A stretch of DNA of 64,000 nucleotides. Source: Acholeplasmataceae bacterium (GTDB lineage Bacteria > Bacillota_I > Bacilli_A > Acholeplasmatales > Acholeplasmataceae). The stretch lies in NCBI GenBank assembly GCA_963675245.1, contig OY775910.1, positions 96,001-160,000 of the forward strand, read 5' to 3'. The notes under the pieces are model-generated. The model had not been told where the DNA came from. It saw nothing but the letters and a program-made list of their open reading frames with translations, and searched no databases. Shown here one piece after another: positions 1 to 64,000 of this stretch (its first letter is position 1; each line of letters begins with the position of its first letter). Made by a program: the position numbers and the translations under genes.

Positions 1-952
1 TGTCAACAGTTCTTCCAGATGGATTGACTTCGCCAGTTAGAATACGTCCTAATGACATGATACCTGTATCACCAGGGGCTCCAATCCATAGTGCTGCATC
101 AATATTAGCATTGTATGCATAGTGAGTCGTATCATCCAAGAAACCTAATTCAATTTGTGTACTACTATTAATAACGATGATTACTTTATCAAATGCTGCA
201 GTAACTTCTGCAATTAGATCTGTTTCATTTTGATCAAGTTGTAAATAATGATCATCTGCATTTCTTGCACCTTCAACCGGATCACCATTGTTATCTGACA
301 TTGTTCTAGGTAGATCAAATCCTTCGCCACCTATACGTGAGATAACAATAATTGCTGCATCATCATAATTGGAGAAAGTACCTCTTAATGTAGCATCATA
401 ACTACTCCATGGTGTTTCACCTGTCCATAATGAAATGATACCATTATTGTCCATTTGTGGATTTGAAGGTCTTCCTGAACCAGATGCATCATCATCTTCA
501 TAAAAACTAACTAATGCTGGATTATATGAAATACCAACAGCATCTAAACTCTCAAATAATGTATTCACATTCGCACCACTACCAGCACCAGATCCAGAAC
601 CACCATATACAAGGTCAACAGAATTTTTACCAAATACACTAACGCTTGAACCTGTTGCAATTGGTAAAGCATTTGAATCATTCTTTAAAAGGACTATTCC
701 TTCTTCAAATAATTCCTCATTAACTGCATTACCATTTAATCTTGCTTCTTCTTTTGTGTTAAATTCAGTCTCAAATACTTGAGTTGTACCGCTTGCAGTA
801 ATTGCTGCACCTTTACCTAGGACATTACTAATTATGTCGTAAAACATAGTAGAGGCTAAAATGGTTAAAACTGTTAATAAAACAATCGTAATTGACGTCG
901 TAATCAACCACACTATAGATTGTCTTGTTTTAAAAAATTTATTTTTTGACAT
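1..952 (-). CDS. Membrane-anchored GH3 beta-glycosidase, permuted (C-domain first); runs off the left edge of the window
   Basis: Not in ORF track. Hand translation from ATG at 952 (SD GGAG upstream): MSKNKFFK, TM segment, EGIVLLKNDSNALP, VSVFGKNS..GGSGSG, ending NPSGRTVD at the edge; paralogous to 3049-7050. Confidence 0.85.
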   Translation of the reverse strand, partial: MSKNKFFKTRQSIVWLITTSITIVLLTVLTILASTMFYDIISNVLGKGAAITASGTTQVFETEFNTKEEARLNGNAVNEELFEEGIVLLKNDSNALPIATGSSVSVFGKNSVDLVYGGSGSGAGSGANVNTLFESLDAVGISYNPALVSFYEDDDASGSGRPSNPQMDNNGIISLWTGETPWSSYDATLRGTFSNYDDAAIIVISRIGGEGFDLPRTMSDNNGDPVEGARNADDHYLQLDQNETDLIAEVTAAFDKVIIVINSSTQIELGFLDDTTHYAYNANIDAALWIGAPGDTGIMSLGRILTGEVNPSGRTVD

Positions 953-991
953 TCTCCCACTCCTAAATTATTGATTTATTTTTTTAATTTA

Positions 992-2743
992 TTAATTGTA
1001 ATTTCCACTAACTACGTCCCATGTTAAGTAGGCATATGTTTCAATTTTAATTGCATCTACCATCGGTGCTGTTGCTGTCATTGTACCACCCATCGCGATG
1101 CTATTATCAGTCAACAATACAACTGTGTTCGTACCTTCAACGAGGCTAACATTTACCGACATGACATAGTCTTGGAATGGTAAATATGAAATTTCTTCAA
1201 ATTGAGAAGGTACATCTATGAAATACACATTGCCATAATTAATTGATGTACCGTTAACAGTAACTGTATACGTTGGAAGATTTGCACCAACAGTTGATGT
1301 AATATAAAAATCCATAATTTCAGCAGATAATCTCAAACTCAATGTTGCGTTATCAACTTCGCGATCCGATTCTATCGTAAATGTAAGAGCAATACCATCT
1401 GCGTATAAATATGAAATAAAATAGCCATTACTTGCGTTCACAACACCATTTGAGTCATCTCTAATAATGGCATCTGTACCGTTTGCATTACCTGAATAAC
1501 CAGGTCCAGTAAAATCTGAAAAATCTAAATCTTCTGCTTCATAGACATATGTCATAGACCATTGTGCATAAACAGTAGTATCTTCACTAATACCTGTGCT
1601 AAAGTCATAACCAATAAGTCCTAATGTACTATTGCTCCATCCAGCAAATGTATAACCGGTTCTTGAAGGATTTTGCATTGGTGTAATTGCAACGTTTGCA
1701 TCGACAATAACTGGATTAGGGTTTAGTGCTCCTTGATAGTTATAATCATATGTCAATACAACCGCTTCAGTCCACTTAGCATATAGTGTTAACTCAGCAG
1801 TAATTGGTGTTGTAATATTAAATGATGTTGTAAGTTCAGCATCCGTAAACCACCCAGCAAATCGATACCCTACTCTAGATACACTAGGTTGTGAGATGAT
1901 TGCTCCTTCAGTGATATTTTGAGAATTAACTGATGGGGCATCTGTGTAATTCAAATCAAATGAAACTGTATATGTTTGTGCATTAGCATCAACCCACTTC
2001 GCATAAACAGTCACATCAGCATTAATGACAGAAAATTCATATGGTGTACTTAATGCTGCATCTTCAAACCATCCAGCAAAAGTGTAATCCGTTCTAGTTG
2101 GTACTGTAGGTGTCGCAACAACTGATCCCAAATCCACAGATACTTCTGAAGCTGTTGGTGCACCACTATAATTTAAATCAAATGTTACAATGACTTGTTC
2201 AACCCATTTTGCATATAATGTGAAATCACTATTAACAACGAGTGAAAAATTATAAGCTGTACTAAAGGTATCATCAATATACCAACCATCAAAACGATAT
2301 CCTTCTCTAGTTGGATCATCTAATGTTACAGTTGATCCTTCAGCTATCGATAATGTTTCATTTGAACCGCCACCTTGATAATCAACTAATACATCATGGT
2401 ATGTCACTGTTTCTGACCATACTGCATAGATAATAAAATTATTTGAAGTAATAGGTGAACTGAAATCGTATGCGTCACCATTTCCATCTGCATTATCATA
2501 CCAACCTAAAAAATCATAGCCGCTGCGAATAGGATCAACAGATGGTTCAGCAACTGCAGTATTTTCATCCACTCTTGCGACATCAGGTTCGTTTTGAACA
2601 GCATCACCATCGGCATTCACATCAAAAATAACCGTGTATCTCACAGGATCCGGGACAACAGTATTATCACATGCGATTAATACAAATGTTAATGTTGTTA
2701 ATAATAATGTTAAAAGCATTGTTTTTAAAATTGTTTTTTTCAT
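992..2743 (-). CDS. Lipoprotein with ~6 InlB B-repeat (Listeria-Bacteroides repeat) domains and a C-terminal CBM6/CBM35-like module
   Basis: Lipobox LIAC; repeated PxRxGYxFxGW...LYAKW; C-terminal YEAE...MVDAIKI jelly-roll pattern; start moved to ATG 2743 (GGAGG at 2754-2758). Confidence 0.75.
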   Translation of the reverse strand: MKKTILKTMLLTLLLTTLTFVLIACDNTVVPDPVRYTVIFDVNADGDAVQNEPDVARVDENTAVAEPSVDPIRSGYDFLGWYDNADGNGDAYDFSSPITSNNFIIYAVWSETVTYHDVLVDYQGGGSNETLSIAEGSTVTLDDPTREGYRFDGWYIDDTFSTAYNFSLVVNSDFTLYAKWVEQVIVTFDLNYSGAPTASEVSVDLGSVVATPTVPTRTDYTFAGWFEDAALSTPYEFSVINADVTVYAKWVDANAQTYTVSFDLNYTDAPSVNSQNITEGAIISQPSVSRVGYRFAGWFTDAELTTSFNITTPITAELTLYAKWTEAVVLTYDYNYQGALNPNPVIVDANVAITPMQNPSRTGYTFAGWSNSTLGLIGYDFSTGISEDTTVYAQWSMTYVYEAEDLDFSDFTGPGYSGNANGTDAIIRDDSNGVVNASNGYFISYLYADGIALTFTIESDREVDNATLSLRLSAEIMDFYITSTVGANLPTYTVTVNGTSINYGNVYFIDVPSQFEEISYLPFQDYVMSVNVSLVEGTNTVVLLTDNSIAMGGTMTATAPMVDAIKIETYAYLTWDVVSGNYN

Positions 2744-2948
2744 TAGCAAAAAACCTCCTAGATAATTAAATGGCATTTATATATTATATGTAAAACAATT
2801 CATTTTTTAATGAAAAAGTTTATATTCGTGTTTTATGTATTGATTTATTTATTTTCCCTTTAAAATAAATAAAAATCCCGTTTAATATTTTATGAAAATC
2901 TTGTTTTTTAATATGTTGAGTAAATTATTTACAGGTATCAACCACTGA

Positions 2949-2997
2949 ACAGGGGATACTAGATGTCATCAAATGATGTTGAACTAGTATCCCTTGT
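2949..2997. other. Long intergenic stem-loop (mRNA stabiliser or terminator) between the GH3 and lipoprotein genes
   Basis: ACAGGGGATACTAG (2949-2962) / CTAGTATCCCTTGT (2984-2997) inverted repeat. Confidence 0.5.
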
Positions 2998-3048
2998 CGA
3001 GTTGATTGATTAATTAATCTTCTAACATTTTAAAAGACTAATCGTTAA

Positions 3049-6000
3049 TTACTTATTAAATTGTTTCTTATTTCTTGTAATAACAAATGCAAATGCAACT
3101 GTTAATAATAACATTGTCGCGAAAACAATTGTACTTGAAATGGTGATTTCAGATCCACAACCAGTTTCTGCTAATTGTGTTTCGATATCATCAATACGTC
3201 CTGTTTCATCATCAAGTGAACTATTGAGTGTATCAAGTGACGCTTGTAAAGCTGCAATATCAGTAGCGATATCTGCTGCAACAGCATCATCACCAGCTGC
3301 AATCGCTGCTTCTAATGTTGTTTGTAATGCTGTAATTGCTGCATCGACTGCATCGATAGCTGCATTGATTGTAGCAACATCTGCATCAAGTGCTGAGTCA
3401 AGTGCTGCAAGGTCTTCAACCAAGCCAACAACATCAACCCAACCAGCATAATACGTGACATCAGCTGCAACATTTGCACTGAAGTCTACTGCTGTTGTAG
3501 CAGCTGCGTCTGTGAACCATCCTAAGAAGATTGCACCTGGACGATAAGGTGCTGCTAATGCTGCGATTGGTGTATCTTGAACTACGGCAACAACTTCGTC
3601 AGAAGCACCAGTGAAGTTACCTGCGAATGTGACATCATATGTTGGAAGTGGAATACCAGCAGCAACAACTAATGTTACATCTGTTGGAACGTCAATTGTT
3701 CCAGACATCCATCCACCCCATAATACCCAACTTGCATTAACATTAATTGTTACATCATATGATCCAGGCATTGTTGGTGTTCCAGTGATGTTACCAGCTG
3801 CATCGAGAACTAAACCAGCAGGTAGCGCACCACCAATAACACTATATGTAAGATTAGATAATGGTGCAGTCATTGTACCCCAGTTTGTTTGAACAGGATA
3901 AGATGTGACACCAAATGTAATTGATCCATCTGTTACAGCAACATTCTCTTCAAGTGCATCAAGATTTGCTAATGTGAATGCAGAAGCAACTTCAAGTGAG
4001 AAGTCGACTGAACCAACATTTACCCAGTAATTTCCAGAATAACTAACTCTAAATGAGAATGAACCATTTACTGTAGGTGTACCAGAAATTTGGCCTGTAG
4101 CTTCATTTAATGATAAACCAGCAGGTAAAGATCCAGATGTTATTGAAGCACTAATACCCATGCCTTGTACATTTTCAGGTATTACATTTGCACTAAATGA
4201 TGAGAATTGAGTTGCATCTGCTAAAGCACCATCAACTGTACCTAATTGCAAGAAATTACCCATTAAGTTACTGTTAACTGATGTGTAAAGGACATTTTTA
4301 GCAGCAGTACGAACTGCCCACCATTGTGAGTACGAAGGAACGGCTTCAGTTTCACCAACAGGTGTATAAACAGGTGCACCTTCAGTTTCATCCCACTGTG
4401 CATAGTTATCACTATAATTACGATTACCAAGAGGAATATCATTACCCATTGGCCACATTTCATTTAAGTTCATGTATGAATTAGATCCGCCACCAACAAA
4501 GTAGTCGGTCACAACATGACCTTCAAATCCCCATTCATTACGTAATACTTCGACTAGTAATGCATAGTTGGCACTAGCATCAACTGCACCAATTCTATTG
4601 AATGAAGACATAACGGCATATGAACCACCTTCTTGAACTGCAAGTTGGAATGGTTTCAAATAAACTTCTCTCATAGCTTGTTCATCAAGATAAGTCGAAA
4701 TACCCATTCTTTCAGTTTCTTGATCGTTAATTGCAAAGTGTTTAATATACGTATATAGACCTTTAGCTTGTGCACCTCTGACAGTAGCAGCAGCTACTTT
4801 ACCACCTAAGAAACCATCTTCTGAATAGTATTCAAAGTTTCTACCAGCAAATGAACTTCGGTGAGTATTCATAGCAGGTCCATACCAACCACTAATACCA
4901 AGCCATAATGCTTCGTTACCAACCATTTGACCCATTTGTTCAGCTATTTCTAAATTCCATGAAGAAGCGATTGTTACTTCTGATGCCCAATAGAATCCAC
5001 TACCAAATCCAGCAGGACCATCAGCATCTGTTGCTCTTTCTTTACCAATGGAAGCAACTGCAGATGTAGAATAACTACCTCTACTTACAAACACTGCTAA
5101 TTCTTCATATGATAATTGGTTTAAGAAAGCATCCCAAGCAGGATCATCTTTAGGCACATTAATCATATCAGATAGTTGTGTAGCTACAAGTCCATCTACA
5201 CGTGCATCAACTTCAGCTTGAGAAGCTTGAGTGTAACCAGCTACATCAGTTGCATCTTTATACCAAGGTGCTGTTTCATCTTCTAGATCTTCAAGAACGA
5301 ATACATGTGCAAGTTGATCAGCTAAAGTTGAATCAGCAGCAATAGTTAAGTCAGCTACTGAAGGAGCAACAGGGAAAGTAGCAGCAAAATCAGCTCTTGA
5401 CATAATTGTCATAGTCAAATCTGCAGTACCATCATTATCAATATCAGGAAGTGAATTGAAATAATCATCATTCGTAAATCTGTTTTCTACTGTATCACCT
5501 GTAACTCTATCGTTATCGTAGTTAATACCAGATACTATAGAATAAGGAATAGTAGCAACTACTTCATGTGAATTTCTCTTTATTTGAATGTCATAACTAC
5601 CAGCATCTAATTCATACCCAGTATGTCCGTTATCATTTGCATCATTATAATCATAGGATGCCATGTCTTGAACGTATAATTCAATGACAACATCTTGAGA
5701 TTGTCCAGGTTGTAATAAACCTGTTTTAGCAAAGCCACCAAGAACAGTTGAAGATTTTTCAATCTCACCATTGATGTATGGTGCGTCATAATATAGTTCA
5801 ACTACATCTTTACCAGCAACATCGCCAGTATTTGTAACAGTAACAGTCACTGAAATCATGCCATCTGATGTTAATGCAGATCCAGAAACTGGACTTGCAC
5901 TTGCAACTGACCATGAGAAAGTTGTGTAACTTAACCCATATCCAAATGGATATACGACATTGTCATCATACCATGAACCGCCTTCAATTTCACCACGTGT

Positions 6001-7050
6001 TTCATAATAGCGATACCCTACATAAATGCCTTCTTCGTACATTAACGCCATAGAACCACGGTTGATATTGAGTTCAGTTGGGGTACCATCTACATCTTCA
6101 TATAGTCGAATACCAGAATCCACATTTTGTGAGTTATCACCAAAGTTTTGATATGTCGGATCTAAAGTGAAATCAGCAGCATAAGTATCAACTGTACGGC
6201 CAGATGGATTTACACTACCATTTAGAATACTACCAAGCGCCATGATTGCGTTAGTACCTGGATGACCTACCCAAACGACAGCATTAATTGCAGCATCTTC
6301 TTCTAAAACACCTAATTCAAGAGGTGAACTATTATTTATAACAACAATGATGTTTTCAAAGTTTGCTTTAACATGTGCAATCATATCAAGTTCATCTTGA
6401 TTTAATTCTAAATAGTGCTTTTCATAAAAAGCTGATTCAGGATCAAGACTTACACCAGGTAAATCGCCACCTTCAGAACCACTTCTTGTGATAACAATAA
6501 TAGCAGCATCATTGAAAAGTGGATAAGAATCAAATTGTTGACGACCATAATGATCCATTGGTGTCTCACCAATCACAGCACCACCACCGCCAAGACCGGC
6601 AACACTTCTCAATGGTGTATTGTCATTTTCATAAAAGTCTTTTAACACCGGGTTAACATTATAACCAGCTGCATCTAAACTTTCATAAATACCTACAGCC
6701 CCAGTAGTATTACCTTGACCAGAACCACCACCACCAAGCGCCATATTGGTAGAGTTTTTACCAAACACAGTGACATTTTCGATTTCAACTGTTGGTAAAA
6801 CACCGTCATTTTTTAGAAGAATAAAACCTTCTTCACCAATTTTTTCGTTAACAACGAGTGCATGTTCTTCTGTTTCTTCAAAACTTGTGAAGTCAGAATA
6901 ATACAAACCGTCATTTTCGTCAAAATCAGCAGCAAAAACTTGATTTGCTGTTACTACAAAGAAACTTAGAACAGCGACGAGCACAAGCAAAGTCATTTTT
7001 TTGAGTAGACCAAAACTTTGTACTCTTTTACTACAATTTATTTGTTTCAT
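3049..7050 (-). CDS. Secreted, C-terminally anchored GH3 beta-glycosidase (permuted) with Fn3-like, putative Ig (He_PIG), B-repeat and coiled-coil domains
   Basis: EGFILLKND, NPSGRTVDT, YEEGIYVGYRYY, GRNFEYYSEDG, IKHFAIND, VVTD motifs; GSLPAGLSL..GQISGTPT Ig repeats; C-terminal TM followed by basic tail. Confidence 0.9.
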   Translation of the reverse strand: MKQINCSKRVQSFGLLKKMTLLVLVAVLSFFVVTANQVFAADFDENDGLYYSDFTSFEETEEHALVVNEKIGEEGFILLKNDGVLPTVEIENVTVFGKNSTNMALGGGGSGQGNTTGAVGIYESLDAAGYNVNPVLKDFYENDNTPLRSVAGLGGGGAVIGETPMDHYGRQQFDSYPLFNDAAIIVITRSGSEGGDLPGVSLDPESAFYEKHYLELNQDELDMIAHVKANFENIIVVINNSSPLELGVLEEDAAINAVVWVGHPGTNAIMALGSILNGSVNPSGRTVDTYAADFTLDPTYQNFGDNSQNVDSGIRLYEDVDGTPTELNINRGSMALMYEEGIYVGYRYYETRGEIEGGSWYDDNVVYPFGYGLSYTTFSWSVASASPVSGSALTSDGMISVTVTVTNTGDVAGKDVVELYYDAPYINGEIEKSSTVLGGFAKTGLLQPGQSQDVVIELYVQDMASYDYNDANDNGHTGYELDAGSYDIQIKRNSHEVVATIPYSIVSGINYDNDRVTGDTVENRFTNDDYFNSLPDIDNDGTADLTMTIMSRADFAATFPVAPSVADLTIAADSTLADQLAHVFVLEDLEDETAPWYKDATDVAGYTQASQAEVDARVDGLVATQLSDMINVPKDDPAWDAFLNQLSYEELAVFVSRGSYSTSAVASIGKERATDADGPAGFGSGFYWASEVTIASSWNLEIAEQMGQMVGNEALWLGISGWYGPAMNTHRSSFAGRNFEYYSEDGFLGGKVAAATVRGAQAKGLYTYIKHFAINDQETERMGISTYLDEQAMREVYLKPFQLAVQEGGSYAVMSSFNRIGAVDASANYALLVEVLRNEWGFEGHVVTDYFVGGGSNSYMNLNEMWPMGNDIPLGNRNYSDNYAQWDETEGAPVYTPVGETEAVPSYSQWWAVRTAAKNVLYTSVNSNLMGNFLQLGTVDGALADATQFSSFSANVIPENVQGMGISASITSGSLPAGLSLNEATGQISGTPTVNGSFSFRVSYSGNYWVNVGSVDFSLEVASAFTLANLDALEENVAVTDGSITFGVTSYPVQTNWGTMTAPLSNLTYSVIGGALPAGLVLDAAGNITGTPTMPGSYDVTINVNASWVLWGGWMSGTIDVPTDVTLVVAAGIPLPTYDVTFAGNFTGASDEVVAVVQDTPIAALAAPYRPGAIFLGWFTDAAATTAVDFSANVAADVTYYAGWVDVVGLVEDLAALDSALDADVATINAAIDAVDAAITALQTTLEAAIAAGDDAVAADIATDIAALQASLDTLNSSLDDETGRIDDIETQLAETGCGSEITISSTIVFATMLLLTVAFAFVITRNKKQFNK

Positions 7051-7447
7051 GTTCTTCTCCTTCTTATTTTTTATTTACCCAATAAATTAGGTATTTTGAG
7101 AACATTTTAACTTATGTGTGTCAATAATTATTCATTTATAAAATTTTGGTATAGTATTTCTACCGTTCCTAATCTTAACATACGACTGAATTTTCGGCAC
7201 ACAAACAACGTTATCGATGATAACGGTTACATAATAACATTTTTTAAATCAAATTTTTGTATTATGTCATAAATTGTCAATATCGTGGCAAGTTTTGCAT
7301 TTTACTAAAAATGTTGCGTTTTTTGATAAGGATTTGGCTTATTTTTAAGGGTTTAATCCATATGATATCCATATATTGAATTTTTAACTTGTCGTTTATG
7401 AATATACCAGTTTTTAGAAAGATTGGTTATTTTATTTATAAACATAT

Positions 7448-8779
7448 CTAAAAATCCATTTGTTTTTGTGAATTTAGTGGTATTAAAATGTATAGTGTAA
7501 ACCAATTGTTCCCAGGGTTGATATTGACAACGCCACCATATTTTTTGGCAATAGATTTAATAGATTTAATCCCATATCCATGATAACTTGTTTCTTGCTT
7601 CGTTGTCACAAGCATACCATCTTCGTATTTCAAATCATTTTCATAATAATTTTCAAATTTAATCATCAATAATTCATTTTGAGCAAATACTGTTAACTTT
7701 ATCAATTTCTTTTCAGGGTCTTCGATACCTTTAACAGATTCAATCGCATTATCAATCGCGTTTCCAAATAGAGATGTGAGATCAACAATATTCATAAAAT
7801 CCAAATGCTTACCATCGACAACAAATGTAAAGGTAATTTGCAATTTTGCACAGACCATGCTTTTTGATGTCAATATTGTATCTAATACATGGTTACCTGT
7901 GTTTGTTCTAACGCCGTAAGATATAATATCTTTTTCGATTTCTTCAAGAAAGTGTTCTCTTTTCTCACTATCTGTTTCTGCTCTAATTAGATTAATTTGG
8001 TGTTTTAAATCATGGTATCTTTGATTAATAACATCAAGATTTTCTTTTGATGACATATATTGGTTATAATGTTTTAAAAATGCATTTTGCAAGGCATCTA
8101 ATTCGCTTTTTGTGTTTAGGGCAAGATGATGTTCATGATGCATGTAGATTAGAATCACACCACACAAATCAACGAGTGTTCTAATATAAAATATTTCTTC
8201 AGGATTTCTACCAGTTAGTGGTGTATAAATATCAAGAAATGATAAGTTACTTATCGCAAAGATCATGACAGCAATCGTCACCATAGAGATCATATCATTT
8301 TTTCTCATACCGATGATATACCGACGTATGCTATAGCGCTTTTGTAATAAATATACAACGATAAAAATGAGTAGATACATACCTATGGCAAATGCATATC
8401 CAATCCAGAAATTTTGGGCTAACTGTGTATCATTAAAAATAAAGTAATAAAATTGCCATTCAAAAGATGCTGCAAACTCAGCAATAACAAATGATTGTGC
8501 GGCAAATAATGTCGACGCTGTCAAATCTAAATCTGTCGTAACATATATAAATAAGACAATTGATGCGACAGCTCCAATCATGGCTGGAATCCAAAACCCT
8601 ACAGGTAAATATCCTGTACCAACCATGTATGCAACTTGTATCACTAACCAGCCAAATATCACACCATATAATTTCCAACCAGAAAGTCTCTTTCTTGCGA
8701 ATATGATAATGACTAAAGCAAATAACCATTCAGCTAACGCAGTAATCTCTCTTGGCACATTGATGAGATCTATAGGCAT
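7448..8779 (-). CDS. Sensor histidine kinase, GHKL (AgrC/VirS-like)
   Basis: Multi-TM N-terminus, RYHDLKHQI H-box, GNAIDNAIE N-box, HGYGIKSI G-box. Confidence 0.9.
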   Translation of the reverse strand: MPIDLINVPREITALAEWLFALVIIIFARKRLSGWKLYGVIFGWLVIQVAYMVGTGYLPVGFWIPAMIGAVASIVLFIYVTTDLDLTASTLFAAQSFVIAEFAASFEWQFYYFIFNDTQLAQNFWIGYAFAIGMYLLIFIVVYLLQKRYSIRRYIIGMRKNDMISMVTIAVMIFAISNLSFLDIYTPLTGRNPEEIFYIRTLVDLCGVILIYMHHEHHLALNTKSELDALQNAFLKHYNQYMSSKENLDVINQRYHDLKHQINLIRAETDSEKREHFLEEIEKDIISYGVRTNTGNHVLDTILTSKSMVCAKLQITFTFVVDGKHLDFMNIVDLTSLFGNAIDNAIESVKGIEDPEKKLIKLTVFAQNELLMIKFENYYENDLKYEDGMLVTTKQETSYHGYGIKSIKSIAKKYGGVVNINPGNNWFTLYILIPLNSQKQMDF

Positions 8780-8780
8780 T

Positions 8781-9491
8781 TTATTTCACCCCGCCAACGT
8801 ACGATGTCAATGCTTCTAAAAATGGTTTCTTTCTTGCTCTACTCATTTTCAGTTCGTCATTGCCGACTACTGCAAACTCTCCTTGGATGCCTTTTACTTT
8901 TGCCAGATTAACCAAATAACAATTATTACATCTAAAGAAGTAATATTTCTCAAGCTTACTTTCCATGTCTTTCATGACACCACGCATGCTATAATCGCCT
9001 TGTTTTGTTTTTATAGTTAACGTATGTTTCATGCTTTCAACATAATTAATATCGTTAGTCATAACTTTTTTAATACCAGATTCAACTGGCACCAAAATAT
9101 AACTATCTTCTCTCGCATCTAACTTTTCAATCGATCGTTTAAATTCTTGATAAAAAGCGAAATATGGGACGGGTTTTAATAAAAACGATAATGCATCTAC
9201 AGAATATCCTTTTATGGCATATTGTGCCATATTTGTTTTGAAAATGATGATGACATTTTTATCTTTTTCTCTTATCTTTTCTGCGATTTCCATACCATTG
9301 GAATGTTTCATTTCGATATCAAGAAAAATAATATCAAATTTACCTTCATAATCTCTAATGATTTCTGTCCCGTCTTCAAATTCAACAACATCAAAAAAAC
9401 GATTATGTTCAATAGAGTATCGCTTAATATATTTTTTTACAAGTTCGCGACTTGCTTTTTCATCTTCAACAATAGCAATCCTATATTTCAT
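8781..9491 (-). CDS. LytTR-family response regulator
   Basis: IAIVEDE, IFLDIEM, LLKPV receiver motifs; FFRCNNCYLVNL LytTR motif; start set at ATG 9491 after AAAGGA. Confidence 0.9.
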   Translation of the reverse strand: MKYRIAIVEDEKASRELVKKYIKRYSIEHNRFFDVVEFEDGTEIIRDYEGKFDIIFLDIEMKHSNGMEIAEKIREKDKNVIIIFKTNMAQYAIKGYSVDALSFLLKPVPYFAFYQEFKRSIEKLDAREDSYILVPVESGIKKVMTNDINYVESMKHTLTIKTKQGDYSMRGVMKDMESKLEKYYFFRCNNCYLVNLAKVKGIQGEFAVVGNDELKMSRARKKPFLEALTSYVGGVK

Positions 9492-9502
9492 GTTAAGTCC
9501 TT

Positions 9503-10600
9503 TCAATCAAATAATTTCTTGCATTGATCTAGTGCCAATCTAATAATGTCATCCATATCTAAATATCGATATGTACCTAATCTTCCACCAAAGATGACCT
9601 TATCTTGTTGATCTGCCAATTCTCTATATTTTTTATACAGTAAATTATTGTCATTATCATTAATTGGATAGTAAGGTTCATCACCTATTTCCCAATCTAC
9701 TGGGTATTCCCTAGTAATCAACGTTGGCTTTTGTTCTTTAAATGTAAAATGTTGATGTTCGATGATACGTGTGAATGGTATATCTCTTTCAGTATAATTA
9801 ACCACCGCATTACCTTGGTAATTTTCAGTATCAACCATTTCGTTTTCGAATCTTAATGATCGATAAGATAAATGGCCATATTGATAATTAAAGTATTGAT
9901 CAATCATACCTGTATAAATCACTTTTTTTGCTTGTTTTTCATACATTTTGTGATTCTCAAAAAAGTCTGTATTTAAGTTAACTTCAATGCCTTCTAATAA
10001 CTTTTCAATTAATGCTGTATAACCATCTTCTGGTATACCTTGATAACGATCTGAAAAGTAATTATTATTATATGTAAATCGTACCGGTAAACGTCTGATG
10101 ATAAATGGTGGTAAATCTGTTGTTTTTCTGCCCCATTGTTTTTCTGTATAACCTTTAATTAATGCGTCATAAATATCTTTACCAATTAATTTAATGGCTT
10201 GTTCTTCAAGGTTCGAAGGTTCAATATTTTTATATGCTTCTCTTTGTGAATCAATCATTTTTTTCGCTTCATCAGGCGTTTTAACACCCCACATTTGATT
10301 GAATGTATACATGCTAAAAGGTAAACTGAAAAGCTTATCTTTATATCTTGCAAGGGGTGAATTTGTGAAACGATTGAATGTAACTAAACGATTGACATAT
10401 GCCCATACTTCTTCATCATCCGTGTGGAAGATATGCGCACCATATTTATGGATGTCGACACCATTAACTTTTTCTGTATATATATTACCGCCAACATGAC
10501 CTCTCTTATCTATAACAAGACATTTTTTGCCGCGTTTATTTGCTTCATGTGCGATCACTGAACCATATAATCCAGCACCGACAATTAAATAATCATACAT
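9503..10600 (-). CDS. glf: UDP-galactopyranose mutase
   Basis: YDYLIVGAGLYG, HKYGAHIFHT, YTEKQWG, EPYYP, GRLGTYRYLDMD. Confidence 0.95.
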   Translation of the reverse strand: MYDYLIVGAGLYGSVIAHEANKRGKKCLVIDKRGHVGGNIYTEKVNGVDIHKYGAHIFHTDDEEVWAYVNRLVTFNRFTNSPLARYKDKLFSLPFSMYTFNQMWGVKTPDEAKKMIDSQREAYKNIEPSNLEEQAIKLIGKDIYDALIKGYTEKQWGRKTTDLPPFIIRRLPVRFTYNNNYFSDRYQGIPEDGYTALIEKLLEGIEVNLNTDFFENHKMYEKQAKKVIYTGMIDQYFNYQYGHLSYRSLRFENEMVDTENYQGNAVVNYTERDIPFTRIIEHQHFTFKEQKPTLITREYPVDWEIGDEPYYPINDNDNNLLYKKYRELADQQDKVIFGGRLGTYRYLDMDDIIRLALDQCKKLFD

Positions 10601-10641
10601 ATTTTTTTCCTCACTTATTTGGTATGTTCATTATATCATTA

Positions 10642-12066
10642 TTACGCACTAAGCTCAAAGGTATAAAAGTTGATTGAACCACTACCTCGATATTGAAAGT
10701 ATAATGCATGTTTATTTGTTGTTTTTTTAAGTGTCGTCTCAAACCATTTTTTAGATGTTTTTGCATCTATTGAAATAACCCCTAATTGATCGTTTCCATC
10801 TATATCTGTAGAGATAATCATTTGACCTTTAGCATGACCATTGACTTCGATTTTAACGTGCATTGAACCTGGTTCAAAATACTTAAATCCAACATTAGTT
10901 CCATCTTTAATATGTGCAATGTATTGATCTGGATGATTATTTCTATCTATGCCACTTTGAGTTAGATATGGATGCCAAAGTGTTCTTTGTTTATATGGTT
11001 TTCTATAAAAGAAAGTTCCTTTTTTTGATGTCAAATGACAACAAATACTTGTGCTATATCGACCTTCATTTTTTAACAATTCACCATTGAATCCCATCGA
11101 TGTGAGTTCCGCTTGTTTGAAATGAGTACCATCGTATTCAAGTGGCTCAACGCACACCTGTCTTGAAAATGGGTGTCGATTAGTATGTCGATGATATGTC
11201 ACATAATAAGTGCCATTCAATGCTAGAATACTACCGTGATTATTACCTGTATAGTTATGTGCTTTATCAGATAAACCAATGTCTCCATTAGAAATTAAAA
11301 CACCACCAAATTTAAAATCCTTATCAGGAGAATCACTGATGGCATAACATAATTCATGACCTGCATAGGATGAATAAATAAAATAGTATTTACCATTTAT
11401 TTTACGCATAGAAGACGCTTCAAAAAATGGATGTTCAGCAAACTCAGATTCTTCGGCTTGATGCATAGATGGAACAATGTACTTAAATGGTTCTTTGATC
11501 GTTAACATATCGTTTTCAAGTGTCATGACCATCGCACCTTTTTTCGTTGGTCCATATTGATTAAATGGAATAAATTTTGGTCCAAATCCAGTATACAAGT
11601 AGATAGCACTATCATCATCAATAAAAATGCCTGGATCAAATTGAAGTGGTTCACCTTTTTTTCCTAGACGAACACCATCTTTATATGAGACATATCCTAA
11701 AAAGGTATACTGACCTGCTGGTGTATCTGAAACTGCAACACCAATCCTAGAATGTAGTCCAATGAAATAATAAAGATAATATTTACCATCATTACCTTTG
11801 ATTACATCTGGTGCAGCCATTTTATTAAGAATGCCATATCCGTGTTTAGGATCTTGATTTCTTCGATAGATAACGCCTTCATAACGCCATTCTTTAAGAT
11901 TGTTGACAGGGGAAGAATAACACACATAATCATTCATACAAAATGATTTTCCATCAAATTGATCATGTGATCCATAAAGATACACACGACCATCAAAAAC
12001 ACGTGGTTCAACATCTGGAATATATTCATAATTTGGAAGAATTGGATTAAAACTTTGTGTAGTCAT
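10642..12066 (-). CDS. GH43 glycoside hydrolase with C-terminal CBM6-like domain
   Basis: NPILP..YIPDVEPRVFDGRVYLYGSHD, AAPDV, FDPGIFIDDD, FFEASS, GNNHGS; VGFKYF in C-terminal domain. Confidence 0.85.
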   Translation of the reverse strand: MTTQSFNPILPNYEYIPDVEPRVFDGRVYLYGSHDQFDGKSFCMNDYVCYSSPVNNLKEWRYEGVIYRRNQDPKHGYGILNKMAAPDVIKGNDGKYYLYYFIGLHSRIGVAVSDTPAGQYTFLGYVSYKDGVRLGKKGEPLQFDPGIFIDDDSAIYLYTGFGPKFIPFNQYGPTKKGAMVMTLENDMLTIKEPFKYIVPSMHQAEESEFAEHPFFEASSMRKINGKYYFIYSSYAGHELCYAISDSPDKDFKFGGVLISNGDIGLSDKAHNYTGNNHGSILALNGTYYVTYHRHTNRHPFSRQVCVEPLEYDGTHFKQAELTSMGFNGELLKNEGRYSTSICCHLTSKKGTFFYRKPYKQRTLWHPYLTQSGIDRNNHPDQYIAHIKDGTNVGFKYFEPGSMHVKIEVNGHAKGQMIISTDIDGNDQLGVISIDAKTSKKWFETTLKKTTNKHALYFQYRGSGSINFYTFELSA

Positions 12067-12118
12067 AGCATACCTCTGTATCGATTAATCTATCTCCTAC
12101 ATTATAACTTAATTCATT

Positions 12119-12150
12119 AAAAAAGACTACTTGCATTTAAACAAGTAGTC
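12119..12150 (-). terminator. Intrinsic terminator of the cop operon
   Basis: GACTACTTG / CAAGTAGTC stem with A-tract on the left. Confidence 0.65.
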
Positions 12151-12158
12151 CTAATCAA

Positions 12159-12419
12159 TTACATATATTTTCTTAAAATGTCGATAATTTCTTGTGTTTT
12201 TTCTTCATACGTTCCATCTTCAATGGATTCAAGGACACATGTTTCAATATGTTGTTTTAAAATACTTAAATTCGCCTTTTTTAAAAGTGCTTGGGTTGCT
12301 TCAATTTGATTGGCTATATCCACACAATATCTGCCTTCTTCTGTCATGCGAATAACAGCATCAATTTGACCTCTTGCAGTTTTTAATAAATTAAGTTCTT
12401 TTTGGTGATCATGCTTCAT
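12159..12419 (-). CDS. csoR: Copper-sensing repressor, CsoR family
   Basis: [25 protein letters not shown] (Cys-His-Cys ligands). Confidence 0.9.
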
Positions 12420-14856
12420 AGGAAACCTCCATATGTTTAAGTAGATTAATTCGTCTTAGACGAAGTGAATTATAAATCACATTAAGTGATGATAGACTCA
12501 TCGCTGCTGCACCTAACATTGGATGCAATAATCCAAGCATCGCAAATGGAATCATGATGGCATTATAGAACCATGCCCAGAAGTAATTTTGTTTAATTTT
12601 TTTAAATGTTTGTCTAGACAGTTCAACTGCCCTTAATATCGTATCTAAATGACCATTCACTAATGTAATGTCAGCTGCTTCAATCGCAATATCCGTTCCA
12701 GTACCAATCGCAATACCAACATTTGCTTGTTTCAAGGCTGGTGCATCATTAATACCATCACCAACCATTGCTACTAATCCATGTTCTTTTTGTAATGCCA
12801 TTAATGCATTGACTTTACCATCAGGTAATACACCTGCAATGAAATCAGTAAGCCCAGCTTGTTTAGCGATAGCTGCAGCGGTTTGCTCATTATCACCTGT
12901 AATCATAATGGTTTTAATACCCATATGATTCAGTGTTTGAATGACTTGTTTCGTTTCAGGTTTAATCGCATCAGAAATCGCAATTAAGCCAATCGCTTTA
13001 CGATCCACAGAAACATACATTAACGTCTTCGCTTCTGTCTGTAATTTTGCGGCTTGTTCTTTAAACATTTCAACATTAATATCTTCAGCATTCATATATG
13101 CTTCGTTACCAATAATCACAAGCTTTTGATCGACATGACCAAGCACACCCATACCTGTCACTGCTGTAAAGTTTTCTACTTTGCCTAGCTTAATGTTTGC
13201 TTCATCTGCTTTTATTTTAATCGCATGTGCTAAGACATGTTCAGATCCTGTTTCAAGAGTTGCTGCTAAATAAAGTATATCTTTATGATCAGAGACAATA
13301 TCTGTAACAACTGGTTTACCAATGGTTAATGTACCTGTTTTATCAAATGCGATAGCATTGATATCTTTTAAGGTTTGAATCGCTTCACCTTGTCTAATGA
13401 GAATCCCTTGTTCAGCACCAATGCCTGATCCTACCATTAGAGCAGTAGGTGTACCTAACCCAAGTGCACAAGGACAAGCAATCACTAAAACTGCTGTTGC
13501 AGTAATAAACGCTGTCGTTAATGGTGATTGATCTAATACGATCCAAGGTAGAAATGAAAATGTTCGTAAAATACTTTGATGAACATCAGGGAATGCCCAT
13601 ATCAATGAAAATGTGATCACTGTAGCAACCAATATCGCAGGAACAAAATACCCTGTGATTTTATCTGCAAAAGCCTGAATCGGAACTTTTGTTCCTTGGC
13701 ATGCTTCAACAAGTGTAATCATTTGTTGAAGGAAAGTATCTTTACCTACTTTTGTTACTTCAACACGTAATAATCCTTGACCGTTAATGGTAGCACCAAT
13801 GACCTCATCACCAACTGATTTTGATACAGGCATTGACTCACCTGTAGCCATCGATTCATCAATTGCTGTTTGACCCTCAACAATCTTTCCATCTGTTGGA
13901 ATTTTCTCACCAGGTTTAATGACCATGATATCGCCAACAGATAATTCTGCTGTTAATATTTCAATCACTTCACCATCGATTTCAACATTAGCGGTTTTCG
14001 CTGACAAACCTGCAAGTTTTTTAATTGCTAATGATGCTTTACCTTTTGCTCTCGCCTCTAAAAATTTACCTAGCAAATGGAATGTCACAATCGTGGTTGC
14101 CATTTCAATAAATGTTTGTATTGGAAAAAAGATACCCAATAAACCAATGAAATATGGTGGAAGCGAACCTAAAGATACTAAGACGTCCATATTTGGATGA
14201 CCGCTTCTTAATGAGTAAAAACTACCTCGATGAATTTTATATCCTAAAATGAATACGACCGGTGCACCCATTAATGCGACAATGATTTCATAAAATGGGA
14301 TTGCAACAACAAACATATGAATCACCATTAATGTCATCATCACAATCGTGATAGATCCTGCAATTAAGACCTTTCGTCTTGCTTTTTGCATCTTTAAAAC
14401 ATCAGGATCGATTGTTTCATCCTGTTTTTCTTCTAACCTAACCTCATAACCTGAATCATGAACTGCTTTTTTAATTTTTGACAATGTTAATTCGTTTTGA
14501 TCGTATGTAATGATGAGTTTCTCATTGACAAGATTAACATTCGCTTCTTCTACACCTGGTAATGTATGAACAGCACGATCAACATTTTTAACGCACATCG
14601 CACAAGTCATACCATCAACGTTTAGAGTCAACGTTATAAGATCTTGTGAAACCTTAGCATGATATCCAATCGATTCGATATCTTTAATAATGTCATCAAC
14701 GGTCGTGTTTTCTTCATCATATGTCACCATTGCTGTATCATTTGCTAAATTTACTGCTGATTGACTAATATGTGTATTATGGTTTAATACGCGATCTATA
14801 TTGTTTGCACATGATGCGCATGTCATACCTGAAATATCAAACTTAACTCGTTTCAT
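12409..14856 (-). CDS. copA: Cu(I)-exporting P1B-type ATPase
   Basis: Two GMTCxxC HMA domains, [27 protein letters not shown]. Confidence 0.95.
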
Positions 14857-15068
14857 TGTTTGATTTCCGCCTTAAATCCGATTCTGTTTATTTGAAATAA
14901 TAGTGTGTCATCGTTCACTAAAGACTCATCGTAAGTCACGATGACGAGATTTTCTAAATTTTGCATGACAACATCTTTTACACCTTTATTTCTTCTAAGG
15001 ACACGTTCAACAGCAATCGCACAACTAATGCATGATAAACCCGTGACCTTATATTCAACTTCTTTCAC
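14853..15068 (-). CDS. copZ: Heavy-metal-associated domain protein (copper chaperone)
   Basis: 71 aa, GLSCISC. Confidence 0.75.
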
Positions 15069-15086
15069 AAATCATCACTTACTTTC

Positions 15087-15302
15087 TTACGCTTTTGTTG
15101 GTGTATAACCAATATCTGAAATTCTTTTTGCTAATGTCTGATCATCAGCTAAATTTTCATCATAAACGACATGAACTAGTTTTTCAGCGACATCTACGTC
15201 AACCTTCTCAACTGAACCATGTTGTCTTAATGCTGTACTGATGGCATTGCCGCATCCACCACAATGAATATCTGATACTTTAAAAGTTGTTTCTTTCATC
15301 AT
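15087..15302 (-). CDS. copZ: Copper chaperone
   Basis: 71 aa, DIHCGGC. Confidence 0.8.
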   Translation of the reverse strand: MMKETTFKVSDIHCGGCGNAISTALRQHGSVEKVDVDVAEKLVHVVYDENLADDQTLAKRISDIGYTPTKA

Positions 15303-15316
15303 AAATTCCTCTTTTC

Positions 15317-15371
15317 TATCCCCTATGTGGGGGGGTACTTAAATTATATAACGGTTTGTTAGTTATTTCAA
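15317..15371 (-). promoter_or_regulatory. cop promoter with CsoR-type operator
   Basis: Minus strand TTGAAA-N17-TATAAT (15371..15343), followed by C/G-tract pseudo-palindrome TACCCCCCCACATAGGGGATA. Confidence 0.75.
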
Positions 15372-15471
15372 GTTTATGAACGCATTTAATAAAATATATA
15401 AATAAAAAACAGAGATCATAACATAGTTATCATCTCCGTCATTTTAGTATAGTATTAAATTAGTAAATTGG

Positions 15472-18400
15472 TCAATCAATAGCATCAACTCTAAGTGTTA
15501 AATTGTTAATGAAATTATTAGTTACTTCAATGTAAAGATAGTAAGTACCTGCATTTAAATACACGTCATATGCTGATGAATAAACATAAAATTCATTCAC
15601 CGTTTCATCATTATCATTAATAAGTCTCATGTATATCATATTTGTGTTACCTGTCGCGTCAATGCTATATTCACCTGATGCATCAATGCTGAACTCATAG
15701 ATTAAGTTATTGGCTACGATTGGTTTTTCCACGCCAACTTCTATCGAACCTGGTGCTTGCGTTTCTGTATCAACAGTGATATTTACATCATATGATGGCA
15801 ACATCAACTCATAGTTATATAATCTTAAAAAATATTCTTCACCTGCATATAAATATGATGTAAGCGATAGTGTTTCATCATCAGATGATTGATCAATATC
15901 AAAATCAGAAACATACAGATAACCTCTAAATAACGAAAGATTTGAAACAGTTGAAGTAATCGTGTAATAACCAGAAACGCTAGGTGTAATCAATTGATAA
16001 ATATCATTACCATAAAGTGTATATTCACCTGCATCTAGACTATTCGGATTCGAATAATCAGTCATCGTTAGAGAAAATGAATAGTCATCCATATGATGAA
16101 TATATAATGCATAATCATACGAATCTTTAATGTCTAGTAATGCACTTCCATCACTTTCAATTGTTTGTAATGTAGATAGTGATATATTGAATAGTGACAA
16201 GCGATATATTTCTTCAGAATCGCTAAAACTGATTTCATAATAAGCGGATTGATCAACATTAATTAATAGTGTCTTTAAATCTTCACTTGCAGTAAATGAT
16301 TGGTCTTCACCTGTAAAACTACTTATATCAGAACCGATTTGATCGACTTGCATGGTAATTATTCTTGGTTGTCCATCATCATAAACCGTCAAATTAAGTT
16401 CATCACCAGCACGAGCATTAAAGATGTAATTGTTTAAGTTTTCAAGATTGACATTCGTATCATATGATGTATAAACTCTTCCAGGAAATACCGAATTAGT
16501 TTCATCACTTATCGTGATCTGATACGTACCATCCAATGGCGCAACAAACACACCTTCTGCGCGAGACGAAATGAAATTCATCGATTCACCTTCGATTAAA
16601 TTCTCATTTTGACCACTTATACCTGTATCTATGATTTCAAGTGTCGCTGGCACAAGTACACCATCTTTAATAATAATCATAAAATAACTATCATAACTGC
16701 CCATATATATCATGGTATTGACCATACCATCGGTAACTTGTTCTGAATAAATCACTTGATAGTAATCTGATAAAACAATAAATTCATCAATATCTCCAGT
16801 GAGTTTAATCTGATAATATCCATTCTCATCTGGTATAAATGTTGAAAATACATTACCAGTGTTGAATGCATAAGATTGATTTATTTTCAAGACTTCTGGC
16901 AAGTGTGATTCATCAGTGATATCAATTAAAATATCCATTGGCAAGATGTCGCTGATACCTGCATATGCAAAATTGATTTCATACGTCATTCCCGCATTAA
17001 ACTGAAAATAATAATCATCACCTACTGAGATTGAATCAGTATATATATTTGTATCATTGACATATATCAACATACCAATTGTTTCATCATCAATTTGGGA
17101 TACATTCAATTTATAAAAGGCTGTTTCATCAGGTGTAAAGATGAGCGAGCCATCAAAAACATCATAGTAAGTAAACGTTTCTCCAATTGGAACTTCTAGA
17201 GGGTTTCGATAAGATGTTTCATCTAATGAATACGTTATATCTATAAGTTCATTTGGATGTCCAAATAATATGCTATAGGTGTGTTTTTCTTCTAATTGTA
17301 GATATTTGCTAATCTGTCGAGACATTGTTGAAAACATATATTCACCATTATCTCGGATGGTTAAAGAAATCTCCTCTGATGAACTGACATTAAACTGATA
17401 GAACGCGGTTGTTTCTGGTGTGAATGTATAAGCAACTGTTCCACCATATAACGTATATACTTGATTAGCAACAAACTGATCAGGCATGTTGTGATCAGAA
17501 TTGACTGATTCAACCATGAAGTAAACCATATTATCACGATAATTGTCGATATAGATCACCACTTCATCTGCTGTTGAGACCGTGAAATAAATATCATCTC
17601 GATTAAAATCTCCAATCATCTCGCCATTGATTCTAACTTGACCATAATACGAATTCTCATATGTGACATCATTAAATGTGGTTGGAATTTTAAATGTTCC
17701 ATTTCCAGAAGGAGAGAAAATCACTTGATAATTATAACCTGTTAAAAGATAATCAACATCTTCAGTAATTATTGCCCCATTAAATAAAATATCGTCTCTT
17801 TCTATGATGTTTAATGAAACTTGTGTCATATCATTGTAATAACGTATATGAATTGTATATGTAACATTCTTGTTTAAATCGTAATAATTTTGGGCGATCG
17901 GAGACACACTGTTACCACTATTAAATGCGTTATCTTCAGTGATCTCAATATAAATGTTATTATCTTCATTATTCAACGCTTTTATATCAATATAATAGTA
18001 ACCATCTGTATCTGGTGTAAATGTGGTCATCGTTTCATTGTTCACATAAAATGTTTCTGGATCATTAATGAATACTTCATCAGGTATCGCATTATATGAC
18101 GTTAAATCTAAAGTTAGAGCTACATGTTCGTAGCTATTATAATAATTTTTATAAAGGATCTTATATGTTTGATTCTCTTTAAATTCAATCAAACCACCTT
18201 CATTATATAAATAAGCGATACCTAAACCATCTTCATTTTGAATATTAATATTATAATTTTCATATGTATTATCAATAGTTAATTGGTAAAACCCTGTCAC
18301 TTCAGGAGTGAATGTCACACTAAATTCATCACCAAAGAAATTAGCTTCGACACCTTCATTTATCGTTTCAGGATTTGGTGTATCATAAATATTTGTTGAT

Positions 18401-21210
18401 GAGATGACATAAGGTGTATCAACTTCTGAAAAACTTCCTTCAATTGTTATATAAAGTATGTCCCCCGCATCAAAGTATGCCAACTCTTTATAGTTTTCAC
18501 CTTCGTAAGAATAATAAGTATAAACGAGTTTCCCATTTTCATTATAAGCATATATGTCTAACCATTTACTTTCATCAGCTAATACAGGCATCATTTGAAA
18601 CTCATAAAAACCTGCTTCATCAGCTTCAAAACGAACATGTGTTAATTGTTGATATAAATTGATGGATAACACCGAATCACCAACGAGAGAATAGTCATAA
18701 TCTGTATCAAACTGATCAAAAGAAAGAGGTATTTCAAGATATACGTAATACTCATCAAATGCGTCAAGTATTGCACGTTCATCTTCATTTGATAGATGTT
18801 CAAAATCTAGACTTGACAATTCATTAATATCTACTTTTAATTGATTATACACTGATACGATTGATCCTTCTATACTAAGGATGTCTTCATCAGTCCAATT
18901 AAATAAAGTCATGACATTTTCATCTGATAGAATGTTATCTATAAGTAGATTAATTGTTTCTAATATATAAGCATCATGATCGGACAAATAATTAGACATA
19001 CCGATAAGCGCTGTACCATATAAAGCCGTTTCTCTAGGTAAGTTAAGGTCAGCTGCGCCAAATAGTTCAGCTGTATCTATGGACGCTATTTCTGAGATTA
19101 CACCTTCTTCAATTGTTTTCACTCGTTCAATGAACTGACTTAAATATTCTAAAGCAGTGGATAATGATTCAAATGTTGGATACGTGGGAAAATAATAAGT
19201 TGTGACATAATTAAATTCCAATAAAGATAATAACGCGTCTATTTCTGCTGCATTAATCTGATTGATAATCGCATCGTTATAACGTGCTAATGTATCAATA
19301 AATGATGCTGCTTCAGTGAATGGTGTATCTGTGTTAATTAAGGCTTCATAACTTGCTTCTAAACCATCATCCGACATTTCTAATGATAAGAGATTAGTCA
19401 TTATATCTGTCATTAATTGACCAATTTCATTCAGATCGCCTTCTTTATCAAGCATCATGTCAAATATATTTGAAGCGCTATCTGAATAGATGGATGAATA
19501 AGCATCCATCAATGTCACAATAAAATAACGATATATGTTGGTTTCACCTAATTGATTAACAATATTCTCAATGTTCGTTCTTTCAGTATCATGTGTATCA
19601 AAGTAAGTTTTCACATGTGTTAATATGTGCATTAAGAATTTATAAGATGACCACATACCGTCATTTGTTTCCATCTCATTCATATCATCTGATAATTGTT
19701 CTAAGTCATCTGCATCAAGCGCATAAATGATATCTAGAAATGCCAGTGATGAATAATATTGTAACTGTGCACTTAAAGAAATAAATGAATCTCCTGGTTC
19801 AGTATCAGATTGACCAAAATAGGTCACAAAAGTATCAATAGCATCAAGTACAAGTGTTATGTCATCTGTTGTTGGTAAATCATTTAAAATGATGTCAACC
19901 GCTGCATTTTTTAAAGTTGTTATTTCATCAAATGTTAATGTGCCAATGATCATGATACGATTTAATTCTGACATAAAATCTTGATCAATCGCATCATTAT
20001 ATGAAAAGATTGTGTCAATAACCACTTCAAACGCTGACAAAAACATTGCTCTTTCTTCTACATTTGCAAACATTTGATCTAAAGACTCTGATATGGATTG
20101 ATCTCTTGAAATATACCCTTCATATCGATCAATATATCTCGTATAAGCATAATAATTAGCATAATCGTTAAAATAACGTTGCATCTCTTGGTCTGTAGTA
20201 AAGACTGTTTGAAGTGATGCGTAAAAAGCATATAGATCATCAATTTCAGATGATGTTAAATAATTTTGAACATAATATCCAATGTCGTTGGCATATCTGA
20301 TATCCGTTAATGCGTCATAGTAATAATAAGCTTTATCCGAATATTCACCATAGACCACATCATAAACTGACTGAGTGTTTTCATTCATTTGGATTAAAAC
20401 ATTTGCTTTGTTTTCAATATAATCTGTATCGCTTATCAATATACTTAAGTTTAAATTGACATCATTTAAATATCGTTGATAGTTATCTATTTCATTTTCA
20501 GTATTAGCATCTATAAAATGAAATCCCGCCACATAATAAGCATATATGATTTCTGCTAGAGCAGATGCATCTAAGCCTTTGTCTTCAAACATAGAAATGT
20601 TATTGACAATATCGTTTATATCTCTCGCTCTTGCTAGTGCATTAACAAAATCATTCACTGTTGTAATAAATGAACTCGCTTCTGTTTTCGTCATTTGATT
20701 CATAAGTAGTATTTCAGCTGTTTCTAACGAAAATTCCACATACATCTGATAGTCAGCATAACGATAGTCACTGCTAAAATCATCACTTGAATAATTTAAT
20801 GAATTATAATCTCTGTTTATATCTTTCATCATTGATAATGCAACTTCATTGATATCAGCTTCCGTGATATCTTCAATCGGAATCGGCATCTCGTCAACCA
20901 CATACGTGACTGATTCTGAATCATTTGAACGAAGATCTAATAATGTAGACACAACATGAATTGTATACGTACCATAATCTAAATTTAGTGTTGATAAATC
21001 AAAACTCGATTGTTGTACGTTATATTCAAGATTTTGGTTGATAATGACAATATAACCATCTGCTAAATCTATGGTATCCCAAGATATAACATCCCCGTTT
21101 ATGTGAACATTTGATGGTGTAGCAATATTTTCTGGTACAGATGTATCTGTACATGCCACTAGCCATAAGCCTATTATTAAAGATACTATTAAAAAAAGTG
21201 CTTTTTTCAT
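15472..21210 (-). CDS. Giant acidic lipoprotein (1912 aa): Fn3-like N-terminus, helical region, many tandem beta-sandwich repeats
   Basis: Lipobox LVAC; recurring FTPxxxGxYxF motif in the C-terminal half. Confidence 0.7.
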   Translation of the reverse strand: MKKALFLIVSLIIGLWLVACTDTSVPENIATPSNVHINGDVISWDTIDLADGYIVIINQNLEYNVQQSSFDLSTLNLDYGTYTIHVVSTLLDLRSNDSESVTYVVDEMPIPIEDITEADINEVALSMMKDINRDYNSLNYSSDDFSSDYRYADYQMYVEFSLETAEILLMNQMTKTEASSFITTVNDFVNALARARDINDIVNNISMFEDKGLDASALAEIIYAYYVAGFHFIDANTENEIDNYQRYLNDVNLNLSILISDTDYIENKANVLIQMNENTQSVYDVVYGEYSDKAYYYYDALTDIRYANDIGYYVQNYLTSSEIDDLYAFYASLQTVFTTDQEMQRYFNDYANYYAYTRYIDRYEGYISRDQSISESLDQMFANVEERAMFLSAFEVVIDTIFSYNDAIDQDFMSELNRIMIIGTLTFDEITTLKNAAVDIILNDLPTTDDITLVLDAIDTFVTYFGQSDTEPGDSFISLSAQLQYYSSLAFLDIIYALDADDLEQLSDDMNEMETNDGMWSSYKFLMHILTHVKTYFDTHDTERTNIENIVNQLGETNIYRYFIVTLMDAYSSIYSDSASNIFDMMLDKEGDLNEIGQLMTDIMTNLLSLEMSDDGLEASYEALINTDTPFTEAASFIDTLARYNDAIINQINAAEIDALLSLLEFNYVTTYYFPTYPTFESLSTALEYLSQFIERVKTIEEGVISEIASIDTAELFGAADLNLPRETALYGTALIGMSNYLSDHDAYILETINLLIDNILSDENVMTLFNWTDEDILSIEGSIVSVYNQLKVDINELSSLDFEHLSNEDERAILDAFDEYYVYLEIPLSFDQFDTDYDYSLVGDSVLSINLYQQLTHVRFEADEAGFYEFQMMPVLADESKWLDIYAYNENGKLVYTYYSYEGENYKELAYFDAGDILYITIEGSFSEVDTPYVISSTNIYDTPNPETINEGVEANFFGDEFSVTFTPEVTGFYQLTIDNTYENYNINIQNEDGLGIAYLYNEGGLIEFKENQTYKILYKNYYNSYEHVALTLDLTSYNAIPDEVFINDPETFYVNNETMTTFTPDTDGYYYIDIKALNNEDNNIYIEITEDNAFNSGNSVSPIAQNYYDLNKNVTYTIHIRYYNDMTQVSLNIIERDDILFNGAIITEDVDYLLTGYNYQVIFSPSGNGTFKIPTTFNDVTYENSYYGQVRINGEMIGDFNRDDIYFTVSTADEVVIYIDNYRDNMVYFMVESVNSDHNMPDQFVANQVYTLYGGTVAYTFTPETTAFYQFNVSSSEEISLTIRDNGEYMFSTMSRQISKYLQLEEKHTYSILFGHPNELIDITYSLDETSYRNPLEVPIGETFTYYDVFDGSLIFTPDETAFYKLNVSQIDDETIGMLIYVNDTNIYTDSISVGDDYYFQFNAGMTYEINFAYAGISDILPMDILIDITDESHLPEVLKINQSYAFNTGNVFSTFIPDENGYYQIKLTGDIDEFIVLSDYYQVIYSEQVTDGMVNTMIYMGSYDSYFMIIIKDGVLVPATLEIIDTGISGQNENLIEGESMNFISSRAEGVFVAPLDGTYQITISDETNSVFPGRVYTSYDTNVNLENLNNYIFNARAGDELNLTVYDDGQPRIITMQVDQIGSDISSFTGEDQSFTASEDLKTLLINVDQSAYYEISFSDSEEIYRLSLFNISLSTLQTIESDGSALLDIKDSYDYALYIHHMDDYSFSLTMTDYSNPNSLDAGEYTLYGNDIYQLITPSVSGYYTITSTVSNLSLFRGYLYVSDFDIDQSSDDETLSLTSYLYAGEEYFLRLYNYELMLPSYDVNITVDTETQAPGSIEVGVEKPIVANNLIYEFSIDASGEYSIDATGNTNMIYMRLINDNDETVNEFYVYSSAYDVYLNAGTYYLYIEVTNNFINNLTLRVDAID

Positions 21211-21340
21211 CGCGAACCTCCCACTAATGTAATTTATGATTATCTCCCCATCATGAATGTTTAAAGTATTTTCTATAGTATATCATTTTTACTGACTCGT
21301 TACCACAAAATTTTCAATTATTTTACTTTGATATTCAAAT

Positions 21341-21365
21341 AAAAAAGCCATCGATTGATGGCTTT
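21341..21365 (-). terminator. Intrinsic terminator
   Basis: AAAAAAGCCATC-GATT-GATGGCTTT. Confidence 0.7.
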
Positions 21366-21372
21366 ATCATGC

Positions 21373-22920
21373 TTAATTCTCAGGTTCAAATAACGTGATT
21401 TCATAGTCACAAACATCTTGATAAAAATCAACTTCATGTGATACTAAAATCAGTGTACCTTCATATTGAATGAGTGCATCTTTTAATGCTTCTTTTGCTG
21501 CTTGATCCAAATGGTTCGTCGGTTCATCTAAAATAAGCACATTCCCTTTTTGGTGATAAAGCAATGCTAATCTCACTTTCGTCTGCTCTCCACCAGATAA
21601 ACTGTTCATTTCACGATGTGCCATTTCGAAATTAATCCCATGATGTCCTAAGAGTGACATCACATCTTTTTTCGTAAAATCAGGATACATACCATGAACG
21701 ACTTCAAAGGCTGTCAACGCATCTGGAAATTTTTGATCTTGAGCAAAATAAGCAATTTTAGCGGTATCAATCCATTTAAATGTACCATCAATTTTAGGTA
21801 TTAATTCAAGTATGGTTTTTATAAATGTTGATTTACCGACACCATTTTTACCTGTAATCGCGACTTTCTCCTGTTTCATAATCGTCATGCTTAATGGTTC
21901 TAAAAGAGAATAATCATATCCAATTTCAAGTGAATCCGTAACGAGTACATCTCTCCCGGTTCCAGAAGATAGAGGAAATCTAAATTTATACGTCGTATCT
22001 GATTTTGGTGGTTTAATCCGCTCCAGTTTTGCAAGCATTTTACGTCTTGACTGCGCTCTTTTCACGGTTTTATCTCTAACGATATTCTTCTTGATAAATT
22101 CTTCATTTTTCTTAATGAATCGTTGTTGTGCGTTATACGCTTTTTCATGCTGTGACATACGCAATTCTCTTTCTGATAAATAGAAAGAAAAATCACCCTT
22201 ATAACGCGCTATATTGCCATGTTCTAATGCAAATACAGTTCGCGCAATTTCACTTAAGAAACCTTCATGATGAGATACCACAATAAATGATTTTTCATAA
22301 GCATTTAAAAATTTAGCTAACCAATCAATATGCCTTACATCTAAAAAGTTGGTTGGTTCATCAAGCAATAACACATCTGCATCTGATAATAAAAGTTTAG
22401 CCAAAATAATCTTCGCTCTCATACCCCCAGATAAGGTGTTAATATGTTGTTCAAGTATATCCATTTCCAAACCTAGACCATGAATAATATTTCCTACAGA
22501 ACTCTTGATGCGATAAAATTCTGATTCGATTAATTGTTCTTGTAAATCAGATGCCCAATGTAGCATACGTTCTTGTTCATGTTCTGGCTTTCCAATCAAA
22601 TCATGATAAAGATTATTCATTTGTTCTTCTTTTTCGAATAAAGGTAAAAAGACGTCATAAAGATACGTCTTAACTTTTAGTTTTGGATCAATATTTGCAT
22701 ATTGATCAAGGTAACCTACTTTGACACTAGGTAACCAATTAATCGCTCCCTTATCAGGTTTTAATGAATGGTCCAACAATTTTAGTAATGTACTTTTACC
22801 AGCACCATTAGGTCCCACTAACACGGCATGTTCGCCTTCAAATAGACGCATCATACCATTTTGATACATGGATTCACCTTGATAGCTAAATGTTAAACCT
22901 TCAACTTCTAAAATACTCAT
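21373..22920 (-). CDS. ABC-F family ATPase
   Basis: Two ABC domains (GPNGAGKST/LSGG/LLLDEPTN; GKNGVGKST/LSGGE/LILDEPTN), no TM segments. Confidence 0.9.
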   Translation of the reverse strand: MSILEVEGLTFSYQGESMYQNGMMRLFEGEHAVLVGPNGAGKSTLLKLLDHSLKPDKGAINWLPSVKVGYLDQYANIDPKLKVKTYLYDVFLPLFEKEEQMNNLYHDLIGKPEHEQERMLHWASDLQEQLIESEFYRIKSSVGNIIHGLGLEMDILEQHINTLSGGMRAKIILAKLLLSDADVLLLDEPTNFLDVRHIDWLAKFLNAYEKSFIVVSHHEGFLSEIARTVFALEHGNIARYKGDFSFYLSERELRMSQHEKAYNAQQRFIKKNEEFIKKNIVRDKTVKRAQSRRKMLAKLERIKPPKSDTTYKFRFPLSSGTGRDVLVTDSLEIGYDYSLLEPLSMTIMKQEKVAITGKNGVGKSTFIKTILELIPKIDGTFKWIDTAKIAYFAQDQKFPDALTAFEVVHGMYPDFTKKDVMSLLGHHGINFEMAHREMNSLSGGEQTKVRLALLYHQKGNVLILDEPTNHLDQAAKEALKDALIQYEGTLILVSHEVDFYQDVCDYEITLFEPEN

Positions 22921-23429
22921 CTTGGTAATTCGAAGAATTGCGGCGCATCGTTATCTTCAACATAAAACCACTCTTCTCCTAATGACTCTCTTCCTTCAAT
23001 AATATCGTGTACATCCTGCTTAAAATATTTAGCGGATGCGGTCGCTAAAATGTTTTGATTGGTATCACATAAATAACCTTCACCATAAATGATTGAACGT
23101 CGATAATTTGTAATCCAACCAACAACATAAAGTGTTTCATCTAATGGGACAGGTTTTAAATACTTAACATTGAGTTCAACAGTAACACTCCAAAGATTTT
23201 CATCATCCATTTGCATGGCACGGCCGATGGTTTCATCAAGAAGCGCAGCAGCGATACCGCCATGCATTCTTTTTGGCCAACCTTGATGAATATCTTCTCC
23301 TTGAAATACACCTAAAAGTCTTTTACCTTCAAGCTCATAATATTTTGTGTTTAAACCTGAATCATTATGAATACCACACACAAAACACATATGTGCATTA
23401 TTTTGTTTCTTTAATACTTTAAACTGCAT
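22917..23429 (-). CDS. PaaI/hotdog-fold thioesterase
   Basis: CFVCG..N..GL, HGGIAAALLDE, VKYLKPVP; start reset to MQFKVL. Confidence 0.85.
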   Translation of the reverse strand: MQFKVLKKQNNAHMCFVCGIHNDSGLNTKYYELEGKRLLGVFQGEDIHQGWPKRMHGGIAAALLDETIGRAMQMDDENLWSVTVELNVKYLKPVPLDETLYVVGWITNYRRSIIYGEGYLCDTNQNILATASAKYFKQDVHDIIEGRESLGEEWFYVEDNDAPQFFELPR

Positions 23430-23431
23430 CT

Positions 23432-23707
23432 CTATAACCCCAATTCTCGATGAAATAAAAATAAACTTGCTAAAAATGCAAAGACAAATAAAACTATAAT
23501 TGCGATTCGATATACCTTTAACCATTTGTCATTTTTCACAAATAAGAATACACCAAATCCTAAAGGTAATAACGCAATCATTAACTTTTCTTTCCAGTTT
23601 CCTTCAGTTGTAATCGATAAGAATATTCTAAATGCTAACATAATAACAGCTATCGCTAATGACACATAAAAGGCTGAAATAAGAACAAAAACCATGATCT
23701 CAAACAT
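23432..23707 (-). CDS. Small membrane protein
   Basis: Three hydrophobic segments; GGAGG SD. Confidence 0.65.
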   Translation of the reverse strand: MFEIMVFVLISAFYVSLAIAVIMLAFRIFLSITTEGNWKEKLMIALLPLGFGVFLFVKNDKWLKVYRIAIIVLFVFAFLASLFLFHRELGL

Positions 23708-23849
23708 GTTTCTTACCTCCTACTATGACATAAACAATACCAACAAGTAGTAATAAAAACCACCATGAACTACCTGTAAAAAACAAACCTAACATCGCTA
23801 AGAAATATGTCCCTATTGACACATAAATTCGATCTTTTCTTTTAAGCAT
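23700..23849 (-). CDS. 49-aa membrane peptide (not in ORF track)
   Basis: MLKRKDRIYVSIGTYFLAMLGLFFTGSSWWFLLLLVGIVYVIVGGKKHV; overlaps both neighbours in translational-coupling fashion. Confidence 0.6.
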   Translation of the reverse strand: MLKRKDRIYVSIGTYFLAMLGLFFTGSSWWFLLLLVGIVYVIVGGKKHV

Positions 23850-24808
23850 TAGACATCACTCTCCAATACGATATACGTGACTAATTCACCAAGTGCATTG
23901 AATTCAATGTGTCTGCCACCTTTTTCTAAATTACCATATGCGCTATACCCAGAATTTCTGCCATATGCTAATACAATACCATTTAGCATAAATGAGAAAT
24001 CATTTAAATGGTCATGTCCAACAAAGACACCCTTTGACATGCCGGCATCAACCATCGCGTCAAAAAATCCAGTGTCTTGTCCTTGTGGATATACTTTATC
24101 TTCATTAAAGATACCTGTATAACTCGCATCATTTTCATCTACCAACATAAATTGCCTTAATGGGATATGCATGAACACAACAGAATCTACAGTATCATTT
24201 GCAACACTGTTTGTGTACCATTCAACTTGACCAGTAGATAAATAACCATATTCACCTTGTTCTTCTGTGTACGTCTCTTCTTCATTTTTTGAATCAAGGA
24301 AGTAAGCATGGTAAATGACGTTACCATTATAAGTGAAATTAATTTTAAAATTACCATAACCACCATCAACTATTTCAGGTCCAACCTTAAATTTTAGATA
24401 TGTGGTATCAGCTTCTTCAACGACTTCTAACAACTGTTCATATGAACAAAAATCATTATCGTGATTACCAAAGATAAACGTCCATGGTATTTCTAACGAT
24501 TCCATTTTATCAATTAATATACGATATAAACGCATCGTCATCGGTGCCATCGTTTGATCACCTGTCAATACAATCAGATCATAATCATCAGCGGTAGCAA
24601 GCTTTTCAATTAAATCTAATGTCTTATGATCATTGTCACCAAATCCATACATTAAATGTTGGTCTGTCAGTTGTAATATTTTAATGACATTATCAGAAGA
24701 CTGAACAACCATAGGCTCATTGTCTGTATAAATAACTTCAAAGCTCATACAAGCAACTAAGGTAAAACTCATCATCATCAATAATAGTAATACCGATATT
24801 TTTTTCAT
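23849..24808 (-). CDS. Metallophosphoesterase lipoprotein (calcineurin-like)
   Basis: Lipobox LVAC; DQH, GD, GNHD, HIP, GHDH motifs. Confidence 0.85.
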   Translation of the reverse strand: MKKISVLLLLMMMSFTLVACMSFEVIYTDNEPMVVQSSDNVIKILQLTDQHLMYGFGDNDHKTLDLIEKLATADDYDLIVLTGDQTMAPMTMRLYRILIDKMESLEIPWTFIFGNHDNDFCSYEQLLEVVEEADTTYLKFKVGPEIVDGGYGNFKINFTYNGNVIYHAYFLDSKNEEETYTEEQGEYGYLSTGQVEWYTNSVANDTVDSVVFMHIPLRQFMLVDENDASYTGIFNEDKVYPQGQDTGFFDAMVDAGMSKGVFVGHDHLNDFSFMLNGIVLAYGRNSGYSAYGNLEKGGRHIEFNALGELVTYIVLESDV

Positions 24809-25245
24809 GATTGCGTTCCTTTCAAAAATAATTCTAATTCATTCATACGCACAATATGCATATCATGAACAACATCCTTATATGATATGAAAACCATCTC
24901 GTTTTCATTGACATATCTTTTTATTGGTGTTGTAAGTGGATATACAACAACAAGTTTTTTATAACCATCTCTTAACTCACTTTGATCCATTAATCGACTA
25001 GTCGATCCATAATGAACTTCCCACATCGTTGAACTATTGATGATGAGTTCAGCATTCATATTAATTTTAATGAGATGTAAATGATAAACGTCATTTCCAA
25101 TCTGATATGTTTGACCATCTAAAGTACCATACGATGTAAGCATGTTATAAATCAATGCTTTAAGTGCATCATCTTTTTTCTTGTTTATAACTATAAGTAT
25201 GATAATCAATACAAGCAAAGGTAGCCCTATATAAACAAATATCAT
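24805..25245 (-). CDS. Hypothetical protein with N-terminal membrane anchor
   Basis: Coupled ORF with single N-terminal TM. Confidence 0.65.
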   Translation of the reverse strand: MIFVYIGLPLLVLIIILIVINKKKDDALKALIYNMLTSYGTLDGQTYQIGNDVYHLHLIKINMNAELIINSSTMWEVHYGSTSRLMDQSELRDGYKKLVVVYPLTTPIKRYVNENEMVFISYKDVVHDMHIVRMNELELFLKGTQS

Positions 25246-25718
25246 AAGTCTTCTCTTTCAACTTTGGCTAAAAAATCACCATGAAATGTACAAGCAAAAT
25301 TATAATTGTTTTCATCATGAAGTATCGTCTTTAAAAAATAAGGGATATTTCTAGCAATGCCTTGATTCTCAAGATCACTTGCCCAATCTATCGTTTTCCA
25401 ATCAAGTATTCCTTCATCAACAACCAATGGGGTTTTCAACACAAAATCATCAGGTAGATAAGCAACAAACAAATAGAGACCACTACCTTTAGCATTGAAT
25501 TTGTCCCACGTCACTGTACCTTTTTCAAATACTTCTTCACTTTTAAATGTAATACCTGTCTCTTCTTCGATTTCTCTAACAATACAGGATAAAGGTGTTT
25601 CAGCATCATGAATTTTCCCACCAACACCATTCCAAGCACCCATCCAAGGTGATTTATTACGATTCAGCAATAAAACCTGATCTTTTCTTATTAAAAATGC
25701 TAGTGTGTAATGGTACAT
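25242..25718 (-). CDS. NUDIX hydrolase (MutT-like)
   Basis: GGKIHDAETPLSCIVREIEEETGI Nudix box; start reset to MYHYTL after AAAGGA. Confidence 0.9.
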   Translation of the reverse strand: MYHYTLAFLIRKDQVLLLNRNKSPWMGAWNGVGGKIHDAETPLSCIVREIEEETGITFKSEEVFEKGTVTWDKFNAKGSGLYLFVAYLPDDFVLKTPLVVDEGILDWKTIDWASDLENQGIARNIPYFLKTILHDENNYNFACTFHGDFLAKVEREDL

Positions 25719-25808
25719 GTGAAATCCTTTCATAAACATCATTTTGATGATTTTATTATAACATAATAAACCCTTTAACCATGCCATAAAAAAACAAGCT
25801 CAATAGGC

Positions 25809-25836
25809 TTGCAAAATTGTGATTTTGTGCTATAAT
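25809..25836 (+). promoter_or_regulatory. tRNA promoter
   Basis: TTGCAA-N16-TATAAT with extended TGn. Confidence 0.7.
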
Positions 25837-25852
25837 AATAAAGCATGTAAAT

Positions 25853-25928
25853 GCCCCCTTAGCTCAGCTGGCAGAGCAACTGACTCTTAATCAGTGGGTC
25901 TACGGTTCGATCCCGTAAGGGGGTACCA
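25853..25928 (+). tRNA. tRNA-Lys(CTT); serves as attB/attL
   Basis: 76 nt; acceptor GCCCCCT/AGGGGGT, anticodon arm ACTGA-CTCTTAA-TCAGT, GGTTCGATCC T-loop, encoded CCA. Confidence 0.95.
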
Positions 25929-26000
25929 AATTAAAGCAACGAATCCTTAGCAAAGCAAAACTCTCCTAAGAATTGCTCCATGACTATCAGTCACACATCT

Positions 26001-26029
26001 ATGATAAAACAAAACATTTGCTTTGTCAA
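26001..26029 (-). promoter_or_regulatory. Leftward promoter facing att (copy 1)
   Basis: TTGACA-N17-TATCAT on minus strand; conserved in modules 2-4. Confidence 0.7.
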
Positions 26030-26049
26030 TAAGAAAGGAGCATTTTAAA

Positions 26050-26262
26050 ATGCACAAGCTTAAGGAACTTCGATTAAAAGAGGGGTTATCACAAACCCAG
26101 GTAGCTAAGATTCTAGGTGTGGATCGCAGCGAAGTTTCCAATTATGAAAGAGGGACAAGAAGGCTTCATGAAGATCAAATAATTGAACTTGTTAAAGCTT
26201 TTGATACAACAGCCGATTATTTTTTAGGATTATTAGAACCCAAAAAGAAAGAGCAAAATTAA
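26050..26262 (+). CDS. XRE-family HTH repressor, module 1 (variant recognition helix)
   Basis: 70 aa from ATG after AAGGAG; LSQTQVAKILGVDRSEVSNYERG; bidirectional terminator overlapping the stop. Confidence 0.9.
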   Translation: MHKLKELRLKEGLSQTQVAKILGVDRSEVSNYERGTRRLHEDQIIELVKAFDTTADYFLGLLEPKKKEQN

Positions 26263-26282
26263 TTTGCTCTTTTTCTTTCTTG

Positions 26283-26951
26283 TTAACTAGTAGCAGTATT
26301 CAAATATATACCAACAGCTGAATAATAGCCAACATTAACTAACCCATCTTCTTCTTTTATTTTAAATGTTTGTGAACCATCCAAATGAGTTAACACTATC
26401 AAATTAACTCTAATTTCATTAAATGATCCATCGTTAATTTGTGTAATATCATGTTTGCTAATTTTAAAATAACAGAAATTATCAATTGAATCATTGAAAT
26501 CATATATAAAATAATAATCATTTATCCATTCGTCTTGAATTATTAATTGATTATTAATTTCAATTGTATTAGTATCAATAATAAAGTTCAATTCAATTGA
26601 TTCTGGATTTTCTTCATCTAAATCAACAAACTTACATTCTGTATAAGTCTCATGATTATAATAAGTTATTATTCTAAATTTATATTGAAATAAAATATCA
26701 TGTATATAAACATCATCAAAATCTGTTTTTTCTTGATGAATTACACCTGCGTACCAATCATCTGGAATACTTATAGTGTTATCATTGTGAATAAAGTAAC
26801 TACTATCCCAATTGAGTTCAATCTGATCATAAGTAGCATTAACTTCAACCCAATTAGAAATATTAAAAACTTCGTTCGGACTATGTTCAATACTACACCC
26901 CGTTAAAACAAGCAACAATGATACACAAAAAAATAAAATCGTTTTTTTCAT
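26283..26951 (-). CDS. Lipoprotein (cargo)
   Basis: Lipobox LTGC; AAGGAG SD. Confidence 0.75.
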   Translation of the reverse strand: MKKTILFFCVSLLLVLTGCSIEHSPNEVFNISNWVEVNATYDQIELNWDSSYFIHNDNTISIPDDWYAGVIHQEKTDFDDVYIHDILFQYKFRIITYYNHETYTECKFVDLDEENPESIELNFIIDTNTIEINNQLIIQDEWINDYYFIYDFNDSIDNFCYFKISKHDITQINDGSFNEIRVNLIVLTHLDGSQTFKIKEEDGLVNVGYYSAVGIYLNTATS

Positions 26952-27092
26952 TTTTTTAAATCTCCTTAATTATGTTTTGAGCAACTGAAAAACATTCAAA
27001 ATATAAAAAGGATTATCAAATTATTTCTAAAATAAAAATACCATGTTATCACCTACTATTTACAGTTTAATAATTACATGGTATAATATTCA

Positions 27093-27150
27093 CGTGCGCA
27101 TGAATATTTCATGTAATCTGGCACTATGTTCGAGCATAGTGTCTTTTTTT
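27093..27150 (+). ncRNA. Candidate ~60-nt small RNA in prophage cargo
   Basis: TTTACA-N17-TATAAT (27059-27087), hairpin CATGAA/TTCATG, terminator GGCACTATG/CATAGTGTC plus T-tract; no ORF. Confidence 0.45.
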
Positions 27151-27179
27151 ATTATATTTCTGAATGCAATTCAGTTACT

Positions 27180-27569
27180 TCAAATAAGTGAATAATTGTT
27201 AATATCAAATAAAAGAGCATTTTCATCTGTTATGTATTCACCTTCAACTTTAATGCCTTTATCACTAAATATATCAACATCAACAATAGAAGAAATTGTT
27301 TTAACTAAGTCTTTATAGTTCCATCTAACAGTAAACACATCTTTATTGCTTGTTTTGTCTGAAACAAATTTCTGTGCATTTTGATTATTTTCATCACATG
27401 TTTTAATAGCAAATTGTTTAGTATCATAATTGATGAAAATTTCAACAAAGCTAGGTGATTTTAATTTATGAATTGCTGCTTTGTTAAATGCGACACCATT
27501 CTTAGTTATTGACATCGTAGGAACACCAATAATTAAACTGTATCTATCAAAATTATCAAACAGTGACAT
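27180..27569 (-). CDS. Hypothetical protein (129 aa) with own promoter
   Basis: ORF with SD; TTGACA-N17-TATGAT at 27618..27590. Confidence 0.7.
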   Translation of the reverse strand: MSLFDNFDRYSLIIGVPTMSITKNGVAFNKAAIHKLKSPSFVEIFINYDTKQFAIKTCDENNQNAQKFVSDKTSNKDVFTVRWNYKDLVKTISSIVDVDIFSDKGIKVEGEYITDENALLFDINNYSLI

Positions 27570-27933
27570 TGTATCATCTCCCTACTAACATCATACCAGA
27601 TTTCGTTATTTTTGTCAACCGTTTGTATTCAATCATTTGTATCGTTATCGTTTTATACTTATTCTATTTATTATACTTTAGTTTTTTTCCGTTGTTCCTT
27701 TTACGTGTGAATAACATATAAAGATAAGACGGACTGTATTATTGCCCGTCTTATCTTTGGAAGGTGAATATTTGATTTATTTTTAGTGTTTCTATCTTGA
27801 ACAACTTATAGAACATAGATATAATCATGCTTAATTCTACTCTTACTAGATTCAGTTATTGGTTTTACTACCATAAAGTGGATATCTTATTTAAGATACT
27901 CTTACTCATTGTTTCTACTAAACTATACTAGAT

Positions 27934-29673
27934 CTAACCATCAATTTGTTTACCAATAATATTTTTCCAATAATATTCAGCTAGTTTTCTACCTCGTTCA
28001 TCAATTTTTTCTTCAATAAAACCACTTGGATAGTTAACAATTAATTTATTATTATGTTTATATAGAGATAGATTATAATACTCATATTTTTCAATTACAC
28101 CTATTCCACTAGGTATTCTTTCATTTATACTTTTTTCTAACAAAACTAAATTTCCTATAAAAGTAGTTTTTTGATTCTCATCATCTTCATTAATAATATG
28201 TTCTATAGATCCATCTGTGTGATTGTGATCTTTATCCGCATATGAATTTTCCAATTTATTTATGACATATTTTGCAAGAATGTTTGTACTCAATTTATTT
28301 TTAGAATACCTTAACTTTACAAAATTCTCAGAAAATTCTTCAAATGAAGGATAAATTTCGTCAAGTACTTTAGTCAGTTCATCAAGAATAGTTTGGATTT
28401 TAGTTTTTTCGCTAATTTCTCTAATTGTAATTGCATAACTAGAATATATTCCTTCTAGTCTGCTTGGCAAGTTTGAACACAAATTATTATAGACAAAATG
28501 AAAATTCTCGATATAATTTAGTACATGTTTTAATTGTCTATTTGTGATGTTGTATTTATTGTATTGATACATTAGTGCTAAGAGGATAACCCTAGATTGA
28601 ACAATATTCAAATATTCGCTTAAATTCTTGAGGTTTTGTACAAGATATTGTTTTTCCACTCTACTATCATAATCTGTCAAAATCGGTACTAAAATTTGAC
28701 TATACAATCTCGAGTTTTCAACTAATTCATTTAAAAATTCTTTTCTTTTAGAGTTATTTGTAGGTCCTTTTCTAAGAAATGAGTCGTACAATTTACTCTC
28801 GGTAACTTTTTGATATTTAGAGATCCAAAAATGTCTAAAAAATACTGAAAGAGAAATTCTTTTTCCTTTAGAATTTAAATTAGATATAGTTTCTTTCCAT
28901 TTGTTAACTGCAAAATCAGTTGGTTGAACATTATTTAGTTTTTCAAGTATATTATTTTTGATTAAATCAATTGCAGCTAATGCTTTTCCTTTTGCATTCA
29001 ATGTTTCAAAAAGAATATTTGCATATTCTTGTTCGGATGTCCATATTGCAATAATATAACATCTAATTAATTGATCTCTTACACATTTTAACATTGTAAC
29101 ATAATCTATATCAATATCTTTTTTTTGTTTAAAGATTTTTTTTAAATTTCTTTTTTTCAATTGTGAATCAAAATAATTATATGCAGACTTTATTCGATCT
29201 TCTTCTTCTGATTTTGGAGCGGTTTCTTCTCCTTCTCCTTGAATTAAATATTGAAAATACGGATTTGGTGTATCATTTTTCAAAATTGCAAATACATCAT
29301 CATTAATGTCTTTACCCATCACAAATTCCCAAATTTTATTTGCTAAAGCTCGCTCATTATTTTCAATAAATTTTTTCTTAAATATTGAAAGCATAATTGT
29401 AATTGTCGTCAATCGTTGTTGCCCATCAATAATATCAACTATATTTTCACTTCCTTTTAAATCTCCTACAAGTAAAATATTTCCTAAAAAATAATCATTT
29501 GGCACGAATGTGGATGACTGTTCATCATAAGTAATCTGATCTAAGATATCCTTATAAAATGTCTTAAGTTCATATCTTGCCCAAGAGTACTCTCTTTGAA
29601 ACCTTGGAACATTATATACTTTTTTATTTGATAACAGCACATTAATTTGAAATTTATCATATCCGAACTCCAT
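27934..29673 (-). CDS. DUF262-DUF1524 (GmrSD-like) nuclease, putative modification-dependent restriction
   Basis: VPRFQREYSW, IIDGQQRLTT, FETLNAKG, SIEHII..IGNLVLL..IN. Confidence 0.85.
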   Translation of the reverse strand: MEFGYDKFQINVLLSNKKVYNVPRFQREYSWARYELKTFYKDILDQITYDEQSSTFVPNDYFLGNILLVGDLKGSENIVDIIDGQQRLTTITIMLSIFKKKFIENNERALANKIWEFVMGKDINDDVFAILKNDTPNPYFQYLIQGEGEETAPKSEEEDRIKSAYNYFDSQLKKRNLKKIFKQKKDIDIDYVTMLKCVRDQLIRCYIIAIWTSEQEYANILFETLNAKGKALAAIDLIKNNILEKLNNVQPTDFAVNKWKETISNLNSKGKRISLSVFFRHFWISKYQKVTESKLYDSFLRKGPTNNSKRKEFLNELVENSRLYSQILVPILTDYDSRVEKQYLVQNLKNLSEYLNIVQSRVILLALMYQYNKYNITNRQLKHVLNYIENFHFVYNNLCSNLPSRLEGIYSSYAITIREISEKTKIQTILDELTKVLDEIYPSFEEFSENFVKLRYSKNKLSTNILAKYVINKLENSYADKDHNHTDGSIEHIINEDDENQKTTFIGNLVLLEKSINERIPSGIGVIEKYEYYNLSLYKHNNKLIVNYPSGFIEEKIDERGRKLAEYYWKNIIGKQIDG

Positions 29674-29685
29674 ATTATTTTACTC

Positions 29686-30981
29686 CTATTCTTCTATAAT
29701 TGAAAGTATCCACAAAATCCAACCACGTATTGAACTTGCTCTTCTATGATATGTTGAAGATACATCAGTTTTCATGCCTACATGATACAAATCATAGGAC
29801 ATCATTTTATCTTCAATTTCATTCGTTGTCATAGAATATCCTGTTTCAAAGTTTTCCTGTAAAACATCATGGAAAATTTTGTGTTCTAATATTCTATTAA
29901 CTAAAAAAAGTTGTCTCTCGATATAAGAACTTTTTAACATGGATTCACCTTCATCAGTTAATCTATAGTAGGTTATTCCATCAGATCTTTCTTTTTTCAT
30001 TAATCCAAGATATCTGCATGCATTTGTGTAATAATCAGATTGCCGAATATTAAATTCATACTCCGATGCAATAAATTCTTTGGTAAGATCTTCATTTTTT
30101 GCTAATTCACAGAGATTGATAACTTTTCTAAAATCATCAGCTTGTGGAAATGGAATTTCAGGTTCTTCAACAATAGTAACTGTATTTATAATATTTTGGA
30201 TTGTTTCAACATTAATCTGAATATCTTCATATGTATATTTTTTTTGTTTAATCAATTTTAAACTGTTGTAGTTGTTAGGATCTTCAAATTTATATTCATA
30301 AAGTGTAAATATCCCGTTTGAATAAACAAAATATACTATTTTAACTTCTTTAGAAACTTTGTCTTTCCATACTCTATAAGGAAAATATATTTGTCTTATT
30401 AGAAAATCATTAGATATGTGTTGTTTTGCTTCAACCAATGTTAAATATTTATCTCCTTCGTAAGCACCATCAATTTCTATTTGAGAATTAGCTACATCAA
30501 CTTTGCTTTCCTTCCCATCTATATCATTTATAATATTAAATGAAAACTTTCCACTACCCATTCTTCCTGAAACAGTGGGGAATATATTTTCATCTTCAAT
30601 AAAATCCTGTAACATTCCACTTATATATGAAGAGTTTAACGCTACAGTTTCACTAGTAATAACATCTTTATCTACGCTCTCTATATATGCTGGAAAATTG
30701 ATTTGTTCTATCTCATTACTTATCTCTTCAAAATCGAAAAACATTCTATGATTAGATAGAATGTATTCTCCCCTAGAAATTGGTAAGATGGAAATTTTGT
30801 GTTTTTTAAATATCTTCGGAAGATTAATGCTGTGATCGAATTTAGTAACTAATCTCGGTTCATAAACTTTTTTTATTTGTGAAGCTTTTATTATGAAATA
30901 TCCATTATTCTTAATTTCATCTAAGATATGATATTCTTCAAATAATTCTTCCCATACTACATCTGCTTTTTTCTTGCTCAT
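29686..30981 (-). CDS. Putative type II restriction endonuclease, partner of the Dam-like methylase
   Basis: QIEIDGAYE..LVEAK PD-(D/E)xK-like motif, C-terminal winged-helix-like region; translationally coupled to the methylase. Confidence 0.6.
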   Translation of the reverse strand: MSKKKADVVWEELFEEYHILDEIKNNGYFIIKASQIKKVYEPRLVTKFDHSINLPKIFKKHKISILPISRGEYILSNHRMFFDFEEISNEIEQINFPAYIESVDKDVITSETVALNSSYISGMLQDFIEDENIFPTVSGRMGSGKFSFNIINDIDGKESKVDVANSQIEIDGAYEGDKYLTLVEAKQHISNDFLIRQIYFPYRVWKDKVSKEVKIVYFVYSNGIFTLYEYKFEDPNNYNSLKLIKQKKYTYEDIQINVETIQNIINTVTIVEEPEIPFPQADDFRKVINLCELAKNEDLTKEFIASEYEFNIRQSDYYTNACRYLGLMKKERSDGITYYRLTDEGESMLKSSYIERQLFLVNRILEHKIFHDVLQENFETGYSMTTNEIEDKMMSYDLYHVGMKTDVSSTYHRRASSIRGWILWILSIIEE

Positions 30982-31814
30982 TAATAATTTCTTACAATTA
31001 CTTCGTTGATTGGTCCTCTCTCATTCCCCTTTGAATTAACATTTCTTCTAGCTGTGACAATATCTATGTTAAACTCACCATATAAATCAACAATAAAATC
31101 TGACGCGGAATTAGATAACATAAATTTAATTCCTTTATTGTCTAATTCAACGCACAATTCATATAATCTTTTTTGTGCGTTTCTGTCAAATCCCATTTCG
31201 TTATATCCTGTAAAATTTGAATTTGAGGATATCGGGTCATAAGGTGGATCAAAATAAACAAAGTCTCCTTTCTTAGCATTTTTTACTGAATTTTCAAAAT
31301 CAGTATTTAACATTTCAATTTGATTTTCGTTAAAATATGTACATACAGCTTTAATTACTGGTTCATTTACAATATTAGGTCTTTTATAACCACCATATGG
31401 TGTATTAAATTCTCCAGAACTATTTACTCGGTAAAGACCGTTGTAGCAAGTTTTATTCAGGTAAATTAGTCGTGATGCCTTTTCAACTTCAGATAATTTA
31501 CTAAATATTATTTTATTTCTATCTTTATCTCGTAATGCATAAAAATAATCTGATTCATTTTTATGTTTTTTTAGTGACTCTAAAAGTTCCGAAACATTTT
31601 CTTTAACTACTTTATAAGTTCCAATTAAATCCTCATTAATATCATTAATAACCGCTTTTTTTGGCTGAAGATAAAATAATACAGCACCTCCACCAAAAAA
31701 TGGTTCATAATATGTGTTGAATTTAGATTTAGGTAATCTCTTTTCTATTTCAGAAATCAATTGCCTTTTTCCCCCAACCCATTTAACGATTGGCATCACT
31801 AATTTGTTTTTCAT
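30981..31814 (-). CDS. DNA adenine methyltransferase, Dam/DpnM (D12) class
   Basis: KWVGGKRQL, YYEPFFGGGAV, NGLYRVNSSGEFNTPYG, FVYFDPPY, FMLSNS. Confidence 0.93.
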   Translation of the reverse strand: MKNKLVMPIVKWVGGKRQLISEIEKRLPKSKFNTYYEPFFGGGAVLFYLQPKKAVINDINEDLIGTYKVVKENVSELLESLKKHKNESDYFYALRDKDRNKIIFSKLSEVEKASRLIYLNKTCYNGLYRVNSSGEFNTPYGGYKRPNIVNEPVIKAVCTYFNENQIEMLNTDFENSVKNAKKGDFVYFDPPYDPISSNSNFTGYNEMGFDRNAQKRLYELCVELDNKGIKFMLSNSASDFIVDLYGEFNIDIVTARRNVNSKGNERGPINEVIVRNY

Positions 31815-31950
31815 TTTATCAACCCTCTATTTGTTTAATTATATCATTTTGCGAGCTAATAATGAACCAAAACAATGCACAAAATTTAAATGAAATAATG
31901 TTGTGTTTAGTTCATTATATCATATATTTAATGCTTAAATTTAACACTCA

Positions 31951-32370
31951 TTAATTGTGTTTAGTTTTAAACATAAAATTATAGAAAGTAATTATTGAAT
32001 ACCCTCTTGCATCCTTTTCAATATCTTGATCGAAATAACCATGAATATTTTTTTTCTGTGGATATATATAGTTATCAAATTCATGTTTCCATCTATCAAC
32101 AAAAATATTATAATTTTTCACTTCAATTGTTTTTTGATATTGATAAATATGTCGTAATTCATGAAATATTGTTCTTAGTAATTGATCAATTTCAGCTGAT
32201 TCATACCAAGATTCTTTAAATACGATTTTGTAACATTTTAATATAACCGCTGCTATTATCTTTTTATTACTAAAAATAGAGCCTTGGATAATCTCTATAT
32301 CTGGTGGCTCTATGTTTAAATCTCTACACCCATAAAGCAAAGCTTCGTAAACAAATTCATCTCTTGTCAT
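31951..32370 (-). CDS. HExxH zinc-metallopeptidase-like protein
   Basis: IFHELRHIYQ and downstream QDIEKDAR. Confidence 0.65.
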   Translation of the reverse strand: MTRDEFVYEALLYGCRDLNIEPPDIEIIQGSIFSNKKIIAAVILKCYKIVFKESWYESAEIDQLLRTIFHELRHIYQYQKTIEVKNYNIFVDRWKHEFDNYIYPQKKNIHGYFDQDIEKDARGYSIITFYNFMFKTKHN

Positions 32371-32406
32371 AATTTTATTCCCCTTTATATTATTTTTTGA
32401 GATTTT

Positions 32407-33279
32407 TTATGCGGGTAGATTTATATACTTGTCGTAATCTCTTTTTACCTTTCTAAAACTAACATCAATATAGTTCCTAGTCATCTCGATTGACTCATGA
32501 CCAAGTAATACTTGAATACTTGCTAAGCTTGCACCATTTTCATGAAGTTTAGTTGCGAATGTTCTTCTAAACATATGCACATGTAGCTTATCAAATCCAA
32601 GCTTTTCATTCATTCTTCTGAGAAATAGCTTGATATCGTTGTAATTCATTGGTCTATCCTTCAACTGATTATAGAAGAGATATTCCGATTTTTCTTTATT
32701 GATTTCAATTAATTTTTGAACTTTAGTTGCTGAAAGCTTTGTAAATAAGACAAATCGTTCCTTTTTGTTCTTTGTGACTTCCAACAGAATATTTCTTACA
32801 TCCATATCAACGTTCTTGATCTTAATGTTCAATAACTCGTTGATTCTGCATCCAGTATCTAGAAGCATATAAATGACAGTCTTATATGTAAACGAGTTTG
32901 TAGAAAAATTCATTTTGCTGATATACGTACCAATTTCCATCAATTCTGTTTCTGTTAAAATCGGATAATGTCTTTTAACTACTCTAAGTTTCTGCATGTC
33001 TTCCAAATATTGATTGCGAATCCTAAAATGTCTCATAATGCGTTTAAATAGTCCTATATTGTGGTTTATAGAGATATTCTTACAACTTGTTTCATCCTTA
33101 TAATAAATGACCATTTCATCTAGTTTATCTTCTGTTAACTGATTTGTATCAGTTACTTCAAGATATTTAAAACATCGTTCGAGACTTGCGACACACCTAA
33201 TTTCATACAAATGCGTTGCTGGAATCTTGTAAACATTTGAATACTTCATATAATCCTTAAACATTTTTTCTAGTTTCAT
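32407..33279 (-). CDS. Tyrosine recombinase / integrase
   Basis: DTGCRINE, TKNKKER, HMFRRTFAT, LLGH, TRNY catalytic residues. Confidence 0.95.
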   Translation of the reverse strand: MKLEKMFKDYMKYSNVYKIPATHLYEIRCVASLERCFKYLEVTDTNQLTEDKLDEMVIYYKDETSCKNISINHNIGLFKRIMRHFRIRNQYLEDMQKLRVVKRHYPILTETELMEIGTYISKMNFSTNSFTYKTVIYMLLDTGCRINELLNIKIKNVDMDVRNILLEVTKNKKERFVLFTKLSATKVQKLIEINKEKSEYLFYNQLKDRPMNYNDIKLFLRRMNEKLGFDKLHVHMFRRTFATKLHENGASLASIQVLLGHESIEMTRNYIDVSFRKVKRDYDKYINLPA

Positions 33280-33300
33280 CTTAATGCCCTCCCTGTATAG

Positions 33301-33516
33301 TTATAAATTGATAACGAATGATCTAACCAAAATGAATAAGATGATCATCATTAAAAGCACTATGAATCCAAGCGGTGTTAGAGACTCTCTAACGCCTTCT
33401 TTTGCATTTCTGATAGCACCAGTTAACCTCGGTACCATCCCAAACAAGAAAATCAATAAACCAACATTTAGAATTGTTTCCCAATTTTCAACGATAAAGC
33501 CAAAGAAGTCAAACAT
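33301..33516 (-). CDS. Small two-TM protein (candidate virion protein)
   Basis: 71 aa, two hydrophobic helices; coupled to the 748-aa gene. Confidence 0.6.
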   Translation of the reverse strand: MFDFFGFIVENWETILNVGLLIFLFGMVPRLTGAIRNAKEGVRESLTPLGFIVLLMMIILFILVRSFVINL

Positions 33517-35762
33517 TATAATAATAGAATAACTACAACTACTATCACAACAACGAATATCAATGCTAATAATTTCTTTGGATCAGAAATTACTCTAAAT
33601 GTGCTGTTCAATAACTTATCAAAGTTAGGTAATAATCTAATAACTATGACAGCTATAATAACGATTGCGAAAATCATGATGTATGTATTCATAGGACTTC
33701 CTTCTGGTGCTCCCAAATCATCTGATGCATCAAACTGATCTAGAATGTATTCTTCATCAATTGTAATTCGTTGGCCAGAGATTTCATAAACAATATTTGT
33801 GATGTTTGCTGAATTTTCAAATATCTCAACTTCATTATGTGCATCAAATTGGCCAATATGAAGTTTATAAAGTGAATTATTAGTAGTATCAATTTCAATG
33901 GTTTCACCAGCCATTCTGCTATAACTTGCCTCAACTTCATTTGCTAAAGTTGTGCTTGGTATAATTGACTCAATTTCATCAATTTCCTTTTGATTTAAAT
34001 CAAATTCAATAGATGCAGCATTAGCAGCTAATATATAACTACCGACAATTAATGCTGGCCATCTAACACCAGGTATCATCGCACCTATCGTCATTGCGAT
34101 TGGTGTAACAACATACAAGTCTTTTTTCCACTGAGGAGTAGTTAAAGTCGTTTCACCATAATCAAGCGAAATAGCAACCATTTGTGTATCCATGGGATAT
34201 GTGTTCCAAAAGTCTGGAATCCCAATTCTGTAGTATCTGTAATCAAATGTCATATCTACATGAATCAGCTTATCTGAGATAACATCTGGCATATAGAAGT
34301 ACGCATAGATATTTTGAGCATCTTCTAGTTTGAAATAGGTTAATACACTTACTTTCTCAGTTGAAATAATCTCATCTGTGGTTAGATTCCAGTGTACATA
34401 TGGTGCCCAGGCTTTTGTTGCTATAACACCTTCATCCGTTTGTATATAGTCAGGTGTTTCTGCATCATATATGAGTTGTAAAATGCGATTCCCATCATCT
34501 GTAAAATAGATTGCTTTTTTTATACCAATCAAAAAGTCTGTATTGAAGTTTTGATATAGTAGTTCATAACTTTGTCCTTGATAATCAATTGTAATAAGTG
34601 CATCCGTACCATCAACATCGATGTAGGCTAATCCAATTTCTGAAATGTCATTGTATCCAGAACTCGAACCAATGGTTGTAGGTAGATCAGATGGTGTAGT
34701 TGCTACTGTTGCAGAACCACTTTGTTGAAAGTAGATCCTAACATCAGTTACATCTTTATCATCATTAAAATTTAATGAATAGGTTGAACTAAATACTACA
34801 TCATCAAGTATTAAATGACCATTCTCAAACTTTGTTGTTTCAATTTCCCATTGATGAAGGACTGAACTGTAATTTGAGAAAAGTGTCATACCATGATCAA
34901 CAAGTCCGTTATAAATGAGTTCTTCTGTATCATCACGATACCTAACTTCAATAACGAGTTTATTCCAGTCATCACCTGGTTTATAAATTCCCCAAGCAGT
35001 TGGCCACCTGTAATCAAGAAATGAAAATGCACCGTTCAACCATAATTGATTAAAGTGATTTTCATCAACCATCTCTGAAGTATTTATTTCTGAATCATCG
35101 ACATTGTTGTAATAAGTCGGTGCAAAATGTACATAAGCTTTATCACCATCAACAACATGCCACCATGAATCATCAACTGAGATGGGTTCACTTTTTAGTG
35201 AATACGTGTATTCAGTTAAATCGAAGAGAGGAAACAAGCTGATGGCATTGATATCTTTATCGTTTACATAGTCTAAGATCATCGCTTGTTCTGAGGAGGT
35301 AATGGAGGGGTTTAAAACAATCGATATTTCCATGTAATAATTTTGATAAGAAGTCAAGTCAACATACTCGCTTCCATCATCTTCAGTTAATAATAGGTCA
35401 TCATAGTGAATATTACTTTCAACAAAATTAAAAATATTTTCTGGTGTTTCCGAATGAAGTGAAGAATATATTTTTAGAGAGGTTGTTTCTGATTCATAAG
35501 AAAGCTGTGCATACTGATCAAGAATCATAGTGATTGCCCCATATTCATCTGCTTCTTCGATGTCTGTCCAAAGTTCTACACCAAAAGATGAAAAGTTGAT
35601 AGGCAAACGATTAGAAACTAATACATCCACTCCATTTCTAGTTGTCATCTCATAATCCACGTTATATTCGAAAAACGATGGACGATCATATGCATAAGCT
35701 GCATTGAGTCCAATAACAAATGTAAATATGAGTAACAGCATTGTTATCGTAATTTTTTTCAT
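33516..35762 (-). CDS. Large exported membrane-anchored protein (candidate spike/envelope protein)
   Basis: Signal peptide (AYA), internal hydrophobic hairpin, two C-terminal TMs; inside the phage core operon. Confidence 0.6.
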   Translation of the reverse strand: MKKITITMLLLIFTFVIGLNAAYAYDRPSFFEYNVDYEMTTRNGVDVLVSNRLPINFSSFGVELWTDIEEADEYGAITMILDQYAQLSYESETTSLKIYSSLHSETPENIFNFVESNIHYDDLLLTEDDGSEYVDLTSYQNYYMEISIVLNPSITSSEQAMILDYVNDKDINAISLFPLFDLTEYTYSLKSEPISVDDSWWHVVDGDKAYVHFAPTYYNNVDDSEINTSEMVDENHFNQLWLNGAFSFLDYRWPTAWGIYKPGDDWNKLVIEVRYRDDTEELIYNGLVDHGMTLFSNYSSVLHQWEIETTKFENGHLILDDVVFSSTYSLNFNDDKDVTDVRIYFQQSGSATVATTPSDLPTTIGSSSGYNDISEIGLAYIDVDGTDALITIDYQGQSYELLYQNFNTDFLIGIKKAIYFTDDGNRILQLIYDAETPDYIQTDEGVIATKAWAPYVHWNLTTDEIISTEKVSVLTYFKLEDAQNIYAYFYMPDVISDKLIHVDMTFDYRYYRIGIPDFWNTYPMDTQMVAISLDYGETTLTTPQWKKDLYVVTPIAMTIGAMIPGVRWPALIVGSYILAANAASIEFDLNQKEIDEIESIIPSTTLANEVEASYSRMAGETIEIDTTNNSLYKLHIGQFDAHNEVEIFENSANITNIVYEISGQRITIDEEYILDQFDASDDLGAPEGSPMNTYIMIFAIVIIAVIVIRLLPNFDKLLNSTFRVISDPKKLLALIFVVVIVVVVILLL

Positions 35763-35763
35763 C

Positions 35764-36459
35764 TTAGTGTTTACCTCTTTTTTTTCGTATCTTTGAAATA
35801 ATAAATATTACAACAATCAAACAAACCAGGAAGACAATAACGATGTTATCTGTTACTACTTCCCAAAACGAACTTGTTACAGGACCTTCAATTTCCATGT
35901 CTGGAACGATTTGATTTTCTGGAGAAACTTTGATGTAGGTTGAATATGTCTCTTCTGATCCATTAGTAGATAAAATCCTAAATTCAAATAGATAAATACC
36001 TGGTGTATTTGGATTATCATCATATTGATTTGTAATGACTACAACACTTGATTGAGAGTCGATTAAAAGTTGTTTAGCATTAATAAATGTATTGATAATC
36101 TCGTTGTTTGTGAGGGTTGTATCTTTGTATACATAGATCACATCATCATCCGTAACAGCTATGACGTCTCCAAGGGTTTGCATGACCCGAATAGATACTT
36201 CTTTTGTGTATGTAGCTACACCGATAGTAATTGTGTATAAACCAGGTATGTCACCATATCCAACATAGTTTTCTGATATGACCTCAGGATCCCCAAACTC
36301 TGATGTATATAGTGTGAGGATATTACTGAGGGTTAGAATCTTATCATATTGTTTTTGAATAACTGATGGACCTTCTATGGGTTCTTCAGCTGCAAAAGCA
36401 TGTACAGTGGTGAAGAGGAAAGCCATAGCTATTAAAATTGTAAGTATGACTTTTTTCAT
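35764..36459 (-). CDS. Exported Ig-like protein with C-terminal anchor (candidate virion protein)
   Basis: Signal peptide (AFA), PGLYTITI / PGIYLFEF repeats, TM followed by KIRKKRGKH. Confidence 0.6.
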   Translation of the reverse strand: MKKVILTILIAMAFLFTTVHAFAAEEPIEGPSVIQKQYDKILTLSNILTLYTSEFGDPEVISENYVGYGDIPGLYTITIGVATYTKEVSIRVMQTLGDVIAVTDDDVIYVYKDTTLTNNEIINTFINAKQLLIDSQSSVVVITNQYDDNPNTPGIYLFEFRILSTNGSEETYSTYIKVSPENQIVPDMEIEGPVTSSFWEVVTDNIVIVFLVCLIVVIFIISKIRKKRGKH

Positions 36460-36470
36460 AGAATCACCCC

Positions 36471-37979
36471 TTAACGTTTTTTACTTGCAAGTAGTGCTAC
36501 CGCAATAACTAAGATAAGGATACCAATCCAGTAATCCTGAATAAATTGAAAAAATTCACTTAATTCTGCATCGGATATATCATCTGGTGTGTCATCAGGA
36601 GTGTCATCGGGTGTATCGTCTGGTGTATCATCAATACCATCTGGTAAATCATTATTGTCAAGCGCTTCACCTGTGGTGGAATCAACAGTTTTGCCATATA
36701 AGACAATATCACCATTTATCACATAAGGTGTTGATCCTTCAAATAAAACGGTATACGTTGAATCTAAATACCAATCTTCTACTTCATAACCATTTTCATG
36801 AGATACACTTGGAATACTCACAGATGATCCAGGTCTATAATATTCAACTTCAGTTTGACCAAAATAATTTAGTGTGAAGGTTACATGTTCATTATCAAAA
36901 ACATCATAATTTGTTAAATATAAGAGAATTTGTTCTGAATCCGAAAATTGAAGTCCAAGTCCAGAACCACTAATCGATACAGTAGAACTTCCTGGAAATC
37001 TAAAGATTTCTACCACTAATGTTGAAGGTAAATCGGGAATATTAACAACTTGTTTAACTTCTCCCCCAATTGTTAGTACTAGAAAATCAAAGTATGTTTT
37101 TCCTGAAGATATAGTGATTTGAGATGGTTCTGCACTGTTTTGTGAGATAATTTGAGGATCAATAAAGTAATAACTATCAGTGTTGGTAATGTATGAACTA
37201 TCTTCAAGTTCGGATAATACAAAATCATGAGTTGCAGCACCTAAAGAAGTGCTGATAGATAATTCATCCGGTAAAACAAATATCCATTTTGCATATAAAT
37301 CTAGATCAGTTTCCAAAATTACATTGAATTCGAATTCATTCTCATATGTGGTTGAAGTATACCAACCACCAAAGGTATAACCTTCTTTTGTGGGTGTTGT
37401 TACAGGACTTGTTACTAATTTATTAGTGGTTGACTCTTGAAAAAGTAACGTTTCATCATCATAGTAATTAATGTTTGATTCGACAATATCACCACTGATT
37501 TCATAAACTTGTAATTGGACAGTGTAATTGATAAATTCACCAAAACCTGTATTTTCTGGAAAACGAATTTTAAGATAGATACCACTACTACCACCGGCAG
37601 TAACATATCGTGTAAATGTTTGATTGTTTATTAAAAATGGTGAGGTGTATGATTGTTCAGAAAGACCCATCACAAAAACTGGAAATTCAGAAGCTCCAGT
37701 TAGTGTCCCTGAAGTATGTGTCAATACAATTTTGTATAAATTATCAGTGATAAAACTAGAATTATATTGATTTATATAAATTTGTGAATATTCAATGGTT
37801 TCAGTATATGAGCCATTTAGTGTAATATATTCACCATCAAAACTATAAGATACTGATTCATCAATGGTATCAGATTCAGCATTTAATGTTATTAGTGTCT
37901 CAGTTTCAGCAGCAAAAGTTGTGGTTGTAGAAATCGTGACAGCTATTAAGAGTAAAAATGTGATTAGGAATTTTTTCAT
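36471..37979 (-). CDS. Candidate adsorption protein: signal peptide, two B-repeat domains, PDDT linker, C-terminal TM
   Basis: PTKEGYTFGGWY...DLYAKW; PDGIDDTPDDTPDDTPDDTPDD; TM followed by KKR. Confidence 0.65.
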   Translation of the reverse strand: MKKFLITFLLLIAVTISTTTTFAAETETLITLNAESDTIDESVSYSFDGEYITLNGSYTETIEYSQIYINQYNSSFITDNLYKIVLTHTSGTLTGASEFPVFVMGLSEQSYTSPFLINNQTFTRYVTAGGSSGIYLKIRFPENTGFGEFINYTVQLQVYEISGDIVESNINYYDDETLLFQESTTNKLVTSPVTTPTKEGYTFGGWYTSTTYENEFEFNVILETDLDLYAKWIFVLPDELSISTSLGAATHDFVLSELEDSSYITNTDSYYFIDPQIISQNSAEPSQITISSGKTYFDFLVLTIGGEVKQVVNIPDLPSTLVVEIFRFPGSSTVSISGSGLGLQFSDSEQILLYLTNYDVFDNEHVTFTLNYFGQTEVEYYRPGSSVSIPSVSHENGYEVEDWYLDSTYTVLFEGSTPYVINGDIVLYGKTVDSTTGEALDNNDLPDGIDDTPDDTPDDTPDDTPDDISDAELSEFFQFIQDYWIGILILVIAVALLASKKR

Positions 37980-37994
37980 AAGATGCTCCTTTTT

Positions 37995-38506
37995 GTTTTG
38001 TAGTTCCCCTACGGGTCGGGCTATACGGCTTACTTAATCGCAGATTAAGAACGCTCTTCTATCCCTAACTTAAGTGTTTAAACGTTGCAAGCAACCATTA
38101 AACACTAAATTGGTAGTCTAATTCAATGAATATTACATATTCATAGAATTAAATGACTGGGAAAATTAATTATATCGATAAAAATTTATATCAATAAACT
38201 TCTAATATTTTGTTTTTTGATTAAAAAATACAGAAAACTGCATTCGGTTAACCATTGCAAGCAATCGATAACCTGTATCTTGATGACTTAATTAAGAGAA
38301 TATAAATATTCTCCTAATTAATAAAGAAATTTTTTTATCAAAGTTATATACCTTTCAGGACTTATTCCATGGTACATTGACATTTGGTTCCGATTTATCG
38401 ATTTTTGAAAGGCTACCGGCAAAAGGTATGTGATCCTTTTGCCTTTCTTTTGGGAATAATCGATATCACCAAATGTCAATGTCTTTCACGGCATAATATA
38501 TAACTT
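37995..38506. other. Highly structured non-coding region (candidate single-strand origin / packaging signal)
   Basis: At least six hairpins, including ACATTGACATTTGGT/ACCAAATGTCAATGT, AGTGTTTAA/TTAAACACT and two TTGCAAGCAA-capped stems. Confidence 0.6.
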
Positions 38507-38764
38507 TTAGTGTCGGTTTCTAAGATAGCGTCTAGCAAATAATAGAAACGTGAATACAGCTACGACGAGTAAATAGAAAGCTGCATTATCAACGAATGTC
38601 GTGTTAAGCTGTGTAAACCAATCGACAAATTTAAACCAGACAGTTTCATTTGCGATAGCATCTGCACTCACTGTTATCATCGGCACAAATACGATACCTA
38701 AGACCATAACTACCACTAAAGCGATAACGACATTAATAAGTTGATTTCTTGTTTTTTTTGACAT
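38507..38764 (-). CDS. Small two-TM protein, candidate major coat precursor
   Basis: 85 aa: basic N-terminus, hydrophobic leader, acidic/amphipathic stretch, TM, basic C-terminus RRYLRNRH; strong AAGGAG SD. Confidence 0.55.
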   Translation of the reverse strand: MSKKTRNQLINVVIALVVVMVLGIVFVPMITVSADAIANETVWFKFVDWFTQLNTTFVDNAAFYLLVVAVFTFLLFARRYLRNRH

Positions 38765-38777
38765 GTTGTAATTCTCC

Positions 38778-39299
38778 TTAAGTTAAATTGTTAGAAATGT
38801 AGTAAACCTTTAATATGCCAATTTTGGCATCTTTTGTAATTTCATATAAACCATCTAGTTCATATAAATATCCTTCTTGAATTGCATCATATAAGAATTC
38901 GACATTTATGTTCATGAACCATGATTTAGGCACTTCTGTGAGAATGAAATTTAGTACTTCATCTTCACAATCAAAGTATTTTTGATTGAATACAGTCAAG
39001 TCTGAAACATCAAATTGTTGATACATTTTATCAATGAGGATTGTTTCAAGTTTGATTTCTTCAATCATTTTTTGTTTGGCAAGCATCGTGTATTGGAAAT
39101 ATATAATTGCAATGACGCCAAATAAGATTAACGTTGCTAGTCTAATTAACGCGATTGCATCAATTTGAGAAACACGATTGAGCAAATCTACTAGATCGAC
39201 TAATAATGTTATTTCATACAACACTAAGATTGCTATTAAGATATATTCATATCTTGATGATTTTACATATTTTGCTGTTTTATTCATTTTCTTCTCCAA
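38778..39299 (-). CDS. Two-TM hypothetical phage protein
   Basis: Overlaps the Rep stop; two N-terminal TMs. Confidence 0.6.
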   Translation of the reverse strand: MEKKMNKTAKYVKSSRYEYILIAILVLYEITLLVDLVDLLNRVSQIDAIALIRLATLILFGVIAIIYFQYTMLAKQKMIEEIKLETILIDKMYQQFDVSDLTVFNQKYFDCEDEVLNFILTEVPKSWFMNINVEFLYDAIQEGYLYELDGLYEITKDAKIGILKVYYISNNLT

Positions 39300-40443
39300 G
39301 GTATTCTTTTAAGTTTTTTATTGTATCTGATATGTCTTCTAAATTAATTTTTTTATTTCCATTATTTTCTCTGTAGTTGTTAATCATTGCTACATCTTGG
39401 GGTTTCAGTTCTTCTAAACCAGATAGCACATTTCTCATCATGTAATCCATAAAACTTTCATTACCATCAAATCCCGCATAGAATGCAGCATTCACTTTTT
39501 TTAATGATCGTTTATACCATGACTTTCTTTTTTCGATAGTTGTTTCTACACGATGTTTTACGTTTAAATCAATTTTCTCAACACTTTCCAGAAAAGCTAA
39601 CCAGCGATCGTCGGTTTTCCATCTACTAACTTGATGGTTATTTTTATTTGGCTGTTTCAGATCTAAACAGTTAATCAAGAGTTCTCTAGCATAAGTCATA
39701 AATTGAGCTGAGTTGTTCTCCTGAATTGAAACTGCATATATTTGCGTAACTGCATCAGCTTTTTCATTAACGAATCTCATTTCATATCGGTACCAAATAT
39801 CAGTATCTAGATCTGGTTCATTTCTTGCATTTCGTTCAAGTCTTTTATCATAAATCTGAAGTTGATTTGAACCCGCGCTACCAAGGGTAATCGTAAAACC
39901 TTCTGATATAACTAGATTGCTGCTATATCTTTCAGTGAATTGATAATTAATTTTTCTAAATGGACTCACAAAATGTTTGTTCCTCAAAATAGGTTCAATG
40001 TCGTAAATATCAATTTGTTCTCCATCAAAATCATCAATCGCAATATCAATTCTTTTAAAGCTAGCATCTTGTTCAATGAGAAAGGATAATAATTTAGTCC
40101 AATTGCCATCAAGAAAATTTTCAAATTCTCTACAAGCTTGGCCACTCATGAGTAGATTTATAGAATATCTACCATTTGCATTTTTAGTGTGTTCACCTCC
40201 GAAAAGTATTTTAATGTGTTCGCCTATTACATAGGCATTGGTATATCCTCTGACAGATTGTCCTATAGGTAAATTAAGATAACTGTCATGAAATCCTAGT
40301 AACTGAATAAAGTTGGTAAATAGATTCATATCACCAGATAATTGATACAAATTTTTGCTTGCTATGTGTACATCGACAAAATCCATTGAAACGGATAAAA
40401 AGTCAATCAGAACGCGTTTTTTAAGTTTCCGTTTTTCTATCAT
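39280..40443 (-). CDS. Rolling-circle replication initiator, Rep_trans (PF02486)/MOBT family
   Basis: IDFLSVS, LMSGQACREFE, KRIDIAIDD, TITLGS..QIYDKRLER, WYRYEMRF. Confidence 0.9.
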   Translation of the reverse strand: MIEKRKLKKRVLIDFLSVSMDFVDVHIASKNLYQLSGDMNLFTNFIQLLGFHDSYLNLPIGQSVRGYTNAYVIGEHIKILFGGEHTKNANGRYSINLLMSGQACREFENFLDGNWTKLLSFLIEQDASFKRIDIAIDDFDGEQIDIYDIEPILRNKHFVSPFRKINYQFTERYSSNLVISEGFTITLGSAGSNQLQIYDKRLERNARNEPDLDTDIWYRYEMRFVNEKADAVTQIYAVSIQENNSAQFMTYARELLINCLDLKQPNKNNHQVSRWKTDDRWLAFLESVEKIDLNVKHRVETTIEKRKSWYKRSLKKVNAAFYAGFDGNESFMDYMMRNVLSGLEELKPQDVAMINNYRENNGNKKINLEDISDTIKNLKEYLGEENE

Positions 40444-40454
40444 TGCACTTAGTC

Positions 40455-40476
40455 AGGGGGTGTTACTACACCCCCT
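40455..40476 (-). other. Putative double-strand origin (nick-site hairpin)
   Basis: Perfect 9-bp stem AGGGGGTGT/ACACCCCCT with 4-nt loop, about 12 bp upstream of the Rep start. Confidence 0.7.
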
Positions 40477-40482
40477 CGCTAA

Positions 40483-40668
40483 TCATCGTTGCTCTTTCTC
40501 AGATATTTCATTGAATTGTTCAACTATTTTTTTCACATAGTTATCATTCAATTTCTGCTGCTTTTTGATGAAAGCATTAAATCGAGCAATGATGAATAAG
40601 TAATCGAGGACTAAGACGATTAAAATTGCAATAAGTATGATTCGTATTTCGTCAGAAGTTAATGTCAT
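40483..40668 (-). CDS. Small single-TM phage protein
   Basis: 61 aa; overlaps the end of the ATPase gene. Confidence 0.55.
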   Translation of the reverse strand: MTLTSDEIRIILIAILIVLVLDYLFIIARFNAFIKKQQKLNDNYVKKIVEQFNEISEKEQR

Positions 40669-41971
40669 CTACACCACCACCCATCATGTCTTCATCTTTG
40701 AAGTAGCCGGGATTAAAATACCAATTGATTTCTGATGACTTTGTCTGTGTAGCTGCAAGCAATTCATTTTGGATAATTCTGTAGAAATGAGTATCATATG
40801 TTCCAAAACAATACATAGTAGGTATGTGAAAGATTAGTTTGTCATAATAGATTGAGTCTCTTTTTTTGACATCCTCTTCTGATGCGTAGTTCCAAATTTC
40901 ATATTTGTTAAATCCAATAGATATAAGGAACCATTTGATGTGCAATAATTTATTAAGGATTTTTCTTTCAACATTTACAGTTTCAAAATAATGTTTCGTG
41001 TAATCTTCATAGGTTGTTTCTTTTGAAATCGTGTTTAATATTTTTTTGAGGAGGTAAGGAATGAAAAGTCTAAATAATTTGTATACACTAAATGAGAATG
41101 CAATAAATAAATTGATTAATTCAAATGTGAAATTGTAATTGCCTACTACTTTTATTGGTTTTGGTAACCATAAATTTGATTGTGTTAAAGATCTAAATTT
41201 CTTGATTTCATCTCTAACATCTTGCTTGGTTGTAATCATCCGGTTTCGTTCCTGGTGTATTTGACCAAACTTTCTACGATAATCTTTATCTCCAGCCTCT
41301 TCTTTTACATCTTCATAACGTTTATTTGCACCTATTTCATCAGACGCTTCATCAATGAGTTCGATCATGTAGTCATATATCGAATAATCTTTCAGAGCGT
41401 ATGCATCATGAATTTTTTGTTGCTCGATTTTATAATTGAAATTAAATGAAAATGTTACATGTGAATAAAAGTTTGTTTTGGAGTGAACATAGTTTTTTCT
41501 GAAGTTTAAAACCCAATATGCAAAGATATAATCTTGAAATTGTTCTTTAGATTTTTTTGATGTAATAAAATTTAATATGAGTGATTGGTTTATTTTTTGG
41601 TTTTTGATTTCTTTTAATGTTTTTTCATAGATGTATTGAAATTCTATAGTTTCATTTTTTTTGAAGTATTCATCAAGAAGTTTATTGATAATTGAAAAAT
41701 CTAATTTGTTATAAATTATCATAATTTCTGAAAGTAATAATTTTAATTTTTCTTCTATTTCAATTTGGTAGATATGACTTAACCCAGATTGAAAGCTTGT
41801 TTTGCCTGTTCTAATCGCTCCATTAATGGAGATTAGAAAACCAAGTAAAGAAGCTTTAATTTTGGATGCTTCATATTTATGATTAAGATATCCCCGATGT
41901 ATTGTAATTGAAACGAGAGGTACTATTATTATTGAGTCAATGATTAGTAAAAGGATAATTATGCTACTCAC
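40652..41971 (-). CDS. Zot/pI-like morphogenesis (extrusion/packaging) ATPase
   Basis: N-terminal TM, Walker A GAIRTGKTS, Walker B ELIDEA, ITTKQD..IKKFR motif; GGAGG SD before GTG. Confidence 0.7.
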   Translation of the reverse strand: MSSIIILLLIIDSIIIVPLVSITIHRGYLNHKYEASKIKASLLGFLISINGAIRTGKTSFQSGLSHIYQIEIEEKLKLLLSEIMIIYNKLDFSIINKLLDEYFKKNETIEFQYIYEKTLKEIKNQKINQSLILNFITSKKSKEQFQDYIFAYWVLNFRKNYVHSKTNFYSHVTFSFNFNYKIEQQKIHDAYALKDYSIYDYMIELIDEASDEIGANKRYEDVKEEAGDKDYRRKFGQIHQERNRMITTKQDVRDEIKKFRSLTQSNLWLPKPIKVVGNYNFTFELINLFIAFSFSVYKLFRLFIPYLLKKILNTISKETTYEDYTKHYFETVNVERKILNKLLHIKWFLISIGFNKYEIWNYASEEDVKKRDSIYYDKLIFHIPTMYCFGTYDTHFYRIIQNELLAATQTKSSEINWYFNPGYFKDEDMMGGGVDDINF

Positions 41972-42026
41972 TTAGTACCTCCGCTTCATTCATTCATACT
42001 ATGGGGGGGACACATGAATGATTTTT

Positions 42027-42554
42027 TTAAAATTCGATATCTTCTGAATCTACTTCCTTAGAAATTGTATCTGGTCTATGTTCCCACTTGATTTTAAGCA
42101 ATTTCTTTTCTTCTAGATTCTCTAATAAACGTTGTTGATCGTAACTTAAGAAGTGTGTAATATATAACCCTTTTTTGAAAATTATTTCTATAGATTTATA
42201 TTCACCTTCCATGTTCGAGTAGGACCCAGTTACAAACCGAACTGGAACATTTCTATTCCATTCAGTAAGATCCCTACCTTTTTTGTCTTCAAGCTCAAGT
42301 CCTACTTCCAAAATAATTAGATTGAATAATTCGTTTGAAATAAAATCTTTCGGACCACCAGCTCTAAGATTTAATTGTCTTAAGAACTTGTTATGGAGGT
42401 TAAGATAGATAGATGCCATCTCTCTGCCATTACGATAAACCTTTGTAAATTTGACCGGATACTTTTCAAGTTTTGATACAATTGGTGCTGTTAAATCACT
42501 GAGTTTTACAAATTCTGGTACTTTTTTGGTTTCTTTTGTCTCTGTTGTTGCCAT
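42027..42554 (-). CDS. Hypothetical phage protein (first gene of the core operon; possibly ssDNA-binding)
   Basis: AAGGAG SD, soluble 175 aa, acidic tail SEDIEF; function inferred from position only. Confidence 0.55.
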   Translation of the reverse strand: MATTETKETKKVPEFVKLSDLTAPIVSKLEKYPVKFTKVYRNGREMASIYLNLHNKFLRQLNLRAGGPKDFISNELFNLIILEVGLELEDKKGRDLTEWNRNVPVRFVTGSYSNMEGEYKSIEIIFKKGLYITHFLSYDQQRLLENLEEKKLLKIKWEHRPDTISKEVDSEDIEF

Positions 42555-42714
42555 TTTTATTTCTCCTTTTTGTTTTTTGTTGTATACTTAATTCGGAAGC
42601 ATCCTTCTCGGCTTTTGAGCCAATAAGAGTTTTGTACTCATAGGATTGCTTCTTTTTTTGACTTGTCACTACTAAAGATATATAATCAAACTGTATTGAT
42701 GAAAGGATGATTTT

Positions 42715-42897
42715 ATGCCAAAAGATAAACCTATTTATATTGATCCTATACATGTGATTGATGGATGCCCTGAATTAAAACCAACAAACTACACTCATGT
42801 TTCCATATCAGATTCTATGCATATCAGAGATGGTGAAGGTAGTGTAGTAGAACTATCCGAATTTGAAGTAGTCAGTGGTGAATTAGAAGATAAATAG
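42715..42897 (+). CDS. 60-aa acidic protein with own promoter, counter-oriented to the core operon
   Basis: TTGACT-N17-TATAAT (42658-42686), GAAAGGA SD. Confidence 0.55.
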   Translation: MPKDKPIYIDPIHVIDGCPELKPTNYTHVSISDSMHIRDGEGSVVELSEFEVVSGELEDK

Positions 42898-42937
42898 AAC
42901 TATTGACATTTAGTTTTATCTGAAGTAATATTGAGTC

Positions 42938-43006
42938 ATAGCAATTGATTTTATCGGTCGTAGGGAATCGTAACCTACCAGCTAATAGAATTGATTGCTT
43001 TTTTTT
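42938..43006 (+). ncRNA. Candidate ~70-nt countertranscript/immunity RNA
   Basis: TTGACA-N17-TAATAT (42903-42931); 15-bp stem 42940-42954/42985-42999 that pairs fully only as plus-strand RNA (G-U pairs); inner GTAGG/CCTAC; T8 tail. Confidence 0.6.
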
Positions 43007-43096
43007 ATGGAGAGATTCGCCACTGGATGGATCTATCCAGAGACGAATCATTTCCTATTCAGTTGTCAAAGATCGTGACGGTTCCTTTTTGAAAAC

Positions 43097-43124
43097 AAAA
43101 AACGAACCTACTAATAGATCCGTT
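43097..43124 (-). terminator. Minus-strand intrinsic terminator/attenuator just inside attR
   Basis: AACGGATCTA-TTAG-TAGGTTCGTT followed by T-tract on the minus strand. Confidence 0.55.
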
Positions 43125-43186
43125 GCTTACTTTAATTTTATGACCTTTTTTTACTCGAAATCCGTTAATTATAACTGGGACCCAAA

Positions 43187-43233
43187 GACTCTTAATCAGT
43201 GGGTCTACGGTTCGATCCCGTAAGGGGGTACCA
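43187..43233 (+). repeat. att copy 1 (attR of module 1): 3' half of tRNA-Lys
   Basis: 47-bp exact match GACTCTTAATCAGTGGGTCTACGGTTCGATCCCGTAAGGGGGTACCA. Confidence 0.95.
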
Positions 43234-43354
43234 TATTACAATAAGACGAATCTTGAGCAAAGCATAACACCCAAGATATGCTCCGTGACATTTCATCACA
43301 CATCTATGATAAAACAATAAATTTGCTTTGTCAATAAGAAAGGAGCATTTTAAA

Positions 43355-43567
43355 ATGCACAAGTTAAAAAAGATTCGTACTGATAAGGGTTTATCACAAA
43401 CCCAGGTTGCTAAGATTCTAGGTGTTGATAGAAGCTCAATATCTAACTATGAGAGAGGGACAAGGAAACTTGATCAAGATCAAATAGTTGCATTAGTCAA
43501 GGCTTTGAATACAACAGCTGATTACTTCCTAGGACTGTCTGAGACCGAAAAGAAAGAGCAACATTAA
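43355..43567 (+). CDS. XRE-family HTH repressor, module 2
   Basis: LSQTQVAKILGVDRSSISNYERG; leftward promoter at 43306-43334. Confidence 0.9.
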   Translation: MHKLKKIRTDKGLSQTQVAKILGVDRSSISNYERGTRKLDQDQIVALVKALNTTADYFLGLSETEKKEQH

Positions 43568-43618
43568 ATTGCTCTTTTTTTATTAAATTGATTTATATAA
43601 TCTAAAATTTTGTTTGTC

Positions 43619-44170
43619 TTATACGATTTCTTCAAAATATTCTTCATTTGTTTTAGTATCCGAGACAGCATTGAAAATAAAAGTAAATACTGAATCCTCA
43701 TCAAATTCATTTTCAATACCCTCTAGTGAAGCTGATAAAATATAATCAAAAAATAATTCTATGGATTCTTCTTTTAATTTATATCCAAATTGTTTCATTG
43801 TTAATATTGCACTAATATAATTAATAATAACCTCATTATTAAAGCAGTTATATTTGCGTACTTTTTCAAATACAGTTAGTTTATTATTTTGAAATACATC
43901 AATAATTTGTTCTGGTGATAAACATTTATTCATGTAAAATTCTAAAATGTCTACTAACTCTTTATCAGCTAAAACTTTAGATTTAATAGTTTTTATACCA
44001 GTTATTATTTCATCAGTTGTTTCATTATATTTTTCATTATGATGCCAATAATAATTTAGTATAAATTCCATATATGCAAAACATCCTTCTGAATTTTCCG
44101 ATATAAATTTATTATAATCTAAAGATAATTTAAATCTACGTGCTCTAAATTGGTTAAGTTCGTATAACAT
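43619..44170 (-). CDS. Hypothetical protein (cargo)
   Basis: 183-aa ORF with SD. Confidence 0.6.
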   Translation of the reverse strand: MLYELNQFRARRFKLSLDYNKFISENSEGCFAYMEFILNYYWHHNEKYNETTDEIITGIKTIKSKVLADKELVDILEFYMNKCLSPEQIIDVFQNNKLTVFEKVRKYNCFNNEVIINYISAILTMKQFGYKLKEESIELFFDYILSASLEGIENEFDEDSVFTFIFNAVSDTKTNEEYFEEIV

Positions 44171-44199
44171 ATTCTTTGTTCCCCTATTATTATTCTTTT

Positions 44200-44496
44200 T
44201 TATTTTCTTATAATGTTTTTTATTTTATCTTTGTAAACCATAAGATCTGGATACTTCTCATTTGTATATTTATATAAACCATTTATTATCAAATCAATAC
44301 TAATTGATCTTAAGCTACTCTTTAAATAATCTAAATCATGATGATCTTCAGAAAGATATTCCAGCATCATTTTAAATAAATTTATAAAAGTCTCTGCAAT
44401 TGGATCAGCTATTCCCTTGCCTTGTTTTAAAAAATAATAATGTGCTGTATTACTATTAAAAGAATTCAGTAATTCTAATGCATTAGTTCTAGACAT
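44200..44496 (-). CDS. Hypothetical protein (cargo)
   Basis: 98-aa ORF. Confidence 0.5.
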   Translation of the reverse strand: MSRTNALELLNSFNSNTAHYYFLKQGKGIADPIAETFINLFKMMLEYLSEDHHDLDYLKSSLRSISIDLIINGLYKYTNEKYPDLMVYKDKIKNIIRK

Positions 44497-44630
44497 TTAA
44501 TATTTTTATTCCTTTCGTTATTTTATCAAAGATAGATTCTTACAATTTGTGTTCACTTTATTGATTTATATAAATGGTTATACGCTTAATCATCAAGATT
44601 CATCATCAAATTCATTAATTTCATAAGCTA

Positions 44631-45452
44631 TTAATATTTATCTCTTTTCCCTTTGTTGCATCTCTCACACAAAGTTTGAAGATTGTCATCTGTTGACTTT
44701 CCACCTTTTGATACAGGCTTAATATGGTCAACTTCCAAACGAACTCCAGCGGCAGCTGTCGCCCCACAAATGCAACACCTGAAACCATCTCTTTTCATTA
44801 TCTCGTAACGTTTATCATCTGAAAGAATAGCGCGTTGTTGTTGTATAAATGTCATTTTTCCTTCTTTTTCCAACGCCACTCGATAACATTCTAAAATATC
44901 ACTAAACTCGTATCTTTCATTTCTATCATAGTCACCATACTGCGATGTTGCCATTAAATGCAATATAACACTTGGAAATCGTGGGTCATAAGTTTTTTTG
45001 CTAAGCAACTCTTCTTCATACTTTTTAAGTTCTTTAAATCTATTTTCGGTTGTCGATCCAAAATTTTTGGCAAACCAATTTCTATTATCATGAGGTGCAG
45101 TTGAGATATCCTTATAAAGTCTCTTTACCTCAAAAACCTTTAAAACTTTCTTTTTATATTCATTAAATATCATAAAAATATCAATGTATTTATTAACTAA
45201 TGATTTGTAAATTATCATCTCTCCAAATATTTTCCCAGATAAATATGCTTTAAAGTCAAACGAACTACCAAAAATGAATGAACCACCGAAATATGATTTC
45301 CCATATTTTGCTTTACTTGTGCGTTTTTCGTATTTTATCGGTTCTACTTTTATAGCATCAAAATTATAGTTGTTGTATTTTTTGTTAATCGTCTCAATTT
45401 CCAGCCACATTATATTATTTCTTATGCTTGTTTTTGCATCTTTAAATTGCAT
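44631..45452 (-). CDS. HNH endonuclease (C-terminal McrA-like domain)
   Basis: RDGFRCCICG..LEVDHIKPVSKGG..NLQTLCERCNKGK. Confidence 0.9.
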   Translation of the reverse strand: MQFKDAKTSIRNNIMWLEIETINKKYNNYNFDAIKVEPIKYEKRTSKAKYGKSYFGGSFIFGSSFDFKAYLSGKIFGEMIIYKSLVNKYIDIFMIFNEYKKKVLKVFEVKRLYKDISTAPHDNRNWFAKNFGSTTENRFKELKKYEEELLSKKTYDPRFPSVILHLMATSQYGDYDRNERYEFSDILECYRVALEKEGKMTFIQQQRAILSDDKRYEIMKRDGFRCCICGATAAAGVRLEVDHIKPVSKGGKSTDDNLQTLCERCNKGKRDKY

Positions 45453-45725
45453 ATTGTCTCCATTTGAACATATAAATTTTCATATGTATTTCTTCAATAA
45501 GATTTTGAAAATGGTACATTACTTATTAATAGTATACTATTTTTATGGATTAATTTATAATGTTAATTTGTCTATCAAAATATTTTAACACTCACTAATT
45601 ATACATCTTACTAATAACCTTTTGCTTTATCAAAGGACTAAAATATGAAATATAAAGTAAAGACTAATAATTAGTTTTTTGTATAACTATTCTATCAATG
45701 TTGTAAAAATGAAATATGGAAAAGT

Positions 45726-46682
45726 TTATTCTTTTACATCAGTAAATGGTGGGTTAAACAATCTCATTTCTGATGTTGGACCATCATTTGAAATCTCTAA
45801 TTTTTCATTTAAATGACCATGTAATATTTCAGAAGCAATTTCTCTTATCTTTTCGAAGGGTTCCCCAAGAACATCATAATAGTTATCAAAAATTTTAATT
45901 AAGTCATCAATTATGTTCGTTTCAAAGTAAATATGTTGAAGATATTGAATATCAGAAGAAAAATAATCGTTATCCATCCATGAATAACCATGTAATAATA
46001 ACTCTCTTATTTTTTTATGCATTTCAATATCTATGTTCCACGAAAAACCTCGGCCATAAATAGTTTTACTAATCATTGTTTTTTCAGCATATGTTATATG
46101 AAATGAATATCCTGAATCAATAATTATTTTTGGAAACATGTGAAATACATTACCACTATATGTCTTTAAATCATAATAAATTGAAATATTAGGTCCTCTT
46201 TGTCGTGGATCAAATAAATATCCAATGGTTTTTTTAGTGTAATCAAATTCGGAATTGAGTTCTTTATAATCTAGATACAGTTTGTAAGGTTTATTTAGAG
46301 CGACTATTTCTGTAGACAAGCAACTAAACAATTCTTTTAAATAACTCGTATAAGTGTCATTACTAATGTAATATTTTCCTATAGATTTTGAATAATCATT
46401 AAATCTTTGTATTTTATTTTCCCACAAGATCATTTCTGTCTTTTTTAAGTTTTCTAATTTTTCAAAATCATATTCATTTGGAATGAAAATCTCCAATTCA
46501 TCATCTGGCTTATTTTGATTTTGCTCCCAACAATCATCACATAGCCAATATCTATGTCTTTTAAATTCTCTCATGATAGACTGATGCCTTTGAGAAAAAG
46601 TGTTTGATGAAACCAAAACATCTGCATTGTATCGTCTACTACAAATCTTACAAATTCTTGTATCGGGTAAATACATTGGCAT
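45726..46682 (-). CDS. Hypothetical protein with N-terminal CxxC..CxxC zinc finger, coupled to the sigma factor gene
   Basis: CKIC...CDDC; starts 1 nt after the sigma stop. Confidence 0.6.
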   Translation of the reverse strand: MPMYLPDTRICKICSRRYNADVLVSSNTFSQRHQSIMREFKRHRYWLCDDCWEQNQNKPDDELEIFIPNEYDFEKLENLKKTEMILWENKIQRFNDYSKSIGKYYISNDTYTSYLKELFSCLSTEIVALNKPYKLYLDYKELNSEFDYTKKTIGYLFDPRQRGPNISIYYDLKTYSGNVFHMFPKIIIDSGYSFHITYAEKTMISKTIYGRGFSWNIDIEMHKKIRELLLHGYSWMDNDYFSSDIQYLQHIYFETNIIDDLIKIFDNYYDVLGEPFEKIREIASEILHGHLNEKLEISNDGPTSEMRLFNPPFTDVKE

Positions 46683-46683
46683 C

Positions 46684-47586
46684 TCATATCACCTTTTTTA
46701 ATTTTTTGATTGCTCTACTTTGAATCTGTCTAACTCGTTCTCTAGATATTCCAAATAAGTCTCCAACTTCTCCTAGAGTTTTTTCATCATAATCTATGCC
46801 AAATCTCATTTTAATAATTGCTTGTTCTCGTCTATCTAAAACTTGTAAGATATCATCCACAAATTCATCAAGCTCTTTTTCATTATTGTATTCTTCTGGA
46901 TTCTTATTTTTCTTGTCTTCTGTGAAATCTAGAAGTCTGGAATTATCTTCTCCTACACTTTGATCTAAAGATATCGCATCATCACTACACAAATAAACTA
47001 TCTTTAATGACGGTATTGATATATTTGTTAATTTTGAAACTGTTTCAATATCGGGTTCTACACCATTTTCTTTTATATATTTAATAGTCGCTTTTTTAAT
47101 AATAGCTAATGAATCATATATATGTACTGGAATCCTAATTGTTCTAGCTGTATTAGAAATTGACCTTGAAATGAATTGTCTAATCCACCAAGTTGCATAT
47201 GTTGAAAGTCTGTATCCTTTTTCAACTTGAAATCTGTCTATAGCTTTCATCAAACCCATATTTCCTTCTTGAATAAGATCCATCATGGGAACATTCGTAT
47301 ATCTATATTTCTTAGCTATATTCACTACCAATCTTAAATTTGAAACAACCAATTTATCTCTGGCTTCTTTTCCAAGTTCTATAATTTTTTCATCTTTAGA
47401 TTTACGAGCTGCCAATACTTTACCAGCAAGTTCAATTTCTTCTTCCTTAGTCAGTAATCGAATTTTACCAATATCCTTTAAATATACACTTAAAGAATCA
47501 TTTAAATTAACTAGATCTTTTGAATTTATTAATTCTGTATCCGATCCTTCTAATTCATGATTGTTCAATACATTTTTCGATTTCAA
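46684..47586 (-). CDS. RpoD-like sigma-70 factor lacking region 1.1 (cargo)
   Basis: DSLSVYLKDIG..LLTKEEE, NLRLVVNIAKKY, DLIQEGNMGLMKA, STYATWWIRQ, RTIRIPVH, TLGEVG..SRERVRQI; promoter TTGACA-N16-TATAAT at 47661..47634. Confidence 0.92.
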   Translation of the reverse strand: MKSKNVLNNHELEGSDTELINSKDLVNLNDSLSVYLKDIGKIRLLTKEEEIELAGKVLAARKSKDEKIIELGKEARDKLVVSNLRLVVNIAKKYRYTNVPMMDLIQEGNMGLMKAIDRFQVEKGYRLSTYATWWIRQFISRSISNTARTIRIPVHIYDSLAIIKKATIKYIKENGVEPDIETVSKLTNISIPSLKIVYLCSDDAISLDQSVGEDNSRLLDFTEDKKNKNPEEYNNEKELDEFVDDILQVLDRREQAIIKMRFGIDYDEKTLGEVGDLFGISRERVRQIQSRAIKKLKKVI

Positions 47587-47815
47587 ATAGTTTCTCCCAA
47601 TCTATTTTTATTTTTGTATCTCTTAACATACGAATTATACATAGCTAAAAAACTTTGTCAAGGGGTGTATTTTAAAAAATTTTTTGATAATACATAAATT
47701 AATTCTCCCCCAGAAATGCATTGATGTCTATATATTTATTATACACTGCACAAGTATATAAAAAAAGCACTTAAATAAGTGCAATAATTAACTAATTAAT
47801 TTGTAAAACTTCCTA

Positions 47816-47861
47816 ACTCTTAATCAGTGGGTCTACGGTTCGATCCCGTAAGGGGGTACCA
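47816..47861 (+). repeat. att copy 2
   Basis: 46-bp exact match to the tRNA 3' half starting ACTCTTAA. Confidence 0.95.
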
Positions 47862-47982
47862 AAATACAATAACGAGACTTAAGCAAAGCATTACTCCGCG
47901 AAGAGTTGCTCCGTGACATTTCATCACACATCTATGATAAAACAAAACATTTGCTTTGTCAATAAGAAAGGAGCATTTTAAA

Positions 47983-48195
47983 ATGCACAAGCTAAAAAAG
48001 ATTCGTACTGATAAGGGGTTATCACAAACCCAGGTTGCTAAAATTCTAGGTGTTGATAGAAGCTCAATATCTAACTATGAGAGAGGGACAAGGAAACTTG
48101 ACCAAGATCAAATAGTTGCATTAGTCAAAGCTTTAAATACAACAGCAGATTACTTCCTAGGATTGTCAGAAACCAATGAAAAAGGACAGAAATAA
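47983..48195 (+). CDS. XRE-family HTH repressor, module 3
   Basis: Protein identical to the module 4 copy. Confidence 0.9.
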   Translation: MHKLKKIRTDKGLSQTQVAKILGVDRSSISNYERGTRKLDQDQIVALVKALNTTADYFLGLSETNEKGQK

Positions 48196-48271
48196 AAATT
48201 TTGTCCTTTTTTAACTGAACGTTTTAACAAAACAATTTCTAAGCTGCTCTTTTTTAGGTAATATTGAAAAA

Positions 48272-48433
48272 TTATTTATTTTCTAACTTTAAATAACCAG
48301 CTAAAAACATTATAACAAATATAACTAACAATACCCTTGCACCAACTTCAGTTCTATAAATTGCTACAGTCATTACAATTATTCCTATGATACCAATTAT
48401 TGTAAGAGCGATATTTATTTTTTTTGAATTCAT
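48272..48433 (-). CDS. 53-aa two-TM peptide (not in ORF track), possible immunity partner
   Basis: MNSKKINIALTIIGIIGIIVMTVAIYRTEVGARVLLVIFVIMFLAGYLKLENK; GAGGTG SD right after the upstream stop. Confidence 0.6.
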   Translation of the reverse strand: MNSKKINIALTIIGIIGIIVMTVAIYRTEVGARVLLVIFVIMFLAGYLKLENK

Positions 48434-48442
48434 AATCACCTC

Positions 48443-49477
48443 TTAATAATCTGATAAATCATTGAAACCAATTGTATAACCTATTGAATTGAATTCTGGT
48501 ACTGGTTCTAAACTAATTCCGCTATAAGTTACATATGGATAAATCGGTGTCAATGTAATTCTTCCTGGATCTATTTTCCATCCGGAAAACTGGTGAACAT
48601 AAGTTCCTAAAATATCAATTGAATTAATTTCACTAGTTGATGGAATAAGTACTGTTTCAAACTCAAACTGCAATTCTGATACAATTTGTCCTTGTGTAAA
48701 CATTAAACCGAAATCAGAATATGTTATAAAAAATGATTCAGGAACTTCGTAAGGTACCATAATTGTTCGTTCGTTTGGAGTGTACTCATAAATATCATCA
48801 TCAGAACCAACAACAACTTCTTCTCTATCTTCATCAATTGATACAAACATTTCTCCATTTACTACAGTGTAATTAAACAGATGATATTGCATTTTCGAAT
48901 ATATTTTAGCGTGTTCTTCAGAACCAGCAGGGTAGTTTCCATTAATATCCGGTAAAACTTCTTCATTATTATTATAGTAGACAAACTTTGGCTTAAATAA
49001 TTCAGTATATGCTATATTTAGCAGGTCAATTAAACCATCGTCTTGCACTGAATCCCATTCAACTTTCATCCAATAATATAGTTCACCATATTGACCATAT
49101 GTTGGGAAATAAGTTGCTTGAATACTAATTGAAAAAAAACTGTTATTATTATATCCATCCTTTGATATCATCGGTGGAACATCTCCACCACCACCTGAAT
49201 CTCCACCATCATCAAATTCAAATCCAGCCCCTAAAACACTATAAGAAATAATATCATTTAATTCTTTCTCTTTATCGTCCTTATATTTCTTTAATTTCTT
49301 TTGATATTCTTCCTTTGAAAGATTGTGAATTGTGCTTACAGTCTTTCCATCGACTTCATTATTAATTTTTTGATAGTATTCTTTAACTTCATAGGTATAA
49401 CTTTCAATCGCACCAAATGAATTAATAGATAATCCCATAAAAATAAACACTAATAGAAATAATATAATCTTTTTCAT
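48443..49477 (-). CDS. Secreted protein (cargo)
   Basis: Signal peptide MKKIILFLLVFIFMGLSINSFG from ATG 49477 (GGAGG SD); Gly-rich linker. Confidence 0.7.
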   Translation of the reverse strand: MKKIILFLLVFIFMGLSINSFGAIESYTYEVKEYYQKINNEVDGKTVSTIHNLSKEEYQKKLKKYKDDKEKELNDIISYSVLGAGFEFDDGGDSGGGGDVPPMISKDGYNNNSFFSISIQATYFPTYGQYGELYYWMKVEWDSVQDDGLIDLLNIAYTELFKPKFVYYNNNEEVLPDINGNYPAGSEEHAKIYSKMQYHLFNYTVVNGEMFVSIDEDREEVVVGSDDDIYEYTPNERTIMVPYEVPESFFITYSDFGLMFTQGQIVSELQFEFETVLIPSTSEINSIDILGTYVHQFSGWKIDPGRITLTPIYPYVTYSGISLEPVPEFNSIGYTIGFNDLSDY

Positions 49478-49543
49478 TGCCCCTCCCAAGTTTTTTTTCA
49501 TTTTATCATATATTAACAGATATATCAATTGAAGTCTTTTTTT

Positions 49544-50761
49544 CTATATCTTACTAATAGGATATGCAATAACATCTTTTGTTAGATACATTGGATTTTC
49601 TATCATCGATAATAGATATTGTCCACCAATCACTATATCACCTTTATTCTTGATTGTATCAAAATTCTTTATCATATGTAATGATGGATGTGAAGTTTTC
49701 TTCACTTCAACTAAATATAACTTGCCATTTTGCTCTAGTACTATATCCACTTCATTTTGATCCCTATCTCTATAGAACATGAGATTTGGTTCAATACCTT
49801 TATTACGGTATGATTTTATAATTTCAGAAATCGCATATGTTTGGAGCATGAATCCTGACATTGCGCCACTTTCTAATACTTCTGAAGTTTGCCACTTCAA
49901 CAAGAATGAAGCAAGTCCAGTGTCCATAAAATATAATGTCGGTGTTTTTACTGCTCTAGATAATAAATTGTTTGAATAAGGTTTAGCAATATATACAATT
50001 GAAGATGCTTCTAATACGCTTAACCAGCTCATTGCTGTTTTTAAATCGATGCCGACTTCACTTGCAATTGAAGCATAATTTAGTAATTGTCCAGTTCTAG
50101 CTGCAACTGCAACCATAAATACAGAAAAACGATTCAAGTCTCTAATATTGATGATTTCTCTTACGTCTCTTTCAATATATGTAGACACATATGAACGATA
50201 AAACAGTTGCCAATCCATCATTTTATTTTCATATAATTCTGGATATGATCCTCGATGAATGATTGACCATATATTACTATTAAACGACTTTCTTTGATTG
50301 CTGATATATGCTATATCTGGTACAAAAACATCTTGAAAAGATTCTGTATTTATTTCTCTAAGTGATAAACCGGAAAGTGATAAAATACCGACTCGACCAG
50401 CGAGTGATTCAGATACATGATGCATCAAAGAAAATGTTTGCGAACCAGTTAATATGATTTGTCCTTTTTTCTCACTTTGATCAGCTAATAATTTAAGATA
50501 AGGAAATATCTCTTTAACTTTTTGTACTTCATCTATGATGATAGGCAATGTATGTGTTTGAAAAAATAATGCTGGATCACGTTTTATTTGCTCTTGAATT
50601 AGCACATCATCTAGAGATACATATTGATGAGTGTTACCAAATATTTTTTTAATGATTGTTGTTTTACCAACTTGTCTTTGTCCAGTCACCAATATGATTT
50701 TGAACATTTCTGACATTTTAAGCAAAATATCTTCAGCATGTCGTTTTATATAGTTCATCAT
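49544..50761 (-). CDS. AAA_14 + DUF4143 ATPase
   Basis: GQRQVGKTT, IIDEVQ, LTGSQ, ESLAGR, GSYPE, YIERD, KTPTLYFMDTGL, EVD..VEVK; promoter TTGACA-N17-TAAAAT at 50820..50792. Confidence 0.9.
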   Translation of the reverse strand: MMNYIKRHAEDILLKMSEMFKIILVTGQRQVGKTTIIKKIFGNTHQYVSLDDVLIQEQIKRDPALFFQTHTLPIIIDEVQKVKEIFPYLKLLADQSEKKGQIILTGSQTFSLMHHVSESLAGRVGILSLSGLSLREINTESFQDVFVPDIAYISNQRKSFNSNIWSIIHRGSYPELYENKMMDWQLFYRSYVSTYIERDVREIINIRDLNRFSVFMVAVAARTGQLLNYASIASEVGIDLKTAMSWLSVLEASSIVYIAKPYSNNLLSRAVKTPTLYFMDTGLASFLLKWQTSEVLESGAMSGFMLQTYAISEIIKSYRNKGIEPNLMFYRDRDQNEVDIVLEQNGKLYLVEVKKTSHPSLHMIKNFDTIKNKGDIVIGGQYLLSMIENPMYLTKDVIAYPISKI

Positions 50762-50904
50762 TAACCTCCGTCTAATATGGAATTCAATTCCATTTTAGCC
50801 GTTACATTATGTTTTGTCAATTGTTTTCATTATTAATACCTATACAAACGGAGTTTTTCGTTATGTTTTACTGGAGTGATTTGGTATTATTATCAAACCT
50901 TGTA

Positions 50905-50950
50905 ACTCTTAATCAGTGGGTCTACGGTTCGATCCCGTAAGGGGGTACCA
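50905..50950 (+). repeat. att copy 3
   Basis: 46-bp exact match. Confidence 0.95.
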
Positions 50951-51070
50951 AATTACAATTAAATGGACTTAAGCAAAGCATACTCCGCAAGAACTGCTCC
51001 GCGACGATATGTCACTACATCTATGATAAAACAATAAAATTGCTTTGTCAATAAGAAAGGAGCATTTAAT

Positions 51071-51283
51071 ATGCACAAACTTAAGAAAATCCGTACTGAT
51101 AAGGGTTTATCACAAACCCAGGTTGCTAAGATTCTAGGTGTTGATAGAAGCTCAATATCTAACTATGAGAGAGGGACAAGGAAACTTGATCAAGATCAAA
51201 TAGTTGCATTAGTTAAAGCTTTAAATACAACAGCAGATTACTTCCTAGGACTATCAGAAACTAATGAAAAAGGACAAAAATGA
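51071..51283 (+). CDS. XRE-family HTH repressor, module 4
   Basis: 70 aa, same protein as 47983-48195 with synonymous changes. Confidence 0.9.
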   Translation: MHKLKKIRTDKGLSQTQVAKILGVDRSSISNYERGTRKLDQDQIVALVKALNTTADYFLGLSETNEKGQK

Positions 51284-51383
51284 AAATTTGTCCTTTTTTC
51301 TTGATTGTCATTTATAATCAAATAATACCAATTTAAATTAAAATGTTAAAAGTTGAATCACATTAAAAACTAAACACTAATAT

Positions 51384-52175
51384 TTAACTTATTGAATAAT
51401 CTTGATCAAGTGGATCAATCGTATAAAAAACCAATTGATTTCTCAAAATTTCAAAACGAGGATTCAGTATACGATTAGTCGAATCCCAAGAAACTTGAAC
51501 AGACACTGAGCCATATGGATTGTTCTCAAATGAAGTCGAAATTTCTACTAATTGGCTTTGTGTATACAGCTCCGAAATATGTATTCTGAATGATGATATA
51601 TTCGTTAAAAATTGACCGCTATCAAAACTTCGAGAAATTAAAAAATCTGAATCTCCAAACAACTCAATTTCATTTGTTTGAACATCTCTAAACGTCTGGC
51701 TTATAATTGTAAATAGAGAATCAAACATCAATATATCCCCTGTCTGATTAAGATCATTTTTTACATAGTTTACAATATCAATTAGATTATCTTCATTCAA
51801 TGTAGAACTGTTTGTAGTTATATTATCTTCATATTTATTAAGTTGCAAAGTTTGTCTATCAAATATGTATTGATATTTTTGATTGTTGTAATAGTCATAT
51901 AATGTCATATCATCAGTCATCAAATATGCAAAAGATCTTTCTTCTTTAACTAAGATATAGTGTTCATTATTCGTTGTCATCGTATAATATACCCAAGAAG
52001 AATTCGACGATAAATAAACACTATAGATGTCTCCATCAATTTCCACAATATTCGAAATATTTTCGACCGTTAAATTTTGAAAAAAATCTATAAATTCCTT
52101 TTTATCAGATTGGTTGCATCCAAACGATGTTAAAAGTAAAAAGATTAATATCATCGATAATAAGATTTTTTTCAT
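51384..52175 (-). CDS. Lipoprotein (cargo)
   Basis: Lipobox SFGC; GGAGG SD. Confidence 0.75.
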   Translation of the reverse strand: MKKILLSMILIFLLLTSFGCNQSDKKEFIDFFQNLTVENISNIVEIDGDIYSVYLSSNSSWVYYTMTTNNEHYILVKEERSFAYLMTDDMTLYDYYNNQKYQYIFDRQTLQLNKYEDNITTNSSTLNEDNLIDIVNYVKNDLNQTGDILMFDSLFTIISQTFRDVQTNEIELFGDSDFLISRSFDSGQFLTNISSFRIHISELYTQSQLVEISTSFENNPYGSVSVQVSWDSTNRILNPRFEILRNQLVFYTIDPLDQDYSIS

Positions 52176-52201
52176 TTAATAACCTCCTTTTTGAATTGTG
52201 T

Positions 52202-53338
52202 TTATACTACTAGATTTTCAAATGGCGGTTTCCAAATTTCCCACCACTTAGCTCCTGTTGTTTTTTGGATGTTATATATACCATGTCTATATTGTGATTG
52301 TACAAAATAAAAAGATGGTGTCCCGGATTTTTTACTACCTATAACCCCTAAATTGTGATAATAATTTTCTGTCCAATGAGAAATAATATCATAATTTGTT
52401 TTGAATATCCACCAAGCATCTGATTGAGCGCTACCAATAATCATTGCATAATGTGCGGTTTCGACGACATCTAAACTATAATATAATCCAATTGCAGGAC
52501 CATTGTAATTTGGGCCAAAATAACCTTCAGAATTGACAAAATAGTCATCCGATAAATATCCATGAATTCCAGACACTATTTCACCTGGCCATATACCATA
52601 AAAAGTACTTACTAAATAGTCACGTCCAGCTGTAGTCCAATTCATTAATGAACGCATCGTATCCCGTTCAGTATTACTATTCATACTTTTTGTTAATCCA
52701 CTTTCGCCGGAAAACTGAAAAGTATACAAGATGTTCACTGCTGCTTGTGCACCACAATCCATGTATGCACCTTGAGTTCTAGTATAAATTTGATAACTAC
52801 CATAACTACCATTATCCATTCTTAAATCATCTGCAATTGAATATGTTACTTTAAAATTAGTTAGTGCATTCGTATTTGTGCTAGTAAGCTGAATATAAAT
52901 ATTATCATAAAACCAACTTTGTCCATCTATTTGATCTAAATAAGGTGCACCGAATGAATTAGGAATAAATCTTTCATTGTCTTTAATATAATAATGATTC
53001 CCTATCAAGTAATTTGTATCTCTAGCTACATAAAAAGGTAAATTCCCCTCTGTTTTTATTTCATAAATATTTAAGTCTAGTCCTACAGTTAAGTATCCCT
53101 GGTCAAACTGAATCAGAAACGCCTTCAATTCATCATGTTCATCGTATAAGTCATAATAATCAACATATGTATTTACATCCCATACTTGACCAAACTCTTT
53201 ATAATACTCCTCCCTTAAAATTGGAATATTCTCATTAATAAAATTTACAAGTTCAGCTTCGTTATCAATATTCACTATACCACTAAAACCGATTGTTGTG
53301 AATAGAGATAAAATAACAATTAAAAATTTGTTCAACAT
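52202..53338 (-). CDS. Secreted protein with C39-like/papain-fold Cys-His peptidase domain
   Basis: Signal peptide from ATG 53338; DCGAQAAVNILY ... AHYAMIIG. Confidence 0.55.
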   Translation of the reverse strand: MLNKFLIVILSLFTTIGFSGIVNIDNEAELVNFINENIPILREEYYKEFGQVWDVNTYVDYYDLYDEHDELKAFLIQFDQGYLTVGLDLNIYEIKTEGNLPFYVARDTNYLIGNHYYIKDNERFIPNSFGAPYLDQIDGQSWFYDNIYIQLTSTNTNALTNFKVTYSIADDLRMDNGSYGSYQIYTRTQGAYMDCGAQAAVNILYTFQFSGESGLTKSMNSNTERDTMRSLMNWTTAGRDYLVSTFYGIWPGEIVSGIHGYLSDDYFVNSEGYFGPNYNGPAIGLYYSLDVVETAHYAMIIGSAQSDAWWIFKTNYDIISHWTENYYHNLGVIGSKKSGTPSFYFVQSQYRHGIYNIQKTTGAKWWEIWKPPFENLVV

Positions 53339-53498
53339 TTTTCTTCTCCTTTTTCTATTATTCAAATACAAAAAAGCTTACAACGTAAGCACCCCCAAGA
53401 TGTCATGTATCTCTATAATGTAATTATAACATCAGTATGTAGTTATAAAACACAACATATATGTCAATAATTTAATGCAATTTAAACAAATGAAATAC

Positions 53499-53547
53499 CT
53501 GACTCTTAATCAGTGGGTCTACGGTTCGATCCCGTAAGGGGGTACCA
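53499..53547 (+). repeat. att copy 4
   Basis: 49-bp exact match starting CTGACTCTTAA; followed by terminator-like AAGACTTCA/TGAAGTTTT. Confidence 0.95.
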
Positions 53548-53657
53548 TTTGATAATTAAAAGACTTCATTTTGAAGTTTTTTTTGTTTCACAAATCTCTT
53601 AGTATACCTATTTAGATCAATTCACTTGCTTTGCTAATAAGAAAGGAGCATTTTAAA

Positions 53658-53866
53658 ATGCACAGGCTAAAGAAAATTCGTAGTGATAAGGGTTTATCAC
53701 AAACCCAGGTAGCTAAGATTCTAGGTGTAGATCGCTTTCATTTCCAACTATGAACGATGAAATAGAAAGCTTAATTAAGATCAAATCGTTGAATTCGTGA
53801 AAGCTTTGAACACATCTACTGATTACTTCTTGGGATTGTTGTAAACCGAAGAAAAAGGACAATATT
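53658..53866 (+). pseudogene. XRE repressor pseudogene, module 5
   Basis: MHRLKKIRSDKGLSQTQVAKILGVDR then a frameshift and several stops; homology continues to GATTACTTCTTGGGATTG and the shared terminator. Confidence 0.9.
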
Positions 53867-53954
53867 TCTCATTTTTGTCCTTTTTCTTAATCATGCATTT
53901 CTCTAATGTGTCCTTTTTTCTTGATTTTTTATAACATGAATAATATTAATTTAT

Positions 53955-54380
53955 TTACTCGTTATCATAGAACTTAACATTCCAGATTCTGAAGTTAATC
54001 GTATTAGAAGAACTGTCTTCTTTTATTGCATCAAATGATTCATTAAAGACAATTCTAATGGTTGAGTTTTCACTTAGATTTGTCGTAAGAATTGTTTCAA
54101 TTTCATTAATATAAACTTGATATGAAGCATCATCTTTAATATTATTTAAACAAACAAAATCTATTGTTGAATATGTGCTTTGTATGTAATCCATGTCATG
54201 AATGTTCAAAGTGAACAAATAAACGACAGAATCCGTATTATGCATAGCATTTTCAAATGTTAAATCGTAATTGCCTTGTTCATATGTAGATCCTAATCCA
54301 TAGACTTCCATCGGTGTTTCGCATGCTGTAAATAACAGCGACACTACTAGTATAATTGATATTATAGCTAATTTTCTCAT
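53955..54380 (-). CDS. Lipoprotein (cargo)
   Basis: Lipobox FTAC. Confidence 0.7.
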   Translation of the reverse strand: MRKLAIISIILVVSLLFTACETPMEVYGLGSTYEQGNYDLTFENAMHNTDSVVYLFTLNIHDMDYIQSTYSTIDFVCLNNIKDDASYQVYINEIETILTTNLSENSTIRIVFNESFDAIKEDSSSNTINFRIWNVKFYDNE

Positions 54381-54394
54381 ATTCTATCACCTTT

Positions 54395-55621
54395 CTAATA
54401 ATACATGAAAGCAGCAAAACCAATATATACATTCAAATCCATATATCTCATATAAGTAACCCATCCATCAGACAGTCTTATTAAATAAACATAATCGTAT
54501 TCAGTCCACCATAATACTTGTCTAGCTTTTCTGTAAGTTTTGTATCCAAATACTGCCATTGTATGAGCACCCTATGTATTTGTTGAAGTACTCCACATAA
54601 GTGGCTTATCATCATCGAGATATTGTTTATAGTTAAATGCTCCCCATAAAACATCCTCTCTGAAATTTATATCATAACCATACTCATCCATCGTCATTTC
54701 AATAATTCCAGAAGATTGACCAATTGTGAAAGATTCTACTCTGCCATATTGATCGTAAGTATTTGTTCTTGCACTGATATATAATTCAGGAAAATCAGTT
54801 AAATCCGAATTAAGTTGATACTCTGAACTTTCTATCATTTTCTCATAGTGTACATCCCATTCATGATAAATAGGATTATATGTTACACGGTCTGCATAAT
54901 CTGGTAGATTTGAATATGCTGATTTAGTTGAAAAATAGTTCATTACGTTAAAAGGTGCAACTAAACCACAATTACCTTCTGAATATCGTAGATTATCTTC
55001 ATAACGCCAGTATACACTTAAATCAAACATATCATGACTAGTTGAATAGCTTAGATAATGATATTGATATAATGAGTAACCAGATCCATATCTATCAGCA
55101 ACGTATGTAGCTGTAGATACAATTCCACCTGCGCCATCAAGTTCTTGTCCCTCATAAGGATCACTTAAAAGTGTGTTATCAAAATCATTTTCATTGCTGT
55201 TTATTGGTACTAGTTGACCTTCAATCAGAAAGTGATAACCAGACAAAGGTAGATAGTAAATTTGTACATCAAATTCAGTTAGATTCTCTAATGGTGAAGG
55301 TCCTGTGATTTCATAATCATAAATCGCTGCCTCATCCCCAATTAGTAAGTAGCCATTGTCATCATTAAAATCCAACAAAACACCTTCATTTTTTTCATTC
55401 ATATCATCAATAACAATTTGATAGCTTTTATCTACTGAAGTAAGCGAATCATTGAAGCCTAATTCAACAAACAACTCTTTAACAGTATCTATATGAGATT
55501 CAATATATTCTGCTGTCTCATACGATGAATCAACATTGCATGGAATTTTTGAATCTTGAGAAGCAATTCCACCCCAAAGCGAAAAACTAGCTAAAATCGC
55601 AATTAGAATTTTGCTATAAAT
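54395..55621 (-). pseudogene. Secreted C39-like peptidase pseudogene
   Basis: NCGLVAPFNVMNY; in-frame TAG at 54572-54574 then GAHTMAVFGY...LSDGW continues to the stop at 54395; SD is followed by ATT rather than ATG at 55621. Confidence 0.7.
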
Positions 55622-55761
55622 AAACGCCCCCTTTATTATTTTTTTATTATGATTACCCCATCGTGTTTTCGATTTAATATTACTTCTTTTAATTTCAAAT
55701 GTCAAATACACTTTATAATTCCTAAATTGTTAATATAACGTAAATAAAATTGAGAAACTAT

Positions 55762-55809
55762 TGACTCTTAATCAGTGGGTCTATGGTTCGATCCCGTAAG
55801 GGAGTACCA
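55762..55809 (+). repeat. att copy 5 (degenerate)
   Basis: 48 bp with two substitutions (CTATGG for CTACGG; GGAGT for GGGGT). Confidence 0.9.
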
Positions 55810-56139
55810 TTTATAATAATTAACGACTTCAATTGAAATCTTTTATTTTAAGTTTATTGATGTTCCGTCATGATGTGTTAGTAAAGATTTCTGAACGTAT
55901 CACAAATTGATCATGTCTAAAGGATAACTCATATTTTCTATTCCAATACCTATATGAATTTCTATTATGATATCTTCATCCAACTGATATGGTTCTGTTT
56001 AAAAGATCGGAGGTACTTGTTTATTTATGCAGGATATTAAGAATGACGATACCCCTCCAATTAGTAATCAATTATCGAATACTTCATATTTATTGCCTCC
56101 ACATTTATTCCGTTTCAAAGTCATCGTAATAAAAAGTGA

Positions 56140-56706
56140 CTATTTATTGACTAATCTGATGGATGTGTCTTGAATTGCATAGTTAATAATCTGATAAGTT
56201 GAAAATCCAAGTCGAATATCATCATCTATATTTGTATATACACCAAAACCTAAATCAATCATATCCGAGTTTTGATTAAAAAGGATTTCTGGCAAAATAA
56301 TTTCAATCATATACTCATAAAAAACGATATATGAATCATCCTTATTATATACACGTTCATATTCAAATGTATCTCTCTCATAATCATCAACATTAAATGT
56401 GTACAATTCAATATCTTCTGTATTGTTGCCATTATTTGCAAAAATAACTATTGATGATCGCTCATCAATTGAACTTCTAATGGCTTGATTTGGAATTCCT
56501 ATATAAAATGAAACAGTAATATCACCTATACCAAATTCTGAATCTTGAAATCGATAAGCGCAATATACTTCTTGCATTGGTTCATCTTCACCTGTATCAA
56601 TATATAAAAAGCCTTTTGCTCTTACATCTGTTTGCTCATTGTTACTACATGCCGTTAGAAATAAAACAAATATAGAAACAAAGATAATTCGTTTAATCTT
56701 TAACAT
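56140..56706 (-). CDS. Lipoprotein
   Basis: Lipobox LTAC; AAGGAG SD. Confidence 0.75.
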   Translation of the reverse strand: MLKIKRIIFVSIFVLFLTACSNNEQTDVRAKGFLYIDTGEDEPMQEVYCAYRFQDSEFGIGDITVSFYIGIPNQAIRSSIDERSSIVIFANNGNNTEDIELYTFNVDDYERDTFEYERVYNKDDSYIVFYEYMIEIILPEILFNQNSDMIDLGFGVYTNIDDDIRLGFSTYQIINYAIQDTSIRLVNK

Positions 56707-56756
56707 ATGACTCCTTTGTTTGCATAAAATGCATGTTAATTTTTATTTACATTTCA

Positions 56757-57113
56757 TCAACGATATTTCTGTGCGTTGATACCGATTTCAATGAGGTCAT
56801 CAGCAGTATATAGATGTAATAGATTTCCGGCTTGCAGGTCATAATATTTATCTTTGTAGTAAACAAGGTAGTTATTAATATGATAAGCACCTATTGCATA
56901 CATTTCATTATTATCATCAAAAATAATAACTGCAATTGATGGATAGATGATATCTTCGTTGATATCTGTTCTTTTTAAAATCGTAAAGTTAGATCCTTCA
57001 TAAAACAAACTAAATAGTTCCGGTTCAGGATTTTCTAGTGGTTTCACACTTTGGCAAGCATACAACGTAACAGATACTAAAGTAATCATTAATACATATA
57101 ATATTGACTTCAT
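56757..57113 (-). CDS. Lipoprotein
   Basis: MKSILYVLMITLVSVTLYAC after AAGGAG. Confidence 0.7.
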   Translation of the reverse strand: MKSILYVLMITLVSVTLYACQSVKPLENPEPELFSLFYEGSNFTILKRTDINEDIIYPSIAVIIFDDNNEMYAIGAYHINNYLVYYKDKYYDLQAGNLLHLYTADDLIEIGINAQKYR

Positions 57114-57206
57114 GATATCTCTCCTTATATAAATCACTACATTGTAGATTCATCAATTATTTCTACTGTTCCTACTAATTGATTTTCTAACAAAAACAAT
57201 AGTTTA

Positions 57207-57402
57207 TCATCATGTCTCTTGGCTGACTGAATCATCAATTGATTGGATGTCTTTATATCTCAAGATAGATAGAAAATTTTCATAACAATTGGAATCTGTA
57301 CGCTCTTTAGTATCATCACTACTGGGACATCCACACAAAATAACTACCAAAAAAAGCTGAAATAATGATCAATAAGACTAATTTTATTTGATGATGACTC
57401 AT
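57207..57402 (-). pseudogene. Frameshifted lipoprotein remnant
   Basis: MSHHQIKLVLLIIISAF; removing one T from a T7 run restores LVVILCGCPSSDD; further stops follow. Confidence 0.45.
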
Positions 57403-57506
57403 ATGATCAACCCCCAATCATAATGTGAATCATATGCTGCTTTATTTACACTTATTATATCACTAAAGTATGCAAAAAATAAAAGACCTTTAAAAGTCTT
57501 TCATTG

Positions 57507-58001
57507 TTATATGTATCTTTGACATACAATAAGTGTCTTTGTTTCCATAAAATATACCATGTAAAGATTTCTTAACGAATGAAAATCTTTATCTTCACCT
57601 TTATATGTCAGATAGTCGCCATCACTGATTATATACAAGTTAATCCATTGATACTCATTTTCCCAATTTGGCATATAAGGAGCAGGGATATCAAAATCAT
57701 TTGTATCTTCAATCGTGTCATTTAAAATCGTTTGAAACGTTTCGTTTGGTGCTACTTCAAACCCAATATCTAAAAGAAATTCTGTTGGTTCCTCATCGAA
57801 GACTAATACAGCATATCTCGTACCATCTCTTCCAAATTCTGTTTCCTCAAATGAAAGATGATAATCTTTTGGTAATGTGATATCCCAAATCGTATTTAGT
57901 GCATATGAATAGGTCATCTCTGCTGGTAATAACCGTATGACACCGACGCCGATTAATAGTAAAACAGGGATGACGAATATGAGTGCTAATTTAAGTTTCA
58001 T
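57507..58001 (-). CDS. Membrane-anchored exported protein
   Basis: MKLKLALIFVIPVLLLIGVG after GGAGGG. Confidence 0.65.
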   Translation of the reverse strand: MKLKLALIFVIPVLLLIGVGVIRLLPAEMTYSYALNTIWDITLPKDYHLSFEETEFGRDGTRYAVLVFDEEPTEFLLDIGFEVAPNETFQTILNDTIEDTNDFDIPAPYMPNWENEYQWINLYIISDGDYLTYKGEDKDFHSLRNLYMVYFMETKTLIVCQRYI

Positions 58002-58133
58002 GTTGTGCTTTCCCCTCCAATAATGATTATATTCATTATACATTGTGATACATGTCTTTTCAATACATACTGAACATGATATTTTTTAAAGCTGTCATTA
58101 TTGATATATACTTATATTAAGGGAGTGATAACG

Positions 58134-58997
58134 ATGACGATAAAACACTATCCAGCTGATAGAAGTTATTCAGCATTGTTTGAAGAAGTCAGACAGTTTA
58201 TTTTACGGTTAAACGAAAACCATACGTATGATATTTATCATTGGTCAAGATGGGAATGGTATTTTGCCAGACATAGTTTTAGAACTGAAGATCTTCAAAA
58301 GATGTTGTTATTTTATGAAGATCAAAAACTTCAAGGTGTACTCATGCTTGAAGATGAACCTAACATCTACTATTATTTAGCAACCAGTAAAGCAGTGAAA
58401 GCACAAATTGTGAGAGAATTAAATCATATGCCAGATGCGACGCTTATGATTGAAGAATCAGATTTAGATATGCGTGCATTAATCGCTTTATCTAATTGGG
58501 AAGAAACCGACTATATCGAACATATGGCAAAACTCACCAAAGACCATATACCTTATCAATTACCTGAAGGGTACGAACTCTTATGTATCAGAGATGACTA
58601 TGATGTCAAAAAACATCATGCATGTCTTTGGAAAGGTTTTGATCATGGTGGTGACATACCAATGAGTGATGAGCATCTTATGTATCGTGAAAGACAAGTT
58701 TCTTCTCCTCACTTTAAAAAAAGATATGCGTATGCTGCTACTTATCAAGATGAGTATGTCGCATGGACAAGTATTTGGTATCAAGAAGGTACGGATATCG
58801 CGATGATTGAACCAGTTTGTACAGTACCTGAACATCGTCGAAAAGGATTAGCTTCTGCGACAATTTCTAAATGTGTGGATGCTGCTATAAGAGATGGAGC
58901 AAAACAGATCATTGTTGGTTCAAATAAGAAACTATATTTATCTTTAGGCTTTGAAGTCTATAAGTATGCCAGAGTATACAAACAAGCCGGTAAATAA
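58134..58997 (+). CDS. GNAT-family acetyltransferase
   Basis: IEPVCTVPEHRRKGLA acetyl-CoA motif, LYLSLGF. Confidence 0.85.
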   Translation: MTIKHYPADRSYSALFEEVRQFILRLNENHTYDIYHWSRWEWYFARHSFRTEDLQKMLLFYEDQKLQGVLMLEDEPNIYYYLATSKAVKAQIVRELNHMPDATLMIEESDLDMRALIALSNWEETDYIEHMAKLTKDHIPYQLPEGYELLCIRDDYDVKKHHACLWKGFDHGGDIPMSDEHLMYRERQVSSPHFKKRYAYAATYQDEYVAWTSIWYQEGTDIAMIEPVCTVPEHRRKGLASATISKCVDAAIRDGAKQIIVGSNKKLYLSLGFEVYKYARVYKQAGK

Positions 58998-59156
58998 CTA
59001 TTTGTGTGTTATCATATGAGACAGAGGTGACTAACTATTAAAAGTCAAGTACTTTTAGTAGATAAACTGTAAAAACCTCCAATAGCCATAATTTTTAGAG
59101 GTTAGCCATATAACTGGATGATTTTATGACTTAACCGCCACAGTTTAAGGAATCAA

Positions 59157-60317
59157 TTATTGTAGTTTAGAGGAATCAAAATCTTCCTGATGTGTTTCGA
59201 GATGATGAATGACTCTAATGAGTTTTTTTGAAAGATGAACCAGTGCGACACGATGATGTTTACCCTCTTGTTTCTTCTTGGTGTAGTAGTCGTAGAAGAC
59301 GGGGTTATAGATCATAACCATCATTGAGATATTGATGAGTGTTGCTCTTAGGTACTTGCTGCCACGTTTAACCAGTTTACCTGTTGAAGACATGGTGCCA
59401 GACTGTCTGATGGTTGAATCCAGACCTGCATAGGATAACATTTCAGCGGGATTGGAGAAAAGTGAAATATCACCATATTCTGAAACGATGACAGCTGCTG
59501 AAATGATTCCGATACCTTTAATGGTTTGAATCTTAGTTGGATATCGATGCATTAAAGAAATGATCTGTTTCTCAGTTTCTTCGATATCTTGATTGAGTTT
59601 CTCAACATAAGAAATTGAAGTCTTAAGTTTGAATAGTTGATGATCTTGTGTCACACCAATGGTTGATTTTGCGAGTTCCTTCAGTTTAACAAACTTCGGA
59701 TAATTGAATTTACCCATCGATCGTTTACGAAGCTTATCGAAGTGGTCATCAGTCATCCTTGCTATTTTATCCGGTGATGAAAAGCGCTTCAAGATGTATA
59801 AAGATGTATCACTATAGCCTTGTTCTTGCATAAAAGGTTTGAATTCAGGAAAGATGACATCTAAGACCTTGGTCATCATATTGTAGTGTTTCGTCCGAAT
59901 TGAGATGAGTTTAAAACGTAACCTGGTCAGTGATTTTAAAGCACTTATATGATAAGATTGATGATGATAGGCTTTGTAGTCTACAGATCTCATATAAGTT
60001 GAAATCATTTGTGCATCTTTCTTATCCGTCTTTGTTTTTCTCAGTGAATGGGCTTCTCCAAACTTCTTCACGAGAAAAGGATTAATCTCCATGAATGAAT
60101 ATCCATGGAGGATAAGAAATGACTTAAGGTTTTCTCCATAATGACCTGTGGCCTCTAAGCCTATTATCATTTCTTGCTTGACTAAAGAGTTAAAGTATCC
60201 TAATAGTTCTTTAAACCCAGACTGACTGTTCTCAAATGAGAACTGATGGCTAACTGTTTCGGTGGCGATGAAACAGTCATGCTTGTACTTTGAAATATCG
60301 ATGCCGATATAGATCAT
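59157..60317 (-). CDS. IS110 DEDD recombinase/transposase
   Basis: IGIDISK, GLEATGHY, KTDKKDA, IKGIG, YAGL..RQSG, KRGSKYLR. Confidence 0.95.
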   Translation of the reverse strand: MIYIGIDISKYKHDCFIATETVSHQFSFENSQSGFKELLGYFNSLVKQEMIIGLEATGHYGENLKSFLILHGYSFMEINPFLVKKFGEAHSLRKTKTDKKDAQMISTYMRSVDYKAYHHQSYHISALKSLTRLRFKLISIRTKHYNMMTKVLDVIFPEFKPFMQEQGYSDTSLYILKRFSSPDKIARMTDDHFDKLRKRSMGKFNYPKFVKLKELAKSTIGVTQDHQLFKLKTSISYVEKLNQDIEETEKQIISLMHRYPTKIQTIKGIGIISAAVIVSEYGDISLFSNPAEMLSYAGLDSTIRQSGTMSSTGKLVKRGSKYLRATLINISMMVMIYNPVFYDYYTKKKQEGKHHRVALVHLSKKLIRVIHHLETHQEDFDSSKLQ

Positions 60318-60339
60318 AAGTACACCTCCAAGAATTAAA

Positions 60340-60561
60340 TTTGTACGTGTGGTAAGTCCAGCAGCGTCTTTATCTCATAATCATGTAAAAAGCGTCTTCC
60401 GCTAACTAACTATTGCTGATTAAAATAAAGACCGTGGTAAGCGTCACCTCAAAATAGTCTAGGTTATAAAAATATGACACAGATCCACAGTACATTATTA
60501 GTATATTAAATTAGAACGAAAGGAGTAAAGATTTAAAGACTTAAGTAACTAACTTAATACA
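60340..60561 (-). ncRNA. IS110 bridge RNA (predicted)
   Basis: Non-coding end containing segments matching the donor junction (TCATGTAA 60381-60388; ACTAACTATT 60405-60414) and the target (GTCACCTC 60443-60450) within stem-loops. Confidence 0.7.
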
Positions 60562-60582
60562 CTTTAAATCTTACATGACTAT

Positions 60583-61227
60583 ATGAAAGTATTTATTGCT
60601 GGTGATTCAACGGCAGCACCAAAGCTAGAAAGTAAACGTCCAGAAACTGGATGGGGAGAATGTATTCATGAATTCTTACCACCCATGTATGACATCTATA
60701 ATATTGCAGAGGATGGACGATCTACTAAATCCTTTATTGATGAAGGTAGATTAGACATTATTGAATCGAAAATAAAAAAAGGTGATCTGTTGATCATCCA
60801 ATTTGGACATAATGATGAGAATAATGATGACCCATCAAGATATACGACTCTATCTCAATATACAGCTAATCTTGACAGATTCGCAAAAGTCGCTATATCT
60901 CATGAAGCTATTCCTGTGTTTATTTCTTCTATTACGAGAAGAAAATTTGTCAATGGAAAATTAGATCCAGATGCTATCAAAGATTATCCAAACGCCATGA
61001 AAGTGTTCGCACATAACTACGGTTATCCCTTCATCGATATGTATAAAATTAGTCAAGATATTTTGAATAAACTCGGTGAAGAAGATTCATTAAAATATTA
61101 CCTTCATTTAAAACCAAGTGAGTATTCCAATTACCCTGAAGGTTTAGATGATGATACACACTTTAGTCCTTATGGTGCAAGGCAGTTTTCAGCGATCATC
61201 GCATCCCAGCTACTTAAGCTTTTATAA
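60583..61227 (+). CDS. SGNH/GDSL rhamnogalacturonan acetylesterase-like protein (CE12)
   Basis: IAGDST, GWG, GRSTKSF, IQFGHND, DDTHF. Confidence 0.9.
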   Translation: MKVFIAGDSTAAPKLESKRPETGWGECIHEFLPPMYDIYNIAEDGRSTKSFIDEGRLDIIESKIKKGDLLIIQFGHNDENNDDPSRYTTLSQYTANLDRFAKVAISHEAIPVFISSITRRKFVNGKLDPDAIKDYPNAMKVFAHNYGYPFIDMYKISQDILNKLGEEDSLKYYLHLKPSEYSNYPEGLDDDTHFSPYGARQFSAIIASQLLKLL

Positions 61228-61344
61228 AAAAAATCAACCCTAGTAACTGGGGGGGAATCGCTACTAGGGTCTAGCCAGCGATCTAACGAATCATGGCAAA
61301 GCATCAAAGGGCTAAGCCAATCCACTTCGAAAGAATCATCTGAC
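61226..61344 (-). ncRNA. Candidate ~115-nt GC-rich small RNA
   Basis: TTGAAC-N17-TATAAT (61379..61351); ends in ACCCTAGTA/TACTAGGGT stem followed by T-tract. Confidence 0.5.
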
Positions 61345-61402
61345 ACCTTTATTATAACCCGAAAATGAAAGAAGTTCAAAGAATTATGTAAATAAAATTT
61401 AC

Positions 61403-61430
61403 AAAAGGCACTAGTATCACTAGTGCCTTT
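61403..61430 (-). terminator. Original terminator of the GH16 gene, displaced by ISL3
   Basis: AAAAGGCACTAGT-ATC-ACTAGTGCCTTT. Confidence 0.7.
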
Positions 61431-61438
61431 ATTGTTTA

Positions 61439-62902
61439 GGCTCTATAATTATGTTAGGGGTGGATGATTTTATAAAGGGATATAAAAAAGCATAAGTAAA
61501 TCTTATAATAAAGGTAACCACACACTTTAGATAAGGAGTTTACTTATGCAAGACAATTATATCAAGAAAGTACTAAGAATTGAAGACGAGCACTTAAAGA
61601 TTAAGCAAATAGAGACCATTGAGAATGATATGCATGTCCATTTGAGATTCACACAAGGCTATCAATTATGTCCACATTGTGGGAGTTACACTTCTAAAGT
61701 TCACGACTATAGAGATAGAGTCATTAAGCATGGTGTCATCAATGGCTACCATGTGTATTTAAAATACAGACGAAGACGGTATGTCTGTAAACACTGCCAC
61801 AAGCGGTTCCCAGAACCTAATCAGTTCGTTGAGCGTTTCAATAAGATATCCAATGTCACGAAGCATCACATCTTAAGGGAAGCTGAATATGTCCAAAGCT
61901 ATACAGCCATCGCGAAACGTTTGAATGTCTCTGTGCCAACAGCGATGAGACATATCGATAAACACATCCAACCGAGCAGGTTAAAACTATCTGAAACGAT
62001 CAGTATTGATGAATTTAAAAAGCGCAACCTCGGCTATGGCAAATACGCCTTTGTCATCTGTGATCCCATCAACAAGAAAGTGATAGACGTGATGAGAAAC
62101 AGACGGACAGACTGGTTAAAGAATTACTTCAGTCAAATACCTTATGAAGAGCGCAGCAACGTTAAAAACGTCATTATGGACCTATGGGCACCGTACCGGA
62201 ATATCGTGAAAGCTTATTTACCTCATGCGCGCATTATCGCAGACACATTCCACTTCTTAAGATATATCTATTGGTCATTCAACGCCGTAAGAATACGCAT
62301 TATGAAAACATTTGATGAGGATTCTATCAACTATAAGATATTAAAGAAGCATTGGAAGCTCTTGATGAAGTCACCGAGCGACTTGAATGACACTTATTAC
62401 TACCATCATCTCTTAGAACAAAACGTCAATGATTATGTCATACATGATATCGCAGCGAATCTTCACCCGGATTTAAAAGAAGCTTTTCATCTTAAAGATC
62501 TCTTTCAAACCAGCATAGAAACATTATCTTATGAAGAGGCACCGGCTTTTATCAATCAATTCATTGATCTACTCAGACACGCAACCACCAAAGAATTTAG
62601 AGATATTAAGAAAACATTTATCAATTGGCGTCAAGAAATCGTTCAATCATTTGACCTTCATCCTGAAACACGTAAAAAGATGACGAATGGCATTGTCGAA
62701 GGTATTAATAACTTTATTAAAGTCATTAAAAGAACAGCTTATGGATTTACTGATTTCAACAGGTTCAGATCTAGAATTCTCTTTCTTTACAACAAAGATT
62801 ACACATTAAGTGCATAATGAAAAAACGCATTTAGATGAATCACCTAAAAATACGCTTTTCATTGATTTACTTATTCGGTACCCCTATCCTTGACAGAGAA
62901 CC
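61439..62902 (+). mobile_element. ISL3-family insertion sequence
   Basis: Imperfect IRs GGCTCT..TAGGGGT / ACCCCTA..AGAACC; 8-bp TSD ATTGTTTA at 61431-61438 and 62903-62910. Confidence 0.9.
61546..62817 (+). CDS. ISL3 transposase
   Basis: CPHCG..RRYVCKHC zinc finger, ISIDEF, MDLWAPY, ADTFH, TNGIVEGINNFIKVIKRTAYGF. Confidence 0.95.
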   Translation: MQDNYIKKVLRIEDEHLKIKQIETIENDMHVHLRFTQGYQLCPHCGSYTSKVHDYRDRVIKHGVINGYHVYLKYRRRRYVCKHCHKRFPEPNQFVERFNKISNVTKHHILREAEYVQSYTAIAKRLNVSVPTAMRHIDKHIQPSRLKLSETISIDEFKKRNLGYGKYAFVICDPINKKVIDVMRNRRTDWLKNYFSQIPYEERSNVKNVIMDLWAPYRNIVKAYLPHARIIADTFHFLRYIYWSFNAVRIRIMKTFDEDSINYKILKKHWKLLMKSPSDLNDTYYYHHLLEQNVNDYVIHDIAANLHPDLKEAFHLKDLFQTSIETLSYEEAPAFINQFIDLLRHATTKEFRDIKKTFINWRQEIVQSFDLHPETRKKMTNGIVEGINNFIKVIKRTAYGFTDFNRFRSRILFLYNKDYTLSA

Positions 62903-62907
62903 ATTGT

Positions 62908-64000
62908 TTATACGATTGTCATGCTATAAGATGCGCCTATATCACCAACACGTCCGCAGAAATCTACTGCTTTTATTGTGATAATATATGAGCCAGGATC
63001 TAAATCTGTAAATGTATATTGATTCATCGTTGCTGTATCATGAAGGATACCATCGACATAAATCTCATATTGTTCAACACCATAATCATCTGTTGCTGGT
63101 TCCCAGAAGATGCCATTTTCAAGTAAATACATCGAGCTAATATCATCAACAGTACCCGGTACTTCCGTGTCTAAACTTGCATAATCCATTTGATATACAC
63201 GCACATAATCAATTTCAAAAGTCGTTGGGAAGATTGAATCATCAACACCTTGGACACCACCCCAATTACCTCCTATAGCTAAATTAAGGATTAAATAAAA
63301 CTGTTGGTCAAATGGGAATGTATCATCATACGGTTTATCTTGATTAAATTCGGGTACATAAACAAATGGATTTGAATACGGCACACCATCTACATAGGTT
63401 TGAATATAACCTGGTTTCCATATGATTTCATATGTGTAAAATTGAGATTCTGGATTGCTTAGTTCCATGTCATATCCAATTTGTCTGCCATTTGTCCCAT
63501 TGCCATATGTTGTATGAATCGTCGTATGAACCATACCTGGATCATATCCAACATACTCCATGATATCAATCTCGCCTGAGTTAGGCCATCCGCCATAAAC
63601 ACTCATCGTTGGCATCATCCAAATTGCTGGCCATGTACCACGTCCTGGTGCTAATTTAGCACGCACTTGAATACGACCATATCTGAAGTCACCTTTATAT
63701 TTAGAGGTGAGTTTTGCAGATGTATATTCAGCACCACCATATGATTCATCTTTGGCAGTAATGACTAATTTACCATCAACAAGTTCTGCATTATCAGGTC
63801 TGTAATATTGTAATTCATTATTACCAAATCCACCACCGGCATTTTCGATATTCCATCTGTTTAAATCGATACCTAAACCATCAAATTCATCAGCCCAGAT
63901 AGCTACCCAGCCACCATCTAATGTTTTATAATCAGGGTCAACATTGTCGGTTGCAACCAGTGGCTCGAGTCCATTTGGTATATCCACTGGATCTGGATCA
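62908..64000 (-). CDS. GH16 laminarinase-like glycoside hydrolase with C-terminal Fn3; 5' end probably outside the window
   Basis: WADEFDG, GNNELQYY, GTWPAIWM, GEIDIMEY, FYLILNLAIGG, IDYVRVYQ. Confidence 0.9.
   Translation of the reverse strand, partial: DPDPVDIPNGLEPLVATDNVDPDYKTLDGGWVAIWADEFDGLGIDLNRWNIENAGGGFGNNELQYYRPDNAELVDGKLVITAKDESYGGAEYTSAKLTSKYKGDFRYGRIQVRAKLAPGRGTWPAIWMMPTMSVYGGWPNSGEIDIMEYVGYDPGMVHTTIHTTYGNGTNGRQIGYDMELSNPESQFYTYEIIWKPGYIQTYVDGVPYSNPFVYVPEFNQDKPYDDTFPFDQQFYLILNLAIGGNWGGVQGVDDSIFPTTFEIDYVRVYQMDYASLDTEVPGTVDDISSMYLLENGIFWEPATDDYGVEQYEIYVDGILHDTATMNQYTFTDLDPGSYIITIKAVDFCGRVGDIGASYSMTIV

What the first reader, a model, noticed from the sequence alone, without database searches (positions are those of the whole stretch)
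25853..55809. Polarised cassette array at tRNA-Lys: a phage that appears to deposit its repressor and cargo and leave
Seen: one intact tRNA plus five direct copies of its 3' half. Each of the first five sites is followed by the same left-end unit (XRE gene, terminator, and a leftward promoter in modules 1-4), then unrelated minus-strand cargo. Only the tRNA-proximal module has integrase, Rep and morphogenesis genes. Modules 2-5 (4.6, 3.0, 2.5 and 2.2 kb) equal the left part of module 1 with the core missing. Established: integration at a tRNA pushes earlier residents distally. Inference: repeated cycles of integration and core-only loss build an integron/CRISPR-like chronological archive of defence, toxin and immunity genes. 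Alternatively the cassettes are minimal satellites moved by the helper integrase. I know of no description of this architecture.
Basis: partly seen in the sequence, partly recalled or inferred. Interest (0 to 1): 0.95.

Follow-up and report, generated by a model that had tools for sequence, protein, structure and literature searches.

The report
Filamentous-phage cassette array at tRNA-Lys
A tRNA gene in a small bacterial genome is followed by one intact filamentous-type prophage and four short cassettes that each keep the phage's repressor and attachment site but carry different cargo genes, an unusually long and tidy example of a known way in which mobile elements pile up at one integration site.

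Summary
One tRNA-Lys(CTT) gene and five direct copies of its 3' 46 nt bound five same-direction modules in a closed 1.63 Mb genome. Module 1 (17.3 kb) is an inovirus-like prophage with a Xer-like integrase, a Rep_trans initiator, coat-like proteins and 6 kb of defence cargo. Modules 2-5 (4.6, 3.1, 2.6, 2.3 kb) have no integrase or phage-core remnants. Each holds the phage family's immunity/att unit plus unrelated cargo. Their XRE genes diverged independently under purifying selection (modules 3 vs 4: 13 synonymous, 0 non-synonymous changes), so they are separate acquisitions, not duplicates or an assembly artefact. Decay is concentrated in the distal module. Four other species carry single integrase-less modules at this site. 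One cassette is 92-96% identical between two species with ~70% identical backbones and ends exactly at the core. The best reading is tandem accretion of a phage plus CIME/satellite-like cassettes, moved by the phage integrase in trans or as phage-cassette cointegrates. The general architecture is already described (ICE/CIME accretion, CTXphi-RS1 arrays, tycheposon islands). This is a new variant of a known kind; interest is moderate.

The parts
25853..25928 (+). Intact tRNA-Lys(CTT). Its 3' 46 nt (25883-25928, from the anticodon loop to CCA) are att core copy 1.
   Evidence: ARAGORN; Rfam tRNA at 64 bits; core pattern.
25929..26280 (+). Left-end (immunity/att) unit of module 1. It holds a spacer with an inverted-repeat operator candidate, back-to-back promoters (leftward 26029>26001, rightward from 26023), the XRE gene (26050-26262) and a two-way terminator-like hairpin (26246-26274).
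26283..32370 (-). Module 1 cargo in the XRE/Int slot: 222-aa lipoprotein, 129-aa protein, GmrSD-type enzyme (27934-29673), type II restriction enzyme (29686-30981), D12 adenine methyltransferase (30981-31814) and a 139-aa HExxH protein.
   Evidence: Pfam, PADLOC, hydrophobicity scan. G132 has a 53% identical GmrSD in the same slot.
32407..33279 (-). Tyrosine integrase, 290 aa. It is a Xer/integron-integrase-like two-domain recombinase and the only one in the array.
   Evidence: Pfam Phage_integrase 2.1e-38. NCBIfam XerA/XerC/XerD models align end to end but below their cutoffs.
33301..42554 (-). Inovirus-like core. It holds small hydrophobic proteins (71 and 61 aa), three secreted proteins with C-terminal anchors (748, 231 and 502 aa), an 85-aa coat-like protein (38507-38764), a 173-aa membrane protein, Rep_trans (39280-40443), a membrane-anchored P-loop ATPase (40652-41971) and a 175-aa protein.
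   Evidence: The gene order is conserved in relatives.
42555..43187 (.). Right (P) arm of module 1. It is non-coding, has a minus-strand terminator-like hairpin at 43124>43101, and is not conserved among related phages.
43188..47815 (+). Module 2: core 2 (43188-43233), the unit with XRE (43355-43567) and leftward promoter 43334>43306, then minus-strand cargo (183 aa, 98 aa, HNH nuclease, 318 aa, sigma-70 factor at 46684-47586) with its own 12/12 promoter at 47661>47634.
47816..50904 (+). Module 3: core 3, the unit with XRE (47983-48195) and promoter 47962>47934, then cargo (55-aa membrane protein, 361-aa secreted protein, AAA_14/DUF4143 ATPase at 49544-50761, a PDC-S01 candidate).
50905..53501 (+). 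Module 4: core 4, the unit with XRE (51071-51283) and promoter 51051>51023, then cargo (263-aa lipoprotein and 389-aa secreted protein).
   Evidence: The gene pair recurs in G119, G131 and G075 in stretches with no tRNA-Lys core copy.
53502..55763 (+). Module 5 (oldest): core 5, a degraded unit with an XRE pseudogene (about 53658-53870) and no leftward promoter call, then cargo (141-aa lipoprotein, and a main gene split into 379 + 54 aa).
   Evidence: G012 has a single 414-aa ORF that covers both pieces.
55764..55809 (+). Core 6, the distal end of the array. It has 2 mismatches and is followed by a native-type tRNA trailer/terminator.

Best explanation
The locus is a tandem accretion array at the tRNA-Lys(CTT) integration hotspot. 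Module 1 is an integrated filamentous (inovirus-like) phage that carries its own small Xer-like tyrosine integrase. Its attP is the 46-nt tRNA 3' part. Next to attP lies the phage's immunity region: the XRE repressor, an operator, and a leftward promoter that reads across attP into the phage operon once the genome is circular. Modules 2-5 are non-autonomous cassettes made of that same att/immunity region plus an unrelated cargo operon. They have no integrase, replication or morphogenesis genes. They arrived independently by recombination between a core on a circle and the core in the intact tRNA, so each arrival pushed the earlier ones away from the tRNA. Because the integrase appears to need little more than the core, any pair of cores can recombine. 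Cassettes can therefore be excised or inserted in trans. The phage can also pick up or leave behind neighbouring cassettes as phage-cassette cointegrates, which a length-flexible filamentous virion could package. Resident cassettes keep expressing a repressor of this phage family (probable superinfection immunity) and their cargo. Shown: the anatomy, independent origin of the units, purifying selection on XRE, distal decay, integrase-less modules at the same site in other species, and cross-species sharing of one core-bounded cassette. Inferred: integrase action on the cores, trans or cis mobilisation, packaging, immunity, and how a cassette first arises.
For: Anatomy. The genome is one closed contig and the units occur only at this locus. 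In run X1 each module is a separate contig of similar depth that breaks only at the repeats.

Independent origin: XRE of modules 3 vs 4 shows 13 synonymous and 0 non-synonymous differences (dS 0.35). Modules 2 vs 3 give dN/dS 0.11. Module 1 vs the cassette XREs gives dS 0.8-1.1. Cargo sets are unrelated.

Polarity: module 5 has an XRE pseudogene, a split cargo gene and no leftward promoter call, and core 6 has 2 mismatches.

Clean cassettes: no integrase, Rep, ATPase or structural remnant in 43185-60600.

Phage family: 15 of 306 other genomes of the order have the ATPase. The order tRNA, XRE, Int, structural genes, Rep, ATPase, p175 is complete in G009-C15, G063, G302 and G294 (4 of 9 genomes fetched) and in G022. 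The XRE-Int gap ranges from about 10 nt to 2.8 kb there, against 6.1 kb in module 1. The -35 element of the leftward promoter sits upstream of the XRE ribosome site in all 15 spacers printed.

The integrase aligns end to end with Xer/integron-integrase models, and P arms are not conserved among three full-length phages.

Other species: single integrase-less modules lie between tRNA-Lys and one core copy in G007 (4.4 kb), G120 (4.7 kb), G140 (3.3 kb) and G139 (1.1 kb).

Mobility: the G007 cassette is 92-96% identical to the distal part of the G003 element, while the host flanks are 70% identical. That homology ends at the distal core. Cassette-borne and phage-borne XREs interleave in the tree, with the G120 cassette sister to the G132 phage at support 99/98.

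Precedents read as passages: CIME accretion (PMC5704250); RS1 satellites and VGJphi cointegrates (PMC3545932).
Against: No circle, excision product or cointegrate was observed. The only possible one is a low-depth X4 contig that joins the right end of module 3 through the core to the left end of module 3. It may be a graph artefact across a 50-nt repeat.

Integrase activity on the cores is untested.

The cassettes have no recognisable origin of replication or packaging signal, so transfer between cells is unexplained unless they travel as cointegrates.

No phage-plus-cassette composite was seen in any other genome. The six-core array is unique among 307 genomes of the order, so the array-building claim rests on one genome.

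The origin of cassettes is unresolved. Their layout equals a cargo-bearing phage minus Int and core, which is what in-place loss would also leave.

G140 and G139 modules have no XRE ORF of 60 aa or more.

The inovirus call lacks a significant pI/Zot match. There is no Pfam, PDB-profile or Foldseek hit, and the VIA top hit to Zot at Z 8.3 is tied with FtsK/TcpA-type ATPases.
Confidence: 0.55

Rival explanations
1. In-place loss. Each cassette is what remains of a full-length cargo-bearing phage that integrated here and then lost integrase, core genes and right arm, while its repressor, cargo and both att cores stayed.
For: The cassette layout equals module 1, G132 or G022 minus Int and core. 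Cargo sits in the XRE/Int slot of full-length phages, and G132 has a 53% identical GmrSD there. Cassette and phage XREs interleave. G003 shows real decay at this hotspot: a broken integrase, internal deletions and a lost junction. The review PMC5704250 (passages) gives decay followed by accretion as the usual route.
Against: Module 1 has no att-like site between cargo and integrase, only chance 8-10-mers. Eight of 8 integrase-less modules (4 here, 4 in other species) show no remnant of Int or core genes, by tblastn for G000 and by blastp of ORFs of at least 60-70 aa for the others. The one clearly decaying element, G003, is messy. None of 4 cargo markers was found inside a full-length phage in 172 family genomes or in IMG/VR. 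The G007/G003 cassette shares its right junction in two species, which argues for one formation event followed by movement.
Confidence: 0.22
2. RS1-like replicative satellites. The conserved unit also holds the origin and packaging signal recognised by the helper's Rep and coat, so each core-to-core module is copied from the array as its own ssDNA circle and packaged. The unit downstream of the prophage supplies the promoter (and possibly an origin) that lets the prophage be expressed without excision.
For: The non-coding spacer of the unit is 79-88% alike among units 1-4, more conserved than synonymous sites of the adjoining XRE (dS 0.35-1.1). The leftward promoter of unit 2 stands before module 1's operon exactly as unit 1's would in the circular phage. 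CTXphi needs CTX-CTX or CTX-RS1 arrays for phage production (PMC3545932, passages).
Against: No origin or packaging signal was identified. Conservation of the spacer is already explained by promoters and an operator. RS1 carries replication genes and these cassettes carry none. Terminator-like hairpins lie just left of cores 2, 3 and 5. Relatives occur as single prophages without a downstream unit.
Confidence: 0.12
3. Module 1 is not a phage but a small integrative plasmid-like or mobilisable element (Rep_trans/MobT-type relaxase plus an FtsK/TcpA-like coupling ATPase), and the array is an IME/CIME array in the strict sense.
For: Rep matches the NCBIfam MobT relaxase model weakly (65 bits, cutoff 600). 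The ATPase model's matches include the TcpA coupling protein and EssC/FtsK-type ATPases at Z 6.2-8.0. There is no significant pI/Zot sequence hit.
Against: The 85-aa protein has a signal peptide, one TM segment and a basic tail. Three secreted proteins have C-terminal anchors, and there are several tiny hydrophobic proteins. Rep has the Rol_Rep_N plus Rep_trans domains of rolling-circle initiators. Its best database relatives include small circular genomes filed under Inoviridae, with a ZOT gene directly upstream of rep as here. The top structural match of 48,161 chains is the Zot N-terminal domain. No VirB4-type or other secretion-system family was found.
Confidence: 0.1
4. Assembly artefact or in-place duplication: strain variants of one island were strung together, or one unit was amplified locally.
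For: Repeats of 46-440 nt can mislead assemblers. The short-read contigs of X1 break at every unit.
Against: The genome is a single closed contig. Every module has different cargo. All modules are present at similar depth (18.6-32) in X1, and module 2-4 and flank pieces are present at 100% identity in a second sample, X4. XRE copies differ at dS 0.35-1.1 with dN/dS 0-0.2, far beyond strain variation or recent duplication.
Confidence: 0.02

Closest known systems
ICE/IME-CIME tandem accretion at tRNA genes (Streptococcus, including tRNA-Lys CTT). I read passages of the review PMC5704250. Pavlovic 2004 and Bellanger 2011 were seen only in its reference list.
   Same: Integrase-less elements that keep attL and attR lie in tandem with an integrase-bearing element at the 3' end of a tRNA gene. 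They are built by successive site-specific integrations. Composites can excise together, giving cis-mobilisation and gene capture.
   Different: The integrase donor here is a filamentous-phage-like element, not a conjugative one. The cassettes are very small (2.3-4.6 kb) and four stand in a row. Each keeps the donor's repressor and promoter module and shows no gene remnants.
CTXphi / RS1 / TLC arrays of Vibrio cholerae and VGJphi cointegrates (PMC3545932, passages).
   Same: A filamentous prophage is flanked by morphogenesis-less satellites that carry a phage-type repressor, at the phage's own attachment site. The arrangement of the array matters for phage production. Site-specific cointegrates are packaged as hybrid phages.
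   Different: Integration there uses host XerCD at dif, whereas here a phage-encoded Xer-like integrase acts at a tRNA. RS1 carries the replication genes rstA and rstB, and these cassettes have none. These cassettes are mostly cargo.
Tycheposon islands of Prochlorococcus (bioRxiv 10.1101/2020.12.28.424599, passages) and Islander tandem islands (PMC4383910, passages).
   Same: Successive integrations at one tRNA, separated by partial tRNA copies, push older elements further in, and degenerate remnants occur. The anticodon-centred att class is common (2083 of 3919 islands).
   Different: Those elements carry their own integrases. Islander rejects candidates without an integrase and found only 4 tandems of three or more among 3919 islands, so integrase-less runs like this one fall outside its net.
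Int-type inoviruses with lysogeny modules and hypervariable cargo regions in Vibrio (PMC12715192, passages).
   Same: Filamentous prophages that carry Int plus a repressor, and a hypervariable slot rich in defence genes. Module 1's XRE/Int slot with GmrSD and an R-M pair fits this.
   Different: In the passages I read, arrays are described for dif-type elements. No runs of integrase-less repressor-plus-cargo cassettes at a tRNA are described there.
Integrons.
   Same: A polar array of recombinase-less cassettes, each bounded by one recombination site and serviced by a simple Xer/IntI-like tyrosine recombinase, with new cassettes entering at one end.
   Different: The site is a tRNA 3' part, not a folded attC. 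The cassettes carry their own promoters and a repressor. The integrase sits on a mobile phage, not a fixed platform. There is no attI/Pc platform.

Membership tests
CIME / tandem accretion array | Element flanked by direct att repeats derived from the 3' end of the target gene. | tested here: met
   Six 46-nt cores bound five modules.
CIME / tandem accretion array | The element has no integration or transfer genes of its own. | tested here: met
   No Int, Rep, ATPase or structural hit in 43185-60600; Pfam results.
CIME / tandem accretion array | Derived from an autonomous element of the same family. | tested here: inconclusive
   The units share the att/immunity region with full-length phages, and their XREs interleave with phage XREs. 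No intermediate form was seen.
CIME / tandem accretion array | The autonomous partner is a conjugative element (ICE). | tested here: not met
   Module 1 has no secretion-system families and looks like a filamentous phage.
CIME / tandem accretion array | Excision and transfer together with, or by means of, the partner's integrase. | not testable with these tools
   The only data are contigs. One X4 joint is ambiguous.
Filamentous-phage satellite (RS1/TLC type) | Lacks morphogenesis genes and sits at the helper's attachment site. | tested here: met
Filamentous-phage satellite (RS1/TLC type) | Carries a repressor of the helper's type. | tested here: met
   XREs of modules 2-4 are 71-74% identical to module 1's at the protein level and are under purifying selection.
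Filamentous-phage satellite (RS1/TLC type) | Carries its own replication genes or an origin used by the helper. | tested here: not met
   The cassettes have no Rep homologue. An origin could not be identified.
Filamentous-phage satellite (RS1/TLC type) | Packaged into helper particles. | not testable with these tools
   This needs virion DNA.
Inovirus-like prophage (module 1) | Rolling-circle replication initiator. | tested here: met
   Rep_trans 8.5e-33 plus Rol_Rep_N. The closest relatives include genomes filed under Inoviridae.
Inovirus-like prophage (module 1) | pI/Zot-type morphogenesis ATPase. | tested here: inconclusive
   It has a P-loop and a membrane anchor. There is no Pfam, PDB-profile or Foldseek hit. 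The VIA top match is 2r2a_B, the Zot N-terminal domain (Z 8.3, rmsd 4.7, 168 aligned), tied with ATPases at Z 7.9-8.0.
Inovirus-like prophage (module 1) | Small major coat protein with a signal peptide, one TM segment and a basic C-terminus, plus anchored minor coat proteins. | tested here: met
   The 85-aa protein, and the 748-, 231- and 502-aa proteins with a signal peptide and C-terminal anchor. This rests on sequence inspection; no family hit exists.
Integron | Fixed platform with intI, attI and Pc, and promoterless cassettes bounded by attC. | tested here: not met
   The repeated site is a tRNA 3' part. Cassettes in modules 2 and 3 have near-consensus promoter calls of their own (12/12 and 11/12). 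The integrase lies inside a prophage and scores below the integron-integrase cutoffs.
PICI-type phage satellite | Own integrase, replication module and packaging-redirection genes. | tested here: not met
   None of these is present in modules 2-5.

The most novel reading that the evidence does not exclude
The array is a working, phage-serviced cassette platform and not a graveyard. A Xer-like integrase carried by a filamentous phage shuffles small self-regulated cassettes (att core, repressor, promoter, cargo) in and out of a tRNA site, as an integron does. The phage ferries them between species as cointegrates in its length-flexible virion. The cassette next to the prophage supplies in cis the promoter (and perhaps the origin) that lets the prophage be expressed or copied without excision, as RS1 does for CTXphi. 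The stacked repressors give the host standing immunity to the whole phage family.
Probability: 0.17. Interest if true: 0.8.

Novelty: new variant of a known kind. Interest (0 to 1): 0.55.

Why it matters
It shows that the accretion logic known from conjugative elements and from Vibrio CTXphi/RS1 also operates with an integrase-bearing filamentous phage at a tRNA gene in a small, low-GC genome.

The non-autonomous partners can be stripped down to an att core, a repressor/promoter unit and cargo. Such integrase-less modules are dropped by island finders that demand an integrase (Islander, PMC4383910, passages), so they may be under-counted.

If the cassettes are mobile, they are a route by which defence genes and surface proteins move between species on the back of a chronic, non-lytic phage. 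The stacked repressors would then be a simple host-side record of, and shield against, that phage family.

The locus also offers a compact test bed for core-only tyrosine recombination: six identical or near-identical sites, one integrase, and four cassettes of different age.

Tried and rejected
Searches that gave nothing:
- An exact 29-nt XRE pattern found 0 loci in metagenome contigs and in viral contigs.
- The four cargo proteins found no relatives in viral contigs.
- The ATPase found no match in the phage collection.
- The ATPase profile against PDB sequences gave 0 hits at E up to 10. Pfam on 10 family members gave only weak AAA_18 hits in 4 of 10. Foldseek against BFVD and PDB gave nothing at E <= 0.001.
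- Rfam found only the tRNA.
- Earlier notes of this scan: nothing by place or by sequence.

Sequence tests that were negative or uninformative:
- Internal att site in module 1: none beyond chance 8-10-mers.
- Remnants of XRE units or phage genes in the cassettes and the right flank: none.
- Conserved right-arm elements: P arms are not conserved even among three full-length phages, so the unconserved right ends of the cassettes say nothing about deletion versus integration.

Sequencing runs:
- No RNA holder is listed.
- Contig depths in X1 (32 for module 1, 18.6-26 for modules 2-4, 24.4 for module 5 plus flank) are not copy numbers.
- The X4 joint 50902>47814 (depth 4.4, 50 nt shared on both sides) could be a module 3 circle, a tandem copy, or a graph artefact. 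I count it as neither.

Readings considered and set aside: mis-assembly, local duplication, integron, PICI, conjugative element (see the rival explanations and the membership test).

Idea not tested: a recalled resemblance between the anticodon loop at the start of the core and rolling-circle nick sites. Relatives integrate at tRNAs with other anticodon loops, which argues against it.

Not determined: the host taxon was not identified by any search.

Full report
**1. The observation**

The window holds one tRNA gene, tRNA-Lys(CTT), at 25853-25928. It is also the only Rfam match in 24000-62000. Its 3' 46 nt, from the anticodon loop to CCA, recur as direct repeats starting at 43188, 47816, 50905, 53502 and 55764. 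Four copies are exact and the last has two mismatches. Spacings are 17305, 4628, 3089, 2597 and 2262 nt.

After each of the first five cores comes a unit of about 390 nt that is 74-95% alike between copies. It contains a short spacer and a small XRE/HTH_3 gene on the plus strand. The scan called a terminator-like hairpin behind the gene in units 1, 2 and 4, and similar inverted repeats are visible in the alignment for units 3 and 5. Units 1-4 also have a leftward TTGACA-17-TATCAT promoter that overlaps the XRE promoter. A 35-nt pattern from the XRE gene matches five times against none expected in 100 shuffles.

The XRE of unit 5 is broken by a frameshift after about 26 codons and then several stops. 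Core 6 is followed by a hairpin-plus-T-run trailer. The same trailer follows the last core in relative G007.

The genome is a single closed contig of 1,626,300 bases, and the unit occurs nowhere else in it.

**2. Module 1 (25929-43187, 17.3 kb)**

Reading leftward from its right end, all on the minus strand, module 1 encodes:
- a 175-aa protein;
- a 439-aa P-loop ATPase with an N-terminal membrane anchor;
- a 61-aa hydrophobic protein;
- a rolling-circle initiator (Rep_trans 8.5e-33 plus Rol_Rep_N);
- a 173-aa membrane protein;
- an 85-aa protein with a signal peptide, one membrane segment and a basic tail;
- three secreted proteins (502, 231 and 748 aa) with C-terminal anchors;
- a 71-aa hydrophobic protein;
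- a 290-aa tyrosine integrase;
- 6.1 kb of cargo: an HExxH protein, a D12 adenine methyltransferase, a type II restriction enzyme, a GmrSD-type enzyme, a 129-aa protein and a lipoprotein.

This is the make-up of a filamentous phage, but the call is not airtight. The ATPase has no hit in Pfam, in a PDB sequence profile search, or in Foldseek. In a Foldseek-independent search of 48,161 chains its top match is the N-terminal domain of a Neisseria Zot protein (Z 8.3, rmsd 4.7, 168 residues). That match is tied with FtsK/TcpA-type ATPases at Z 7.9-8.0, and the tool notes that such Z values are near the usual background (model mean pLDDT 69).

The Rep protein's matches in the phage collection (13 records at 23-28% identity) include small circular genomes filed under Inoviridae. 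In one of them, Dulem virus 68, a gene annotated as ZOT protein lies directly upstream of the replication gene, as the ATPase does here. Rep also matches the MobT relaxase model weakly (65 bits, cutoff 600). I therefore keep a conjugative or mobilisable reading as a minor rival.

The integrase aligns from end to end with the XerA, XerC, XerD and integron-integrase models, all below their cutoffs. It is thus a simple two-domain recombinase with no room for a separate arm-binding domain.

**3. The phage family**

Fifteen of 306 other genomes of the same order have a homologue of the ATPase at 24-49% identity. I fetched stretches from nine of those genomes.
- The order tRNA, XRE, then Int, structural genes, Rep, ATPase and p175 on the opposite strand is complete in four of them (G009 contig 15, G063, G302, G294) and in G022.
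- The other five stretches were partial or too distant.
- The elements sit at different tRNAs (Cys, Gly, Gln, Lys).
- The gap between XRE and Int is about 10, 32, 355 and 823 nt in the four, 2.8 kb with two genes in G022, and 6.1 kb in module 1.

So the XRE/Int gap is a variable cargo slot. It is comparable to the hypervariable regions described for Vibrio inoviruses (PMC12715192, passages). G132, from another genus, has a relative at tRNA-Lys with an XRE 63-68% identical to the window's and a GmrSD gene 53% identical to module 1's in that slot.

The -35 element of the leftward promoter lies just upstream of the XRE ribosome site in all 15 spacers I printed, whichever tRNA is used. The unit is therefore the family's own immunity region. 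In the circular phage the leftward promoter would read across attP into the 175-aa/ATPase/Rep operon, and integration separates the two.

**4. Modules 2-5**

They contain no integrase, Rep, ATPase or structural gene, and no fragment of one. This was tested by tblastn with all module-1 core proteins and all ORFs of the fetched relatives, at E <= 0.01.

Their cargo is unrelated from module to module:
- Module 2: an HNH nuclease, a full sigma-70 factor and three proteins without family.
- Module 3: an AAA_14/DUF4143 ATPase that matches the PADLOC candidate PDC-S01 (6e-102), and a secreted protein.
- Modules 4 and 5: lipoproteins and secreted proteins with no hit in Pfam, PHROGs or PADLOC.

'Defence, toxin and immunity genes' is therefore only partly right.

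The cargo operons of modules 2 and 3 have strong promoter calls of their own (12/12 and 11/12 matches). Terminator-like hairpins lie just left of cores 2, 3 and 5.

**5. Independent origin and age order**

The XRE genes are not recent copies.
- Modules 3 and 4 encode identical proteins but differ at 13 synonymous sites (dS 0.35).
- Modules 2 and 3 give dS 0.36 and dN/dS 0.11.
- Module 1 against the cassette XREs gives dS 0.8-1.1 and dN/dS 0.16-0.21.

This excludes local duplication, gene conversion and collapsed strain variants. It also shows that the repressor has been kept by selection.

In the short-read contigs of run X1, modules 1-4 and module 5 with its flank are separate contigs that stop only at the repeats:

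| Contig | Length (nt) | Depth |
|---|---|---|
| Module 1 | 17126 | 32 |
| Module 2 | 4376 | 26 |
| Module 3 | 2800 | 22 |
| Module 4 | 2308 | 18.6 |
| Module 5 plus flank | 5355 | 24.4 |

A second sample with the same organism label (X4, low depth) holds pieces of modules 2, 3 and 4 and the flank with no differences.

Decay is concentrated at the far end. Module 5 has the XRE pseudogene and no leftward promoter call. Its main cargo gene is split into 379 + 54 aa where G012 has one 414-aa ORF, and core 6 carries the only mismatches. This fits entry at the intact tRNA with older modules pushed outward, as stated for tycheposon islands (bioRxiv 10.1101/2020.12.28.424599, passages).

**6. The same site in other genomes**

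G009, of the same genus, has the empty site: the tRNA is followed after 144 nt by the homologue of window gene 60583-61227.

With the core as a pattern (up to 3 mismatches), 58 of 307 genomes of the order match. G000 has six copies and no other genome has more than two.

Two cores close together bound single integrase-less modules in four species:
- G007: 4.4 kb, with an XRE 74-77% identical to modules 2-4 and three genes.
- G120: 4.7 kb, with an XRE and two genes.
- G140: 3.3 kb, with one gene and no XRE ORF.
- G139: 1.1 kb, with one gene and no XRE ORF.

G003 has a 12.8-kb element with a broken integrase. Its distal 2 kb is a 92-96% identical, internally deleted copy of the G007 cassette, although the host flanks of the two species are only 70% identical. 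The shared sequence runs up to the distal core and stops there. Beyond it, G007 continues into the native trailer and G003 into unrelated DNA. A cassette bounded by the att core has therefore been shared between species after it was formed.

In the XRE tree the tRNA-Lys group (support 99/95) mixes phage-borne and cassette-borne genes. The G120 cassette is sister to the G132 phage of the same genus (99/98). Cassettes are thus not an old separate lineage.

Environmental runs X5 and X6 hold relatives, roughly 85-95% alike, in which an XRE unit is directly followed by module 4 cargo (X6 record 22, X5 record 18) or module 5 cargo (X5 record 17).

**7. Mechanism**

The shown facts fit tandem accretion: one autonomous element plus non-autonomous elements that keep both att sites. 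This is described for ICEs, IMEs and CIMEs, with tRNA-Lys CTT as a known hotspot (PMC5704250, passages). I commit to this reading with three particulars.
- The autonomous partner is a filamentous-type phage.
- Its Xer-like integrase probably needs little beyond the core. P arms are not conserved among three full-length phages, and the protein has no arm-binding domain.
- Cassettes therefore can move in trans, or together with the phage as cointegrates resolved at any pair of cores.

Cointegrate packaging is known for filamentous phages (VGJphi with CTXphi or RS1; PMC3545932, passages). It would explain solitary cassettes in genomes that hold no close integrase; the best integrase match in G007 is 25% identical.

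The literal model needs a site between cargo and integrase, and module 1 has none. It also predicts full-length phages with module 2-5 cargo. Four cargo markers found none in 172 family genomes or in IMG/VR. The module 4 gene pair instead recurs in G119, G131 and G075 in stretches with no tRNA-Lys core copy; the G131 pair lies about 1.7 kb from a tRNA-Gly/Pro/Arg/Glu cluster. Sampling is thin, so this is weak evidence. How a cassette first arises remains open.

**8. What is not shown**

No excision product was observed. One X4 contig joins the right end of module 3 through the core to its left end (depth 4.4; 50 of the letters fit either side). It could be a circle, a tandem copy, or a graph artefact. 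Integrase activity, packaging, immunity and promoter use are all inferences. The six-core array is one case among 307 genomes.

**9. Novelty**

Each ingredient is in print: accretion arrays and CIMEs, repressor-bearing satellites of filamentous phages, int-type inoviruses with cargo slots, and polar growth of tRNA islands. Islander reports 125 tandems of two or more and 4 of three or more among 3919 islands, and it rejects candidates without an integrase (PMC4383910, passages).

My searches and the passages read found no description of a run of integrase-less repressor-plus-cargo cassettes behind an integrase-bearing filamentous prophage at a tRNA. These searches were not exhaustive, and no supplementary file was opened.

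I rate it a new variant of a known kind, of moderate interest (0.55).

Noticed in passing
window 55810-60582: This stretch lies between core 6 and the gene that directly follows the tRNA in G009. It holds three small lipoprotein or secreted-protein genes (188, 126, 178 aa), a GNAT gene and an IS110 transposase. The IS110 contig has depth 126 against about 24 for its neighbours in X1. No core or XRE remnant was found there. The 126-aa protein has a weak match (32% over 93 aa, E 0.002) to a protein of the G022 phage. It may be older, eroded cassette material.
   Followed up: partly
window 41612-41642 (minus strand, inside the ATPase gene): A 31-nt stretch is 87% identical to the operator/promoter part of units 2 and 4 (E 5e-4). 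It may be a second repressor site inside the phage, or chance.
   Followed up: no
window 54395-55711: The main cargo gene of module 5 is split into 379 + 54 aa. G012 contig 22 has a single 414-aa ORF that matches both pieces (37% and 61%).
   Followed up: partly
L112 (G119:C4), L113 (G131:C35), L115 (G075:C8): The module 4 pair (lipoprotein plus secreted protein) recurs as a pair in these genomes, at 32% + 65%, 32% + a fragment, and 26% + 37% identity. No tRNA-Lys core copy lies nearby. The G131 pair lies about 1.7 kb from a cluster of four tRNA genes.
   Followed up: partly
L049 (G003:C1:188000-207000): A 12.8-kb element at tRNA-Lys has a distant XRE (42-45% identical), five cargo genes, an integrase broken in two, and a deleted copy of the G007 cassette fused to its far end without a core or XRE unit in between.
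   Followed up: partly
window 26001-26029 and leftward: In the integrated state the leftward promoter of unit 1 points antisense through the tRNA-Lys gene and into the minus-strand host operon that starts with the Nudix-like gene (25242-25787).
   Followed up: no
G000:C1:993367-994203 (outside the window): A second Xer-like integrase, 35% identical to module 1's, lies here. No second copy of the ATPase exists in the genome, so it belongs to another kind of element.
   Followed up: no
window 41000-60999 in run X1: Contig depth is 32-33 over module 1 against 24.4 over the flank and 18.6-26 over modules 2-4. The tool warns that these figures are not copy numbers. Raw reads would be needed to tell whether the phage also exists as free circles.
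   Followed up: no

Follow-up and report, generated by a model that had tools for sequence, protein, structure and literature searches.

An L2-like provirus and four integrase-less units in tandem at a tRNA-Lys gene of an Acholeplasmataceae bacterium

The tRNA-Lys(CTT) array

The window analyzed here is a stretch of 64,000 nucleotides from the 1.63-Mb genome of an Acholeplasmataceae bacterium, and it harbors a tandem array that starts at a tRNA-Lys(CTT) gene. A 17-mer beginning with the anticodon loop of this gene (CTCTTAATCAGTGGGTC) was found six times in the window, at positions 25884 (within the tRNA), 43189, 47817, 50906, 53503 and 55765, against a shuffle expectation of 0.01; the whole genome holds just these six copies, all in the one array. 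Over 46 nucleotides, which start one base ahead of the loop and extend through CCA, the aligned copies are identical except for two substitutions in the last one. This segment is termed O. Its copies separate five units, u0 to u4, each of which opens with O and a homologous XRE-bearing module (Table 1). In the related genome G169 the same tRNA gene is present without an array, and synteny picks up again at window position 60578.

Table 1. Features of the tRNA-Lys(CTT) array (window coordinates)
Feature	Position	Strand	Remarks
Intact tRNA-Lys(CTT)	25853..25928	+	ARAGORN; sole tRNA gene in window; proximal att site (B-O-P' of u0)
Unit u0	25929..43187	-	L2-like plasmavirus provirus; Pfam, comparison with L2
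XRE0	about 26050-26262	+	in u0
Tyrosine integrase, 290 aa	32407..33279	-	PF00589, E 2e-38, profile positions 3-170 of 172
Terminator-like hairpin	43101..43124	-	P arm of u0
Flagged core	43179..43205	+	GACCCAAAGA-CTCTTAA-TCAGTGGGTC; P arm of u0, O, P' of u1
O copy 1	43188..43233	+	46 nt; starts with the final base of the 5' strand of the anticodon stem, ends with CCA
Unit u1	43234..47815	-	183 aa, 98 aa, HNH 273 aa, 318 aa, sigma-70 300 aa; no integrase
Promoter-like TTGACA-17-TATCAT	43306..43334	-	in XRE1 module; consensus scan; points across O into u0
XRE1	43355-43567	+	in u1
Terminator-like hairpin	47767-47782		left arm, u1
O copy 2	47816..47861	+	left arm AACTTCCTAA, 5/10
Unit u2	47862..50904	-	secreted 361-aa protein, AAA/DUF4143 ATPase 405 aa; no integrase
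Promoter-like site	47934-47962	-	consensus scan; faces unit on left
XRE2	47983-48195	+	in u2
O copy 3	50905..50950	+	left arm AACCTTGTAA, 5/10
Unit u3	50951..53501	-	lipoprotein 263 aa, secreted 389-aa protein; no integrase
Promoter-like site	51023-51051	-	consensus scan; faces unit on left
XRE3	51071-51283	+	in u3
Terminator-like hairpin	53376-53390		left arm, u3
O copy 4	53502..53547	+	left arm AAATACCTGA, 5/10; then terminator resembling native tRNA flank
Unit u4	53548..55763	-	lipoprotein 141 aa, secreted 379-aa protein; no integrase
XRE module of u4	about 53655-53860		decayed, frameshifted; pseudogene
O copy 5, most distal	55764..55809	+	left arm AAACTATTGA, 6/10; two substitutions; then decayed native-type flank (B')

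Attention had been drawn to the first partial copy by a first-pass annotation, which described an 8/10 inverted repeat around the anticodon-loop heptamer. The site indeed reads GACCCAAAGA (43179-43188), CTCTTAA (43189-43195) and TCAGTGGGTC (43196-43205), and its left arm agrees with the reverse complement of the right arm (GACCCACTGA) at 8/10 positions across the 7-nt spacer, for which P(≥8) is 1.9e-4 per 10-mer (all 10-mers of the genome, both strands). The start that had been given is accurate, while the end at 43206 was one base too long. This site had been considered the only symmetric one, which does not hold, as the core of the intact tRNA (GAGCAACTGA-CTCTTAA-TCAGTGGGTC) also scores 8/10. 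Neither is it a simple attR: the right flank of the copy at 43189 is the P'/XRE module of u1, and the flagged site is therefore a P-O-P' hybrid and attP-like. Release of u0 would come from recombination between this site and the tRNA site. The four bases preceding the heptamer are CTGA in the tRNA and, in order, AAGA, CTAA, GTAA, CTGA and TTGA in the copies, and those of the tRNA and the four distal copies agree with the earlier reading letter by letter. Among the 500 bases to the left of each copy, no significant mutual similarity was detected (best E 0.061).

The cargo slot of u0 comprises 6 kb of defence-type genes, in which Pfam identified a lipoprotein, GmrSD, DUF6997, a Dam methylase and DUF3920. 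Past the cargo lies the integrase, then three membrane or envelope proteins (748, 231 and 502 aa), Rep_trans and a 439-aa protein, in which a P-loop-like motif was recognized by eye and which gave no Pfam hit. Searched against 50,697 phage records, the integrase had its best match in ORF5 of plasmavirus L2 (34.8% identity over 98%, E 6e-41). The 748-aa protein is 26% identical to L2 ORF1, and the small XRE gene matches an unannotated reverse-strand frame of L2 at 47-54%. The nearest solved structures of the integrase are XerC-like, XerA and XerD, with which the R, HxxR, H and Y positions align. With 290 aa the protein is of Xer-like size, leaving no room for a separate arm-binding domain; together with the nearest structures this identifies it as a simple two-domain recombinase. 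In IMG/VR the 439-aa protein found no match and the integrase two matches at 22% identity. A search for the integrase in 172 genomes of the family (E ≤ 1e-25) gave matches in 25 genomes, the best at 40%, and no close relative of u0.

In the ICTV profile, L2 is described as a temperate phage that integrates site-specifically by its own recombinase and as the one classified member of the Plasmaviridae, and L2-like prophages are reported to occupy tRNA genes of Acholeplasma species (PMC12662186). Homologues of L2 genes stand in L2 order in u0, which lies in a tRNA gene and encodes three large membrane proteins, a plasmavirus likeness seen here at the level of the genes. In L2 as in u0, O is followed by XRE, a short slot, the integrase on the other strand and a long operon leading back to O. 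The stretch beside the L2 XRE gene corresponds to the 3' part of tRNA-Val(GAC), and like the O of the array it spans the anticodon loop to CCA. In contrast to u0, L2 probably targets tRNA-Val(GAC), carries one small ORF in the slot where u0 holds its cargo, and has a left arm (GATAGTTTAA) with a dyad agreement of 3/10 compared with 8/10 for the flagged core. With at most three mismatches the L2 O was found in tRNA-Val(GAC) of 9/172 family genomes, and exactly in two. The GenBank record of L2 puts a "putative attP" elsewhere (5029-5053); that the tRNA-like stretch serves as attP is therefore what we infer.

The array has a single integrase, that of u0, located 9.9 kb from the nearest cassette joint. 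Using tblastn with the proteins of u0 and of metagenome proviruses, no remnant of an integrase or structural gene was detected in 43234-60500 (best non-XRE E 0.011), and remnants of the integrase 3' end were not found in the left arms of u1 to u4. The XRE modules of these units are homologous to provirus modules, with pairwise identities of 91% (u1-u2), 90% (u2-u3) and 85% (u1-u3); pairs involving u0 or u4 are 77-81% identical, and in a separate search the u4 module aligned to the other modules at 74%. The 70-aa products of XRE2 and XRE3 do not differ, although the genes do so at 13 synonymous sites, and a dN/dS of 0-0.11 was obtained among XRE1-3, which shows that the units were separately acquired and the repressors maintained. 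Segmental duplication of one unit was considered as well and is unlikely given this synonymous divergence. A gradient of decay runs along the array: in u4 the first 35 bases of the module are replaced by the terminator resembling the native tRNA flank, its XRE is a pseudogene, and the last O bears the two substitutions.

Promoter-like sites of the form TTGACA-17-TATCAT were detected in the XRE modules of u1, u2 and u3 (Table 1). In L2, TTGACA-17-TATAAT stands beside the XRE gene and is directed across the tRNA-like stretch towards ORF6 and the long operon. Provided that these are real promoters, integration would sever the promoter from its operon, and in the array the repressor-controlled promoter of u1 would then face the operon of u0. 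Terminator-like hairpins lie in the P arm of u0 and in the left arms of u1 and u3, and reading of the flanks by eye revealed comparably placed hairpins in the metagenome left arms L121, L124, L128 and L130.

Left arms of the attachment sites

All partial copies examined at tRNA-Lys, tRNA-Val, tRNA-Gln and tRNA-Arg become identical to the tRNA within 0-4 bases of the loop, and most of those at tRNA-Phe do so some 6 bases ahead of it, from tRNA position 26-27 onwards. The points at which tRNA identity starts suggest that strand exchange takes place in or at the heptamer, and they support the proposal that the anticodon loop is the crossover region.

The first-pass annotation had further taken the dyad for a classic tyrosine-recombinase core, the removal of which would lock the cargo in. 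Besides the arm of L2, that of a 4.8-kb integrase-bearing element at tRNA-Gln in the same genome was scored (4/10), as were those of the tRNA-Lys element of G171, whose integrase is split into two ORFs (3/10), and of an integrase-bearing provirus at tRNA-Val in G100 (7/10). As L2 has an arm of 3/10 and other integrase-bearing relatives range from 3 to 7/10, dyad symmetry does not mark a working site. The left arm in L2-like elements is variable and usually asymmetric, and the 8/10 dyad of u0 is an exception. An exact 45-mer search of metagenome contigs gave no matches, and a pattern in which three positions were left free matched 17 loci, each in a more distant relative. Four left arms of metagenome tRNA-Lys sites read GGTGAACTCA, GATGAACTCA, GATACACTCA and CATACACTCT; on one of these contigs AIPR, C5 methylase and HATPase defence genes abut O directly.

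At the four distal copies unrelated DNA joins O, as had been described, yet their arms are not featureless. The arms at the ends of u1 to u4 score 5, 5, 5 and 6 of 10, with P(≥5) = 0.058 and P(≥6) = 0.013, and the probability that all four reach at least 5/10 is ~1e-5 (the fourth power of 0.058). T[AG]A stands at -3..-1 in each of them and has a genome frequency of 0.056 and a 4/4 probability of 1e-5. A loose pattern, RRAY-N4-T-N-A, drawn up after the window arms had been seen, fits u1 and u2 exactly and u3 and u4 in part. With a position weight matrix built from eight non-window arms, the distal arms obtained p = 0.07, 0.05, 0.14 and 0.22, which combine to ~0.02 by Fisher's method (hand arithmetic); the same matrix gave the arm of u0 itself p = 0.57, so the family "consensus" is loose. 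Arms of at least 5/10 together with the shared T[AG]A make site-specific joints likely and random deletion unlikely. The cargo-O joints of u1 to u4 were thus most likely made by the integrase family.

An integrase-less unit was also identified in G167, where an XRE gene, a 179-aa gene, a radical-SAM gene and a 510-aa gene are present. Its left arm agrees with the L2 arm at 9/12 bases, and the homologous arm of G171 at 10/12; the chance of at least 9/12 is 9e-4 per pair, with 171 pairs compared. About 440 bp are common to the G167 unit and G171 at 88-94%. The possibility that G171 is the parent of the G167 unit was set aside, since the genes and the arm that they have in common would be explained equally well by two units having fused.

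Cassette arrays were also observed at other tRNA genes. The tRNA-Phe gene (genome 772658-772733) is followed by an integron-like series of at least eight partial copies, each with a terminator, which have in common the left arm ..G AAACGA before CTGAAAA, where the tRNA itself reads AAAGGA; the genes between the copies are small and without mutual similarity. The pattern of the tRNA-Phe array was matched in 69 of the 172 family genomes, with seven copies in G000, six in G102, four in G169 and three each in G070 and G077. A 532-bp block (O and a 101-aa gene, 91.5% identical) is the first after tRNA-Phe in G169 and the fifth in G000, and in G091 a 6.2-kb integrase-bearing element occupies tRNA-Phe with O and a terminator at each end. 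One such cassette was found at tRNA-Arg(TCT). The genome encodes six tyrosine recombinases, at 128, 994, 1060, 1132, 1133 and 1490 kb. The tRNA-Phe and tRNA-Arg arrays show shared att arms, and integrase-less cassettes mobilized in trans are plausible in the genus.

Origin of the integrase-less units

The best explanation, to which we assign a probability of roughly 60%, is that the flagged site is the core of the L2-like provirus u0, in a tandem array that was built by repeated site-specific integration at tRNA-Lys(CTT). An incoming circle would have carried O, from the anticodon loop of the tRNA to CCA, followed by the P' arm and the XRE repressor gene. The exchange of strands, located in or at the 7-nt loop, would have rebuilt the tRNA and displaced older units outward, so that u0 would be the newest and complete unit. 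The units u1 to u4 would be older and independently acquired, reduced to O, the repressor module and cargo in the manner of remnants that resemble cis-mobilizable elements (CIMEs), and their joints may retain a weak left half-site next to a perfect overlap and right half-site. The residual activity that this anatomy suggests would probably leave these joints usable, with some efficiency, by the u0 integrase in trans. The data show the anatomy of the array, its homologies, the statistics of the arms and the separate origins of its units, and the order in which the units arrived is suggested by their decay alone. The left arms of u1 to u3, which are unrelated although they stand beside P'/XRE modules that are 85-91% alike, would be odd as retained phage P arms.

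This last point favors the model put forward in the first-pass annotation, in which u1 to u4 were once full proviruses with cargo between XRE and integrase. Recombination of the core with a weak NT(A/G)A plus heptamer-like site upstream of the cargo would have caused a single-step deletion, and the dead joint would fix the cargo. The route is chemically sound, and one step would remove the integrase, the structural genes and the P arm. Since cargo occupies the slot between XRE and integrase in intact relatives (u0, L137, G171 and G091; the Dam and DUF6997 proteins of L137 are 58-64% identical to those of u0), a deletion from slot to core would give the units observed. The four joints are clean throughout and gene remnants are absent, T[AG]A and a weak half-site similarity are expected if the enzyme chose the site, and heptamer-like sequences with at most one mismatch are common (143 on the + strand of the 64 kb).

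Nevertheless, no parent was found in the 172 family genomes, IMG/VR or the metagenome collection, and no breakpoint could be read. A DNA search of the family genomes with 43234-55764 returned just cargo homologues in other contexts. The sigma gene occurs in nine places with no further gene in common; in G080, where HNH and sigma occur together, homology ends at 47647, 170 bp short of the joint; and in G077 the pair of lipoprotein and 377-aa genes lies beside housekeeping genes, shows no upstream homology and diverges before the joint. The model also requires four independent rare events, and at the cargo/integrase border of u0 no comparable site was found that combines a left arm scoring 5/10 or better with no more than one heptamer mismatch. 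Moreover, the left arms of u1 and u3 bear a terminator-like hairpin, as do the P arm of u0 and the metagenome arms. We therefore consider this origin of the units doubtful, and repeated integration with accretion was ranked above it.

The proposed lock-in of the cargo is not supported. A dead site is contradicted by the 3/10 arm of L2 and by the G167 unit, and a once-recombined joint keeps its left half together with a perfect overlap and right half, which makes it no worse a substrate, so that lock-in does not follow. In the Cre system, lox66/lox71 pairs of half-site mutants make insertions irreversible; recombination persists at a site in which one half is good and the other poor, and is lost only where both halves are poor. 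Every site of the array keeps a perfect right half and none is a double mutant, and the lox logic hence argues against lock-in. Taken together, the first-pass observation was partly confirmed, being real and overstated in scope, and its interpretation is partly supported: the joints are probably site-specific, and fixation of the cargo is not supported.

Alternatively, u1 to u4 and the cassettes at tRNA-Phe and tRNA-Arg could belong to a dedicated gene-capture system in which integrase-less circles, with a tRNA 3' part serving for attachment, travel as units and are inserted by integrases acting in trans, in the manner of integron cassettes. The tRNA-Phe array speaks for this with its common left arm and unrelated small genes, its matches across the family (at least three copies in five genomes), the block that changes position between G169 and G000, and the G091 element bounded by O and terminator on both sides. 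The left arms at tRNA-Lys, however, are not common to the units as they are at tRNA-Phe, the block shared by G169 and G000 does not stop at the next repeat, and none of the six tyrosine recombinase genes lies near tRNA-Phe. Movement was not observed either. The stretch is covered by four public runs, all as assembled contigs that break at the O repeat, and in these contigs no circular or empty-site junction was seen. One contig from a second sample (X4, depth 4.4), which contains 27% of the sampled words of 42000-51000, joins 50902 to 47814 and so links the end of u2 to its start, as gene capture would predict; it may represent a circle or a tandem copy, or have arisen artificially from the 46-bp repeat. 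Neither this joint nor one of 46454 to 51331 in X2/X3 is reliable, and contig depths of u0 (32/70.6/86.2, compared with 24.4/70.4/75.5 downstream) are not readable as copy number. Gene capture as the common origin of these units and cassettes appears improbable.

A broader version joins both ideas. Acholeplasma-type genomes would run a tRNA-based gene capture, in which L2-type integrases insert integrase-less circles serially at tRNA-Lys, tRNA-Phe and tRNA-Arg, using the tRNA 3' part that the circles carry, and the cassettes would be born by a pseudo-site step, in which the enzyme pairs a true core with a weak imitation beside cargo, in the provirus or the free circle. The tRNA-Lys units would then be a large, repressor-carrying form and the tRNA-Phe units a minimal form. 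We regard this synthesis as unlikely, if conceivable.

Ordinary decay, in which random illegitimate deletions took the phage genes and clean joints are a selection effect, is very improbable: the G171 cassette genes that are common with G167 bear internal deletions of 716 and 922 bp, so plain deletional decay does happen at the tRNA-Lys locus, and the set of joints examined is biased, as units are recognized just when O survives, but random endpoints should leave pieces of the P arm or of phage genes in some units (0/4 do), and neither T[AG]A at all four joints nor the four arms of at least 5/10 would be expected by chance.

Relation to known systems

The proposed repeated integration with loss of phage genes has its closest parallel in CIMEs, which are described as integrated elements that decay to integrase-less units with both att sites and then undergo tandem accretion (PMC5704250). 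Correspondingly, each of u1 to u4 lies between two O copies, and genes for their own integration or transfer are absent by Pfam and tblastn. In the account of ICESt1/ICESt3 of Streptococcus thermophilus and the tRNA-Lys islands of S. agalactiae, as here, integrase-less att-bounded units stand in tandem with an integrase-bearing element, integration is site-specific at the end of a tRNA gene, and a chimeric internal att site lies between neighbours (PMC5704250). In contrast to these systems, the partner is a plasmavirus-like provirus instead of a conjugative element, the remnants each keep a repressor gene under purifying selection, and the left arms are related neither to each other nor to the active partner's P arm. 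Possible CIMEs have also been proposed in Dehalococcoides, where the integration module is missing from 15 ssrA islands (PMC3146451). These are likewise tandem islands 3' of one small-RNA gene, each ending in its 3'-end repeat; as described there, they differ in that the recombinase is of the serine type, the repeat measures 20 bp and the site lies at the T-loop, and their repeats have a common 15-bp upstream motif where the tRNA-Lys left arms share only T[AG]A (PMC3146451).

With integron arrays the locus has in common that unrelated genes are each bounded by a recombination site and that new units enter proximally. In contrast to the intI/attI/Pc platform and attC hairpin of integrons, no intI, attI or promoter platform was found, the repeats are 46-nt 3' parts of a tRNA, and the units bring their own repressor and promoters. 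In integrons, a cassette can become stranded after inserting at a poor secondary site, which parallels the lock-in proposed for the tRNA-Lys array.

The locus belongs to a known type, that of tandem accretion arrays, with integrase-less remnants that here probably stem from plasmavirus-like elements. The array shows a wall-less bacterium with a 1.6-Mb genome storing defence genes, a sigma factor and surface-protein genes at one tRNA gene, where only the repressor-plus-cargo ends of successive plasmavirus-like elements were kept. Together with its relatives, the locus offers a comparative view of the attachment sites of Plasmaviridae, with a probable crossover at the anticodon loop, left arms that vary and mostly lack symmetry, and a promoter-like site reading across att. 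If the pseudo-site step is true, it would provide a concrete mechanism for the domestication of prophage cargo. If the integrase-less units are still mobile, they would constitute a route by which defence and surface genes pass between Acholeplasma species.

Cassettes at other tRNA genes of the genome

Outside the window, the same genome (G000) carries at least eight partial tRNA copies plus terminator downstream of tRNA-Phe(GAA) (G000:C1:772658-783285; loci L148 and L150). The copies lie 0.5-0.9 kb apart, with a last interval of 4.8 kb, and each interval holds one or two small genes on the plus strand that bear no relation to one another. A left arm AAACGA is common to the partial copies, where the tRNA itself reads AAAGGA. 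Among the other family genomes compared, tRNA-Phe arrays of at least three copies were also found in G169, G102, G070 and G077, and the rank of one block of the array differs between G169 and G000. At tRNA-Arg(TCT) (G000:C1:311930-312724; locus L149), one cassette with a single gene was observed. The gene codes for a small membrane protein, and behind it lie a second tRNA copy, extending from the anticodon loop to the CCA end, and a terminator. In this cassette the first stem pair beside the loop is altered on both sides, from C..G to T..A.

A second L2-type integrase and the probable attachment stretch of plasmavirus L2

A 4.8-kb element with a second L2-type integrase (35% identical) is located at tRNA-Gln(TTG) (G000:C1:990414-995299; locus L119). 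Besides the integrase gene it contains an XRE gene, three small genes and a gene for a Phage_rep_org_N protein, and a partial tRNA copy of 46 nt (93%) forms its boundary. Since no structural genes were found within the 4.8 kb, the element looks satellite-like. Elsewhere in the genome, two tyrosine recombinase genes of about 320 aa each lie side by side (G000:C1:1131872-1133382).

In the plasmavirus L2 record (L041, NC_001447), the minus strand at about 5380-5431 is the exact 3' part of tRNA-Val(GAC) from two Acholeplasma-type genomes. Next to this stretch lie a consensus promoter and, at 5063-5266, an XRE-like reverse frame for which the record has no annotation. The "putative attP" of the record is placed at 5029-5053, away from the tRNA-Val-like stretch, and this annotation is probably misplaced.

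Cargo and orphan repressors of the tRNA-Lys units

Window positions of cargo, repressor and boundary features
Feature	Unit	Position
Defence-type cargo	u0	27934-31814
XRE1	u1	43355-43567
XRE2	u2	47983-48195
XRE3	u3	51071-51283
Large secreted protein	u3	52202-53371
Large secreted protein	u4	54572-55711
IS110-family element		59024-60590

On its far side, the variable region is delimited by an IS110-family element encoding a 386-aa transposase. The genome has three more copies of this element, all 100% identical, at positions 634980, 845501 and 1355637.

The defence-type cargo of the L2-like provirus u0 includes GmrSD, a Dam methylase and a protein with the three domains DUF6996/6997/7226. A Dam and DUF6997 pair with 58-64% identity occupies the same slot in a metagenome provirus (L137), and a GmrSD gene (53%) adjoins an XRE gene at tRNA-Lys of G091.

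The integrase-less units u3 and u4 encode one large secreted protein each; the two are weakly related to each other, and no Pfam family was found for either. The 379-aa protein of u4 is 24% identical to a 510-aa protein of a unit in G167 (L038, 5898-7430), and in G077 a homologue of the u3 protein (65% identical) and a lipoprotein gene adjoin housekeeping genes.

The XRE repressors of u1-u3 are near-identical as proteins: XRE2 equals XRE3, and XRE1 differs from these by 6-7 nonsynonymous differences, all in the tail. dS among the three genes nevertheless amounts to 0.35-0.43, which indicates that these repressors are under strong purifying selection, although the phage that each belonged to is gone.
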